In this document: piece by piece, positions 1 to 53,816 of the stretch
Position numbering within the stretch: position 1 is the first letter of the stretch
How the letters are laid out: each line of letters starts with the position of its first letter
Sequence record: SRR22947727_230
Direction: 5' to 3' (one strand)
DNA: 53,816 nt
The notes under the pieces: model-generated
What the model saw: the letters and a program-made list of their open reading frames with translations, nothing else
What the model was told of the DNA's origin: nothing
Databases searched by the model: none
Made by a program: the position numbers and the translations under genes

Positions 1-341
1 GTGGAATTTTCCTTTAAATCACTTAAACTTTCATTACAGAGTTTATCTATTACAAATTCATTATTATAGTTCCCCATGATAAGAGGAGAAAGTGTAAATT
101 TATCTTTATTTAAATATGGGTTATATTTTGGAATTCCATTTCCATTTCCAGTATTTAACTCATGATAAGATTGCAAGACTAATCTAACGAATGTACTTCC
201 AGAACTTGGGGATGAAACCAAAACCTTATATTCATTTAAACTTTCAAGAATTTGTTTTTTTTTAAAAATATAAAAAAAAATTTTTTTAATTAATTTTATA
301 AAAATAAAGGTTATTTTTAAGTTGCGAATAATAAATTTCAT
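1..341 (-). CDS. Sulfotransferase-domain-like protein (partial, runs off the left edge; not in ORF track)
   Basis: Manual translation from ATG at 341: MKFIIRNLK...YKVLVSSPSSGSTFVRLVLQSYHEL..., open to the window edge. SSPSSGSTFVR resembles the 5'-PSB loop (S-x-P-[KR]-S-G-[ST]-x-[WF]-[LV]-R). Confidence 0.55.
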   Translation of the reverse strand, partial: MKFIIRNLKITFIFIKLIKKIFFYIFKKKQILESLNEYKVLVSSPSSGSTFVRLVLQSYHELNTGNGNGIPKYNPYLNKDKFTLSPLIMGNYNNEFVIDKLCNESLSDLKENS

Positions 342-636
342 TTTGTTTGACTAAGTTAGTTTAATCAAAAAAAAGTTAATTAATCAGAAAGTCTAACAGA
401 AATATATAAATATTGTATAAAAAAAATTTTTCAAGCAAAAAAATATAAATAATATCCTTAAAATTATTCTTTTCCCAATCAGCATTTACCATCAGGTTTT
501 ATTGTTTCGGGAAAAACTAATAATTCTAGGTTATTCTTTGCTTATATTTGATACTTTTTCAATATTGGATTTGAGTTAAAAATTAATTAATTTTTAGACA
601 TGCTAAACGTAATGAAATATATATATTTTCAAATTT

Positions 637-1641
637 ATGAAAAATATTAAATCTTTATTAATAACAGGAGGTACAGGAAGTTTTGGTAGAAGATTTACTG
701 ACCACATTCTTAAAAAATATAAAAATATTAAGAGACTAGTAATCTTTAGTAGAGATGAGTTCAAGCAACATGAAATGATGCGCTCAATAAATCCTAAAGA
801 CATAGATAGACTCAGATTTTTTATTGGAGATATAAGAGATAAGGATAGGGTTAAAACAGCATTAGAAAATGTAGAATTAGTTATACATGCGGCAGCATTG
901 AAACAAGTTCCATCAACAGAAAAAAATCCATTTGAAGCAATTAAAACTAATGTAATTGGTGCTCAAAATTTAATAGAAAGTTGTCTTGAAAATAACGTAA
1001 AAAAAGTAATCGCTTTATCAACAGATAAAGCTGCAGCGCCAATAAATTTATATGGTGCAACTAAACTTTGTTCAGATAAATTATTTACTTCAGCAGGAGT
1101 TTATGCTGGAAAAAGAGATATAAAATTTTCTGTTGTAAGGTATGGAAATGTTATGGGGAGTAGAGGTTCTGTTTTACCAATTTTTTTGAGCATGAAAAAT
1201 AAAGATGTATTTCCAATTACACACGAACATATGACCCGATTTAATATTTCTTTAGAGGAAAGTGTTGAAGCTGTGGTTTGGGCTTTTAACAATATGCTTG
1301 GAGGTGAAATCTTTGTTCCAAAAATTAAAAGTTTTAGAGTTACTGATTTGGCTAGAGCAATAAACCCAAATTGCAATTTTAAAATTATAGGTATTAGACC
1401 TGGTGAAAAACTTCATGAGGAAATGATTACAAAAAGTGATTCTCTGAATTGTGTAGATTTTGGTAGGTATTATTCAATCGTTTCACCATTTTGCCAGCAT
1501 CCAATAGATAAATATTCCAAAATAAAAAAAGTTAAAAAAGTTCAAAAAGGATTTAATTTTACTAGTGAAACCAATGGAAAGTATTTAAGCATAAAAGAAC
1601 TTCAAAATATTATAAGAAATACGAAAAAAATTAATTTCTAA
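637..1641 (+). CDS. pseB: UDP-N-acetylglucosamine 4,6-dehydratase (inverting)
   Basis: TGGTGSFG, SRDEFKQ, HAAALKQVP, ALSTDKAAAPINLYGATKLCSDKLF, RYGNVMGSRGSV, GIRPGEKLHEEM motifs; 334 aa. Confidence 0.95.
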   Translation: MKNIKSLLITGGTGSFGRRFTDHILKKYKNIKRLVIFSRDEFKQHEMMRSINPKDIDRLRFFIGDIRDKDRVKTALENVELVIHAAALKQVPSTEKNPFEAIKTNVIGAQNLIESCLENNVKKVIALSTDKAAAPINLYGATKLCSDKLFTSAGVYAGKRDIKFSVVRYGNVMGSRGSVLPIFLSMKNKDVFPITHEHMTRFNISLEESVEAVVWAFNNMLGGEIFVPKIKSFRVTDLARAINPNCNFKIIGIRPGEKLHEEMITKSDSLNCVDFGRYYSIVSPFCQHPIDKYSKIKKVKKVQKGFNFTSETNGKYLSIKELQNIIRNTKKINF

Positions 1642-2686
1642 ATAATATTTTAGCTTCCTTGAGGTGAGCAATTTGAATTTCTAAAACTTTATTCCAGGTA
1701 TTAATACCTTTTAAATTTTGATTAAAAATTATTAAGATTCTCCTTAAAACCTCACTTGTTGAAAAATAAAAAAAATATGGAAATAAGATATTTATTTCAG
1801 GATAATTTTGGCTAACTTTTTTTCTAAATATTTCTACGTATTTTTTAGCAGTATCCAATTCTTTTATCTTATTTTCTGAAATAGTTTGTTTACAAATTTT
1901 TAGACAACAGAATGCTAGAGCAAAACCTGCATTCATTTGTTTACACGACTCAATGTCTAAAAAAGAAATAATTTTTTCTTTTTTAACCAATATATTGTGA
2001 GGATGTAAATCAAAATGAGCAAATTGATTAACTTTAACTAAATTAGTTTTTGTGGAATTAAGGAGATATGTGTCTTCAATTAATTTGAAGTTTTTATCAA
2101 TCAATTTTGCTAATTTTATCCCAAACATTGATTTCCAATTTTTTTTAACTCTTTTTATTTTTAATATGGTTTTTTTATTACTATAATCATAATATTTAAA
2201 TTTATCTTGTGATTTACTTTTTTTATGAATTTTTTTGAGAACTTTAAAGAACTTGCCTATCTCTAATGAAAGATTAGAGAATTCATTTTTATAACCAGAG
2301 TAGTGTTCCGCATCTATAAAATCGTATAAAGTACAATATTCCTTATCAATCTTAAATGCCTCATATCCATTTATTTTTATAATCTTAGGAACCAAAGATT
2401 TTTTTTTTAATAAATCTTGATTGAGTTTAATAATTGAATTTATATTTTGAGTGCTTAAATTTATTGACCATTTTTTTAAAAGGTAAATATGATTATTTAT
2501 TTTGATTTTAAAGTTTTGTGAGTTTGACTCTAAGCCTAATCTTTTTTTTACATAAATTAAATTTCCAAAATTATTCTTTTTAAAAAAAAATTTAATTTTT
2601 TGAATTTCTTTTTCTTCTATAAGATTTTTTTTGTTCCAAGAGATTTTTTTTTGAGAAAAAATATCTTTTTTAAAACAGTTTTTCAC
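1631..2686 (-). CDS. APH/choline-kinase-like phosphotransferase
   Basis: Brenner-type motif HFDLHPHNIL followed by FLDIE; GTG start overlaps the SDR stop. Confidence 0.75.
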   Translation of the reverse strand: MKNCFKKDIFSQKKISWNKKNLIEEKEIQKIKFFFKKNNFGNLIYVKKRLGLESNSQNFKIKINNHIYLLKKWSINLSTQNINSIIKLNQDLLKKKSLVPKIIKINGYEAFKIDKEYCTLYDFIDAEHYSGYKNEFSNLSLEIGKFFKVLKKIHKKSKSQDKFKYYDYSNKKTILKIKRVKKNWKSMFGIKLAKLIDKNFKLIEDTYLLNSTKTNLVKVNQFAHFDLHPHNILVKKEKIISFLDIESCKQMNAGFALAFCCLKICKQTISENKIKELDTAKKYVEIFRKKVSQNYPEINILFPYFFYFSTSEVLRRILIIFNQNLKGINTWNKVLEIQIAHLKEAKILFRN

Positions 2687-3474
2687 TAATAACCTCTAGT
2701 TAAACCACCGTCTACTGAAAGATTTACTCCGTTTATATAAGAGCCATGCTCTGAAGATAAAAACAAAATGACATTAGCGATTTCTTTTGGATCTGCAAAT
2801 CTTTTTGCTGGTATACTGTCTTGTGCAGATTCAATAACGGTTGAGTATTTTTTAGAAATTCTTTTACTTTTTTCTTTGAATAAATTTTTTAATCGATCCG
2901 TCAGAACTCCACCTGGGCTAATTATATTTGAAGTAATATTAAATTTTGCAAATTCTAGACACACAGCCTTATTAAATGCTGATAGCCCCCCCCTTGATGT
3001 TGCAGAAAGTATCATTTCTGGTGAAGGTTCTTTAGTTACTGTTGAAGTAATGGTGATAATTCTTCCCCATTGTTTTTTTTTCATATCCTTTAATGCTGAC
3101 TTAGTAAACCTTACTACGCTGAGCATGTTAGTTTGAATTGTTTTTTGCCACTCATTTTCATCATGTTCAAATAAGGTTCCCATTGGGGGCCCACCGGCGT
3201 TATTAATTAATATATCAATACTTCCAAATTTTTTCTTACAATCTTTAAAAACTTTACTATGTGTTTTAGCATTCGAAACATCTCCACTTAAATAACTAGC
3301 AATGCCACCTTGTTTAATAATCTTACCAACTGCAATTTTAAGCATCGCCTTATTTCTTGAGACTAAAAAAACTTTAGCACCTTGATTTGAAAAAGCTTGA
3401 GCCACCTCAAAACCTATACCTTTGCTGGCTCCAGTTATTAGAACTACTTTGTTTCTTAAATTAAGATTTAACAT
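2686..3474 (-). CDS. SDR-family oxidoreductase (FabG-like)
   Basis: TGASKGIG, DILINNAGGP, ISPGGVLTDR, YINGVNLSVDGG; catalytic Tyr region reads LSATSR (atypical SDR subgroup). Confidence 0.9.
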   Translation of the reverse strand: MLNLNLRNKVVLITGASKGIGFEVAQAFSNQGAKVFLVSRNKAMLKIAVGKIIKQGGIASYLSGDVSNAKTHSKVFKDCKKKFGSIDILINNAGGPPMGTLFEHDENEWQKTIQTNMLSVVRFTKSALKDMKKKQWGRIITITSTVTKEPSPEMILSATSRGGLSAFNKAVCLEFAKFNITSNIISPGGVLTDRLKNLFKEKSKRISKKYSTVIESAQDSIPAKRFADPKEIANVILFLSSEHGSYINGVNLSVDGGLTRGY

Positions 3475-3493
3475 TATTTAAAAGCTTATAGCA

Positions 3494-4150
3494 TTATTTT
3501 TGTTTAGAAAATTCAATTAAATTCTTAAAATGTAGGTATAAACTTTTAAGGTTTCCTTTAATTAATGGCATTAAAAAATCTTCTATTTCTTTTAGATATC
3601 TTTTTTTTACCCTTAAATTTCTATTCATTTTTAACAAATAAAGATTGTCAAGTTTATCTAATATCTTTGTAATTATTACATTTTTATTTGCTTTTTCAAT
3701 ATTTTCATAATAATTTTTTTTATAGTTTTTTTTAAATTCATTTGCTCTATTTACAGTGAGTATGTTTAATTGTGTTGTTATTTTTTTTCCAAAAATTTTA
3801 CTTATTATCGATGGATCAATGTCTGTAGTTTCAAAAATATTATGTAATAGACATAAAGTCATTAATTCGCTTGATAGTTTTTGTCTGATTTTTGTTGATA
3901 GTAGGCAAACTCTAAGTGGATGATAAAAATATATATGACTGTCTAGCCCAGGATGATTGTATTTCAAATTTTTTGAAAAGTTATAAGCTAGGCTCACATA
4001 CTTAAAATCTTTATTTTTTTCTATCTTTTGAAAAATTGCTTTCCAATCTTTATCAGCCTTCTTATCATTATTATTTCGTAACCAATTTTTTCGTCTTTTT
4101 ATTTCTTTGTTAAAAAAACTAACACTATTAGGAAAAATATTATTTTTCAT
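3494..4150 (-). CDS. HD-domain protein, RelA/SpoT hydrolase (Mesh1)-like, with HD changed to HN
   Basis: YFYHPLRV, LCLLHNIFETTD (cf. AALLHDvvEDT), FGKKIT..LT, TKILDKLDNL (cf. KLADKLxN). Confidence 0.7.
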   Translation of the reverse strand: MKNNIFPNSVSFFNKEIKRRKNWLRNNNDKKADKDWKAIFQKIEKNKDFKYVSLAYNFSKNLKYNHPGLDSHIYFYHPLRVCLLSTKIRQKLSSELMTLCLLHNIFETTDIDPSIISKIFGKKITTQLNILTVNRANEFKKNYKKNYYENIEKANKNVIITKILDKLDNLYLLKMNRNLRVKKRYLKEIEDFLMPLIKGNLKSLYLHFKNLIEFSKQK

Positions 4151-4152
4151 AA

Positions 4153-5451
4153 TTATTTTAAAATTTTATTTTCTTTTAAAATTTTTATTTCTTTTATTAG
4201 ATCTTTTAATGGAATATTCGTTATTTTTGAAATTTCAAAAATATTTTTCCTCCCATCAGAATATGTGATCACATTACATCTATTAATAAATTCCTGTTTG
4301 CTGAAACTACCTTTCTTCTTGGTACCTTTTTGACTTGTAGTGGGGTAAAGATTATATTTACTTAATTGTGGTTCACATTTTATTTTTGTAATTGGATTTA
4401 ATTCCAATTCAAAGGCATCAACTATAGAAATTAAAATATTCAAACTATTTTGTAAACTTTTTTCTGAAACGATATCTAAATTATCCGCACTAGTATGGTA
4501 CTCTTTGTATTCACCAAATTTACTTCTACTAAAGCCACAAACAGGTAGATCTATGCCAGGCGCACAATATTGTCTTTCATCTGAACCACGATGAAGAAAA
4601 GAGTATCTTTTTTTATTTTTTTTTCCAAGCAATGCTACTTCTAGAGCTTGATCTGCCAAGTTGTTACCATTTCTTGACTCAACATGACTATAACACCTGT
4701 CATCGCCCACACATGACAAATTAAAACCAGCTATCATATTTTTTTTTAGACTTAATAAATTTTTTGAAAGATATGCTATTGAGCCAATTGTTTCAGGAAT
4801 AAAAATAAATCTATAGGTAAATTTAGTTTTTTTATAATTTTCACTTATGTATTTAATTAATGCAGATTGTACAATTACAGCCGAAAGATTATCATTTGCC
4901 ATAGAAGGGTGACAAAAGTAAGTTGAAAAAAAAACTTCTTTATTTTTTTTCCCTTTAATAAGAGTTTCTGCAATTTTTAAATTTCCATTTTTATGACTTG
5001 AATTAATATAAACTTTATATTTTTTATCTTTAATTTTCTTTTTTAAATTTTCTGATATACAAAAACCCCAATTTTTTTTATAGTAGCTAGTAACATATGG
5101 TATCCATCTAGGTTGATCAGGTTGAGTAAAAATATGTTTTAATAATTCTTGTTTTGAAACTATCTTATTTATTGGAGTAGAATATCCAACAACATGTAAA
5201 TTGTTATTCTTAAAATTTATAATTTTTTTACCTTTAATTTTTTTAATGTATCCATCTTTAATATTCCAAACCTTTGGTACCGTCCAATCAAAAACTTTTT
5301 TTCCACTTTTAAATTTTATAATCTTAAATTTTATACCAATGACATTTTTTAAATAATTAAGAGTTTCATTAATACCACTTCCAGTTAAAGATCTACATAC
5401 AGGAAAAAGATCTTTCATCCACTTATACATTTGTTTTCCGAAATTTGACAT
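4153..5451 (-). CDS. DUF4910 / M28 aminopeptidase-like polysaccharide biosynthesis protein
   Basis: LFPVCRSLTGSG, VFDWTVP..WN, PYVTSYY..WGFC, STYFCHPSMANDNLS, PETIGSI, RGSDERQYC.PG, YHTSADN. ATG at 5451 preferred over the track's 5481. Confidence 0.9.
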   Translation of the reverse strand: MSNFGKQMYKWMKDLFPVCRSLTGSGINETLNYLKNVIGIKFKIIKFKSGKKVFDWTVPKVWNIKDGYIKKIKGKKIINFKNNNLHVVGYSTPINKIVSKQELLKHIFTQPDQPRWIPYVTSYYKKNWGFCISENLKKKIKDKKYKVYINSSHKNGNLKIAETLIKGKKNKEVFFSTYFCHPSMANDNLSAVIVQSALIKYISENYKKTKFTYRFIFIPETIGSIAYLSKNLLSLKKNMIAGFNLSCVGDDRCYSHVESRNGNNLADQALEVALLGKKNKKRYSFLHRGSDERQYCAPGIDLPVCGFSRSKFGEYKEYHTSADNLDIVSEKSLQNSLNILISIVDAFELELNPITKIKCEPQLSKYNLYPTTSQKGTKKKGSFSKQEFINRCNVITYSDGRKNIFEISKITNIPLKDLIKEIKILKENKILK

Positions 5452-5453
5452 TT

Positions 5454-7397
5454 TTACTTTCTTTGAACCGAGTTTATCCAAGTCAATGTTTCTGCTTTGA
5501 AAAAATTATTTAATTTTGTTGTATCATCGTGTTCTTTTACAGAAAAATATAATCTAAAAAAATTTTTGTTTTTAATTTTTTTAAATGATACCATTCCCAC
5601 TTGTGTATCAAAATTTCTATCAATATTTATACAAATATTTTTTGATTTATCACCTAAATAAGCAACATTTTCAGTAACTCCGATAGCTTGATTTGCGCTT
5701 ATTAAGTGTGAAACTGACTGTCCATGATCAAAATTCATCTTACCAACAGAAAACTTTTCAGTTTTATTTCCCCCGTTATTTGTCTCGTAATAAAGAGAAT
5801 TTTTAAATATTTTTGGATTTAAAGTTATATGATTTAATCTAATTGACCCATTGATATTCTTCTTGAGCTTAATCTCATATTTTATTCCAATTTTATCATT
5901 TTTATCATCAAAAATAATCTTTTTATATATTGTTCCTAATTTATTATTGAATTTACAATTTATAATTATTCCATTTAAATAATTTTCCACTTTAAAATTG
6001 GTTTTATTTAAGTCAGTAATTTTATGTTCACCCAAGGGTTCAATTACTAGATGTCCAGAATAGAAATCAACACCATAACTTATGTCTTCATAGTAGCCAT
6101 GTGGAACAAATCCAAAAAGAAAATCCTTTGAAATTTTATAATCATAAAACTTTTCAATAGAACATCCTTTTTTAGTATTTAATATCAACTCAATATTTTT
6201 TCCACGAATAGTAATTCTATCTTTATCATTTTTAATAAATATATTTTTATACTTATTTTTTAAAGGTTTAAATACAGATGGAAGAACTTTTAAATTTATT
6301 TTTTTTAAAAAACTATTTACTCTTTTTGTGTATTTTTTCCATCTTTTTAATGTAATATGTGTTCTTATATCACTGCTCCATAGATAACATAGTTCTTTCC
6401 AATACTTAGGATCTTTAATCTTATTGTTTTCAAAGTGATTAAAAATATTCCAGCAAGTCGAATTAATTTTATTATCATTCCTACCTGTTGTTGCCCATCT
6501 TAATATATTATATTTTGATTGTTTTTTTGTAATACAGGGAAATGATGGATTAGCAAACTCTAAAGTATTGTGGCTATATTTATTTTTTTGTGTTTTTATA
6601 ACATTTGAGGGCTGGATAAATTTGTAATCATTATCAATTAATTTACTTAATAAAACTTCTATACGAGACCATTCATTTGTGTTTATTTTAGACTCAGTCT
6701 TAAATCTTTTTGGTCTATAATTTATTATTTCTAAATCACTAGCATAGATACATACATTATATTCTTTAAAATTTTGTTTTTTTGAATTTATAAATTTTAG
6801 ATATTCATTGATTTCAATTTCACCATGGACATATCTTTGAAATTTTTGAAAAAAGATTGAGCTTGACCAAATTATATTCATCTTTTTTTTTTTAGCTGTT
6901 AAAATTTTTTGAGGAAAAAAAAAATATTTATCTTTAATTTTTTTATTAGATTTGAAACAATTGTCCCAATCCATAATAATGGTCTCATAATCATTCTTTA
7001 GGTAATTATCTAGAATTCCAGTTGAAAATGCTTGCTCATTTATTAAAGCTGATCTAGGGTTAATATTTAATAATTTAGAATATAAACTATTTCCTATTTT
7101 AAGATTATTTTGATTAACTTTTGATGGTATCAATGGTCCTATCAGTTGTGAATACCCGCTGCCAATAAATTCACAGTATTTATTCCTTATAAGAAATCTC
7201 AATTTTTTTATAAATTCAGGATCTATTTTTTTTATTTCCTCTAGACTATAACCAGTTGCTTCTAAGCCTACTGGAATCTTTAATTTTTCTATAAGTTTTA
7301 AAAGTGGCCAATAACATCGTTTTATAACATTTTTTCTTTCACTTTCTTCAATCGAAGAAAAGCAAAGGTTAAGGTGAAAAAGTATAAAAAATCTCAA
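5454..7397 (-). CDS. Glycoside hydrolase family 57-like protein
   Basis: N-terminal FHLNL.FSSI, CYWPLL, GSGYSQLIGPLIP, INEQAFS, ASDLE; 647 aa; TTG start. Confidence 0.75.
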   Translation of the reverse strand: MRFFILFHLNLCFSSIEESERKNVIKRCYWPLLKLIEKLKIPVGLEATGYSLEEIKKIDPEFIKKLRFLIRNKYCEFIGSGYSQLIGPLIPSKVNQNNLKIGNSLYSKLLNINPRSALINEQAFSTGILDNYLKNDYETIIMDWDNCFKSNKKIKDKYFFFPQKILTAKKKKMNIIWSSSIFFQKFQRYVHGEIEINEYLKFINSKKQNFKEYNVCIYASDLEIINYRPKRFKTESKINTNEWSRIEVLLSKLIDNDYKFIQPSNVIKTQKNKYSHNTLEFANPSFPCITKKQSKYNILRWATTGRNDNKINSTCWNIFNHFENNKIKDPKYWKELCYLWSSDIRTHITLKRWKKYTKRVNSFLKKINLKVLPSVFKPLKNKYKNIFIKNDKDRITIRGKNIELILNTKKGCSIEKFYDYKISKDFLFGFVPHGYYEDISYGVDFYSGHLVIEPLGEHKITDLNKTNFKVENYLNGIIINCKFNNKLGTIYKKIIFDDKNDKIGIKYEIKLKKNINGSIRLNHITLNPKIFKNSLYYETNNGGNKTEKFSVGKMNFDHGQSVSHLISANQAIGVTENVAYLGDKSKNICINIDRNFDTQVGMVSFKKIKNKNFFRLYFSVKEHDDTTKLNNFFKAETLTWINSVQRK

Positions 7398-7401
7398 ATT
7401 T

Positions 7402-7527
7402 TTAAATTTTTATAGTTAAACTTACAAAATTCTTAGTATCAATTAAAGCTTTTTTTGCAGATATAGTTCTTTTTTTAAATTCGATTTTTATTGGGGATAC
7501 ATTCAGCAATTTTAATTTTTTTTTCAT
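7402..7527 (-). CDS. Small 41-aa ORF, possibly a remnant of a deleted gene
   Basis: MKKKLKLLNVSPIKIEFKKRTISAKKALIDTKNFVSLTIKI* fills the gap between the ATP-grasp stop (7533) and GH57 start (7397), co-oriented. Confidence 0.3.
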   Translation of the reverse strand: MKKKLKLLNVSPIKIEFKKRTISAKKALIDTKNFVSLTIKI

Positions 7528-7532
7528 AGATT

Positions 7533-8744
7533 CTACTTAGAGATTATTTTTATATTTTTAACAATCTTTTTAGCTTCTCTAGCTGATTTATTTTCAGTTT
7601 TTCCAAAACTTAATACGGTTCCTAGTCTACCAGGGTGATTTGTGATTTTTTTTTGTAAGAAGGGTGTTTTTTTAAATAAGATAATTTTATTATTTATCTT
7701 ATCAATTTTTGGAGACATAACCTTAGAGATATAGCCTTCTTTTGGAAAAATATATTTTTGGGTCACAACGATATTTTTAGGCTTAACCTGCTTTATTTTT
7801 TTATTTTTGATATTCATAGCCTCATTTAGTGCAAAGTTGACTATATTGAAATTATAAACTTTAGGTATAATATGAGAAGCAAAATAACCTCCACTTAATC
7901 TTGCAGCAATTTCAATTATAAATGGTTTATTTTTATAAATCACAACATCGCCTTTTACAGTTCCAAAATTTAGATTTATCGCTTCTGAGGCTTTACTTAT
8001 TAAGACATCAATTTCATTCTTAAGTTTGAATGATAAAATTGCAGGTGTAGTTCCGCCATCTTCTACAAAATTAGGTAAAGTTTTTTTTAAATTTTTATAA
8101 TCTCTTAACGCATATCCAATTGCAATATAATTCCCATTTTGAAAAATTCCTTCAGTACTTATCTGTTTTCCTGGTAAATATTTTTCTAAAATAATTTTTT
8201 TTTTTTTACTAAATTTTAGTGATGTGTTTAAATACTTTTTAATATCACTATTATTTTCTATAAAGAAAACACCACGAGATCCTCTACTATCAACTGGTTT
8301 CATTACAAGTGGAAATTTTATTCTTTTATTTAAAATATTTTTTTTAATATTTGTAAAATTTTTTCCTATAATAAATTGAGATGTAGCAATTTTTTTAATT
8401 ATAAAATTTTTTTTCATTAAATCTTTCGAGGATGCAAGTTTTCCAGCCTCAAATGATATAGATGGCAAATTAAAATGATTAGCAATTTTATAGATTTGAA
8501 AAGGAACATCAGCTCCTAGAGTAGTAACACCATTTATTTTTAAATTTAGTTTCTTTAATTTATTGATGATTTTATTCGGACTATATATGCTCTCAAAAAT
8601 TTTATAATCTGCAAAGCTAAAACATGGTGCAAGTTTATTAATGTCAACAGCAATTATTTTAAATTTTTTTAATTTTGCTAATTTATAAATTTCTTTTTGC
8701 TCTAAACCGGCACCTAAAATTAAAACAGTTTTTTTTTTTAACAT
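7533..8744 (-). CDS. ATP-grasp domain ligase
   Basis: LILGAGLEQ, FPLVMKPVDSRGSRGV, EKYLPG..ISTE, KGD, IEIAARLSGG. Confidence 0.9.
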   Translation of the reverse strand: MLKKKTVLILGAGLEQKEIYKLAKLKKFKIIAVDINKLAPCFSFADYKIFESIYSPNKIINKLKKLNLKINGVTTLGADVPFQIYKIANHFNLPSISFEAGKLASSKDLMKKNFIIKKIATSQFIIGKNFTNIKKNILNKRIKFPLVMKPVDSRGSRGVFFIENNSDIKKYLNTSLKFSKKKKIILEKYLPGKQISTEGIFQNGNYIAIGYALRDYKNLKKTLPNFVEDGGTTPAILSFKLKNEIDVLISKASEAINLNFGTVKGDVVIYKNKPFIIEIAARLSGGYFASHIIPKVYNFNIVNFALNEAMNIKNKKIKQVKPKNIVVTQKYIFPKEGYISKVMSPKIDKINNKIILFKKTPFLQKKITNHPGRLGTVLSFGKTENKSAREAKKIVKNIKIISK

Positions 8745-8775
8745 TTTAAGTATAAGATATAATTTAAAAACTTTT

Positions 8776-9591
8776 ATGAATAAAAATAATACACAAATTA
8801 TAGCTGAAATTGGTTGGAATCATATGGGTAAAACCTCATTGGCAAAAAAAATGATTTTAGAAGCAAAAAAAAATGGTGCTGATATTTGTAAATTTCAAAC
8901 ATGGTCTGAAAAACGATTAAAAAAAGGTTTGTGGGACTCAGATGGAAGAAGATCTATTTACAAAAAAGCCCAATTAACAATAAAAAAACATAAAGAATTA
9001 ATTCATTTTTGCAAAAAATATAAAATTGAATTTCTTACTTCTGTTTTTACCATGGAAGATGCTAAAGAAATGAAAAAACTTGGTTTAAAAAAAATAAAAA
9101 TTCCAAGTCATGAAGTTTATAATTTAGATTTAATCAATTTTGCACTTAAAAATTTTAGTGAAGTGTTATTATCTGCTGGCGCATGTACCAAAAGAGAATT
9201 TTTAAACATTGTAAAAAAATATAAAAATAAGAAAAATTTAATAGTTATGCACTGCGTTTCTTCATATCCCTTGAAAGCTGAGAATGTAAATTTCCCAAAA
9301 TTATATGAAATAAAAAAAACTTTTAAAAATTTTGGTTATAGTGGCCATTATTCTTCAATTGAAGATTGTTATGTTCCAATTATCCTTGGTGCAAAATATG
9401 TTGAAAAACACTTTACAATAAATAAAAATAACCCAGGCAGAGACAATAAGTTTGCTATACTTCCAAGAGAACTTAAAGATCTAGATAATTTTAGAAAGTC
9501 ATTTAATTTAATGAATATTAATAAAGGTTTAGACTTGCAGAAATGTGAAAAAGATATTGTTTTAAAATACAGAGGTAGATGGAATGGTTAA
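8776..9591 (+). CDS. NeuB/SpsE-family nonulosonate synthase, short form without SAF domain
   Basis: IIAEIGWNHMG, GADICKFQ, MHCVSSYP, GYSGH, EKHFT, GRDNKFA; 271 aa. Confidence 0.9.
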   Translation: MNKNNTQIIAEIGWNHMGKTSLAKKMILEAKKNGADICKFQTWSEKRLKKGLWDSDGRRSIYKKAQLTIKKHKELIHFCKKYKIEFLTSVFTMEDAKEMKKLGLKKIKIPSHEVYNLDLINFALKNFSEVLLSAGACTKREFLNIVKKYKNKKNLIVMHCVSSYPLKAENVNFPKLYEIKKTFKNFGYSGHYSSIEDCYVPIILGAKYVEKHFTINKNNPGRDNKFAILPRELKDLDNFRKSFNLMNINKGLDLQKCEKDIVLKYRGRWNG

Positions 9592-10058
9592 ATTTTATTA
9601 TTAATTTTTAACCAATTTTTAAACTTATTTTTTATTTTAGTTGGACTTTCTGGATTAGGTGTTAGAAATTTTTTACCTTTTATGGAAATTATATTTATAT
9701 ACTTCTTAAATTCAGTTGGAATTTTTAATGAAGGAACTTTTTGTGAGCCAGTAGTTTGAGATAACCTATTGCTAAGTATAAAATATTTTAAATTTTTACA
9801 AGCTGTTAGATTGTGCCACGAAGCTGAGCCCATAATTGCGTTATAATCTCCATCAATAACAATAACTCTAAGTTTTTTATTTGATATTGCCATACCCATC
9901 CCAATAGACAAGGCTTCTCCCATAGCATGCAACATATAAAAAGTTCTATTATTATTTATAAAATAATTAGCTTCTCTTGATGATAATCCGTTGCTTATTA
10001 TAATTGCAGAGTTAGGATTTTGATTTGTTATATTTCTTATTGCAGAAATTCTATTCAT
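9588..10058 (-). CDS. ThDP-dependent decarboxylase beta subunit (sulfopyruvate ComE / phosphonopyruvate decarboxylase-like)
   Basis: SNGLSSRE, FYMLHAMG.ALSIGMG, IDGDYNAIMG, N...TTGSQ. ATG at 10058 overlaps the alpha-subunit stop. Confidence 0.8.
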   Translation of the reverse strand: MNRISAIRNITNQNPNSAIIISNGLSSREANYFINNNRTFYMLHAMGEALSIGMGMAISNKKLRVIVIDGDYNAIMGSASWHNLTACKNLKYFILSNRLSQTTGSQKVPSLKIPTEFKKYINIISIKGKKFLTPNPESPTKIKNKFKNWLKINNKI

Positions 10059-10554
10059 CAATATTGCCTCTTTCAAAGACTATAAACACGACTTTATTTT
10101 TTTTAAAAGCCATATCATATCCTTTTTTTACTGCCTTAAGCCCATCTTTATTAAAATCGAAAGAGATAAAACCAAGCGTTTTTATAAGTTTTTTTGTAAT
10201 TTCGCCCCATTTTTTGTGTTGTATTTCTTCCCAAGGTAATTTTCCTCTATTAGAAATAAATATTAAACAACCTTCAGAATATAAATGGAATGTACCAATT
10301 ATTGAATCAATTGATAATCCTAAGCCACTATTTTGCATAATTATTAAACTTTTTTTTTGCAAGAGGTTAGAGCCAAAGGACATTGATATAGCATGGTTTT
10401 CCCTTGCACATATGGTTTTTTTTGATATTTTTTTTATTAGTTTTGTAAAAATGCTATCAGGAACATAAAATGTATTGCTGAAATTTTTATCAACAAATTG
10501 AGAGAGAGACATTAAATGGCTCTTTTTTTTAAAAAAAATTTTTGTTTTTTTCAT
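10051..10554 (-). CDS. ThDP-dependent decarboxylase alpha subunit (ComD / phosphonopyruvate decarboxylase-like)
   Basis: VPDS, ARENHAISMSFG, MQNSGLG, ISNRG, QH..WG..T motifs. Confidence 0.8.
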   Translation of the reverse strand: MKKTKIFFKKKSHLMSLSQFVDKNFSNTFYVPDSIFTKLIKKISKKTICARENHAISMSFGSNLLQKKSLIIMQNSGLGLSIDSIIGTFHLYSEGCLIFISNRGKLPWEEIQHKKWGEITKKLIKTLGFISFDFNKDGLKAVKKGYDMAFKKNKVVFIVFERGNIDE

Positions 10555-11620
10555 TTAATTTTTTAACTAAATTTTGAAAATTAATATTATTTAATTCATT
10601 ATAACATACATTTTTTAAAGTTTTATCTTGTTTCATTCTAGTAACAACATTTTTTATATTGATCTTTTTATTATTAACCTGCAATTTTTTTTTATTCTTT
10701 ATTTCTAAATCTTTAATCCAATTACTAAGTTTGATATTTTTCCATTTTTCAATTTTAGAAATATCTTTTATTATGAAGGGTTTATTAAATTCAAGTGCTA
10801 GATTTGTTAGATAGAGGTTCAGCAGACCGTGGGGTAAATTATAATATTTTGATACAGCAACTGATAAAGTATGCATTATAGAAGTTCTTGATTTTGTAAT
10901 ACATACACCTCCTATTAAAGCTAATAACATGTAATCTTTATATTTTTTTGATTCTATTTTCTTATCTAATAAACTTATTCCCAATCTAACTCCTTGAAAA
11001 GCCAACTTTTTAATTTTTAAATTTTGACTTTTATTAAGATAAACTTCTAAACAATGTGAAAAAGCATCATATAGAGAAGCAAAAATAATTTTTTTATTAA
11101 TATATCTTAGTAAATCCGGATAAATATAAGTATTTTTAGGAATCAATTTTTGATCAGATATTGTAAATTTTCTTTTTGTTTCTGAATTTATAATTACAGA
11201 ATATGGAGAAATATCACTGCCACTACCACATGTCGTAGGTATACAGTTTATTGGAATTGAATGATTTATTTTATTATTAAATTCATAGTACTGAATTTTA
11301 TTTTTAGGGTTTGTGATTGATAGAGCTTTTGCAAAATCAATAGTACTTCCGCCTCCGATTACAAGTAGTATATCAGCTTTAAGCATTTTTTTATAATAAG
11401 AGTTAACCATTTTTGATGTAGGTTCTCCACTTGGTTTAATAATAATTTGTAAAATTTGTTTATTAAATTTAATTTTTATTAATCGAAAAATATTTCTATT
11501 TAAATTCTTAGGAATTATTAAAATAATTTTTTCTTTAATTTTTATATTAGTAAGAAAATTTTTAGAAATATGAACATTGGTTTTAATTTGATATTTCTTA
11601 TTCATGATTATTTGTACCAA
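10529..11620 (-). CDS. Iron-containing (group III) alcohol dehydrogenase
   Basis: GEPT, IGGGSTIDFAK, IPTTCGSGSD, DAFSHCLE, HTLS, PHG metal/NAD motifs; alternative ATG at 11605. Confidence 0.9.
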   Translation of the reverse strand: MVQIIMNKKYQIKTNVHISKNFLTNIKIKEKIILIIPKNLNRNIFRLIKIKFNKQILQIIIKPSGEPTSKMVNSYYKKMLKADILLVIGGGSTIDFAKALSITNPKNKIQYYEFNNKINHSIPINCIPTTCGSGSDISPYSVIINSETKRKFTISDQKLIPKNTYIYPDLLRYINKKIIFASLYDAFSHCLEVYLNKSQNLKIKKLAFQGVRLGISLLDKKIESKKYKDYMLLALIGGVCITKSRTSIMHTLSVAVSKYYNLPHGLLNLYLTNLALEFNKPFIIKDISKIEKWKNIKLSNWIKDLEIKNKKKLQVNNKKINIKNVVTRMKQDKTLKNVCYNELNNINFQNLVKKLNEKNKNFF

Positions 11621-11625
11621 TAGAA

Positions 11626-12630
11626 CTAAAAAGCATTTATCATTTTTTTTAAAAAAGTTTTTTTATTTAAAATCTTTTCTTTTTTCCAAATTCCTATAAA
11701 TTTACCACTCCTTTTCTTTTTTATAATCGATTGTTTTTTTAATTTGTTAAAAATTTCAATATTATAAATATCATTTTGATAATAATGTGGAAAAAAAACT
11801 TCACAAATACTATCTCCTAATAATCCAACATTAAGCTCATATATGTAAAAATCATTCTCATTAACCTTTAAGGATATGCTAAAACAACCGTAATAATCAT
11901 TTAATAAAAAATTCATTTTTTTTATAGATAAGTCTATTTTTTTTTTCAATTTATTTGAAATTTTATGTATTGGTGGAGAACAGGTTCCTAGATGATTTAA
12001 CTTTCCCGATTTAGAAAATTTATTAAATTCTTGTAAATATAACAATGGGCATGTTTTTTCATTTCTATAATGTTTAAAAAAAAATATTGAAATATCAAAG
12101 CCGTCAAGTTCCTTTTGAATATTAAATTTTTTATTATGACTTATATTGTCATTTTTAAATTTTTTTTTAATTTTGCTAATTTGATTTAAATAAACTGAAT
12201 AAACATATTTTTTACCTATTAAGGGAGCATCTGGTTTTATTACAAACCTGTTGCTTTGCAGCATACTGTAGGGTGGTTTAGTTTGAATCTTTTTTGATTT
12301 TAATATTTTTTCTAAAAAGGATTTACTATAAATTGATTTAGCAAGAGTGATGCTAACCTTATTTTTTAATTTAATACTACATAAATAGCTGTAAAGTAAA
12401 ATAGCAGGACCTGATGATCTAAAAACTATATCTGAAACTTTAATTTCCTTAAAATACTTAAATATTTTTTTTTTATTAAAATTATAGATTGAGTTTTTTA
12501 AAAAAAGAAAATTTTTTCTTAATTTTAATTTTTTGTCTATAACAATTAAGTTTTTTTTTTTTTTTAAAATCTTTTCGATGATTGGTACTTGGCTTTTTCC
12601 ATTCCCCAGTACTAGAAAAGTTTCTTTCAT
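11626..12630 (-). CDS. ATP-grasp-like protein
   Basis: LVLGNGKSQVPII, VIKPDAPLIGK, IQKELDG.DIS, YELNVGLLGD. Confidence 0.65.
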   Translation of the reverse strand: MKETFLVLGNGKSQVPIIEKILKKKKNLIVIDKKLKLRKNFLFLKNSIYNFNKKKIFKYFKEIKVSDIVFRSSGPAILLYSYLCSIKLKNKVSITLAKSIYSKSFLEKILKSKKIQTKPPYSMLQSNRFVIKPDAPLIGKKYVYSVYLNQISKIKKKFKNDNISHNKKFNIQKELDGFDISIFFFKHYRNEKTCPLLYLQEFNKFSKSGKLNHLGTCSPPIHKISNKLKKKIDLSIKKMNFLLNDYYGCFSISLKVNENDFYIYELNVGLLGDSICEVFFPHYYQNDIYNIEIFNKLKKQSIIKKKRSGKFIGIWKKEKILNKKTFLKKMINAF

Positions 12631-12638
12631 TTTATCTA

Positions 12639-13706
12639 TTAAGTTTTAACTTTATTTAAACTGTAATTCCAAAAATAGGAAGTTTTTCTTTCTTTTATTT
12701 TGTAAATTTTACCTTTCCAATTATTTTTTATCCAAACATTGAATTTTTTTTTTAAAATATTATCTGCTTCATCATAAGGAGTAATTATAATTATATTATA
12801 TTTTTTACTATTTAATTTTTTAAAATCTAAAATTTTAAATTTTTTTTGAAATTTTTTCCCCACTTCATCTTTAAATGATGACGTAAAATCTATTTTTTTA
12901 TTTTTAATTAATTTTGAAGAAATCAAGTATTCAGAAAAAATCCCAGCACCATAAAATAAAATATTATTTTTTTCATTATTTACTATTTTTAAAAGATTAT
13001 TTTGAAATTTTATTTTTATTGCTTTACTGATATTATTTTTATTAATAAATTTTTTTTCGAGTTTTTTCCATAATTTTTTTTCAATTTGATAACTATTTGA
13101 GCTTAATTCTTTATCGGGATTATTCTTTGTGCTAGTACCTTCGTGATAGAAGTAATGATTTAAGACTGCTAGTCTCAATCCCTTTGCTTTAGCCTTTAGA
13201 ATAAATGTTAATTCATCCCATCTATTCATTCCATAATTGGGGTAGAATCTATTTTGAAATTTAAATGTTTCTTTATTTAAATAAAGGAAACAGCCACACG
13301 TACAATCAGCATATTTCCATTCTTGTTTTGGATTCTGTTTTAGTTGCATTCCTCTTTTTAATGGTCTCAGGAAAGTATTTTGTTTGATTTTAACTAACTC
13401 ATATCCATTATCTTGAATCTTATTTGATTTTGGGTAGAGCATACTTGCACCCCACATTTCAGCTTTATCTTCATTTTTCATAAGTTTTTCATGCCATCCA
13501 GGTGTAAATTGAACGTCGTCAGCAACTATTAGGATATTGTTTTTTGTACCAACTGTTTTTATAATTTTATTTAGGGTGTGACCTCTAGATTTATTTTCAC
13601 TAAATCTATAAATTTTGTGATCTTGAATATTAATAGTTTTTTTTAATGAATTAAAACACTTTAAATAATTATTTTTACCCAAAGAATTTATAATTGCTAT
13701 ATTCAT
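12639..13706 (-). CDS. GT2-like glycosyltransferase with C-terminal Rossmann-like domain
   Basis: IVADDVQF..GW, IQDNG, CGCFLY, DELTF, YHEG; C-terminal ILFYGAG. ATG at 13706 directly follows the upstream stop. Confidence 0.65.
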   Translation of the reverse strand: MNIAIINSLGKNNYLKCFNSLKKTINIQDHKIYRFSENKSRGHTLNKIIKTVGTKNNILIVADDVQFTPGWHEKLMKNEDKAEMWGASMLYPKSNKIQDNGYELVKIKQNTFLRPLKRGMQLKQNPKQEWKYADCTCGCFLYLNKETFKFQNRFYPNYGMNRWDELTFILKAKAKGLRLAVLNHYFYHEGTSTKNNPDKELSSNSYQIEKKLWKKLEKKFINKNNISKAIKIKFQNNLLKIVNNEKNNILFYGAGIFSEYLISSKLIKNKKIDFTSSFKDEVGKKFQKKFKILDFKKLNSKKYNIIIITPYDEADNILKKKFNVWIKNNWKGKIYKIKERKTSYFWNYSLNKVKT

Positions 13707-13707
13707 T

Positions 13708-14664
13708 TTATTTTTTAAAAACTCTTGTTTTACCACTTTTGTTAATTTTAATAATTAGTTTATTTATGTTATTGAGCTTAAAATTATGAAATAAGTCTTT
13801 TTTACCCAGCCAATTATATACGTAAGCTTTATAAAAATCATTATTCATAAAGATCATTAAATGTTCAAGCCTTTTTGGAGGGTCAAACCCAATATCAATT
13901 ATATACCAGTTATTTTCATTAATAATTAAATCAAATTTTATTAAGAATTTATTAAGCTTAGTTGAATTTACAAATTTAATTATTTTATTTTCTATTTTTT
14001 TTGAATATTTGCTCAATTTTACTACAGGATAACAAATCTGGTCAGTAATTTTTTTAAAAATAAAAAAATTGCCATTTAAAAAGTTAACTCTGAAATGATG
14101 TCCATTTATCTTTTCTTGGAGCAGAAAATATTTTTTATAGAAATCATCTTTGCGAGGCAGTGTTGGAGTATTTCCATTTTTTATAAAATAACAGTAGTTT
14201 GGTGATTTGCCATAATCGGACTTTAAAAAATATTCTTTAGTTTTATCAACAATTACTTTTCTTTTTGAAATATATTTAGTTTCAGGAATTGGAATCTTAT
14301 TTTTAATAAAAAGTTTATTCATTTTTCTTTTATCAATACATTTATCTATTATAGTTGGCTGAATAAATTTTATATTTAATTTTTTTGCAATTTTAGCCAA
14401 ACTTAGAAGTGAAATTTGAGAAGCAGCTGTAAAAAAAAATCCTTTAGATGAAAATTTTTTTAAAATTAAAAATTTAATAATCTTTTTTTCATTAGTATAA
14501 GAAGTTTTTAAAAAATAATCACAGTATTTTTTTCCTGGAGCAGCTAGATTTTTATCAACACCAAATATCTTGTAACCTAATTGTTTAATTATTTTGATAT
14601 AAGGTAGCTGATCATGATTTAACCCAAGTATAAGAATATCTTTATTTATATTTAAAACTTTCAT
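13708..14664 (-). CDS. ATP-grasp-like protein
   Basis: ILGLNHDQLPYI, VDKN..APG, DKRKM, IPIP, FLKSDYG, LQEKING, KFD, IIDIG. Confidence 0.7.
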   Translation of the reverse strand: MKVLNINKDILILGLNHDQLPYIKIIKQLGYKIFGVDKNLAAPGKKYCDYFLKTSYTNEKKIIKFLILKKFSSKGFFFTAASQISLLSLAKIAKKLNIKFIQPTIIDKCIDKRKMNKLFIKNKIPIPETKYISKRKVIVDKTKEYFLKSDYGKSPNYCYFIKNGNTPTLPRKDDFYKKYFLLQEKINGHHFRVNFLNGNFFIFKKITDQICYPVVKLSKYSKKIENKIIKFVNSTKLNKFLIKFDLIINENNWYIIDIGFDPPKRLEHLMIFMNNDFYKAYVYNWLGKKDLFHNFKLNNINKLIIKINKSGKTRVFKK

Positions 14665-15673
14665 AAATTATTTTTGCAATTTTTTCTGTGCCGCTTCTAA
14701 TATACTTTGAATATTTAAATTTATTACTAAATAAATATTTTTGATATTTATTTATAACTTTATTAAAAACTTTTTCATTAAAAATTGAGGTATTTTTAAT
14801 GCAGTATCCAATTTTAGCTTTTTGAAATATCGATGCAGACATTTCGTCATCTTTTGAATTTGTAAACAATATAGAGTATTTTTGTAATGCAGCTACCTCA
14901 TAAGCCGTTACGCCAAAGGGCAGGATAGTTAATAACGACTCTTTAATCATTCTTTTAATGTGATATTTGTTTTTTATAACTGATATTTCATGATGACTTT
15001 CTTTAATGATTTTTTTATGTTTGCTATCAAGATTTATTCTAAATCCTAATAAAATGACTAATTCTAATCTATTTTTGAAAGAATTCATTTTTTTTAAAAT
15101 TTTATAAGTGAAATTTTTACTATTAGAGCCACCACCCATTATAAGTATTTTTTGTTGAACAGTTTTATGTTTTATAACTTTTTCAAATTGACTTCTTAAA
15201 GGTATATACTGCCAACCAATAAATTTTTTACCTGTAAAGTTTGCCCAATTCATTTTATTTACTTGAGGTACAGGAGGGTAAAAACAAATATCACTATAGT
15301 TTTTTTTATTATATTTATCGTCAATTGTAATAATTTTTATTTTATTATTACTTAGTTTTTTCAAAAAATTAATTGAGTAATTTTTTTTTATATCAAAAAA
15401 AATACAATTAATTTTTAATTTGTTAATTAGTTTTAAAATTTTTACTTCTTCGTTTAAATGATTTTTTGTTTTATTTAGATATATTATTTTGATCTTTTTA
15501 TTTTTAATTAAAGACTTGGAGGAAAAATCTTTATTTACAATAAAATATATTTGAAATGAATATTTTTTATTTAATTTTTCAGCAATAGAAAGACATCTCA
15601 TAAAATGCCCATAACCAATTTTTTTTGACACCTCAAATCTAAAAGCAATTTTTTTTTTTATATATGTGGCCAT
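14642..15673 (-). CDS. pseG: PseG/SpsG-like UDP-sugar hydrolase
   Basis: IAFRFEVSKKIGYGHFMRCLSIA, ITIDD, YIPLRSQF, MGGGS, GVTAYE. Confidence 0.8.
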   Translation of the reverse strand: MATYIKKKIAFRFEVSKKIGYGHFMRCLSIAEKLNKKYSFQIYFIVNKDFSSKSLIKNKKIKIIYLNKTKNHLNEEVKILKLINKLKINCIFFDIKKNYSINFLKKLSNNKIKIITIDDKYNKKNYSDICFYPPVPQVNKMNWANFTGKKFIGWQYIPLRSQFEKVIKHKTVQQKILIMGGGSNSKNFTYKILKKMNSFKNRLELVILLGFRINLDSKHKKIIKESHHEISVIKNKYHIKRMIKESLLTILPFGVTAYEVAALQKYSILFTNSKDDEMSASIFQKAKIGYCIKNTSIFNEKVFNKVINKYQKYLFSNKFKYSKYIRSGTEKIAKIIYESFKYK

Positions 15674-15741
15674 AATCTTGGTTCTTTTAGTTTAGAATTT
15701 GAATTCAATAGAGTTAATTTTTTTAATAAGGTTTTGAAAGG
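15617..15741 (-). repeat. Diverged direct repeat copy 1: decayed AKR 3' end plus the functional pseG start
   Basis: 15741-15658 translates PFKTLLKKLTLLNSNSKLKEPRLWPHI*, versus the intact AKR end LSNSYLKKLSIFDSKSKLKDPRLWPFV* (14 of the last 22 aa identical, same stop position). Confidence 0.85.
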
Positions 15742-15779
15742 CTTATTTTAAAATTCTAACAATAGTATGTTGCGTTTTT

Positions 15780-16271
15780 TTAACTATTTGCTAATTTTTT
15801 TAAGTTTATTAAATTTAATTTTAAAATACTCTCAATAATTCCTGAGAAGACAAAAGTAGAGATTAAACTATAAGTAAAAAAGGGGATTGCCAATGTGTAG
15901 CAAAGTAAAAGACCTTGAAAAGTGTAGGTATAAGATCCCAAGGTCCATATTCCAAAGTTTGTTATTATAAAAAACAAACCAGCTCCTATTAATGATCCAA
16001 AAATTCTATTTAAAATAGTTGTAGCAAAAAACCTAGATCCAAGTCCAATTAAAATTATACTACCCCAAGTAAAGGGGGTAATGCCATGAAGGCCAATAAT
16101 TAAGTCAGTTATTATAAAACTTATGACTAAGGCTGGCAAATATCTAATTCCCAGTAATGTGGGTACATAAAAACTCAAGGCCATTAAACTAGTAAAATTT
16201 GGTGGATGAGGAATAAAACGACTAGCTGCCAAAACAAGAAAAATGCCTATGCTTACTTTTAGATAATTCAC
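15780..16271 (-). CDS. DUF6580-type small membrane transporter (ECF S-component/BtuM-like), probable cobalamin inner-membrane importer
   Basis: RFIPHPPNFT, FFIITNFGIW, GLLLCYTLAIPFF; hydrophobic 163 aa; directly downstream of btuB; GTG start. Confidence 0.75.
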   Translation of the reverse strand: MNYLKVSIGIFLVLAASRFIPHPPNFTSLMALSFYVPTLLGIRYLPALVISFIITDLIIGLHGITPFTWGSIILIGLGSRFFATTILNRIFGSLIGAGLFFIITNFGIWTLGSYTYTFQGLLLCYTLAIPFFTYSLISTFVFSGIIESILKLNLINLKKLANS

Positions 16272-16331
16272 TAAAAAATTATATTGAATTTAAAAAAATA
16301 AGCAAGTGCAAAGGCAATTTTATTTTTATAT

Positions 16332-18293
16332 TTAGTATGTTTTTTTAAAACCAAAATTATAACTTCTATCCATCTGTGAATACTGAACAGCAGTTTCATA
16401 TTTTTTGTCTAAAACATTTGTTATATCAAAATAAAAATTATAATTATTTAGGTAGTTATATCTAAATGATAAATCATTAACCAAATAACTATCCAGTGTT
16501 TCATTTTCAAATCCTGGAGATTTATCACTAGTTGCGTTTCCATTTCCATAGTCTCTTGCTTTGTCAGACCACTTGGTTTTTAAACTGATATCTAAATCAT
16601 TATAAGCAGGAATTTTTACATTTGTAATTAAGTTAACTAAATTCCTAGGAACTCTTACCATTTGAGAACCTGAATCTGACCCAGAAGGGTTATCTTCATC
16701 TGCACCATCATAACTTGATGTATATGTATAATTTAGATCAAAATTAAACATTTCATTTAATTTAAATTTAGATATTAATTCTATACCTTGTGATTTAACA
16801 TTTGCTATTGTGTTTTGGGTAGTTGAAGTGCCACCACCTGCTGTATTAGTTTCCCAGCCTTCAAGGGCATCAAAGTATTTAACATTAAAGTAAGTAAGAT
16901 CTATTAATAAATTTGGACTTATAGATTTTTCAATCCCAAGGTCAAAACTTTGACTTGTTTCTGCTTTTACAAAAGGTAATGCACTGGCGCCCGACCTCCA
17001 CACATATTTCATTTCATATAATGAAGGAAATCTATACCCTGTACCATATGAAGATTTTAACCTTGTAGACTTATCATCAAATACATAAGCAAGGGTTGCT
17101 CTATGAGAATCTTCATTTGAACCTCCACCTGCAAGTGAATGTTCGTCAAATCTTGCACCAAAAGTACCATAAATATTATTTGTTAATCTGCTTTGAAAAT
17201 CAAAATATTGAGATGTGATATAAGCATTAGAATCTATCCTTCCTGTGGCATTACTATTTAGTCCCATCTGGTCATCTTCTCTCTCTAATCCAAATACAAT
17301 GCTATTATCTAAATTAAAATTATAATTACCTTGGTAAAGATAGGCATATCTTTCACCATAATAATTATCTTGTTGTGTATTATTACTATTTGGCGTTCGA
17401 GCATAAATCCTTTCTATATATGTGTTTGCAATAGTAAGTCTATTTGTAAGCTTCTCTGTTGATTTATAAATTAGACTAACATTTATTGATGACTCTATAG
17501 CATCAACTTCCTCGCTATGGTCACAAGTTGAACAACCAAAACTACCCTCTATCTGTGGATGATCATATTGCAAGTATGTTTCTGCGACTCTCACATTGCT
17601 TTCTAATTTCAATGTATCAGAAAATTTATTCCCAAAACTAGCTATTAACCCATTATTTCTATATCTATCTTTTTCATCATTATGAGTCATTTGTGAAATT
17701 CCATCTGTATGAAACCTTTGAAGACCGAAAAAATAATTCATATTTTCATCTCCACCTGAAACAGAAGTGGCTAAATTATGTGTATCATGAGAGCCGGTTG
17801 TATAACTTGTATTTTTTTTAAAACCAGGTTCTCCTTTTTTAGTAGTAACGTGTATAGTTCCACCGATAGCTCCACTTCCATAAACTGAACTTTGATTGCC
17901 TTTTAAAATTTCTACTCTAGATACTTGACTGGTTAAAATATTGTTAAAATCAAAATCATTAGAGACACTTGATGGATCTGACATTTTAACACCATCAATA
18001 TAAACAGTAGTATATCTTTTAGGCATGCCTCTCAATTGAATTGCTGATGATGTCCCGTGACCACCACTTTGATAAAAATTAGCACCAGCTGTAGATGTAC
18101 TTAAGGCATCTCCTAAAAAATATTCAGTAGAATTATTAAAAAATTTTTCATCTAATGTAGTTACCGATGTACCTACTGTCGATAAAGACTGAGGTTTTTT
18201 GCTCGCTGAGATTACAATTATAGGAATTTCTTTTGAAAACACTAAATTTGTAATTAAAATAAAATAAACAAGTATAAATATTCTTACCATCAT
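16332..18293 (-). CDS. btuB: TonB-dependent receptor, BtuB-like cobalamin transporter
   Basis: Signal peptide, TonB-box-like IIVISAS, plug motifs (LRG..VYIDGV, RVEILKGNQSSVYGSGAIGGTI), FGARFD, SYGTGYRFPSLYE, NVLDKKYE, terminal aromatic residue; downstream of a cobalamin riboswitch. Start may be 18302, 18293 or 18290. Confidence 0.85.
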   Translation of the reverse strand: MMVRIFILVYFILITNLVFSKEIPIIVISASKKPQSLSTVGTSVTTLDEKFFNNSTEYFLGDALSTSTAGANFYQSGGHGTSSAIQLRGMPKRYTTVYIDGVKMSDPSSVSNDFDFNNILTSQVSRVEILKGNQSSVYGSGAIGGTIHVTTKKGEPGFKKNTSYTTGSHDTHNLATSVSGGDENMNYFFGLQRFHTDGISQMTHNDEKDRYRNNGLIASFGNKFSDTLKLESNVRVAETYLQYDHPQIEGSFGCSTCDHSEEVDAIESSINVSLIYKSTEKLTNRLTIANTYIERIYARTPNSNNTQQDNYYGERYAYLYQGNYNFNLDNSIVFGLEREDDQMGLNSNATGRIDSNAYITSQYFDFQSRLTNNIYGTFGARFDEHSLAGGGSNEDSHRATLAYVFDDKSTRLKSSYGTGYRFPSLYEMKYVWRSGASALPFVKAETSQSFDLGIEKSISPNLLIDLTYFNVKYFDALEGWETNTAGGGTSTTQNTIANVKSQGIELISKFKLNEMFNFDLNYTYTSSYDGADEDNPSGSDSGSQMVRVPRNLVNLITNVKIPAYNDLDISLKTKWSDKARDYGNGNATSDKSPGFENETLDSYLVNDLSFRYNYLNNYNFYFDITNVLDKKYETAVQYSQMDRSYNFGFKKTY

Positions 18294-18369
18294 TTGACAC
18301 ATCCATTGTTAAGATTCATACAAAAATATAAATCTTATTAATTAATGCCGATGTTAATTAAAAATTGTA

Positions 18370-18486
18370 GAACTAGACTTTTCCTGGCCCTCGTTCAACA
18401 GCGGACTGCATTGGATGGCACTCGGTCTTTATACCGTTGCAGGAACAGATAATGAGTTTCACATTATTCCCCATCAAGATTCAATG
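18370..18486 (-). ncRNA. Cobalamin riboswitch (compact class II / AdoCbl-variant-like)
   Basis: Minus strand reads CATTGAATCTTGATGGGGAATAATGTGAAACTCATTATCTGTTCCTGCAACGGTATAAAGACCGAGTGCCATCCAATG...GAACGAGGGCCAGGAAAAGTCTAGTTC. It shows GGGAA, a GTGAAA T-loop hairpin (ATAATG/CATTAT), GCAACGG, GCCA, outer CATTG/CAATG and ATGG/CCAT pairings, and TTCCTG/CAGGAA kissing-loop complementarity. Confidence 0.85.
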
Positions 18487-18492
18487 TGAGTT

Positions 18493-18521
18493 TATTTAAT
18501 ATTATGGAGTATATTTGTCAA
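18493..18521 (-). promoter_or_regulatory. Putative sigma70 promoter of the riboswitch-btuB transcript
   Basis: TTGACA (18521-18516), 17-nt spacer, TAAATA (18498-18493); this places the start site near 18487, immediately before riboswitch P1. Confidence 0.55.
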
Positions 18522-18564
18522 ATCTTTAATATTTTAAAATATCCCTTTATTATATAAAAAATTT

Positions 18565-18685
18565 AATTTTTTTTGAAAATCTGAAGGTCAAAAATACTCT
18601 TTTAAACGAATGGCCATAATCTTGGGTCTTTCAACTTAGATTTTGAGTCAAATATAGATAATTTTTTTAGATATGAATTAGAAAG
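18565..18685 (-). repeat. Diverged direct repeat copy 2: functional AKR 3' end plus a decayed pseG 5' stub
   Basis: + strand aattttttttga------aaatctgaagg...tggccataatcttgggtctttcaacttagattttga aligns with aattttttttgacacctcaaatctaaaag...tggccataatcttggttcttttagtttagaatttga at 15617. The stub reads MA.../LTFRF--SKKI versus PseG MA...IAFRFEVSKKI. Confidence 0.8.
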
Positions 18686-19480
18686 TTTTTTTTTTTTAAG
18701 TTTTATTATTTCATTTAATTGTTCAAAATTATCTATACCCAAAACAATACTATCTATTTGCATATTTGAAGTTACAAACTTTAGGGCTAATTGCTTAAGA
18801 TCTTTTAGATCTAAGTTTAATTTAGATAAATTTTTCTTAATTTCTTTTTCAAGTGGCTCCATTTGCTTTGGTAAAAAAGAAATTTTTTCAGTTAGAACTC
18901 CCTTTAAAAATGTTGATCGTGTAAAAATTTTAATTCTTTTCTTTTTTGCTAAGCTAAAAACTTTTGTGTTCATTTCTTGATTTATAAGATTATAAGGAAC
19001 TTGAATACTTTCTATCCACCCCGAATTTATACAGGCTAAAGCTTCACTTTGAGTATAAACAGTAGCTCCAATCATTTTTATTAATTCTTTTTTTTTTAAG
19101 TTTAAAAAAAAATTTTTAAGTTCAGAATTTTTAAAAATATTTTTATCTGCATTATGAATTTGAATGAAATCTAATTTTTTTTTATTTAAATTTTTTCTAC
19201 TTTTATTTATTGATTCTAGTATTTTCTTTAGATCAATTTTTTTTGATTGAATATAAATTTTTGTTGCAATTAAACAATTATATTTTTTTAATGCTTCTCC
19301 AAGTATTTTTTCAGCATTTCCATAATCTGGAGATGTATCAAATGATTTTATACCACTTTTGAATGCTCTTCTAATTATTTTAATAGCTATTTTTTTTGAT
19401 ACCTTATTTTTTTGTTTTTTTCTTAACCCATAGTCTTGCCCAAAATTAACTGTGCCTAGTGTTATTTTTGAAATTTTCAC
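18602..19480 (-). CDS. Aldo/keto reductase
   Basis: LGTVNFGQDYG, FDTSPDYGNAE.ILG, ATK, QIHN, IQVPYNL, RSTFLKG, DPRLW; GTG start. Confidence 0.9.
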   Translation of the reverse strand: MKISKITLGTVNFGQDYGLRKKQKNKVSKKIAIKIIRRAFKSGIKSFDTSPDYGNAEKILGEALKKYNCLIATKIYIQSKKIDLKKILESINKSRKNLNKKKLDFIQIHNADKNIFKNSELKNFFLNLKKKELIKMIGATVYTQSEALACINSGWIESIQVPYNLINQEMNTKVFSLAKKKRIKIFTRSTFLKGVLTEKISFLPKQMEPLEKEIKKNLSKLNLDLKDLKQLALKFVTSNMQIDSIVLGIDNFEQLNEIIKLKKKKLSNSYLKKLSIFDSKSKLKDPRLWPFV

Positions 19481-19489
19481 TTTTTTATT

Positions 19490-20794
19490 TTATTCTTTTG
19501 TTATTCTTGAAAAAGATTTAATGGCAATAGATTTGTAGCTTAATTCATTATATTTTTTTTTTGATAGTTTGTAAAAAATTTTGTCTGCACATTTTTTGTA
19601 AATAAGTAAATGTTTTTCTTTATGAGAATAGGATGGTCTAAATTGCCTAAAAGCAAGAATGTTAAATCTTAGCATTTCTCTTGTGAAATATGTCTGCATT
19701 TTTTGATTGTCATTATTTTTAAAAGAAAAACTAGGCAGAGTATCTATTCCAGATATTTCAATTTCAATGCTATGTTTTTTTGCAAGTTTTTTCCAAATTG
19801 TCTTCATGGTCTTGCCCATCTTAATGTTGTGATTAAAAATTTTTTTATTAATACATTTTTTAATGGTAGCTATTGCAGCAGCTGGGCCAACTCTTTCAGT
19901 CCAATTTGTACTTGAAATAAAAGTTTTATTTGCAGCATTCATAACATTATTTTTACCAATTATTGCTGACATGGCATAACCATTAGACATGGATTTTGCA
20001 AATACTGCAATATCTGGATTAATATTATGAAGCAAATGTATTCCGCCCACATTCATTCTAAATCCAGATGTTATTTCATCAAATATTACAATTGCTCCAA
20101 TTTTTTGTGCGACTTTTTTTAATTCTTTTAAATATCTTTCTTTTACAGTATTGCCTCTAGCAGGCTCAATGACTATTGCAGCTATTTTTTTTTCTTTATT
20201 TTTGATTTTTTTTTTCAAATTATTGATATTTGAGTCATCAAAAGGTATAGCTGAATTTATCAAACTTTTAGGAACACCAGCAGGATCAAGACCAGATAGT
20301 AAAAATTTATTTAAATTTTTCTTAGATTGTATATTTGAGGACAGATACCAATCGTTCCATCCGTGATAACCACTAAATAATATTTTATCTCTCCCTGTAT
20401 AAGTTCTTGCAATTCTTATTGCTATCGACATTGCTTCTCCACCACCCCTAGCAAATCTTACTTTTTTTGCCCATGGGTGAAGTTTAAGTAAAAGGTTTGC
20501 TAGCTCAAATTCTTCAACAGGATTAATTGAAGACGAAACCCCATTCGAAATTACTTTTTTTACTGCTCCATCAATATCTTTATCTGCATATCCGAGTATA
20601 GAAGCTCCAACATTCATAATACTCATATCAAGATATTTATTATTATCTAAATCCCAAATATAAACTCCTTTTGCTTTAGAAAAATATCCAGGCCAAAGTC
20701 CAGGTGCAAATAGATCAGGTTTTTTTGAAAATAACTGTGTTCCACCAGGAATAATTCTTTTTGCCAAATTGTAAATTTTTTTAGTTTTTTTCAT
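19490..20794 (-). CDS. Class III PLP aminotransferase (GSA-aminomutase/KdnA-like)
   Basis: IPGGTQLFSK, FARGGGEAM, FSGYHGW.DW, FDEITSGFR, PDIAVFAKSMSNG, ISSTNW. ATG at 20794 preferred. Confidence 0.9.
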   Translation of the reverse strand: MKKTKKIYNLAKRIIPGGTQLFSKKPDLFAPGLWPGYFSKAKGVYIWDLDNNKYLDMSIMNVGASILGYADKDIDGAVKKVISNGVSSSINPVEEFELANLLLKLHPWAKKVRFARGGGEAMSIAIRIARTYTGRDKILFSGYHGWNDWYLSSNIQSKKNLNKFLLSGLDPAGVPKSLINSAIPFDDSNINNLKKKIKNKEKKIAAIVIEPARGNTVKERYLKELKKVAQKIGAIVIFDEITSGFRMNVGGIHLLHNINPDIAVFAKSMSNGYAMSAIIGKNNVMNAANKTFISSTNWTERVGPAAAIATIKKCINKKIFNHNIKMGKTMKTIWKKLAKKHSIEIEISGIDTLPSFSFKNNDNQKMQTYFTREMLRFNILAFRQFRPSYSHKEKHLLIYKKCADKIFYKLSKKKYNELSYKSIAIKSFSRITKE

Positions 20795-20798
20795 TAGT

Positions 20799-21548
20799 TT
20801 AATATTTTTCTTTACCAATATATTTTTTGTTTAAATTTAGAAGATTTGGGTTAGATTTAAAAAACCTATTTATATCTTTTAAGTAAAAATTTTTTTTTCC
20901 AATTTTTCTATAAATTGTTCTAATTAGCTTTAAGTCATCTAAATTATCTAGCGTTATTCTTAAATGAGAATAATCTTTTTTTGGCACAAGAGTTCCAATA
21001 TTAAATTTTTTCTTATTTTTCCAAAGAAATGGAGTTACGTGCTCTCTATCAAAATTTAATTTTGCTTTGTGGAATGCTTTATCAAGAGCTGAGAAGCTGA
21101 AACATTCTGCATCTAATCCATCTGGATACTTGTTACACCTAATTTTTGATACACCAGCACCAGTAGCTACACCAACATGATCAAAGTTTCCTTTAGCGTA
21201 TAATTTTATGAGTTTATTTATTATTTTGTAATCAATTAAAGGACAGTCTGCAGTTATCCTAACAATAATTTGAGCTTTAAATTTTATTGCAGTATTATAA
21301 AATCTTTTAAGAACATCTTTTTCATCCCCACAAAAAAAACTAATCTTCTTTCTTTTACAAAGATTAATTATTTTTTTATCTTTTAAATTAGTTGTTGTTG
21401 CCACAATAATAGGAAGGTTAAGTTTTTTTAATCTATAAATTATATGCTCAAGTACAGTAATATTATTTATTTTTTTTAAGACTTTGTTTGGAAGTCTTTT
21501 AGAATTTAATCTTGCTTGTACTATGATAACTATTTTTTTTTTTCCCAT
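20799..21548 (-). CDS. spsF: SpsF-like cytidylyltransferase (CMP-nonulosonate synthetase family)
   Basis: QARLNSKRLPNKVL, GDEKDVLKRF, RITADCPLID, PDGLDAE, REHVTPF, RITLD..DD. Confidence 0.85.
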   Translation of the reverse strand: MGKKKIVIIVQARLNSKRLPNKVLKKINNITVLEHIIYRLKKLNLPIIVATTTNLKDKKIINLCKRKKISFFCGDEKDVLKRFYNTAIKFKAQIIVRITADCPLIDYKIINKLIKLYAKGNFDHVGVATGAGVSKIRCNKYPDGLDAECFSFSALDKAFHKAKLNFDREHVTPFLWKNKKKFNIGTLVPKKDYSHLRITLDNLDDLKLIRTIYRKIGKKNFYLKDINRFFKSNPNLLNLNKKYIGKEKY

Positions 21549-22399
21549 TTCTTTCTAATTTTTTTCATTGGTCTTAAACCGTCTTTAGGGTCGGCTCTCC
21601 AATCTCGATCTGATAGTTCAGATTTTGAAGGTTTTTTAATACTATTTCCATCAGAACTAATTGCTTGATTTACATTTAGAATTAATCTTGAAGCTTCTTT
21701 TGGTAGCCAGCAATGCCCAGCTTTAAATTCAAAACCTTTTCCATCTAAGTCATAGTGTAATTCAATATCTTTAACTCCCCATCGATGAATAGCCCTATTT
21801 ATTACTTGTTCGTTAACAGTATGATCTGACCAACCAATATTTTTATGAATACTTTTAAGAGTTTTAATTATTGATAAATTAGCATCTTCTAATTTTGCAG
21901 GGTATGAGGAAACACAATGCATAATTGTTAAATTTTTAAGTTTAGTTGATTTAATTAAATTAAAAGCATCATTGACTTCTTTTAGTGTAGCCATTCCCGT
22001 TGAAATTATAAGGGGTTTTCTTGTTAAAGCACATTTGCGAATAAGTTTTTTGTGTAAAATTTCATAAGAAGAAATTTTAAAAAAATCTACATAATCTTTA
22101 AGCTCATCAACAGCTTCAAGATAAAAAGGTGTACATCCAAACTTAATATTAATTTTCTTACAATGAGCATGTATTTTTTTTATAAACGAAATTGGCAATT
22201 CCCATTTTTTTCTATTTTGATGAATTTTTGATTTCTCTAAAATGTCTTTTGAAAATAATTTTTCAATTTTAAAAAGTTGAAATTTAACAGAACTAAAGCC
22301 TGATTTTTTTGCACTATTAATAAGTGATATAGATCTTTTTATTGACCCATTATGGTTGCTTGAAATTTCAGCGATAAAATTAATTTTTTTTTTTCCCAT
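21530..22399 (-). CDS. NeuB/SpsE-family nonulosonate synthase, short form
   Basis: FIAEISSNHNG, VKFQ, FKISSYE, ISTGMAT, MHCVSSYPA, GWSDHT, IELH; 289 aa. Confidence 0.9.
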   Translation of the reverse strand: MGKKKINFIAEISSNHNGSIKRSISLINSAKKSGFSSVKFQLFKIEKLFSKDILEKSKIHQNRKKWELPISFIKKIHAHCKKINIKFGCTPFYLEAVDELKDYVDFFKISSYEILHKKLIRKCALTRKPLIISTGMATLKEVNDAFNLIKSTKLKNLTIMHCVSSYPAKLEDANLSIIKTLKSIHKNIGWSDHTVNEQVINRAIHRWGVKDIELHYDLDGKGFEFKAGHCWLPKEASRLILNVNQAISSDGNSIKKPSKSELSDRDWRADPKDGLRPMKKIRKKWEKKK

Positions 22400-23543
22400 T
22401 ATTATTTATATAATTTTTTACAATTTTAATAACTCTATTAACTTCAGTTTTTTTTAGGTTTGGGTATATTGGAATTGAAATTGATTCATTGTAATAATTC
22501 TCTGCTTCAATTAATCTAAAGTTTTTAAATAACTTTTTATAAAATGGATGTTTGTAAATAGGAATATAATGAACATTAACAAAATAATTTTTTTTTCTAA
22601 GATATGAAAAAAGTGATTTTCGAATATCTTTATTAACTCTTATTATAAATAGATGATAAGAAGAATAATTTTCTTCAGGTATTTTTTGAATTTTTATTTC
22701 TGTATTCTTAAAACTAGAAATATATTTTTTTGCAATTGAGTTTCTTTTTTTGGTAAAAGAATTTACTTTTTCAAGTTGAGACCTTCCTAAAGCCGCTGAA
22801 ATCTCGTTCATTCTATAATTAAAACCAATGCATACTTGCTCATAAAACCACAATCCCTTTCTAGCAATTTTTTTTCTTGGTAAATTTTTATTTATTCCTG
22901 ATGATTGCATGTAAGTTAGTTTCTGAAATATTTTCTTATTATTAGATAGAACTGCACCACCTTCTCCAGTGGTAATAATTTTTACAGGATGAAAACTAAA
23001 AACAGTTAAGTCACTGTATTTACAACTGCCAACTTTATAATTACCATGATAAGAACCAAGAGCATGAGAAGCATCCTCTATGATTTTAAATTTATATTTT
23101 TTTGAAAGTTGAAAAATTTTTTTCATATCACAGCTTAATCCACCGAGATGAACAGGAATTAAAATTTTAGGTAATTTTTTATTTTTTTTTGCTTTTATCA
23201 ATTTTTCCTCTAACTTAATAACATCCATATTGAAAGTTGAGTTGTTGATATCTACAAAGTCAATTTTGGCACCACAATATATGCCACAATTAGCTGACGC
23301 CACAAATGATATTGGTGATGTCCATAAGTAGTCTCCTTTTTTTAAGCCTAAAGCTAAACACGCTATGTGTAAACCAGCTGTTGCACTGTTTAATGCAATT
23401 GCAAATTTTGCATTGCAAAATTTTGCTAGTTTTTTTTCAAATTCTTTTACAATAGGACCTTGAGTTATAAGGTCTGATCTTAAGACTTTAACGGCTGACT
23501 TTATATCTTTGTTATCTATTAATTGCTTGCTATAAGGTATCAT
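22380..23543 (-). CDS. pseC: UDP-4-amino-4,6-dideoxy-N-acetyl-beta-L-altrosamine transaminase
   Basis: MIPYSKQ.I...DI, ITQGP, NSATAGLHIAC, SPISFVASANC, EDASHALG, FSFHPVKIITTGEGG, GFNYRM. Confidence 0.92.
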   Translation of the reverse strand: MIPYSKQLIDNKDIKSAVKVLRSDLITQGPIVKEFEKKLAKFCNAKFAIALNSATAGLHIACLALGLKKGDYLWTSPISFVASANCGIYCGAKIDFVDINNSTFNMDVIKLEEKLIKAKKNKKLPKILIPVHLGGLSCDMKKIFQLSKKYKFKIIEDASHALGSYHGNYKVGSCKYSDLTVFSFHPVKIITTGEGGAVLSNNKKIFQKLTYMQSSGINKNLPRKKIARKGLWFYEQVCIGFNYRMNEISAALGRSQLEKVNSFTKKRNSIAKKYISSFKNTEIKIQKIPEENYSSYHLFIIRVNKDIRKSLFSYLRKKNYFVNVHYIPIYKHPFYKKLFKNFRLIEAENYYNESISIPIYPNLKKTEVNRVIKIVKNYINNNGKKKN

Positions 23544-23651
23544 TTTGTAGGGTATATATTAATTTTGCAAGGTATATGTTTATAAGTATTTTGCAAATAA
23601 GACAAGATTACATTAATAAAAGATAATTTTTAAAATACAAATTCTTAAGCA

Positions 23652-25190
23652 ATGAATAAAAATTTTTTAAGTAATATCAAAAAACTTAAAGACTTAATTG
23701 ATATTAAAATTAATGAAATCGAAGAAAATAGAAATCTTTTAATTGTTGATAGAGGCACAATCGACCCGATGATTAGAACCTCTATAGTAGCCCAAATACT
23801 AAATGAAAAAAAAAAACTTAATCCAATTGTTTTAAGCGTTTATAAATCTAACTCGTGGAGATCTCAGGTTTATAGAAGTTTTGGTATTAAAAAATTCCTT
23901 CAAACTCCTAGATTGAAACTCTCATTCCTTTATCCACTTATCTTAATTAAGTCATTGTTCATTTTCTGTAAATCTTATTTTATTTTTATATTTAAAGATT
24001 TTAGATGGCTGATATATAATTTTAAAATATATAATATTAATATAGGTGATCTTATTTATGACTCGTATATTAGACATGAATTAAAATTTGCAAACCCAAA
24101 AAAAATAGACTCACGATTAATTTACTTATTTCTTTTAGCAATATACAAAACAGTTTTTATAAATACTTTAATAGAGAAAAAAAAAATAAGTTATGTGCTT
24201 GTAAGCACAGGAACATATGTTAATGACTCTTCAATTGCTTTAAGGTTAGCAGCACAAAAAAAGATACCCGCATTGTATGTCTTTTGGTTTTTATTGATTT
24301 TTCATGATAGTTATGAAAGCACTCTTTTAAGCCGAAGAAAAATTTTTAAAAGCGATATTGAAAATTTAGATTTACCAGACAATTGGTTACAAGAATTCGA
24401 AAAATATGCAACATCAAGATATTCAGGTAGAATAGAATATAGAGATTTTTTAAATGCATATAAAAACAAAATGTTAATAAATAATGATGAATTATTTAAA
24501 AAATTAAATATTTCCAAAGGCCAATACTCCCATATAGCTTTGATAGCACCACATGCATTTTCAGATGCATCTCATGAGTCTTTTGAAATGATTTTTAATG
24601 ATTACTATGATCACTTTATTCAAACTTTAAATTTTATTAAAGATAAAAAGGAATTAGATGATGTATTATGGGTAGTAAATCCTCATCCCTCAAGCCATGT
24701 TTTTAAAGAAGAAGGATTTGCAGAAAAAATTATTAACAAAATAAATAAAAAAAATATTGTAATTTTTCCACAAGATGTAAATGTTTTTTCAATTTTGAGA
24801 ATTGTTGATACTGTAGTAACTTGTCGTGGAACAATTGGTTTAGAATTTCCCGCATGTTTTGAAAAAAAATCTATTATAGCTGGTGAGGCACCATATTCAG
24901 GTTTTAATTTTCTTGAAGAGCCAGTTGATAAAAAATCTTATTTTAAAGCTATACTTAATATTAAGAATATAAGTAAACTAACAGATGCAGAAAAGATATT
25001 AGCAAAAAAAGTTTTTTACTTTTATGAATGTTTACAACTAGAGTCTTTTACAACATCAATCCTTCCTATAAATAGATTTTTACAACCTGATAAATTTTTA
25101 GAGGAAATTATTTTAAAGCTAGAAAAATCAAACTTTAAAAAAGATCAATATTACCTAAAAACCATAGAACTTATTATGAAAAGAAATTAA
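23652..25190 (+). CDS. Capsule-polysaccharide-biosynthesis-type protein (GT-B-like, possible ulosonate transferase)
   Basis: IGDLIYDSY, PHAFSD, NPHPS, VTCRGTIGLE, AGEAPYSG motifs typical of KpsS/capsule-synthesis-like proteins. Confidence 0.55.
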   Translation: MNKNFLSNIKKLKDLIDIKINEIEENRNLLIVDRGTIDPMIRTSIVAQILNEKKKLNPIVLSVYKSNSWRSQVYRSFGIKKFLQTPRLKLSFLYPLILIKSLFIFCKSYFIFIFKDFRWLIYNFKIYNINIGDLIYDSYIRHELKFANPKKIDSRLIYLFLLAIYKTVFINTLIEKKKISYVLVSTGTYVNDSSIALRLAAQKKIPALYVFWFLLIFHDSYESTLLSRRKIFKSDIENLDLPDNWLQEFEKYATSRYSGRIEYRDFLNAYKNKMLINNDELFKKLNISKGQYSHIALIAPHAFSDASHESFEMIFNDYYDHFIQTLNFIKDKKELDDVLWVVNPHPSSHVFKEEGFAEKIINKINKKNIVIFPQDVNVFSILRIVDTVVTCRGTIGLEFPACFEKKSIIAGEAPYSGFNFLEEPVDKKSYFKAILNIKNISKLTDAEKILAKKVFYFYECLQLESFTTSILPINRFLQPDKFLEEIILKLEKSNFKKDQYYLKTIELIMKRN

Positions 25191-25696
25191 TGAAAAGTTT
25201 TAACATTATGACAAAAAGATTTTGTGTTAGAAAACTTAAATTATTTGATGTTAATCTAAATTATTTGCAGTGGTTTAAAGAAAAAGAAATACAAAATTTT
25301 ATTGGCAAGACTAACTATAAAAATATTTCAGAATTAAAAAATTATTTTAAAATTGAAAATAAAAAAAAAGATACTATTTTCTTAGGAATTTTTACAAAGC
25401 AAAATAATCAACATATTGGAAATATAAAATTTTATAATTTGCATAAAGTTAAAAATAGTTGTGAGCTGGGAATAATGATTGGAAATAAGAATTGGAGAAA
25501 TAAATCTGTTGCTTATGAAACACTGGTAAGTTGTCTTAAAAATTTAAAAAAAAATTTTTTAATAAAGAAAATTTATTTAGGAGTAGAAAAAAAAAATCAT
25601 TCAGCTGTGAAATTATATAAAAAAATAGGCTTTAATATAACAAAAATTAGAATAAAGAATCACAGGCATATAATGGATATGGAGAAAATTTTATAA
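25190..25696 (+). CDS. GNAT N-acetyltransferase (RimJ/PseH-like)
   Basis: HIGNIK, ELGIMIG.K.W, LGV...N..A.KLY.K.GF. Confidence 0.85.
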   Translation: MKSFNIMTKRFCVRKLKLFDVNLNYLQWFKEKEIQNFIGKTNYKNISELKNYFKIENKKKDTIFLGIFTKQNNQHIGNIKFYNLHKVKNSCELGIMIGNKNWRNKSVAYETLVSCLKNLKKNFLIKKIYLGVEKKNHSAVKLYKKIGFNITKIRIKNHRHIMDMEKIL

Positions 25697-25705
25697 TTAA
25701 TTACT

Positions 25706-27487
25706 ATGATTAAATTATTAAATACTCTGAATTATTTTTTAATTTCAAAGGAGAAAAAACAATTAGTGGTTCTATTTATTGCTGGTTTATTTTTCGTGAT
25801 ATTAGAGACTGTTGGATTGAGCGCAATAGGAGTATATGCAGCAATAATAATAAACCCTGACATGGTTAGTTCTAAAATTAATTTTATGAATGTAGATGAT
25901 TTGATAAATCAAGTATCTTACAAAAGTTTCGTAATTATAATATCAATCTCTCTAGTTTTAATATTTTTTTTAAAGAATATATATCTTATTTTTTATACTT
26001 ATTTTGAAACTCAAGTCACAAAAAAAATTTTAGCTAGAAACTCTCTTAAACTTTATGATATTTATTTAAGTAAAAATTATCTTTTTCACATAAAAAATAA
26101 TCCTCAAACATTAGTTAATAATATTAATTCAACCTTAAAAATGTCAATTAATTTTGTATTTTATTTTTTAAAACTAACAAGAGAAATATTATTTGTAGCT
26201 ATTTTGATAATAGGATTGTTTATAATAAACTGGAAATATTCAATAATAGTATTTTCAGTTCTAACTTTTTTTTCATTAATTTTATCAATTTTTTTGAGGA
26301 AGAGATTAAGTGTTTATGGTGAAAATATTATTGATAGCGGCAAAAATATTTTAAGAAACTTGAATGAGGGTATAAGAAGTATAAAATTTTCAAAGTTATT
26401 AAAAAACTTTTCTTACTTGATTGAAAATTATAACAAAAGCTTATTACAAAGAGAAAATTATCAGCAAAAATATAGTATATTGACTAAGTTACCCAAATTT
26501 TTTCTTGAGGTGTCATCAATATTAATTCTAGTTATGACTACTATTTTTCTTATTGATTATACTGAGGATAAAACACAGTTAGCTACAATGTTAGCTTTAA
26601 TAAGTTTAATTTTTATAAGATTAATCCCTTCCTTCATAAATTTGAACAATGTCATAAATGATCTGAAATTCTGCAAACCAGCATATGATGTTATTTTAGA
26701 GGAATATATTGAAGATTTTAAAAAGAGTAAATTGAATGAAATCAAAAAAAAAAGTCTAATTAATAATGAAAATTTTTTTCCTATTAAGTTAAAAAAAATA
26801 AATTTTCAATATTTGGAAGAAGATGATAATCCAAAAAAACTAATCCTAGAAAATTTATCCTTAGAGATTGAGAAACAAAAAATGATTGGTATCGCTGGTA
26901 AATCTGGTGCAGGCAAAACTACTTTAGTAGATATTATTGTTGGATTTTTAAAACCATTATCAGGCAATATTATACTTAATAATATAGAAACAAATTTATA
27001 TAATAATTCAGAATGGCAAAATTTAATTGGCTATGTTCCCCAAGAAACAATCTTAAATAATACGACTATTTTAGAAAATGTTGCCTTTGGTATTGATAAG
27101 AAGAATATTGATAGAGATTTAGTTATAGAATGTTTAAAAAAATCTCAATTAATTGATTTTATTAATTCATTGCCAAATAAACTTGATACAGTAATTGAAG
27201 ATCTAGGAAAAAATATTTCAGGAGGTCAAAAACAACGATTTGGTTTAGCTAGAGCTCTTTATAGAAAGCCAAAACTTTTAATTTTAGACGAACCGACCAG
27301 CTCGTTGGATCATTTTAATGAACAAAAAATTCTTGAAGATTTATTACAATTAAAAGATAAATTATCAATAATTATAATAGCCCATAAATATACTTCAATT
27401 AAATATTGTGATAAGGTATTTTATTTAAAAAATGGTCAATTAGTAAATTCAGGAAGTCCTAATACGATTAAAAATTTATTTGATTAA
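25706..27487 (+). CDS. ABC transporter permease/ATPase fusion (PglK/MsbA-like glycan flippase)
   Basis: N-terminal transmembrane domain; GKSGAGKTT, GYVPQ, ISGGQKQR, LILDEPTS, IIAH. Confidence 0.92.
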   Translation: MIKLLNTLNYFLISKEKKQLVVLFIAGLFFVILETVGLSAIGVYAAIIINPDMVSSKINFMNVDDLINQVSYKSFVIIISISLVLIFFLKNIYLIFYTYFETQVTKKILARNSLKLYDIYLSKNYLFHIKNNPQTLVNNINSTLKMSINFVFYFLKLTREILFVAILIIGLFIINWKYSIIVFSVLTFFSLILSIFLRKRLSVYGENIIDSGKNILRNLNEGIRSIKFSKLLKNFSYLIENYNKSLLQRENYQQKYSILTKLPKFFLEVSSILILVMTTIFLIDYTEDKTQLATMLALISLIFIRLIPSFINLNNVINDLKFCKPAYDVILEEYIEDFKKSKLNEIKKKSLINNENFFPIKLKKINFQYLEEDDNPKKLILENLSLEIEKQKMIGIAGKSGAGKTTLVDIIVGFLKPLSGNIILNNIETNLYNNSEWQNLIGYVPQETILNNTTILENVAFGIDKKNIDRDLVIECLKKSQLIDFINSLPNKLDTVIEDLGKNISGGQKQRFGLARALYRKPKLLILDEPTSSLDHFNEQKILEDLLQLKDKLSIIIIAHKYTSIKYCDKVFYLKNGQLVNSGSPNTIKNLFD

Positions 27488-27489
27488 TT

Positions 27490-27579
27490 ATGAATGATAC
27501 AATAAGTAAAATAAATTATTTAGATTACACCTTTAGAGACGGTAGATATTACAACAATTGGAATTTTAATAAAAACTAA
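27490..27579 (+). pseudogene. Decayed 5' stub of an aldolase homolog
   Basis: MNDTISKINYLDYTFRDGRYYNNWNFNKN* versus MSKLKILDCTLRDGGYYNNWNF of the next gene (15/21 aa identical). Confidence 0.85.
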
Positions 27580-27634
27580 TGAACAATGGAAAGCAAGAGA
27601 GTTTACATAAAAAACTTAGATGGTTTTATAAAAA

Positions 27635-29248
27635 ATGAGTAAACTAAAAATATTAGATTGTACACTTCGTGATGGCGGTTACTACAATAATTGGAATTTT
27701 AGTATTGGATTAATTAATAGATATCTAAAAGTAATGTCAGACATTAAAGTTGACTATGTTGAGATAGGCTTCAGATCTAAAGATAAAAAAGAATTTAGGG
27801 GAGCTTGTGCATATACGACTGATGATTTCTTAAGTAGTTTAAAAATACCCAAATCATTGAAAATTGCTGTAATGATTAATGGGGCAGAACTGATTAAAGA
27901 AAATAATTTAAAAAGAAATATATTATCTCTTAATAGTTTATTTAGAAAATCAAAATTTAGCAAAGTTAAATTAGTTAGAATAGCTTGTCATTTTTCAGAA
28001 CTTAATGAGGTTATGCCTGTAGCATTTAAAATTAAAACCTTAGGATATAAAGTGGCCATTAACTTAATGCAAATTTCAGATAGATCAGAAAAAGAAATTC
28101 AACATTTTTGCAATCTTGCAAAAGAATTTAAAATGGATGTTATATACTTTGCAGATAGTACAGGAAGTCTAAATAGAGATCAAACTCAAGAAATAGTCAA
28201 AAATTTTAAAAAAAATTGGAAAACTGACCTAGGTATACATGCTCATGATAATATGGATAAGGCAATGGAAAATGCAATGATGGCACTAAGTAATGGTGTA
28301 AATTGGATTGACTCTACAGTATTGGGTATGGGCAGAGGTCCAGGCAATGTAAAAACAGAAAATCTAATTCTTGAGCTAGAAAAAAGATTTAAAAGAAAAG
28401 TTAATTATAATGGCTTAATTAAATTGGTAGAAAACGATTTTATTCTTATGAAAAATAAATATGGGTGGGGATCAAACGTATATTATTACCTTTCAGGTTT
28501 ATATGGAATTCATCCAAGTTTTATTCAAGGGATGCTTACTGCAAAAAATTTTAGTTCAGATGAAATTTTAGCAGTTATAGATAATTTAAAAACTGAAGGA
28601 GGGAAGAAATTTAGTAATGATCTTATTAACACCTATAAACAATATTTTGTTGGTAAAGGCAGTGGAAAATATGAACCAACAAAAAATATAAAAAACAAAA
28701 ATGTTTTGATACTTGGTTCAGGCCCAGGTGTCAAAGCTCACAAAGTAGCATTAGAGAATTTTATAAAAAAATATAAACCGTTTGTTATTGCTTTAAATAC
28801 TCAAAATTCAATCAATTCTAAATTAATTAATACCAGGGCTGTCTGTAATACATTAAGACTATTAACTGATCACAAGTCATTTAAATATCTGCCACAAAAA
28901 CTTATTTTACCTTATCAAAGGTTATCAGATCTTATTAAAGATAAATTTAAAAAAGTTAAAAAATTAGATTTTGGAGTAGAGGTAAGAAATAATACTTTTC
29001 AATTTATGAAGTCTTCAGCAATAATTCCTAATACATTGGCAATTTCATATGCTCTAGGAATTGCTAATAGTGGAAAAGCAAAAAAAATTTATATAGCAGG
29101 ATTTGATGGTTATGAAGCTGAAGATCCTAAAAGACGAGAAATGGATGAATTATTTTCTTTATATCAATCATTGAAAAAAAAATCAGAATTAGAAAGTATA
29201 ACTCCTACAAAGTATAAGGTTAAATCTGTATCTGTTTATGCTTTGTAA
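27635..29248 (+). CDS. DRE-TIM (HMGL-like) pyruvate-dependent aldolase with extra C-terminal domain
   Basis: LDCTLRDGGY, YVEIG, YFADSTG, GIHAHDN, GMGRGPGN..TE; C-terminal LILGSGPG...IYIAGFDGY. Confidence 0.85.
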   Translation: MSKLKILDCTLRDGGYYNNWNFSIGLINRYLKVMSDIKVDYVEIGFRSKDKKEFRGACAYTTDDFLSSLKIPKSLKIAVMINGAELIKENNLKRNILSLNSLFRKSKFSKVKLVRIACHFSELNEVMPVAFKIKTLGYKVAINLMQISDRSEKEIQHFCNLAKEFKMDVIYFADSTGSLNRDQTQEIVKNFKKNWKTDLGIHAHDNMDKAMENAMMALSNGVNWIDSTVLGMGRGPGNVKTENLILELEKRFKRKVNYNGLIKLVENDFILMKNKYGWGSNVYYYLSGLYGIHPSFIQGMLTAKNFSSDEILAVIDNLKTEGGKKFSNDLINTYKQYFVGKGSGKYEPTKNIKNKNVLILGSGPGVKAHKVALENFIKKYKPFVIALNTQNSINSKLINTRAVCNTLRLLTDHKSFKYLPQKLILPYQRLSDLIKDKFKKVKKLDFGVEVRNNTFQFMKSSAIIPNTLAISYALGIANSGKAKKIYIAGFDGYEAEDPKRREMDELFSLYQSLKKKSELESITPTKYKVKSVSVYAL

Positions 29249-29260
29249 ATACTTATTTAA

Positions 29261-29986
29261 ATGGAATATTATTTAGTCATCCCAGCAAGATATAATTCAA
29301 AAAGACTCCCAGGCAAGCCGCTTATGGATATTTGTGGTATTCCAATGATTATTAGAACTTATAATCAATGTAAAAAAATTGTAGATAAATCTAAAATACT
29401 AATTGCAACAGATGATAAGAGGATCCAAAAAGTCTGTGAAAAAGAAAAGATTAAAGTTGTAATGACATCTAAGAAGTGCCTCACTGGTACTGATAGAATA
29501 GCTGAAGTAGCAAAGAGATTTAAAGCTGATTTTTATTTAAATGTACAAGGAGATGAGCCAATTTGTAATCCTGTAGATATAAAAAAATTGTTAATTACAG
29601 CTAAAAAATATCCAAAAACTATAATAAATGGATATACCGCAATCAAAGATAAAGAATTATTTTTTTCAGGGCATATTCCTAAAGTAGTTTTTAGAAAAGA
29701 TGGAAGACTTTTATATCAATCGAGAGCAGCAATACCAACAACCAAAGATAAGAAATTTATAAAAGCATGGAGGCAAGTATGTATATACTCATTGCCATAC
29801 AAATCTTTAGTTGCCTTCAAATCAGTTAAAACAAAAACTCCGCTAGAACAGCTTGAGGATTGTGAATTACTAAGGTTTCTTGAACTCGGCCATGAAATTA
29901 AAATGATTAAAATGTCTGATAAATCTGTTGCTGTAGATACTAAAAAAAATTTAAAGGATGTTATAAATATAATAAAAAATTGTTAG
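29261..29986 (+). CDS. kdsB: KdsB-like CMP-ulosonate (CMP-Kdo) synthetase
   Basis: IPARYNSKRLPGKPL, ATDD, TGTDRIAE, NVQGDEP, LEQLEDCELLRFLE.G, VDT. Confidence 0.85.
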   Translation: MEYYLVIPARYNSKRLPGKPLMDICGIPMIIRTYNQCKKIVDKSKILIATDDKRIQKVCEKEKIKVVMTSKKCLTGTDRIAEVAKRFKADFYLNVQGDEPICNPVDIKKLLITAKKYPKTIINGYTAIKDKELFFSGHIPKVVFRKDGRLLYQSRAAIPTTKDKKFIKAWRQVCIYSLPYKSLVAFKSVKTKTPLEQLEDCELLRFLELGHEIKMIKMSDKSVAVDTKKNLKDVINIIKNC

Positions 29987-30685
29987 ATGTTAAATAATAA
30001 TATTTTGGTTCTTGGGTCTAAACCTGAGTCAAAACTTCCAGATATCCATGTAGACAAAATCTATACAGCTAATGGTGCAGCTGAAAGAGCCATTGAATTC
30101 AGGAAAAAACATAAAAAAAATAAACTTACATGTGTTGTTGGTGCACGTGAGTTTGCTAGAAATGATTATGTTAGTTCAAGAGTTATAAAATCTAAACCAG
30201 AAAGAATAATGATTGTACCTGGAGCAATAGATTTACCTTTAGAATTAAGAGATTATACAAAATTAACTTGTTTATCAGATAAAGAACAGTGGAATTTTCA
30301 AGCAAAATTTTTTAAGAATAAAAAAATTGCACTGCTGATAGCTGAAATGCAACATCAAGTAAGCTTATATTCTAAAATTATTCATATTTTAAAGCATATC
30401 AAAAACAGAAACATTCAAGGTATATCAAGAGGGTTTTATTCAATTCTTCTTGCATTAGAGGAAAATCCTAATTCAAATATAATTATTTCTGGAATAGGCA
30501 TGAAGGGAGGAAAGCAATTTTATGATTCTAAAAGAAGTCAATTATTTGTTTATGACTCGAGAGCTAGAGTCGACAGGTACCTTATCAAAAGATTGTTACA
30601 AAATTATAAGAATAGACTTTATAGTCTTGATTCTGACTTAATTGATGTCTCCAATATCAAGAAATGGAATGGAAATTCTTTTTAA
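29987..30685 (+). CDS. Hypothetical protein, weakly sialyltransferase (GT29/GT42)-like
   Basis: ILVLGSKP, IYTANG, ISRGFYSILLAL, IIISGIGM pattern recalls CMP-sugar-binding GT-A variants; follows kdsB with no gap. Confidence 0.45.
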   Translation: MLNNNILVLGSKPESKLPDIHVDKIYTANGAAERAIEFRKKHKKNKLTCVVGAREFARNDYVSSRVIKSKPERIMIVPGAIDLPLELRDYTKLTCLSDKEQWNFQAKFFKNKKIALLIAEMQHQVSLYSKIIHILKHIKNRNIQGISRGFYSILLALEENPNSNIIISGIGMKGGKQFYDSKRSQLFVYDSRARVDRYLIKRLLQNYKNRLYSLDSDLIDVSNIKKWNGNSF

Positions 30686-30725
30686 TTTGAATTTACATCT
30701 AATATAGATTAAAAATCATCCAAAT

Positions 30726-32309
30726 ATGCTTAAGTCACCTTTTATAGCCAGAAATCCAAAGGATTTTAAAATATTAATATTTTATCCTAATTTACACATG
30801 AGTGCTCTTATGCCTCAATCTGTAGGAATTTTCACAGCTTTATTAAAACAAGAAGGTTATCCACTAGATCTTTTTGATTGTACTTATTATGAAGATATTG
30901 ATTCTTTAACACTTGGAAAAAATACTAATGAAGAAAAAGTTGAAAATAGGAATGTCCATAAGTATAATAACACCGAGTGGCATGAAAAAGGTGTGAAGCC
31001 TAAAAATGGTATCGTTGATGCCTTTAAAAAAAAAGTATCAACCTTCAAACCAGATTTAATTCTAGTTTCTGTTCTTGAAAGTACATATTATCTGGCAATA
31101 GATCTACTTAAAGCAATTCCAGAAAAAGATCGAACTTATAAAACTTTTTTTGGAGGTGTATTTGCAACCTATGCAGCAAATAAAATTATTCAAAATGATT
31201 TTGTTGATTATGTTTGTAGAGGCGAGGGTGAGGGGGCGGTTGTAGAGATGGCCAATGCACTAAGCTCAGGTGGTAGGATTGATCAGATTAAAAATTGCAC
31301 TGTAAAAGGTGAGGGAAAAATTTTTAAAAATAACATGCGACCCCCTATAGATATCGATACCGTACCAATACCTGATTGGGATTTGTTTGAGGCTGGAAGT
31401 TTATATAGACCTATGCAAGGTAAGATATGGAGAGCAGTCGGGTTAGAAACTCAAAGAGGATGCCCTTATACTTGCACATTTTGTAATTCACCATCAAATA
31501 ATGTTGAATACAAAGCTGAAACTGGTGGAAAATTCCATAGAAAAAAAAGTATAAAAAGATTAAAAAAAGAATTAGATTTTTTAGTTAAAAAATACGACCC
31601 TAATTTAATTTATTTTGTTGTCGATACTTTTTTGGCCATGTCAAATAGAGAATTTGACGAATTAAAAGAACTTTATTCAGATTATAAAATCCCTTTTTGG
31701 ATGAATACAAGAGCAGAAACTATAAACGAGTATAGAGCCGCGGGTTTAGCAGAGATGAATATGTTAAGAATGAATATTGGAATTGAACACGGAAATTATG
31801 AATATAGAAGAAATTATCTCAAACGGAATGTAAAAGATGAAGTTCAGATTAGAGCATTCGAAATCGCTGCAGAACATGATTATGCATCTTGTGCAAATAG
31901 TATTATTGGAATGCCTGATGAAACTAGGGATTTAATATTCGATACAATAAACTTTGTTAGAAAACTTCCAGATAGTATTGATGCAACAGGAGCTTTTATA
32001 TTTGCACCTTATCACGGCACACCGTTAAGAGATCTTGCTATTAGAAAGGGCTATATAAAAGATGAAGAAATATGTTCTTTATCTAATACGAGTGAAAGCA
32101 TGTTGAGAATGCCAACAATAACAAAAAATGAAATTCAAGGATTAGCTAAAACATTTAGCTTATATACAAAATTTCCAAGGGAAAGATGGCCAGAAATAAA
32201 GATTGCCGAAAGTGATGATGCAGAAGGCCAGAAAATGATGGATAAATTGGGAAAAGAATTTGATAGTACATATAGACAGTTTGCTGCAGGGACAGATCTA
32301 CACGATTAA
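30726..32309 (+). CDS. Cobalamin-binding radical SAM protein (class B methyltransferase-like)
   Basis: N-terminal B12-binding-type domain (KPDLILVS, GGVFAT, VCRGEGE); TQRGCPYTCTFC (CxxxCxxC); GIEHG, IIGMPDET, PYHGTPL. Confidence 0.9.
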   Translation: MLKSPFIARNPKDFKILIFYPNLHMSALMPQSVGIFTALLKQEGYPLDLFDCTYYEDIDSLTLGKNTNEEKVENRNVHKYNNTEWHEKGVKPKNGIVDAFKKKVSTFKPDLILVSVLESTYYLAIDLLKAIPEKDRTYKTFFGGVFATYAANKIIQNDFVDYVCRGEGEGAVVEMANALSSGGRIDQIKNCTVKGEGKIFKNNMRPPIDIDTVPIPDWDLFEAGSLYRPMQGKIWRAVGLETQRGCPYTCTFCNSPSNNVEYKAETGGKFHRKKSIKRLKKELDFLVKKYDPNLIYFVVDTFLAMSNREFDELKELYSDYKIPFWMNTRAETINEYRAAGLAEMNMLRMNIGIEHGNYEYRRNYLKRNVKDEVQIRAFEIAAEHDYASCANSIIGMPDETRDLIFDTINFVRKLPDSIDATGAFIFAPYHGTPLRDLAIRKGYIKDEEICSLSNTSESMLRMPTITKNEIQGLAKTFSLYTKFPRERWPEIKIAESDDAEGQKMMDKLGKEFDSTYRQFAAGTDLHD

Positions 32310-32338
32310 AATTTTTTTTATAAATTTTTTACTTCCAA

Positions 32339-32454
32339 TAGCCTAAATTATAATAGCTGGTGCGTCAGAAGATACGAAAATAATAGATAAATTGGAAAAA
32401 GAACTTTAACAAACTTACCATCAATTTATTGTTACCACTGATCATCATTATTAA
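32339..32454 (+). pseudogene. Decayed 3' stub of a radical SAM homolog
   Basis: EDTKIIDKLEKEL*QTYHQFIVTTDHHY* versus EGQKMMDKLGKEFDSTYRQFAAGTDLHD* (14/28 aa identical, same terminal stop, one internal stop). Confidence 0.85.
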
Positions 32455-32471
32455 CCACTTTTTAAATTAAA

Positions 32472-33488
32472 CTATTTAATTAAGTGTTCTTTAATTTTAG
32501 CAGATTTATTAAAGCCACCAATATTTTTTGGTAGTAATTTTTTTAAATTCCATAAAAAAAGAGAAATTAGAATATTTTTTGAATTAATTCCATTTTCTAA
32601 TTGAAAAGATCTTATCCTTTTTAGATTTGAGTGAAAAATAGCAAATTCTACTAAATTTGAATTTGAGTATATTATTGTGTCAATTTTAGATAAAATTAGC
32701 ATTTCAATAATATTATCTTTTCCTAATTTATAATTATGTTTTTTTCTAACCTCTAAATTGAATATTTTATATTTATTAGACCTGAAACTTTTCCAGTAAA
32801 GTAACTTTTTTTTATATTTATTTTTAAAATAATTTAAATAACTTAATTGGTCTGTTATAAAAAATATACGATCAATTTCATTTTCCTTTAAATACTTACT
32901 AAGAAAATTATCAACTTGTTCCAATGTGGGGGGAAATTTATGAGATGGTGTAATTTTTGCATCTGTGCCACGAAAATGTACTGCTATTACTTTTTTATTG
33001 GAAAATTTTTTTTTAAAAAATGTTTCAGCAGTTCTTAAAAATTTTTTATTAATAGATATATTATTTAAATAAATTTTTTTTAAATAGGTATTTTTTTTAT
33101 TATTATTATAAATTAGATTATGTTTTATTTTATTATTTTCATTAATCAAAAAATTTGATTTTAAAACTTTTCTTAGCCCCACAGAAAGGGGTGAGAAGTA
33201 ATATAACCAACTATTTTTGGTATATTTAATATCATTATCATTATATAAAGTTGGAAAATTTTCCATATCTACCTCTGGTTTTAGCCCTCTTTTTTTTGCC
33301 TCACATATACCATTTAAAACTATTTTTAAGTTTGAAAACATGCCGCCAAGTGAATTTAAATTAGCAATAAGAAAAAATTTTTGTTTTTTATTTATATTAG
33401 AATAAATTTTTTTTTTTTTAATTTTAACTCGATCGTAGTAAAAAAAGATAATTAATTTATAGATATTTTTTTTAATAAATGAGATCAT
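32472..33488 (-). CDS. NodZ/GT23-like (O-)fucosyltransferase family protein
   Basis: GGMFSNL, W.YYF.P, IAVHFRGTD, IFFITD, EMLILSK..IIYSNSN; gmd is present in the same island. Confidence 0.75.
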   Translation of the reverse strand: MISFIKKNIYKLIIFFYYDRVKIKKKKIYSNINKKQKFFLIANLNSLGGMFSNLKIVLNGICEAKKRGLKPEVDMENFPTLYNDNDIKYTKNSWLYYFSPLSVGLRKVLKSNFLINENNKIKHNLIYNNNKKNTYLKKIYLNNISINKKFLRTAETFFKKKFSNKKVIAVHFRGTDAKITPSHKFPPTLEQVDNFLSKYLKENEIDRIFFITDQLSYLNYFKNKYKKKLLYWKSFRSNKYKIFNLEVRKKHNYKLGKDNIIEMLILSKIDTIIYSNSNLVEFAIFHSNLKRIRSFQLENGINSKNILISLFLWNLKKLLPKNIGGFNKSAKIKEHLIK

Positions 33489-34696
33489 TAAGACTTAATA
33501 AAACACATGTAATCTTCAATAATTTTATTTTTGTCAAATTGTAAATTAAAATTATCTAAGATTTCTTTCTTTTTTAAACTTAGATTAGTTAAAGTCCAAT
33601 ATACTCCATTAGAAAAATCTATAAAATTATTTTTTTTTGCCAAGTAACCATTTTCTTTATGGTTAATTAAATCAGAAGATCCCAAATTCTCGAATATCAC
33701 ACATGGAATTCCCATTGATAATGCTTCCAAAGCAACCTGACCAAAAGTTTCAATTCTGCTTGATAAGCAAACGACATCCATACTTGAAATTATAATTTGC
33801 TTAGAAATTTCATCAGAAAGTTTTCCAATATATTCTATTTTAATATTTTTTTTACTAATTATTTTATTTTTATAATTGCCTATTAAAATTATTTCAGTAT
33901 TGGAAGCATTTAAAAATTCATTTTTATCGATACTGTATATTAATTCAGCTATTCTTTTATTTGAATTATCTATATTTTCTGCAATACAACAGATACGATA
34001 TTTATCTTCATTAAAATTTAGAATTTTTTTTGAACTTGAGTTATCTAATTTAAACATATTATCACCCAGCATTAATGGTATTAACTTAGTTTTCTTATTT
34101 CTAAAAAGGTAACTTCTTTGAACTTCATCCATCATCCATTTTGAACTACAAATTATTTTTATATTAAGATTTTTTAAATACTTGATTTTTTGCCACCAAA
34201 CATATTTTTCTAAAAAATGTAATTTCGTAGAATTTTCGCTCAAAAAGTTACTATTAATGTGTTCATCATTTTCTGACAAATGATCTATACAGTTGAAGGG
34301 CCACATGGAATGCATTGTCCAAATTAGCTTAGCTTTGATTTTACTTATTTCCCTAATACTAATCATTGAATTGCCTATCCAATGTAAATTAACAATATCT
34401 GCATTAAAGTTATTAATTTTTTTAACTAAACCAGTTGGAAAAATATTGAGCGATTTAGATGAAAAGCTATTTTTCTTAATTGTTGAGATTAATTTTCTTT
34501 CAAGAGATTGATAGAATAAATTTTTAATTAAAATATAATTAGATTCAGAATTATATATTTTTTTCCCAAGCGTATTTTTTGAATGGACTAGTAAGTTAGA
34601 ATCATATCCTTTTTTTAATAGAGAATCATGAAGTCTTTTGACAGCTATTGCTGCTCCACCCTCATTATCAGAAAAGTTTACATGTAGAATTTTCAA
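33488..34696 (-). CDS. GT4 glycosyltransferase (WcaC-like)
   Basis: DNEGGAAIA..RL, DIVNLHWI, WTMHSMWPF, SRIETFGQVALEA; TTG start. Confidence 0.9.
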   Translation of the reverse strand: MKILHVNFSDNEGGAAIAVKRLHDSLLKKGYDSNLLVHSKNTLGKKIYNSESNYILIKNLFYQSLERKLISTIKKNSFSSKSLNIFPTGLVKKINNFNADIVNLHWIGNSMISIREISKIKAKLIWTMHSMWPFNCIDHLSENDEHINSNFLSENSTKLHFLEKYVWWQKIKYLKNLNIKIICSSKWMMDEVQRSYLFRNKKTKLIPLMLGDNMFKLDNSSSKKILNFNEDKYRICCIAENIDNSNKRIAELIYSIDKNEFLNASNTEIILIGNYKNKIISKKNIKIEYIGKLSDEISKQIIISSMDVVCLSSRIETFGQVALEALSMGIPCVIFENLGSSDLINHKENGYLAKKNNFIDFSNGVYWTLTNLSLKKKEILDNFNLQFDKNKIIEDYMCFIKS

Positions 34697-34814
34697 AGTG
34701 ATTAAATAATATTAATATTTTATTTTTTAAACTATCATGATCAAATCTATATTCAATAATATTACGAATCTATTTTTTAAGTGATATTAAATTTAGTTTT
34801 TTTTAATTATTTAT

Positions 34815-35630
34815 TTGCATAAGTTATACAGACATATATTAACAATAATTATTGTGAAGCCAATGTATTTTTTAAAAAAGAATTTTTTTAAGATAATATC
34901 TAAAGTTTTAAACTTATTAGGTTATAGTCTGATAAAAAAAGAAAAGTTTTTTTTATTTAATATTGAAAAATTTAAAAAAAAAACATCTGATTTTTCTGCT
35001 GAAAATTTTATTAGTTTTATCACTGAAAATAAAAGTTTGAGCAAATCACAAATATTTCAAGATTTATTTGTTGATTTTATCCTACGCGGAAAACTTAACG
35101 GTTTTTATTGTGAAGTAGGAGCCGCAAATGGTATAGATTTATCTAATACTTTTTACTTAGAAAAAAAGCGCAAGTGGAAGGGCATCTTGTGTGAGCCATC
35201 ACATCACTGGAAGAATCAACTAAGCTCCAACAGACATAATAATATTTTAATTTTTGATGCACTAAGTAGTAAAAATGAAACTATTACTTTTTATGAAAAT
35301 GAGAATAATTTTTTATCTGGTTTAAAAAAAAACCTAAATTACTCAAAAAGTTATGATGTAAAAACTACAACTTTGAATTCTGTTTTTTCAAATTTTCAAA
35401 TAAAAGAGTTAGACTATCTTTCAATTGATACTGAGGGAAATGAGTTGGCAGTTCTAGATGGATTAGATTTAAAAAAATATAGGCCAAAAGTAATTACAAT
35501 AGAACATAACTATGTTAATGAAAACTTGATATTTAAAAGATTATCAAAGCATAATTATAAATTAATTTTTCCCTATCTAAGTAGATTCGATAGTTTCTAT
35601 GTATGTAAAAAATTTTTAGAAAAAAATTAG
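34815..35630 (+). CDS. FkbM-family methyltransferase
   Basis: SQIFQD, GFYCEVGAANG..LSNT..LE, WKGILCEP, DYLSIDTEG.E; probable ATG at 34863. Confidence 0.9.
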   Translation: MHKLYRHILTIIIVKPMYFLKKNFFKIISKVLNLLGYSLIKKEKFFLFNIEKFKKKTSDFSAENFISFITENKSLSKSQIFQDLFVDFILRGKLNGFYCEVGAANGIDLSNTFYLEKKRKWKGILCEPSHHWKNQLSSNRHNNILIFDALSSKNETITFYENENNFLSGLKKNLNYSKSYDVKTTTLNSVFSNFQIKELDYLSIDTEGNELAVLDGLDLKKYRPKVITIEHNYVNENLIFKRLSKHNYKLIFPYLSRFDSFYVCKKFLEKN

Positions 35631-35632
35631 TT

Positions 35633-36868
35633 ATGAAAGTTTTGCATATTAATTATAGTGATAGCAAAGGCGGCGCAGCAACATCGTGTGTAAGATTGTT
35701 AGATGCTCTAAATAAAAACTCAATTGATTCAAAATTGCTTGTTAATGAAAAATATAGAATTAACAGAAATGATATAATTTTAAATTTAGATAATAATTAT
35801 GAGCTATATATTCATAAAATGAAAAAATTTCTTGCGATACAATCTAAAAAAATTTTAGGGGCAAATAATATTTATAAAGACTCAATATCTTTTTTTAGAT
35901 CGGGATTGGCAAAAAAAATAAATAAATTTGACTGTGATATAGTGAATTTTCATTGGATATGTAATGAAATGATTGCTATTGAGGAGCTTTGTCAAATTAA
36001 AAAACCTCAAGTATGGACAATAGTTGATATGTGGCCTTTTGTCGGAAGTAAACATTATACAACTAATAATTTTTATAAATTTAAAGATAAGAAATTTGAT
36101 AATAAAAAAAAATTTAATATTGAAAATTGGGTACTTAATAGAAAAAAATTATTTTTTAATAGTGATATTAAAATAGTATGTATTAGCAATTGGCTTAAAG
36201 GACTAGCAGAAGAAAGCCAAGTTTTAAAAAATAATCAAATATATACAGTTCCATGTTCAATAGATCATTTGAAGTGGTTTCCAATAAACAAGCAATCTGC
36301 AAAAAAATGTTTAAAATTTGATTTAGAAAAAAAATATTTTTTATTCAGTGCATACAATGGAATTAATGATTATAGAAAAGGATTTGACCTATTATTAGAG
36401 TCTATCCAGGCATTAGAAATGAGAAAAGAAGATTTCTCAATAGTTATAATTGGGAATGCGAGCGGATTAGAAGATTTAAAAAAAAAATATAAATTTAATT
36501 TTATAGTTTTTGATAAACATTTTGATGATGATGTAGTGTCACTTAGGTTAATTTATTCTGCCTCTGACTTATTAATAGTCCCTAGTAGAATAGAGGCCTT
36601 TGGACAAATAGTCTTAGAAGCCGGTGCTTGTGAGCTTCCATGTGTTACATTTGATAAAATTGGAACTGCTGATATTATTTCTCATAAAGAAGATGGTTAT
36701 TTAGCTAATTATCTCGACATAAATGATCTCATAAATGGAATTAGATTCTGTTTAGATCAAAAAAACTATAACAAAATTTCTAAAAATATAAGAAATAAGA
36801 TAATCAATAATTTTTCATATGATGTTGTTGCTAAAAAATATAAAGAGATTTACAAAGATTTAACGTGA
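35633..36868 (+). CDS. GT4 glycosyltransferase (WcaC-like)
   Basis: DSKGGAA, DIVNFHWI, WTIVDMWPF.G, RKGFDLL, PSRIEAFGQ..LEA. Confidence 0.9.
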   Translation: MKVLHINYSDSKGGAATSCVRLLDALNKNSIDSKLLVNEKYRINRNDIILNLDNNYELYIHKMKKFLAIQSKKILGANNIYKDSISFFRSGLAKKINKFDCDIVNFHWICNEMIAIEELCQIKKPQVWTIVDMWPFVGSKHYTTNNFYKFKDKKFDNKKKFNIENWVLNRKKLFFNSDIKIVCISNWLKGLAEESQVLKNNQIYTVPCSIDHLKWFPINKQSAKKCLKFDLEKKYFLFSAYNGINDYRKGFDLLLESIQALEMRKEDFSIVIIGNASGLEDLKKKYKFNFIVFDKHFDDDVVSLRLIYSASDLLIVPSRIEAFGQIVLEAGACELPCVTFDKIGTADIISHKEDGYLANYLDINDLINGIRFCLDQKNYNKISKNIRNKIINNFSYDVVAKKYKEIYKDLT

Positions 36869-37617
36869 AAAAAATTAATAGAATAAATTCAGGCATAATT
36901 TTGTTGGGTGGGGTTGGATCAAGATTTTCTAAAATTAATGAGCAACCAAAACAATTAGCAAAAATAAAAAATAAAATCATTTTGTTAAGAATTATTCATA
37001 ATCTAAACCAATATGGTTTAAATTACTTTATTTTTCCATTGGGATATAAAAAAAAATTTTTTATTAATTTCTTTAAATCAAAAATAATAATTAAAAAAAA
37101 TAACTTTAAAATAATACGTAACAAAAGAGATATTGACCCATCTAAAATTAATATAAAATTTTTTAATGCAGGGCTTCAAACATCTAAATTAAGCAGAATA
37201 CAAAAATCAATTAAGTTTTTAAATCAAAAAGATTTTTTAGTAACCTATGGCGATGGTTTGGCAGATATAAATATAAACAGTTTGCAAAAAAAATATTTTA
37301 AGTTAAAAAAAAAAATATCTTTTATATCTTCGTATTATCAAAATTCCCAATATGGACATTTAAATTTATCTCCCAATAACTATGTTAAATCTTTTGAAGA
37401 AAAGCCAAAATTACATGACCCAGTTAATATTGGTTTTTATATTTTTAATGAATATACGTTTAACAAATACTATAATCCAAATCATGAATTAGAAAATAAT
37501 TATTTAAGAACATTAATAAAAAAAAAAATATTAAAATCACACCTGCATAAGGGTTATTTTTTTAGTATTGATAGTAAAAGAGATATTTTGACAGCAGAAA
37601 AATATTTAAAGAAATAA
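36865..37617 (+). CDS. rfbF: Glucose-1-phosphate cytidylyltransferase-like nucleotidyltransferase
   Basis: LLGGVGSRF...PK, LGYK, TYGDGLADI, YG, FEEKP, NIGFY, H.GYF.SID; GTG start. Confidence 0.75.
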   Translation: MKKINRINSGIILLGGVGSRFSKINEQPKQLAKIKNKIILLRIIHNLNQYGLNYFIFPLGYKKKFFINFFKSKIIIKKNNFKIIRNKRDIDPSKINIKFFNAGLQTSKLSRIQKSIKFLNQKDFLVTYGDGLADININSLQKKYFKLKKKISFISSYYQNSQYGHLNLSPNNYVKSFEEKPKLHDPVNIGFYIFNEYTFNKYYNPNHELENNYLRTLIKKKILKSHLHKGYFFSIDSKRDILTAEKYLKK

Positions 37618-37630
37618 AAAGAAGTGCTTA

Positions 37631-38605
37631 ATGAAAAAAAATGTTTTAATTTCAGGTGGTTTTGGTCTTTTAGGTCAATCATTATGTGAAAAACTTAATA
37701 AGAAAAAATATAATTTATTTGTTTTAGATAAAATCAAAAATAAAAAACGAAACAATTTTCTTTATAAGAAAACTTTAAATATTGTGCATGGTGATTTTAA
37801 TGATAAAAAATTTATTTCAAATTTAATAAAATCAAAAAAAATTAACATAATTTTTCATACGGGTGCGATTACTCAAGTTTTGGAAAGTCTTAAAAATCCT
37901 TACGAGACCTATAAAACTAATATTATGGGTACGATAAATATTTTAGAGGCTATTAGAAAAATTGATCCTAAAATTTTGATGATTTATTCTTCCTCTGATA
38001 AGGCATATGGAGAATTAAAGAATAAAGAATATAAAGAAAACGATAATTTATTCGCAATTTATCCATATGATTTATCAAAATCTAGTTCTGATTTAATATG
38101 TCAGTCTTATAGTAAAATTTATAATTTAAAAGTAGCAATTGTGAGATGTGGAAATTTATTTGGTCCAGGAGATTTTAACTTTAGAAGAATAGTCCCCGAA
38201 ACCATAATCAGGGCTTTGCAAAATAAAAGATTAATTATTAGATCATCAGGTAAATTAATAAGAGATTATCTTTATATAGATGATGCAGTAGAAGCTTATA
38301 TCCTAATACTTAAACAACTTTCTAAGAAAAAAAGTAAAAATCTACTTACTTACAATGTTGGGTCAAAATTTAATTTGACTGTTATACAATTAGTTAAATT
38401 AATTCTTAAAATTATGAATAAAGACAATTTACAACCTAAAATTTTAAATTATTCTAAGAGTGAGATTAAGGTTCAAAAATTGAATTTTAATAAAATAAAA
38501 AAAGATCTTAATTGGTCACAAAAGATATCAATGGAAGTTGGTATTAATAAAACAGTAAGTTGGTATCTCAAAAACTTTAGATATATTAATAATTTATTAA
38601 AGTAG
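37631..38605 (+). CDS. rfbG: CDP-glucose 4,6-dehydratase-like NAD-dependent epimerase/dehydratase
   Basis: SGGFGLLG, SSSDKAYG, YDLSK, RCGNLFGPGD..F.RIVP, RDYLYI.D; adjacent to the rfbF-like gene. Confidence 0.7.
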   Translation: MKKNVLISGGFGLLGQSLCEKLNKKKYNLFVLDKIKNKKRNNFLYKKTLNIVHGDFNDKKFISNLIKSKKINIIFHTGAITQVLESLKNPYETYKTNIMGTINILEAIRKIDPKILMIYSSSDKAYGELKNKEYKENDNLFAIYPYDLSKSSSDLICQSYSKIYNLKVAIVRCGNLFGPGDFNFRRIVPETIIRALQNKRLIIRSSGKLIRDYLYIDDAVEAYILILKQLSKKKSKNLLTYNVGSKFNLTVIQLVKLILKIMNKDNLQPKILNYSKSEIKVQKLNFNKIKKDLNWSQKISMEVGINKTVSWYLKNFRYINNLLK

Positions 38606-38807
38606 ATATAAATTAGACTTTTGCACTTGGTTTAGATTAATATTAAAAAAAGTTTTTTGTTTGGTTATCATTTACATCAAATAAAAGTGACTATTAAATA
38701 TATAATGAACTTAGAAAATCAATTTATCTAATAATAAAAATTTAATCTATATTTTTAATGCTACCCTCTACCCAGATAAGCTAAAAAATAATTTTATTAG
38801 TAGTGTT

Positions 38808-39614
38808 TTATTTTAAAACTTTTTTTAGATTAATTTTTTTTGAATTATTTAATTTAATATATTTAATATCATTTTTAAACTCTTGATATATATATTTCTC
38901 AAATTTTATAAATTTATCAATTTGATTTGGCTTCAAGATTATTCCAGATTGATCTAGCTCTCTTTGTTTATGTACTTTTTTAATTATCTTCCTACTTCTA
39001 GTTAAATAAATACATAGATCAGGTTTTGGACAAATTTTATAGATTTTTTTTAAAAAAAATGTTTTTTTCTTCAATTTAGAAAAGAGTATTAGAAAATATC
39101 TTTGATTAAATCCTTCATCAGAGAGATAAATTATATCCTTTTTATTTTTGGCAAATAGATAATAGGCAGCAAATATTTCATGAATCCAAAATGTAACTAA
39201 ATTTTTATTTTTAGTCTCAATTTTATTAATCAGATCATTTATAATTTTTTTATCTTTAAGATCATTCTCAAAATATCTCAAAAATAAATTTTTACAAATT
39301 TTTATATATCTGTCCCTAAAAAAATTTGAAATTAGATTATTAAATTTAATTTTTTTTTTAAAATTTTTAGGAACAGAATTATTTTTTAAGTCTTTTTTAT
39401 ATTTATTTTTAAGTTTTTCTATAAATTTAAAATAAAATAAAGCGGCATAGTCTAAAAAATTAATTTTTAAGTTAGTAAATGCATATTTGATTATTATTTC
39501 TCTCCTATTTAAAACAATTTTATTTTTTAACTTCAAATATTTTTTTAATTCAATTTCAAAAGTAGTTTTACCCACACCAGGTAATCCAAAAACTTCAATA
39601 ATTTTATGATTCAT
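38808..39614 (-). CDS. P-loop nucleoside-monophosphate-kinase-like protein
   Basis: IEVFGLPGVGKTT Walker A, SDEGFNQR, PKPDLCIYL. Confidence 0.65.
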   Translation of the reverse strand: MNHKIIEVFGLPGVGKTTFEIELKKYLKLKNKIVLNRREIIIKYAFTNLKINFLDYAALFYFKFIEKLKNKYKKDLKNNSVPKNFKKKIKFNNLISNFFRDRYIKICKNLFLRYFENDLKDKKIINDLINKIETKNKNLVTFWIHEIFAAYYLFAKNKKDIIYLSDEGFNQRYFLILFSKLKKKTFFLKKIYKICPKPDLCIYLTRSRKIIKKVHKQRELDQSGIILKPNQIDKFIKFEKYIYQEFKNDIKYIKLNNSKKINLKKVLK

Positions 39615-39951
39615 AGCAGTAATATTTTTTAAAAATTAATTATAGATGTTATTTATCATCATTTTTGACTTAACTTAAGTTTAATTAGGTTATTACAAGA
39701 TTTGCATGAATTTGATTCTTTATTTTAGTAAATGCTTAACAAACTGTGTATTTTTGAATTTAAGTATAAAACTAATTTAAAATTTTATTATCAAAAGTAT
39801 TTATTAATTTATAAATATGATGAATTATTATAATATAAATCAGATAAGTTGTCAGATTTTTTTAAACATTCAAAATTTTAAATATACTTATGTTAAAAAA
39901 AAAATTCAAAAAAAAGATTTAAATAAAAAAATTTATTGAAGTAATTATTAA

Positions 39952-40731
39952 ATGAAAAAGTTATATGATCACAATTCATTAAAAAAAAACAAAAAACCAC
40001 TATTTTCAATAATTACTGTAGTTTTAAATCAAGAAAAATATCTTGAACAAGCAATTAAAAGCTTACTAAAACAAAAAATTAATGACTATGAGTATATCGT
40101 AATAGATGGTGGGTCGACAGACCAAACACTTAATATTATCAAAAAGTATGAAAAAAAAATTGTTTATTGGGAAAGTAAAAAAGACAAGGGTATTTATGAT
40201 GCCTTTAACAAAGGCATTAGACGAGCTAAAGGTCAATATATATGTATATTAAATTCTGATGATAGGTTTACAGTTAACGGACTTAGGATAATAAAAGATT
40301 ATATTAACAAATATCCAAACAAAGATTTTATTTTTGGAAGTGTTAGAAAGCATTGGGGTGTTTTACATGGTTATAGGCCAAAAAAAATTTGGTATTCATG
40401 GGGTTTTTATTCAAGTCACTCCACAGGTTTCTTTATAAAAAATAAGTCTGCAAAAAGAGTTGGGAAATATAATGTTAGTTATAAATATCATGCAGATTAT
40501 GACTATTTCTATAGAATGATTGCAAAAAAAAAAATGAAAGGAATTGCTACAAAAAAAAGTGAAGTTGTTGGAATTTTTAGAAGAGGAGGTTTTTCCAGCA
40601 CAATTCCATTTAGAAAAATGCTTGTTGAAGAATTGAAAATTAGATACAATAACAATCAATCCGTTATATTAATTTTAGTTTTAGGAATTTATAAAATCAT
40701 AAATCATTGGAAAAAAAAAATAATTAAATAA
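39952..40731 (+). CDS. GT2 glycosyltransferase (WcaE/WfgS-like)
   Basis: FSIITVVLN, IDGGSTD, DKGIYDAFNKG, LNSDD, ADYD. Confidence 0.9.
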   Translation: MKKLYDHNSLKKNKKPLFSIITVVLNQEKYLEQAIKSLLKQKINDYEYIVIDGGSTDQTLNIIKKYEKKIVYWESKKDKGIYDAFNKGIRRAKGQYICILNSDDRFTVNGLRIIKDYINKYPNKDFIFGSVRKHWGVLHGYRPKKIWYSWGFYSSHSTGFFIKNKSAKRVGKYNVSYKYHADYDYFYRMIAKKKMKGIATKKSEVVGIFRRGGFSSTIPFRKMLVEELKIRYNNNQSVILILVLGIYKIINHWKKKIIK

Positions 40732-41696
40732 TGAAAATATTAATCACAGGATGTGCAGGTTTTTTAGGATATCATTTATGCCAAAAAATTTTGAAAGCAG
40801 ATAAAAATTCTAAGATTATAGGCATTGATAATTTAAATAATTATTACTCGGTATCATATAAAAAAAAAAGGCTAAGTTTTTTTAAAAATGATAAAAATTT
40901 CAAATTTTATAAAATTGATATATCAAATTTTAAAAAACTAGAAGACATATTTAAAAAAAACAAGTTTGATATTGTAATAAATTTAGCTGCTCAAGCAGGA
41001 GTGCGTTACTCAATTTCAAACCCAAAAGAATATGTTAATTCTAATATACTAGGATTTTTTAATATAGCTGAACTTTCAAGAATTTTTAATATTACAAAGG
41101 TTTATTATGCATCATCCAGCTCTGTTTATGGAGAAAAAAAAAAGTTTCCATTAAAAGAAAGTGAAAATATTAATCCAAAAAATATATACTCATTAAGTAA
41201 AAAAAATAATGAAGAGATCGCAGAAATTTATTCAAATTATTATAATATACAATTTATTGGATTTAGGTTTTTTACTATTTATGGTGAATGGGGAAGACCA
41301 GATATGCTAATTTTAAAATATATAATAGCAATTATTAAAAAAAAAATATTTTATTTAAACAATTATGGTAACCATTATAGAGACTTTACCTATGTACAAG
41401 ATGTTGTTGATAATATTTGGATATTGCTTAATAAAAAAATTAAAAATAAACACCTAATATTAAATGTATGTTCCAATAATCCAGTAAGTTTAAAGTTTAT
41501 ACTGGATAGATTAAACAAAGTTTTTGGAAAACCAAAAATAATTAAACGATCAAAGCAAATAGCTGATGTGTATAAAACACATGGTGATAATCATAAGATT
41601 AATCAAATCACAAAATTTAAAAAGTTTACAAACATAAACACAGGCCTTGACAATCTCATTAATTGGGTAAAATCGAATAAAAAATATATTAATTAG
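40731..41696 (+). CDS. UDP-glucuronate 4-epimerase-like (WbnF/CapI) epimerase
   Basis: TGCAGFLG, DNLNNYY, LAAQAGVRYS, ASSSSVYG, YSLSK, RFFTIYGEWGRPDM. Confidence 0.88.
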   Translation: MKILITGCAGFLGYHLCQKILKADKNSKIIGIDNLNNYYSVSYKKKRLSFFKNDKNFKFYKIDISNFKKLEDIFKKNKFDIVINLAAQAGVRYSISNPKEYVNSNILGFFNIAELSRIFNITKVYYASSSSVYGEKKKFPLKESENINPKNIYSLSKKNNEEIAEIYSNYYNIQFIGFRFFTIYGEWGRPDMLILKYIIAIIKKKIFYLNNYGNHYRDFTYVQDVVDNIWILLNKKIKNKHLILNVCSNNPVSLKFILDRLNKVFGKPKIIKRSKQIADVYKTHGDNHKINQITKFKKFTNINTGLDNLINWVKSNKKYIN

Positions 41697-42652
41697 TATT
41701 TGAGTACTAAGTTTTTACGGTATGAGTTTAATGTTTCTTTAATTTTTTTTTGGGGCGACCAGTTAAAATCATTTTTAACCTTTGTTATATTTGCTTTAGT
41801 GTGTTCGTATTCTTTTTTATGATTTTTTTTGTAACTAATTATTAATTTTGACTTTGATTTAATCTTTTTAATTACATCGTTTAATTGATAAGAAATTCCG
41901 CAACCAACATTATATATCTTTTTTTTATTTTCTTTTAAAAATGATTTATTTATCTTAATGATTAGTCTCAAAAAATCCCTAATATCTATAAAATCTCTAG
42001 AGGGAAAAATCATTTTATCTTTTTTTATATTTAAATAATTTAATTCGATATAAGATTTTTTTTTTAATTTATAAAATACTTTGAATAAGAGCCTTTGGTA
42101 TTTTAAATCTCCAAAATTCATAGGGGTAAATTTTTTTGTTAAACCTACCACATTAAATAACCTCAATATAATTAAATTGTGAAAAATATTTTTATTATCT
42201 AGAAGGAATTTTTCAATAGCAAGTTTTGTTTTTCCATAGTAGTTTTTTGGATTTGTATGGTCATTCTCTGAATATCTATTTTTGTTCTCAGAGTAAACAT
42301 TTGAAGATGATAAAAAAATAAAATTTTTTATTTTTAATTCTGAGACAGTGTCAATAAATTTTTTTGTTTTAACAATATTATTAAGTCTGTAATTTTTTTT
42401 ATTTTTTTCAGCATCATTTACATATGCATAGGCAGCTGCATGTATAATTGTATGTATTTTATTATTTATTATTAAAGAAGAGATTTTTTTTTTATTTGAA
42501 ATACAGCATTTTACAAATTTTTTTTTATTAAAAATGTTTTTTTCATAAGCATATTTTAAATTATCAATTCCAATATATTTAATTCTTGATTTTTCAAATT
42601 TTTTACATATTTGAGAACCTATGTAGCCTGCACTGCCAGTGATTAATATCAT
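41693..42652 (-). CDS. galE: UDP-glucose 4-epimerase-like
   Basis: TGSAGYIGS, HAAAYAYV, SSSNVY, P.NYYGKTK, LRLFNVVG, RDFIDI.D. Confidence 0.7.
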   Translation of the reverse strand: MILITGSAGYIGSQICKKFEKSRIKYIGIDNLKYAYEKNIFNKKKFVKCCISNKKKISSLIINNKIHTIIHAAAYAYVNDAEKNKKNYRLNNIVKTKKFIDTVSELKIKNFIFLSSSNVYSENKNRYSENDHTNPKNYYGKTKLAIEKFLLDNKNIFHNLIILRLFNVVGLTKKFTPMNFGDLKYQRLLFKVFYKLKKKSYIELNYLNIKKDKMIFPSRDFIDIRDFLRLIIKINKSFLKENKKKIYNVGCGISYQLNDVIKKIKSKSKLIISYKKNHKKEYEHTKANITKVKNDFNWSPQKKIKETLNSYRKNLVLKY

Positions 42653-42693
42653 TGTTTTTATTTATAAATTTATATGTAAAGTATAATATACTT

Positions 42694-43839
42694 ATGAAAA
42701 AGAAAATTTTTTACTGGTCACCATGTTTAAATCCTGTTGGAACCGTTAAATCAACACTAAATTCTGCCGTATCTGCTATGCAATATGGCTCAGATTTTTT
42801 TGAAGTTACTTTAATTAATGCTTGTGGTGAGTGGGATGAATACTTGAATTATTTTGAAGAAAATCATGTAAAAATTATAAATTTGAGATATAAATTTTTT
42901 AAGTACCTTCCCAAACATGGTTATATTCAAAGTCGTTTTTCTTATATTGCAATATATTTACTATGTTTTTTTCCACTTATTAAAGTAATAAAAACTTATA
43001 AGCCTAATTTTTTTATTGCGCACTTAATTACCTCTCTTCCTTTAACAGTCATGAGCTTATTACCATTAGATACAAAATTCATTTTAAGAATTTCAGGTAT
43101 GCCAAAATTAAATTTTATCAGAAAATCATTTTGGAAAATAATATCTACTAAACTACACAAGGTTACAAGCCCATCCGTTGAACTAATGTATAAGCTTATT
43201 GATTTAAATTTATTTGATAGAAAAAAAATCTTTTTTTTACCTGATGCAATTATTAATATAAATGAATTCATTTCAAAAAAAAAATTAGAAGTTAATAATT
43301 TTAAAGAATTTAATAAAAAAAGAATAATTTTTGCTGCTGGAAGGCTGACTAAACAAAAAAATTTTTCGTATTTAATTGATGAATTTTCATCATTTATTAA
43401 AAGTAATGATGAGTTTGTTTTGCTGATTTTGGGTGATGGCGAAGAAAGAAATAAATTACAAAAACAAATTTTAGAAAAAAAACTTCAAAAAAATATTTTT
43501 TTAATTGGACATGTAAATAACGTTTTTAAATACTTTAAAAAAGGAGAAGCATTCATTTTAAGTTCTTTATGGGAGGAGGTTGGATTTGTAATGGTTGAAG
43601 CAGCCTTATCAAACTTGTTTATAATTTCAAGCAATTGTCCTAACGGACCTACAGAATTTCTGTCAGAGGGAAAGTATGGAATATTGTTTAAAAATGGTGT
43701 CAGGGGCGAATTATCAAATAGTTTAACAAAATATGATAACTTAAAAAATATAAAAAGGCATAAATTTGAAATAAAAAAGAAAACAAAACAATATACAAAA
43801 TTTCAACATTTTCTTAGTTTAAAAAATATATTAAATTAA
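42694..43839 (+). CDS. GT4 glycosyltransferase
   Basis: AGRLTKQKN, SSLWEEVGFVMVEA, SSNCPNGP.E; ATG at 42694 preferred over TTG at 42652. Confidence 0.88.
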   Translation: MKKKIFYWSPCLNPVGTVKSTLNSAVSAMQYGSDFFEVTLINACGEWDEYLNYFEENHVKIINLRYKFFKYLPKHGYIQSRFSYIAIYLLCFFPLIKVIKTYKPNFFIAHLITSLPLTVMSLLPLDTKFILRISGMPKLNFIRKSFWKIISTKLHKVTSPSVELMYKLIDLNLFDRKKIFFLPDAIININEFISKKKLEVNNFKEFNKKRIIFAAGRLTKQKNFSYLIDEFSSFIKSNDEFVLLILGDGEERNKLQKQILEKKLQKNIFLIGHVNNVFKYFKKGEAFILSSLWEEVGFVMVEAALSNLFIISSNCPNGPTEFLSEGKYGILFKNGVRGELSNSLTKYDNLKNIKRHKFEIKKKTKQYTKFQHFLSLKNILN

Positions 43840-43847
43840 AATTTAGA

Positions 43848-44942
43848 TTAACTTATTTGATTAACTAAATTTAAATATTTTTTAAGATTTTTCTGATAAT
43901 CAAATCTGTATAAATTTCGTATTGCATACCGCAACATTTTCAAACATTTTTTCTTATTTTTCATATAATATAATATTTTTTTGGACAGCTGATTGTGATT
44001 CCCAACATTAAATAAAAGACCACCCTTACCATTTAATAAAATTTCTTTTGGCCCTGTAGGGCAATTAGAAGAAATAACAAATTTTTTTAATGTTAAAGCT
44101 TCCAACAATACATTAGGTAAACCCTCATATTTAGAGGAAAGAATAAATAATTCAGTTTGTTTTAAAAGTGCAAAAGGATTTTCTACAAAATTAATTATTT
44201 TTACAAATTTGTTTAAATTATTTCTTTCTATGTATTCTAATAAATCTTTATGTAATTTACCACGTCCAACAATAACTGCTTCAAATTTAATAATTCCTTT
44301 AATTTGATTAAGGGCCTTTAAAAAGGTCATTTGATCTTTCTGTTCAGTAAATCTTCCAATGTTTAAGATTTTCAATTGTCTTTTATTCGCAAATATTTTT
44401 TTTGATTTTTTCTTAGAATTTTTTAAAATTTCATTATAATTTAATGGATTGTAAATGCATGTTGCATTTACATTTAATTGTTTTTTTAAATCTTTTTTGA
44501 ATTGAATACTATTTACCATAACTTTATCTGCAAGATTCAAACAAAATTTAAAAATTAATCTTTTTATTATATTTCTGGACCATCCAGTTGGTGCTGAATT
44601 TGATCTTGCTATTACTTTTACAGAAAATAATTTACATATAATTATACAGTAAATATTTGCCTGAAATGCAAATACTATTATATTTTTATTTTTTAATATT
44701 TCTCTCATTAGTAAAAAAATTGATAAAAAATACTTTGACCTTCTACCTAATTTATCCCAACAGTTTGATATAAGTGAGATAAACTCAATTGAATTATTAA
44801 ATTTTTTTTTATATTTTTTTGATATTGTAATCAATGCTACATGATCAATCTTTTTACTAAGGTAATTGCTTACTAAAAATAGATTTTTTTCTACTCCACC
44901 ACCCTCTATAGAAGGCATAAAAATTATTAACTTTTTTTTCAT
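43848..44942 (-). CDS. GT4 glycosyltransferase (PglJ-like)
   Basis: PSIEGGGVEK, IYNP, IGRFTEQKD, SSKYEGLPNVLLEA, CPTGPKEIL. Confidence 0.9.
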   Translation of the reverse strand: MKKKLIIFMPSIEGGGVEKNLFLVSNYLSKKIDHVALITISKKYKKKFNNSIEFISLISNCWDKLGRRSKYFLSIFLLMREILKNKNIIVFAFQANIYCIIICKLFSVKVIARSNSAPTGWSRNIIKRLIFKFCLNLADKVMVNSIQFKKDLKKQLNVNATCIYNPLNYNEILKNSKKKSKKIFANKRQLKILNIGRFTEQKDQMTFLKALNQIKGIIKFEAVIVGRGKLHKDLLEYIERNNLNKFVKIINFVENPFALLKQTELFILSSKYEGLPNVLLEALTLKKFVISSNCPTGPKEILLNGKGGLLFNVGNHNQLSKKILYYMKNKKKCLKMLRYAIRNLYRFDYQKNLKKYLNLVNQIS

Positions 44943-44981
44943 TTCTATTTACTAAATATAAAATTAGAATAATCTAATTAA

Positions 44982-45734
44982 ATGGATCTAATAAGTGTTA
45001 TCATACCCTATTATAAAAAAAAAGAATATATTATCTCAACTATCAATTCTGTTTTAAATCAAACTTATAAAAATTTAGAAATAATAATTATTTATGATGA
45101 TCCGAATAAAGAAGATTTAAATTTACTTAAAAAGATTAAAAAAAAAGATAAAAGAATTAAAATTTATATTAATAAAAAAAATTTAGGTGCTGGTAGATCA
45201 CGAAATAAAGGAATCAAATTAAGTAAAGGTATTTTTGTAGCTTTTTTAGATTCTGACGATTTATGGAAAAAAAATAAATTGAAAAAACAAATTGTTTTTA
45301 TGAAAAAAAAGGGAATAGATGCCTCACATACATCATATACTATTATTAATTCTAACAATAAGATAATTGGAAGCAGAAATGCTAAAGATATGAGCTATAA
45401 ACTATTGCTAAAATCATGTGATATAGGCTTATCAACAGTAATATTAAAAAAAGAAATAATCACTAATAAGATAAAATTTGCTAATATTAAAACTAAAGAA
45501 GATTATGTTCTTTGGCTTAAAATAACCCTTAATAATAACAAAATTTTTGCTTTAAAGGATAATTTGACAAAATGGAGAAAATTAGAAGACTCTCTTTCTT
45601 CATCAAAGCTGCAAAAAATTTATGATGGTTATCTAGTTTATAGAAATTATATGAATTTTAATTTATTAAAATCATTTGGATTTCTTATGTTACTTTCATT
45701 CAACTATTTTTTAAAAGATATTAAGAATAAATGA
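44982..45734 (+). CDS. GT2 glycosyltransferase (TuaG-like)
   Basis: ISVIIPYY, YDD, N.GAG.SRN.G, AFLDSDDLW, EDY.LW. Confidence 0.9.
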   Translation: MDLISVIIPYYKKKEYIISTINSVLNQTYKNLEIIIIYDDPNKEDLNLLKKIKKKDKRIKIYINKKNLGAGRSRNKGIKLSKGIFVAFLDSDDLWKKNKLKKQIVFMKKKGIDASHTSYTIINSNNKIIGSRNAKDMSYKLLLKSCDIGLSTVILKKEIITNKIKFANIKTKEDYVLWLKITLNNNKIFALKDNLTKWRKLEDSLSSSKLQKIYDGYLVYRNYMNFNLLKSFGFLMLLSFNYFLKDIKNK

Positions 45735-46750
45735 ATATAGTATTACTTATTTCAATCATAGTTTTAGCTTTAATACTAAATTATGTGTTTACTAAAAAAA
45801 AATTATTTTTAAATTTTCAAGGTGATAATCATCAAAAATTTACTTCTTCAGAAAGCATACCTCTAACAGGTGGTTTAATTTTAATTTTCACGTCTTATTA
45901 TTATCTAAATCCTATTATTTTTAGCTATGTTATATTTATATTTTTACTTGGTTTTTTTTCTGATATTAAAAAATTTAACTCTCCAAAATTAAGATTTATT
46001 GCTCAAACCTTGATCGTTTTCATTGTAGTATATTTTTCTTCTATTACAGTTACTGAAACAAAAATAAATTTTTTAGACCAATTGCTTAAGTACAATATAT
46101 TCAAATTATTATTTTCAATATTTTGCATTTTAATTGTAATCAATGGTTATAATTTTATCGATGGAGTAAATACGTTACTCATTGGATATTGCCTGATAAT
46201 CTCTTCAAGTCTTTATTATCTTAACTTAAATGATATTGATATAAGTAGAATTATAGATTTTTATAACTTCATACCTGTATTATTGGCTCTATTAATACTA
46301 AATTTTTTTAATAAACTTTATCTTGGAGATGGAGGTGCATATTTTTTAGGATTGTTATTTGCCTTATGTCTAATTAACACATTTCAAATTAATAATAGTA
46401 TTTCTCCATATTTTATAGTTTGTTTGCTTTGGTATCCAGCTTTTGAAAATTTATTTTCAATATTGAGAAAAAAAACTTTTTCAAGGTCGCCATTGAAGCC
46501 CGATATTTATCATTTACACCAAATTATTTTCTTGTATTTAAAAAAAACTTTTAACGTAAATATTGTTTTATTAAATACAGCTACAGGTATGATAATTAAT
46601 TTTTATAATTTAATATCAATTGGAATTGCTACCCACTTTTATAGTCATACAAAAATACAAATTTCTATAATAGTCTTTAATATAATTATTTATATATTTC
46701 TTTATAAGAATTTACTGTTCAAAAAGAAAAATAACTTTAAGACTTCATAA
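45731..46750 (+). CDS. MraY/WecA-family polyprenyl-phosphate sugar-1-phosphate transferase
   Basis: PLTGG, GFFSD, NGYNFIDGVN, YLGDGGAY.LG, PD..HLH; multiple hydrophobic segments. Confidence 0.85.
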   Translation: MNIVLLISIIVLALILNYVFTKKKLFLNFQGDNHQKFTSSESIPLTGGLILIFTSYYYLNPIIFSYVIFIFLLGFFSDIKKFNSPKLRFIAQTLIVFIVVYFSSITVTETKINFLDQLLKYNIFKLLFSIFCILIVINGYNFIDGVNTLLIGYCLIISSSLYYLNLNDIDISRIIDFYNFIPVLLALLILNFFNKLYLGDGGAYFLGLLFALCLINTFQINNSISPYFIVCLLWYPAFENLFSILRKKTFSRSPLKPDIYHLHQIIFLYLKKTFNVNIVLLNTATGMIINFYNLISIGIATHFYSHTKIQISIIVFNIIIYIFLYKNLLFKKKNNFKTS

Positions 46751-47408
46751 AAAATAATTTTATCATATATTTTAAAATTAAAAATCCATCTTTAAATGCA
46801 TTTACTTTTTTCTTACCTGCAATTCTTTTTCTCTCATGAGAATTGATGCAACCCAATTCCATTTTCATTTTTTTTGCTTTTATTGGAAGCTCAACACAAA
46901 AAGAAAAGTCTTTTTGATCAAGATGTAACTTTTTAGCTTGTTCAGTTTTACCAATTATAAAAGTATACAAAATGTCACTAATATTTAGTCTAAAAAATAT
47001 TTTACCAATATAAGTAAAAATATAATTTCCAATTAGCGTTAAGACAGTATCATCATCACTTCCAGAATTAGCATCATATCTGGATGCAAATATAAAATCT
47101 AATTTTTTAGAATCTAAAGATTTATACATTTTATCTATATCTAACGGATTAAAAGAACCATCTGCATTGAAGATACAAAAATACTCAGTTTTACATTGGT
47201 TGATGCCATGAATTAGAGCATCTCCATAGCCAAAATTTTTTTGATAAATTATACTAACATCATAATTTTTAATGGATCGAATTGTTTCACTATCTGTAGA
47301 ATGTAAGATAATATCAATTTTATAAGGATATTGTTTTAATTCATTTAAAACCAAAGGTAGACTTTCGGACTCATTTTTTGCTGGAATTATTAAGGTAATA
47401 TTATGCAT
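46737..47408 (-). CDS. GT2 glycosyltransferase (DPM1/GtrB-like polyprenol-phosphate glycosyltransferase)
   Basis: IPAKNE, GYGDAL..G, FNADGS, ASRY, SD, ER.R..G..K....DG. Confidence 0.8.
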   Translation of the reverse strand: MHNITLIIPAKNESESLPLVLNELKQYPYKIDIILHSTDSETIRSIKNYDVSIIYQKNFGYGDALIHGINQCKTEYFCIFNADGSFNPLDIDKMYKSLDSKKLDFIFASRYDANSGSDDDTVLTLIGNYIFTYIGKIFFRLNISDILYTFIIGKTEQAKKLHLDQKDFSFCVELPIKAKKMKMELGCINSHERKRIAGKKKVNAFKDGFLILKYMIKLFFMKS

Positions 47409-47490
47409 TAAAGATAGTTACTATTTTAGAAAAACATAAATACAAGGAAATTGCTGTTATTCAATCTAAATTACTTTATAAGAAATTTTA

Positions 47491-49203
47491 GTGAGCAATA
47501 TACTTGTATTAATAGCTTATTATTTCTTAATTCTTATATCTATATTAGGATATGGACTCTTTTTTTTAGGAATATTAAAAAAGCAAATATCCCCAATTAA
47601 TTTAGGATATGCAGGATTATTTGGTATATTTGTCTTACTACTATACTCTTATCTAAGCAATTTTATATTAGCTCATTCAGAAATTCACAATATTTTATTA
47701 ATCATACTTGGTCTAATTTTATCTTTCCTAAAACTGTTTAAAAATTTTTCAAGCTATAAAAAAGAATTTATTTTAACTATTTTAGTGTTTTGTTTAATTT
47801 CTAGCTCTTTATTTTTATATAAAAATCATGATGATTTTCCATATTATCATTTTCCGTACACATACTATCTAACTCAACAAAGTTTTTATATTGGTGTTGG
47901 GCAATTTAACCATGGCTTTAGAACTCCATCTTCAATATTTTATTTAAACTCATTGTTTTATTTGCCTCATGCAAAATATTATTTATTTCACTTAGGATCC
48001 ATTTATATTTTAGGTTTTGCAAATATCATATTATTAAAAAATATTGATAATTTTTTTTCATATCTAAAATTTAAAAAAAAAAAAATAGATATTACAAATT
48101 ATCTTAGTCTATTTTCAATAATTTTTATTAATATATTTTTTTACAGAATTGCAGAACACGGAACAGATAGATCGGCACAAATATTAATATTTTTATTTAT
48201 AATAGAGCTACTAATTTTTATAAATTTAAAAAAAATTAAAAGTGCAGATTTGTTCAATTTATATTTGTTAGCAGCATTTATAATATCTTTGAAAGCATTT
48301 TACATACTGTATGCAGTTTTTTTTATACCTTTACTTTTATTTGTTAAGTCAAAAAACCAAACATATATTCAGGCAATAAATTTTTTATTCATAAATAAAT
48401 TTTTTTCTATGTTTTTGTTAATGTTATTTTTTACTTTATTTACTTACTTTATAAATACAGCGTGTATTATATATCCTTTAAGCTTTACTTGTTTTGATAA
48501 TCTTAATTGGGGTATAGCCAAAGATCAGGTTATTCAAATGAATAATCATTATGAATTATGGTCAAAAGGTGGTCTCACACCAACTTCTGAAGTATCAAAT
48601 CCGTCAGAGTACATACAGAGTTTTAACTGGGTTAAAAACTGGATAGATATTTATTTCTTTAATAAAGTTAGTGATTTTATTTTAGGACTATTTTTAACAA
48701 TTTTAATCGTGGGATTTTTTTTAAAAAGACACCTGTTTAAAGAAAAAAAAAATAAAATTAATAAATTTATTTACTTAATTTACATAATTATAATAATTTT
48801 AGGAGTAGAATGGTTTTATAATCATCCTGCTTTAAGATATGGAGGTTATTGTATTATTGCTCTATTATTCTTTATACCCATCTGTCTTAAACTTAATATA
48901 AATTATGTAGATTATAAGTACTATAGCAGATCAATTCTAATATTACTCGTAATTACTGTATTAGTTTTTAATATAAGAAATGTTAATAGAATAGTAAAAG
49001 AAGTTAATTTTTATAAATACAAACCATTACAAGAAAGCTTTTATAATTTAGATGATAATATCTTTCGTATTCAAAAAAAAATGGAAGAACATATATCTAA
49101 ATATAATGAATGCTCATATTTAAAAAAAAGATGTAACCAGGAAGGAAAAAAAGTATATATGAAATATGGTAAAATAATTTTTAATAATAGAGTTGAAGAT
49201 TAA
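47491..49203 (+). CDS. Multi-pass membrane protein (LIC_10190-like, possible GT-C)
   Basis: Many hydrophobic segments; HDDFPYYH in the first loop, GTDRSAQ, CIIYP, HPALRYGG; GTG start. Confidence 0.65.
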   Translation: MSNILVLIAYYFLILISILGYGLFFLGILKKQISPINLGYAGLFGIFVLLLYSYLSNFILAHSEIHNILLIILGLILSFLKLFKNFSSYKKEFILTILVFCLISSSLFLYKNHDDFPYYHFPYTYYLTQQSFYIGVGQFNHGFRTPSSIFYLNSLFYLPHAKYYLFHLGSIYILGFANIILLKNIDNFFSYLKFKKKKIDITNYLSLFSIIFINIFFYRIAEHGTDRSAQILIFLFIIELLIFINLKKIKSADLFNLYLLAAFIISLKAFYILYAVFFIPLLLFVKSKNQTYIQAINFLFINKFFSMFLLMLFFTLFTYFINTACIIYPLSFTCFDNLNWGIAKDQVIQMNNHYELWSKGGLTPTSEVSNPSEYIQSFNWVKNWIDIYFFNKVSDFILGLFLTILIVGFFLKRHLFKEKKNKINKFIYLIYIIIIILGVEWFYNHPALRYGGYCIIALLFFIPICLKLNINYVDYKYYSRSILILLVITVLVFNIRNVNRIVKEVNFYKYKPLQESFYNLDDNIFRIQKKMEEHISKYNECSYLKKRCNQEGKKVYMKYGKIIFNNRVED

Positions 49204-49540
49204 AATATTAATTTTACTATTATTAAGTTTTTTGATTTTGTTTATTAAAAACAATTTAATAAAATAGATATACTATTTAAAATTGATATATACAAAAGTG
49301 AATCTATAAATTTATTTCTTGGCCATATGAATGTTAAAAAGGATTATTTCATTTGAACTAAGTTCAGTAAATTTTTATGATTGTAAAATATTAGATGATT
49401 TTAATAGTGAAATAAATAATCAAGAAACTTTGGCTTAAATGTTCATCATTAATTTCTTTAACATTAATAGGAATGAAGACATTTTGATAGCCTAGGTCAA
49501 TTTTTTGCCTTAAAAACATTCATAAATTCATCTTTTTTTA
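49193..49540 (+). pseudogene. Decayed FkbM-family methyltransferase
   Basis: From 49282: IDI--YKSESINLFLGHMNVK/(frameshift)RIISFELSSVNF aligns with LDVGSHHGETILFFSDNFHINQVHGFEPSATNF of the 52626 FkbM; a later NFGL matches NYGL. Boundaries are approximate. Confidence 0.55.
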
Positions 49541-49573
49541 AATGTAAATAAAAAATTATTATGAATAAATAAA

Positions 49574-50701
49574 ATGCGTAAAAAAAAACTTATCATTTGT
49601 TTTCATCCTTACTCATATTTAGGTGGTGCAACTATTTCATTGAGCCAATTATTAAATGGAATGGATAAAAAAAAATATAAAATTGTCTTCTTATATATAA
49701 AAAAAGATGACAATTTAAATTTAAATAAAAATATAAAAATTATTAAAATTAAGAGCTCAAGAACTTTATTTAGTATTATTCAAGTTAGAAAAATATTATC
49801 TAAATATAATAATGAAAAATTTAGTAAAAAAATATATATTTCGAATCAAAATTACTCAAATATTTTTACATCCTTTATTTTAAAAGATTTTCAAAATTTT
49901 AAATCAGTATTAATTGAAAGAAATCACCTTGATGAGATGAATTACTATGAATCAATAAAAGATTTTTTAAAAAAGAGTATTATAAAAATTATTATGAGAA
50001 TTAACTATAGTAAAGCAACATCAATAATAGGTAATTCTAAAAAACTTTCAAAAGATCTTTCAGTTTTTGTTAATAAAAAAGTTAACACAATTTATAGCCC
50101 AACTAATTCAAGTAAAATTATTAAGTTATCAAAATCATATTTACCTAGTGTCATTAAAAAAGACACATCGAGAACTAGATTATTATCTGTCTCGAGATTC
50201 ACTAAAAGAAAAGATATATTAACTTTACTTGAAGCTTTTAATGAATTGAGTAATAAATACAAAAATATTGATCTAATTCTCATAGGTTATGGCCCTGAAC
50301 TAAATAATATAAATAAATTTGTTGAAGATAATAAACATTCAAACAGAGTTTTTGTTTTACCACCTAAAAAAAACCCATTTCCTTTTTTTGTAATTTCTGA
50401 TTTGTATATTATGACATCGCTATATGAAGGTTGTCCAAATTCAATTATTGAAGCAACAATATTGAACTTGCCAGTTATATCTTCTAACTGTAATTCTGGA
50501 CCGAGTGAGATTTTATTAAATGGCAGAGGTGGAACTTTTTATAAAAAGAAAAATAAATATTCTTTAAAAAAAAAAATCTCTTTATTCATGAATAATAAAA
50601 AATTTTTTAAAAAAAAATTGAAGGTTGCAAAAAAAAATATTAATAGATTTGAAGAAAAAAGAATTCTCAAGCAATATAATGAATTATTCAATGCTTTATA
50701 A
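49574..50701 (+). CDS. GT4 glycosyltransferase (PglJ-like)
   Basis: LGGA, IERN, VSRFTKRKD, SLYEGCPNSIIEA, CNSGPSEIL. Confidence 0.88.
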   Translation: MRKKKLIICFHPYSYLGGATISLSQLLNGMDKKKYKIVFLYIKKDDNLNLNKNIKIIKIKSSRTLFSIIQVRKILSKYNNEKFSKKIYISNQNYSNIFTSFILKDFQNFKSVLIERNHLDEMNYYESIKDFLKKSIIKIIMRINYSKATSIIGNSKKLSKDLSVFVNKKVNTIYSPTNSSKIIKLSKSYLPSVIKKDTSRTRLLSVSRFTKRKDILTLLEAFNELSNKYKNIDLILIGYGPELNNINKFVEDNKHSNRVFVLPPKKNPFPFFVISDLYIMTSLYEGCPNSIIEATILNLPVISSNCNSGPSEILLNGRGGTFYKKKNKYSLKKKISLFMNNKKFFKKKLKVAKKNINRFEEKRILKQYNELFNAL

Positions 50702-51499
50702 ATGATAGAAAAAAAATTTTTAATTTCAATTTTAATTATAAATTTTAACAATTCAAAATTATTAAAAAGAGCTATTAAATCTTGTTTGTTACAAAAGTAT
50801 AAAAATATAGAAATTTTAGTTTTTGATGATGGTTCAACAGATAATTTTGTAAAGGAGATAAAAAAAATAAAAACAAATAATAAAATAAGATTTTTTGAAA
50901 ATAAGAAAACTAAAAAAAAAACCAAGATAGCTAGTATTGACGCAAAAAATGGATATTATTTTCTGATTAAAAAATCCAAAGGAAATATAATTTGCTTACT
51001 TGATAGTGATGATTATTTTGATAAATCAAAAATTAGCATAGTAGCTGATCAATTTAGAAAAATTAAAAAAGCTAATTTTTTACAAAATTTACCAAATTTG
51101 AAGAAAAATCAAAAAAATAGTTCATTAAGTTTTTGGCCATATTTGGCTCCTGAAAGTTGTATTTCATTTCGAAGAAAATTTGTGAAAAAATTTATGAAAA
51201 AAAATCATAAATTACAAAATAAATTTGAGACTGTTTGGCTAGGTTTTAGATTAGGGGCATATGCATATTTTGTAGATAAGTCATTCATTTTCTGTAAAAA
51301 AAAATTAACTTACTACAGTAGCCATGGTGAATCTAAAAAATATCCACGTTTTGGATTCAATTGGTTTGAAAGAAGAATTAATTCTTTTGAATATCTATAT
51401 TTAATTAGTAATAAAAAATTATATTTCAAATTTAATTTTGATTTTTTAGTTACATTTATAATAATAAAAATCTATAAATTTTTTAAAAATTTTATATGA
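50702..51499 (+). CDS. GT2 glycosyltransferase
   Basis: ISILIINFN, FDDGSTD, LLDSDD. Confidence 0.85.
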   Translation: MIEKKFLISILIINFNNSKLLKRAIKSCLLQKYKNIEILVFDDGSTDNFVKEIKKIKTNNKIRFFENKKTKKKTKIASIDAKNGYYFLIKKSKGNIICLLDSDDYFDKSKISIVADQFRKIKKANFLQNLPNLKKNQKNSSLSFWPYLAPESCISFRRKFVKKFMKKNHKLQNKFETVWLGFRLGAYAYFVDKSFIFCKKKLTYYSSHGESKKYPRFGFNWFERRINSFEYLYLISNKKLYFKFNFDFLVTFIIIKIYKFFKNFI

Positions 51500-52629
51500 A
51501 AAAAAAAATTATTTTTAACAAACCATTTATTAACAACGATGCAAAGAAAAATATACTAGATGTTTTAAAAAAAAGAAATTTTACAGATGGTTTGTATCAA
51601 AAAAAATGTGAAAATTTTATAAAAAAAAAAATAAATTCTCAGTCAATTCACTTAACACATAGTTGTTCAAGTGCTCTTGAAATTGCAACAAGGTTAATAG
51701 ATTTAAAAAAAGATGATGAGGTTATTATTCCCTCATACACTTTTACATCAACAGCTAACTGTGTGATAATGAGTGGTGCAAAACCTGTTTTTGTCGATGT
51801 AAAATCAAATGATCTAAATATTGATCCGAAAGAGATAGAAAAAAAAATAAACAAAAAAACTAAAGCAATAATTATAGTTCACTATGCCGGTATTGCATGT
51901 GATATGAGTGAGATATTGAGAATTAAAAAAAAATACAATTTATTTATTATAGAGGATGCAGCTCATGCATTTACAGGAAAATATAAAAATTCCTATTTAG
52001 GAACAATTGGTGATTTTGGTGCTTTTAGTTTTCATGAAACTAAAAATTTAATTGCAGGACAAGGGGGAGCTCTATCAATAAATGATAAAAAATTTGTAAA
52101 AAATGCTAAATTAATTTTAGATAAAGGTACAGATCGATCTATTATAAAAAATAAAAAAAAGTATTATTCATGGAAAAGTGTTGGTTCTGAATACCGCGCA
52201 CCAGAATTAACTTCAGCATTACTATTCTCACAATTAAATAATTCCAAGACTATGCAAAAAAAAAGAAAAAATATTTGGGATTATTATTATGAAAAATTGA
52301 ATGCTTTACAAACAAATCTATTTTATACTTTAAATAAAGATACTATTTATAAAGAAAGCGCATATCACGTATTTCCAATTATTTTTCAAAATAAAAAATT
52401 TAGAAATCTTTTCATAAAATATATGAAGACTAAAAATGTAGAATGTTTTTTTCATTATTATCCTCTTCATTTATCAAGCTATGGAAAAAAAATATCTAAA
52501 TATAAACTAAAGAATACCGAAAAAATATACAATGGCCTTGTAAGATTGCCTCTTTATCCAGGTTTAAAAAAAGAAGAATTAATTTATATAATTAAGCAAA
52601 TTATAAGATTTGATAAAAAATATAAATGA
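51496..52629 (+). CDS. wecE: DegT-family aminotransferase, dTDP-4-amino-4,6-dideoxygalactose transaminase-like
   Basis: THSCSSALE, PSYTFTSTAN, VHYAG..CDM, EDAAHA, FSFHETKN..AGQGG, KGTDR, FHYYPLH. Confidence 0.8.
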   Translation: MKKKIIFNKPFINNDAKKNILDVLKKRNFTDGLYQKKCENFIKKKINSQSIHLTHSCSSALEIATRLIDLKKDDEVIIPSYTFTSTANCVIMSGAKPVFVDVKSNDLNIDPKEIEKKINKKTKAIIIVHYAGIACDMSEILRIKKKYNLFIIEDAAHAFTGKYKNSYLGTIGDFGAFSFHETKNLIAGQGGALSINDKKFVKNAKLILDKGTDRSIIKNKKKYYSWKSVGSEYRAPELTSALLFSQLNNSKTMQKKRKNIWDYYYEKLNALQTNLFYTLNKDTIYKESAYHVFPIIFQNKKFRNLFIKYMKTKNVECFFHYYPLHLSSYGKKISKYKLKNTEKIYNGLVRLPLYPGLKKEELIYIIKQIIRFDKKYK

Positions 52630-53336
52630 TAGATAAAATTCCAAAATTGTTCATTAACATAGTAGATTTGTATAATAAAAAAAAGATTCTCAATTTTTTT
52701 AAGCAAAGATTTTCTAACTCAAAATTATTTATATTGGATGTAGGTTCACATCATGGCGAAACAATTTTATTTTTTTCTGATAATTTTCATATAAATCAAG
52801 TACATGGTTTCGAACCAAGTGCTACGAATTTTTTAGCTTTAAAAAAAAATGTTAAAAAAATTAAAAATATTAAAATACATAATTATGGACTAGGTAATAA
52901 ATATGGAATATTTAATTTTACCCAAACTAGTGAAAGTTCTTCTTCAACATTCGTGAAAATAAATGAGCAATCCACATATTTTAAAAAAAAATATCTGATT
53001 CTAAATTTAGGACAAAAAAAAAATAATTTAAAAAAAACTCAATGCTCTCTTGAAACTGGAAAAAATTTTTTTGAAAAAAACAAATTGAGTTATGTAGATT
53101 TACTCAAAATTGACACTGAGGGCTTTGAATTTGAGGTATTAGAAGGAATTGGTAATCATATAAAGAAAATTAAATTTATATATTTTGAGCATCATTTTGA
53201 TGACATGCTACAAAAAAGTTATAAATTAACTGATATACATAGTTTTTTAGTCAAAAAAAACTTTAAAAAAGTTTTTAAGATAAAAATGAGTTTCAGGAAA
53301 GCATTTGAATATGTATATGAAAACAAAGAATTGTAA
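52626..53336 (+). CDS. FkbM-family methyltransferase
   Basis: LDVGSHHGE, GFEPS, DLLKIDTEGFEFEVLEG, FEH. Confidence 0.9.
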   Translation: MIDKIPKLFINIVDLYNKKKILNFFKQRFSNSKLFILDVGSHHGETILFFSDNFHINQVHGFEPSATNFLALKKNVKKIKNIKIHNYGLGNKYGIFNFTQTSESSSSTFVKINEQSTYFKKKYLILNLGQKKNNLKKTQCSLETGKNFFEKNKLSYVDLLKIDTEGFEFEVLEGIGNHIKKIKFIYFEHHFDDMLQKSYKLTDIHSFLVKKNFKKVFKIKMSFRKAFEYVYENKEL

Positions 53337-53345
53337 AAATTATTT

Positions 53346-53816
53346 ATGAAAAAAAAAGCACTAATTTTTGGTATAACTGGACAGGACGGATCTTATTTGG
53401 CAGAATTTTTATTAAAAAAAAATTATGTTGTTCATGGTATTAAAAGAAGATCATCATCCTTAAATACAGGAAGAGTTGACCATCTTTATCAAGACCCCCA
53501 TGAAAAAAATAGAAAATTTATTTTACACTATGGAGATGTGACTGATGCTCTTTCAGTCTCGTCATTGATAAAAAATATTAAACCAGATGAAATTTATAAC
53601 CTAGCAGCTCAATCACATGTTGCAGTTTCATTTGAAGTACCAGAATATACTGCTAATGCTGATGCTATTGGTGCATTAAGAATTTTAGAAGGAATAAAAT
53701 TTCATAGACTAGAAAATAAAACAAAATTTTATCAAGCAGGCACATCTGAAATGTTTGGAAAAGTTATGGAAATACCTCAAACAGAAAAAACACCATTTTA
53801 TCCAAGAAGTCCTTAT
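53346..53816 (+). CDS. gmd: GDP-mannose 4,6-dehydratase (partial, runs off the right edge; not in ORF track)
   Basis: Manual translation [23 protein letters not shown]...[18 protein letters not shown]...[19 protein letters not shown]...[11 protein letters not shown]...PFYPRSPY. Confidence 0.95.

Follow-up and report, generated by a model that had tools for sequence, protein, structure and literature searches.

A riboswitch-controlled candidate vitamin B12 importer linked to B12-binding radical SAM enzymes in the surface-glycan island of a SAR11 relative

Why should an island of surface-sugar genes carry what looks like its own vitamin B12 importer, and which enzyme would use the vitamin? The question arises from a 53,816-nucleotide stretch of DNA (record SRR22947727_230, here called the window). 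Judging by its sequence relatives, the host is a relative of the Pelagibacteraceae (SAR11), the commonest bacterium of the ocean, long said to need no vitamin B12. The BtuB-like receptor of the window is 35-80% identical to relatives in 62 loci, 61 of them with SAR11 titles (Pelagibacter, Pelagibacteraceae or Pelagibacterales), and the 95%-identical relatives of the radical SAM enzyme carry the name Candidatus Pelagibacter sp., in keeping with the streamlined Pelagibacterales-type host that an earlier note on this DNA had hoped for. The exception (L045) is a 6-kb contig with a Flavobacteriaceae MAG title, with a gene arrangement identical to that of L046. We propose, with a probability of roughly 0.7, that the island holds a self-contained B12 module, in which a riboswitch-controlled importer supplies the B12-binding radical SAM enzymes of the island.

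The earlier note had placed a cobalamin riboswitch, a BtuB-like receptor, a DUF6580 protein and a B12-domain radical SAM protein in the window, and searches with Rfam, Pfam and NCBIfam recovered all four where it had put them (Table 1). The five nonulosonate-type genes were assigned by Pfam to a DegT aminotransferase, a NeuB-family synthase, a CTP_transf_3 cytidylyltransferase, a class III aminotransferase and an aldo-keto reductase, the NeuB protein scoring below both NCBIfam equivalog cut-offs. The btuB and radical SAM genes start 12.4 kb apart, on opposite strands and in separate transcription units. The Pfam scan covered 50 of the 57 listed window ORFs (six short overlapped ORFs and the cut end ORF were omitted); all scanned ORFs with a family match belonged to sugar-pathway or general enzyme families, and TonB, ExbB and ExbD had no match among them, as the note had remarked. 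A split TPP decarboxylase and an Fe-alcohol dehydrogenase at 9588-11620 are reminiscent of phosphonate/sulfonate pathways.

Table 1. Positions of the putative B12 module and its neighbours in the window.
Feature	Position	Strand	Basis or remark
DUF6580 membrane protein, 163 aa	15780-16271	-	PF20221
BtuB-like TonB-dependent outer-membrane receptor, 656 aa	16332-18302	-	Plug + barrel (Pfam)
Intergenic leader, 299 bp, riboswitch-bearing	18303-18601	-	letters read directly
AdoCbl-II (class II) cobalamin riboswitch aptamer	18408-18487	-	RF01689; 105 nt 5' of btuB-like start codon
Five nonulosonate-type genes, directly 5' of riboswitch	18602-23543	-	Pfam
HMGL-like (pyruvate-aldolase-like) protein, 537 aa; cassette gene 1	27635-29248	+	PF00682, 98 bits
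KdsB-like CMP-ulosonate cytidylyltransferase	29261-29986	+	CTP_transf_3 + NF009905
232-aa cassette protein without family match	29987-30685	+	Pfam/NCBIfam blank
Radical SAM enzyme with B12-binding domain (class B), 527 aa	30726-32309	+	PF04055 + PF02310

The riboswitch matched AdoCbl-II (RF01689) with 77.3 bits (E 1.1e-17; gathering threshold 36.5) over model positions 1-81 of 81, and was the sole Rfam match at gathering threshold in the window. RF01689 was present in 47 of 53 btuB-bearing related genomes, where 47 of 48 matches lay roughly 80-230 nt 5' of btuB on its strand, and it also preceded btuB in 7 of 7 further loci examined. Cbl-IIa riboswitches such as env8 (PDB 4FRG) belong to the same Rfam family. 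According to PMC6158498, Cbl-IIa members repress translation via an L5-L13 loop-loop contact, and selectivity for MeCbl versus AdoCbl differs among members of the class. Unlike in the env8 type, no ribosome-binding site could be placed within a loop of the window leader, where an AGGA-bearing hairpin lies about 75 nt ahead of the first AUG. No terminator-like site was found between aptamer and btuB, the fold of 18290-18410 had a z of -1.89, and a promoter-like site (18577-18549) is a consensus match only, such matches being no commoner in the region than in shuffles. The class II riboswitch would control a two-gene uptake unit, the receptor followed by DUF6580, and would lower uptake when B12 is ample.

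The receptor, which would be the outer-membrane entry for B12, matched Plug (74.4 bits) and TonB_dep_Rec_b-barrel (94.9 bits) in Pfam. As in E. coli btuB, a cobalamin-sensing RNA stands directly 5' of a plug-plus-barrel receptor, and the best NCBIfam match was the B12 receptor model (TonB-B12, TIGR01779), but the score of 161 bits falls well short of the 599.7 set as equivalog cut-off. The E. coli leader is a classical RF00174 element whereas that of the window is the short class II form, and the window gene, unlike its E. coli counterpart, lies among glycan genes, with no MetH found in the related genomes for it to supply. A further difference from E. coli is that neither BtuFCD nor a dedicated ExbBD was found in the related genomes searched. 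With the inventory extended beyond the window, as the note had suggested, TonB was found in 0 of 53 btuB-bearing related genomes and just one ExbB/ExbD-type pair in each of five genomes examined, so the energisation of the receptor is puzzling. The absence of tonB/exbBD is a puzzle for the importer reading, not a refutation.

DUF6580, the candidate inner-membrane carrier, matched PF20221 with 95 bits (cut-off 27) and follows btuB as the next gene in 55 of the 62 related loci. In an unrelated genome, a DUF6580 gene lies within an operon of B12 salvage type, with a Cbl riboswitch, a TBDR, a BtuF-like protein and PduO. The predicted model of the window protein (pLDDT 91.9), compared with 21 S-component chains, reached VIA Z-scores of 11.5-14.3, and the predicted fold is that of vitamin-carrier S-components, BtuM included. 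BtuM of Thiobacillus denitrificans (8OVV and 8C7P, Z 14.0 and 13.4) has the same small six-helix ECF S-component fold and gave the highest Foldseek TM listed (0.72), although its Z-score is level with those of biotin, thiamine and folate S-components. BtuM is said to be encoded after a riboswitch-controlled btuB, a context to which that of DUF6580 can be likened. The two belong to different Pfam families and share no sequence match; DUF6580 found none among PDB chains, even with a 52-sequence profile. The 52-sequence alignment showed invariant R18, P21, H22, P23, N25, D56, G60, F100, N105, W109, Y114, P130 and F131 and no invariant cysteine, the residue that serves as cobalt ligand in BtuM. 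On the basis of the model and gene context, DUF6580 is most likely a solitary S-component-type carrier, moving B12 across the inner membrane as BtuM does.

The linkage of this pair to radical SAM genes was then measured across the 62 loci. An iterative search gave 43 long radical SAM ORFs, that of the window included, all matching PF04055 and 42 of them PF02310. At least one B12-binding radical SAM gene lay in the examined flanks of 38 loci, at a gap to the btuB-DUF6580 pair of ≤100 bp in 14, ≤500 bp in 26 and ≤2 kb in 35; no class B gene was found in the examined flanks of the other 24, of which 13 had a flank <4 kb and 11 had about 9-10 kb on both sides. At 40% identity the ORFs formed 19 clusters, and the shared feature is therefore the cofactor domain, not one pathway.

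Could such neighbourhood arise simply because btuB, whose product is exposed on the surface and might serve phages as a receptor, gathers with radical SAM genes in a hypervariable glycan island while being functionally untied to them? Epimerases and glycosyltransferases abound in most related loci, and in L062 the module lies directly 3' of the 23S rRNA gene end, presumably where SAR11 hypervariable region 2 lies. Receptors such as BtuB are also named as phage receptors in a bacterioplankton cultivation paper (PMC7440811). We nevertheless consider this explanation very unlikely. The class B radical SAM cluster is the commonest btuB neighbour after DUF6580, with 32 of 42 members at ≤2 kb, whereas a generic epimerase cluster, present in about as many loci (36), has only 15 of 75 members at that distance. 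The radical SAM gene stands between btuB and DUF6580 in L001, L059 and L062, in 10 loci it lies on the strand of the riboswitch-controlled unit, inside it or ≤176 bp 3' of it, and the co-occurrence persists genome-wide even with the genes on different contigs.

Among 401 genomes of the family, 104 had a PF02310 match above cut-off and 51 carried btuB. The B12-binding domain was found in 47 of the 51 btuB genomes compared to 57 of the 350 without btuB (two tables compared by hand; Fisher odds ratio 60, p 2e-27, which ignores kinship and genome incompleteness). One of the four btuB genomes without a PF02310 match (G031) has a 692-aa radical SAM ORF 0.9 kb from DUF6580; three (G169, G360 and G392), which may be incomplete, had no B12-domain protein. 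G001 (two contigs, 660 and 533 kb) has a single true B12-domain protein, namely the radical SAM enzyme beside btuB-DUF6580, a weak 360-aa PF02310 match there being rejected as an IMPDH/GMP-reductase protein. The usual B12 enzymes searched for were absent: MetH domain, methylmalonyl-CoA mutase and PduO adenosyltransferase were each found in 0 of 53 btuB-bearing genomes and QueG in 0 of 5 genomes examined, and the sole ribonucleotide reductase scored below the NrdJ cut-off, with NrdB beside it, pointing to class I. Among the matches listed, no PF02310 ORF exceeded 708 aa.

The importer might still serve another B12-dependent function, core or accessory, that escaped detection, the nearness of radical SAM genes being incidental. 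The user might belong to a family beyond those searched, such as ethanolamine ammonia-lyase, diol/glycerol dehydratase, reductive dehalogenase or a new one; the 11 loci with long flanks on both sides lack the radical SAM gene; and five loci place btuB among core genes (DctM, PDH E1), next to a small PterinBD-DUF4346 protein. The absence of the core enzymes searched for and the uneven distribution of the B12 domain make this quite unlikely, as do the 19 subfamilies involved in immediate adjacency and the five core-context genomes themselves, each of which carries 1-5 B12-domain radical SAM ORFs elsewhere. The only likely B12 users found are thus the radical SAM enzymes of the surface-sugar island; since none of the searched B12 enzymes is present, the imported cofactor would go to these accessory enzymes of the same flexible region. 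The earlier note had asked whether the importer genes co-localise and co-occur with B12-domain genes and had called for an inventory of the core enzymes; the genes do both, the core enzymes searched for are absent, and the note's central idea, that the importer feeds the island's B12-dependent enzymes, is supported because of these three results. Parts, conservation, linkage and lack of the other searched-for B12 enzymes are direct observations, and the importer-enzyme tie has the support of comparative genomics.

In the window, the B12 user would be the 527-aa enzyme. It matched Radical_SAM with 64.8 bits and, as the note had surmised for its N-terminal domain, the B12-binding PF02310 with 39.9 bits (cut-off 32.1; residues 98-174); C246, C250 and C253 show no variation in alignments of 43 and of 35 relatives. 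With the predicted model (pLDDT 89.4), the top 15 Foldseek PDB rows were all B12-domain radical SAM enzymes (E 2e-19 to 2e-14). MgmA (9CCB), TsrM (6WTE/6WTF), OxsB (5UL4), TokK (7KDX), CysS (9N1B) and the look-alike AprD4 (6FD2), the enzymes that fill these rows, share with it the N-terminal Rossmann-type B12-binding domain and the CxxxCxxC radical SAM barrel, but identity is 13-17% and no NCBIfam equivalog was reached. In its genomic partners (aldolase-like, KdsB-like, btuB and DUF6580) it also differs from the enzymes of antibiotic, RiPP and methanogenesis pathways.

AprD4, a radical SAM enzyme with the B12 domain, is not known to use cobalamin, so possession of this domain is by itself no proof of B12 use. 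The window enzyme could be B12-independent (an AprD4-like dehydratase or other) or act off the surface glycan, on a lipid, phosphonate or small metabolite. AprD4 is its best PDB match by sequence (44.7 bits) and one of the leading matches by structure, NCBIfam gave sub-cut-off scores only (BchE 102.8, HpnJ 90.3 and PhpK-type 71.6 bits), and the window genes recalling phosphonate/sulfonate pathways would fit. Moreover, 7 of 12 large PF02310-bearing genomes had neither Plug domain nor DUF6580 and had in common one orthologous class-B-like radical SAM family (505-526 aa), which therefore works without B12 or receives it otherwise. We judge this alternative unlikely: orthologues of the window enzyme (66-87% identity) lie 0-243 bp from btuB/DUF6580 in nine loci (2.1 kb in L015), its cassette also encodes an aldolase-like enzyme together with a cytidylyltransferase of the KdsB subfamily, and PEP mutase had no match among the 50 scanned ORFs, whose families are of the sugar-pathway or general kind.

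With B12 as its cofactor, the enzyme and its conserved cassette would probably tailor an ulosonic-acid-type sugar activated with CMP, or the precursor of such a sugar, most likely by methylation, and the module may in this way affect the cell surface and make its chemistry, or phage reception, dependent on B12. The KdsB-like protein matched CTP_transf_3 (133 bits) and NF009905 (266.6 bits, cut-off 255), and the nearest solved chain to the HMGL-like protein was a 'putative aldolase' (3dxi, 185.6 bits), followed by 4-hydroxy-2-oxovalerate aldolases. Homologues stand beside a radical SAM orthologue in L015, L019 and L035 for both proteins, and also in L026 for the HMGL-like and in L022 for the KdsB-like one. 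The sole named Atlas look-alike of the 232-aa protein was a GT29 cluster (0.89, under the lead threshold of 0.9), which hints only faintly at a glycosyltransferase of sialyltransferase type; a 60% identical homologue adjoins the radical SAM gene in L022.

We confirmed in every part the arrangement that an earlier note had described in the window, namely a cobalamin riboswitch, a BtuB-like receptor and a DUF6580 protein together with a distant radical SAM enzyme bearing a B12-binding domain. That note had proposed that the glycan island imports B12 for its own radical SAM enzyme, and we put at roughly 0.7 the probability that the coupling is functional, the importer serving B12-domain radical SAM enzymes. 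The parts themselves are of ordinary kinds. Genome-wide statements rest on relatives (L numbers for related loci, G numbers for related genomes, mainly Pelagibacteraceae) and not on the window's own genome.

Features of the window and of related loci, with their positions and profile matches
Feature	Location	Strand	Match or composition
AdoCbl-II cobalamin riboswitch (RF01689)	18408-18487	-	77.3 bits (gathering 36.5), E 1.1e-17, model positions 1-81 of 81
BtuB-like receptor, 656 aa	16332-18302	-	Plug PF07715 74.4 bits; barrel PF00593 94.9 bits
DUF6580 protein (PF20221), 163 aa	15780-16271	-	95 bits (cut-off 27)
Radical SAM enzyme, 527 aa	30726-32309	+	PF04055 64.8 bits; PF02310 39.9 bits (cut-off 32.1)
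Cassette of the radical SAM gene		+	HMGL-like aldolase, KdsB-subfamily cytidylyltransferase, 232-aa protein, radical SAM enzyme
NeuB-family ORF, 289 aa	21530-22399	-	
NeuB-family ORF, 271 aa	8776-9591	+	
ORFs of 162 aa and 167 aa with Fe-alcohol dehydrogenase	9588-11620	-	TPP_enzyme_C match (162 aa)
B12 salvage operon	L086:5414-10422	-	RF00174 riboswitch, receptor, DUF6580, Diphthami_syn_2-family protein, BtuF-like binding protein, PduO adenosyltransferase
Module beside 23S rRNA gene	L062:1-4661		Riboswitch (251-331), btuB, radical SAM gene, DUF6580
PterinBD-DUF4346 protein before the importer	L016, L017, L020, L029, L034, L036, L041, L045, L046, L054		
Radical SAM family without importer	L092, L093, L095, L097, L099, L101, L102		

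The receptor carries both the plug domain and the 22-strand barrel family domain expected of BtuB. Its top-scoring NCBIfam model is the B12 receptor TIGR01779, with 161.3 bits for an equivalog cut-off of 599.7, and NF007926 gave 97.3 bits for a cut-off of 836; as the TIGR01779 score stays under the cut-off, the protein is called BtuB-like here rather than an equivalog of BtuB. Of 8000 candidates scored, 1695 were relatives at E up to 0.001; those that carry names are annotated 'vitamin B12 transporter' (JGI) or 'TonB-dependent receptor [Candidatus Pelagibacter sp.]' (NCBI). An alignment-based profile scan of species-representative genomes found 78 loci; a single-protein scan gave none. Loci L001-L062 (35-80% identity) constitute the receptor family; the distant or partial receptors from other phyla (L063-L078) were left out of all counts. 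Records titled Pelagibacter, Pelagibacteraceae or Pelagibacterales account for 61 of the 62 loci, and relatives of the radical SAM enzyme at 95% identity are named Candidatus Pelagibacter sp. The relatives of both proteins place the host as a SAR11 relative, in line with the streamlined Pelagibacterales-type cell for which the earlier note held its inference to be most striking. Locus L045 (6215 bases), titled as a Flavobacteriaceae MAG, has the radical SAM gene, btuB and DUF6580 in the arrangement and with the identities to the window seen in L046, and is probably a mis-binned SAR11 contig.

The riboswitch, sole Rfam match at gathering threshold in the whole window, sits in a 299-bp intergenic leader, and the btuB-like start lies 105 nt downstream. 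RF01689 was present in 47 of 53 receptor-bearing related genomes, 46 with one copy and G199 with two, and 47 of these 48 matches were located about 80-230 nt upstream of btuB on the same strand, the 48th being at a contig start. Of the six genomes giving no match, at least three have a btuB that is truncated by a contig end or lies within 200 nt of one. The riboswitch preceded btuB in 7/7 further loci. No terminator-like site was detected between aptamer and btuB, and the fold of 18290-18410 was not distinctive (z -1.89). The RF01689 leader is a predicted cobalamin-sensing element ahead of SAR11 btuB. According to a 2022 field study (PMC9296465), whether B12 regulates SAR11 btuB transcription was unknown, a question on which the presence of RF01689 upstream of btuB in these SAR11 relatives bears. 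Class IIa riboswitches differ among members in their preference for MeCbl or AdoCbl (PMC6158498). Six RNA runs contain part of window 15780-18600 (shares 0.10-0.59), and no expression claim rests on them.

The DUF6580 gene follows the receptor gene after 60 bp. Searched by sequence against all PDB chains (phmmer and a 52-sequence profile), DUF6580 remained without a match up to an E-value of 10, and no sequence kinship with BtuM was found. The AlphaFold model (pLDDT 91.9) aligned to 21 ECF S-component chains with VIA Z-scores of 11.5-14.3, those for BtuM being 14.0 (8ovv, with hydroxocobalamin) and 13.4 (8c7p) over 150-154 residues at 2.6-3.0 A. These scores tie with those of other S-components, the next unrelated folds being at Z 7.5 and below. 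BtuM also gave the top Foldseek TM-score (0.72); as all Foldseek E-values were above 0.5, the fold assignment rests on TM-score and VIA Z-scores. The 52-sequence alignment shows an invariant His22 and no cysteine among its invariant or nearly invariant columns, unlike the BtuM family, which has a conserved cobalt-ligating cysteine. On its modelled fold, DUF6580 likely acts like BtuM while falling outside the BtuM family, which gives this unstudied family a likely function; no paper on DUF6580 was found in the literature searched, which excluded subscription journals. The family is rare, with three genomes over cut-off in a 301-genome sample of the phylum, G001 among them, and 0/14 controls. 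An unrelated genome from this phylum (2.8 Mb) has it within a classical salvage operon (L086), and the other non-SAR11 genome (G431) showed no B12 context. The Diphthami_syn_2-family member of the L086 operon is a diphthamide-synthase-like ATP-PPase.

The N-terminal domain of the radical SAM enzyme, which the earlier note had read as cobalamin-binding, matches the B12-binding profile PF02310 above its cut-off. The CxxxCxxC cysteines, C246, C250 and C253, are invariant in both the 43-sequence and the 35-sequence alignments. The top 15 PDB neighbours of the model (pLDDT 89.4) are all B12-domain radical SAM enzymes, namely MgmA, TsrM, AprD4, OxsB, CysS and TokK, and all NCBIfam matches remained below cut-off. 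AprD4, which is not known to use cobalamin, is a close match in both structure and sequence; the linkage to btuB argues for, rather than proves, cobalamin use by the window enzyme. The gene lies 12.4 kb from the importer on the plus strand, as the last of a four-gene run. Its KdsB-like neighbour exceeds the curated subfamily scores (NF009905, 266.6 vs 255 bits; NF003952, 235.6 vs 193 bits), whereas for the 232-aa protein a weak GT29 lead (0.89) was all that emerged. The accompanying genes point to a CMP-activated sugar of 3-deoxy-ulosonic type, made by an aldolase-like enzyme, and the substrate of the radical SAM enzyme would be of this kind, judged from these neighbours. We put at about even the chance that a surface glycan is the product. 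An HMGL-like gene, a cytidylyltransferase and a B12 radical SAM gene, together with the TPP decarboxylase and Fe-alcohol dehydrogenase at 9588-11620, could also be read as a phosphonate cassette; this reading was set aside, PEP mutase being matched by none of the 50 scanned ORFs. Elsewhere in the window, the ORFs of 162 and 167 aa beside the Fe-alcohol dehydrogenase gene recall split sulfopyruvate/phosphonopyruvate decarboxylases with their reductase, PEP mutase being again without a match among the 50 scanned window ORFs.

The window, with a G+C content of 19-31%, is devoted to sugar-nucleotide and glycan synthesis in nearly all of its family-matched ORFs, which include epimerases/dehydratases, DegT aminotransferases, two NeuB-family genes, GT1, GT2 and GT4 glycosyltransferases, FkbM methyltransferases and cytidylyltransferases. 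Upstream of the importer pair, on the minus strand, are genes for DegT, NeuB, a cytidylyltransferase, a class III aminotransferase and an aldo-keto reductase; downstream are ATP-grasp-like and no-family genes, the Fe-alcohol dehydrogenase and the split TPP enzyme. The NeuB-family synthase (PF03102, 181.8 bits) adjoins DegT and CTP_transf_3 genes, the composition expected of a nonulosonate operon. Its 289-aa ORF stays under the equivalog scores of NeuB and PseI (177 vs 399.65 and 158.5 vs 340.25 bits). Both NeuB-family ORFs are short; the C-terminal domain normally present may be missing, or the product may be a different ulosonate.

All window proteins were compared with the 62 loci, and all ORFs of these loci were clustered. 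The receptor, a radical SAM cluster and DUF6580, the last in 55/62 loci and never more than 2 kb away, were the three commonest gene families. Starting from the window enzyme, an iterative profile search retrieved 43 long ORFs, its own included, with Radical_SAM matches in 43/43 and B12-binding matches in 42/43. At least one class B radical SAM gene was present in 38 of the 62 loci, no more than 100 bp from btuB-DUF6580 in 14 loci, 500 bp in 26, 2 kb in 35 and 5 kb in 37. Orthologues of the window enzyme (66-87% identity) were found 0-243 bp from the pair in nine loci (L009, L013, L019, L022, L024, L026, L035, L059 and L062) and 2.1 kb away in L015, often adjoined by KdsB-like and HMGL-like genes. 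Since the orthologues adjoin the importer elsewhere, the gap of 12 kb seen in the window is a spread-out form of one block. The radical SAM gene lies between btuB and DUF6580 in L001, L059 and L062; in 10 loci it shares the strand of the importer unit and is placed within the unit or immediately behind it. The 43 proteins form 19 clusters at 40% identity, and these subfamilies were used as a stand-in for the number of independent btuB-radical SAM juxtapositions. The importer is thus accompanied by a cofactor domain rather than by a single pathway. Among the 24 loci with no class B radical SAM gene, 13 have less than 4 kb of sequence on a flank and 11 extend about 9-10 kb in each direction.

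A PterinBD-DUF4346 protein (126-138 aa; 69.6 bits in L029) directly precedes the riboswitch-btuB unit in ten loci. Five of these have a core-genome setting (DctM, PterinBD-DUF4346, btuB, DUF6580, 4HBT thioesterase, PDH E1) in place of a glycan island, and the five genomes each hold 1-5 B12-domain ORFs elsewhere.

Core B12 enzymes were proposed in the earlier note as the competing explanation for the importer, and an inventory of relatives, covering MetH, methylmalonyl-CoA mutase, QueG, NrdJ and two adenosyltransferase types, was drawn up as suggested there. Neither the MetH activation domain nor methylmalonyl-CoA mutase was found in any of the 53 receptor-bearing genomes, named control genomes being positive for both, and QueG was found in 0/5 of the genomes with the largest contigs. 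In those five, the sole ribonucleotide reductase scored 204-216 bits vs the NrdJ cut-off of 400 and had NrdB adjacent, and is thus of class I. None of the listed B12-domain ORFs exceeded 708 aa. Weak B12-domain matches recurred in a 360-aa ORF, and the one examined, from G001, proved to be an IMPDH/GMP-reductase protein. In G001, which comprises two contigs (660 kb and 533 kb), the B12 inventory found consisted of one locus with riboswitch, btuB, DUF6580 and the radical SAM gene. PduO-type adenosyltransferase was found in 0/53 genomes and the CobA-type in 0/5, which would fit methyl-cobalamin chemistry rather than adenosylcobalamin.

Across 401 family genomes, the B12-binding domain was over cut-off in 104 and the receptor was present in at least 51. 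The domain occurred in 47/51 receptor genomes vs 57/350 others (odds ratio 60, p 2e-27, ignoring relatedness and completeness). Among the four exceptions, G031 has a 692-aa radical SAM protein 0.9 kb from DUF6580 whose B12 domain was missed by Pfam, and G169 is a 3-kb contig. Of 12 large domain-positive genomes scored as receptor-negative, five do have a Plug-domain ORF and DUF6580, with the radical SAM gene beside the pair in four and about 10 kb away in G049; these hold divergent receptor copies, and 51 is therefore a lower bound. The other seven have neither a Plug-domain receptor nor DUF6580 and share an orthologous class-B-like radical SAM protein of 505-526 aa, six being 62-86% identical mutually and one about 40%. 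In this family the coupling meets a genuine exception; its members must either do without B12 or receive it through another route.

Several Pelagibacteraceae genomes of about 1 Mb have many B12-binding-domain matches (nine in G064, eight in G008, seven each in G047 and G097), a large share for such a size.

The window was claimed to contain no tonB or exbBD, and TonB, ExbB and ExbD were indeed absent from its 50 scanned ORFs. At genome scale this held for TonB only: TonB_C was found in 0/53 receptor-bearing related genomes and 0/5 in a five-genome check, and ExbB-type and ExbD-type genes were present in 5/5 large genomes, in exactly one copy each and side by side. In one of the five, a 271-aa ORF with a weak TonB_2 match lies next to the pair, and the set looks like TolQRA. 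The 22-sequence receptor consensus has a conserved hydrophobic stretch, EIPIIVI, ahead of the plug, which may resemble an N-terminal TonB box. A TonB-type receptor in cells with no detected TonB raises the question of how it is energised.

Taken as a module, these genes would form a portable, riboswitch-controlled, TonB-less B12 importer; among the enzyme families searched, its sole identifiable clients would be a diverse set of class B radical SAM enzymes encoded in SAR11 glycan islands. Neither this combination nor a link between radical SAM, cobalamin and nonulosonic acids was found described in the literature searched, subscription journals being outside its scope. The usual statement is that SAR11 does not require B12 (PMC3476827), and the module contradicts it. 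A broader reading, in which a sizeable, strain-variable fraction of SAR11 imports non-growth B12 through the module solely for diverse glycan-diversifying radical SAM enzymes, the TonB-less receptor being perhaps driven by Tol or another partner, is rather unlikely. If true, it would be the glycan islands that determine how much B12 the most abundant bacteria of the ocean require, and possibly how susceptible they are to phage. With the importer in at least 51/401 genomes and B12-binding radical SAM proteins in 104/401, the budgeting of surface-ocean B12 demand changes, and the findings point to bacterial surface glycans as a site of cobalamin-dependent radical chemistry. The record behind L035 bears the title of an isolate, so it looks feasible to compare growth, glycan and phage behaviour in the presence and absence of B12.

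In L062, the module begins 125 nt past the 3' end of a 23S rRNA gene, a site that is presumably the SAR11 hypervariable region 2.
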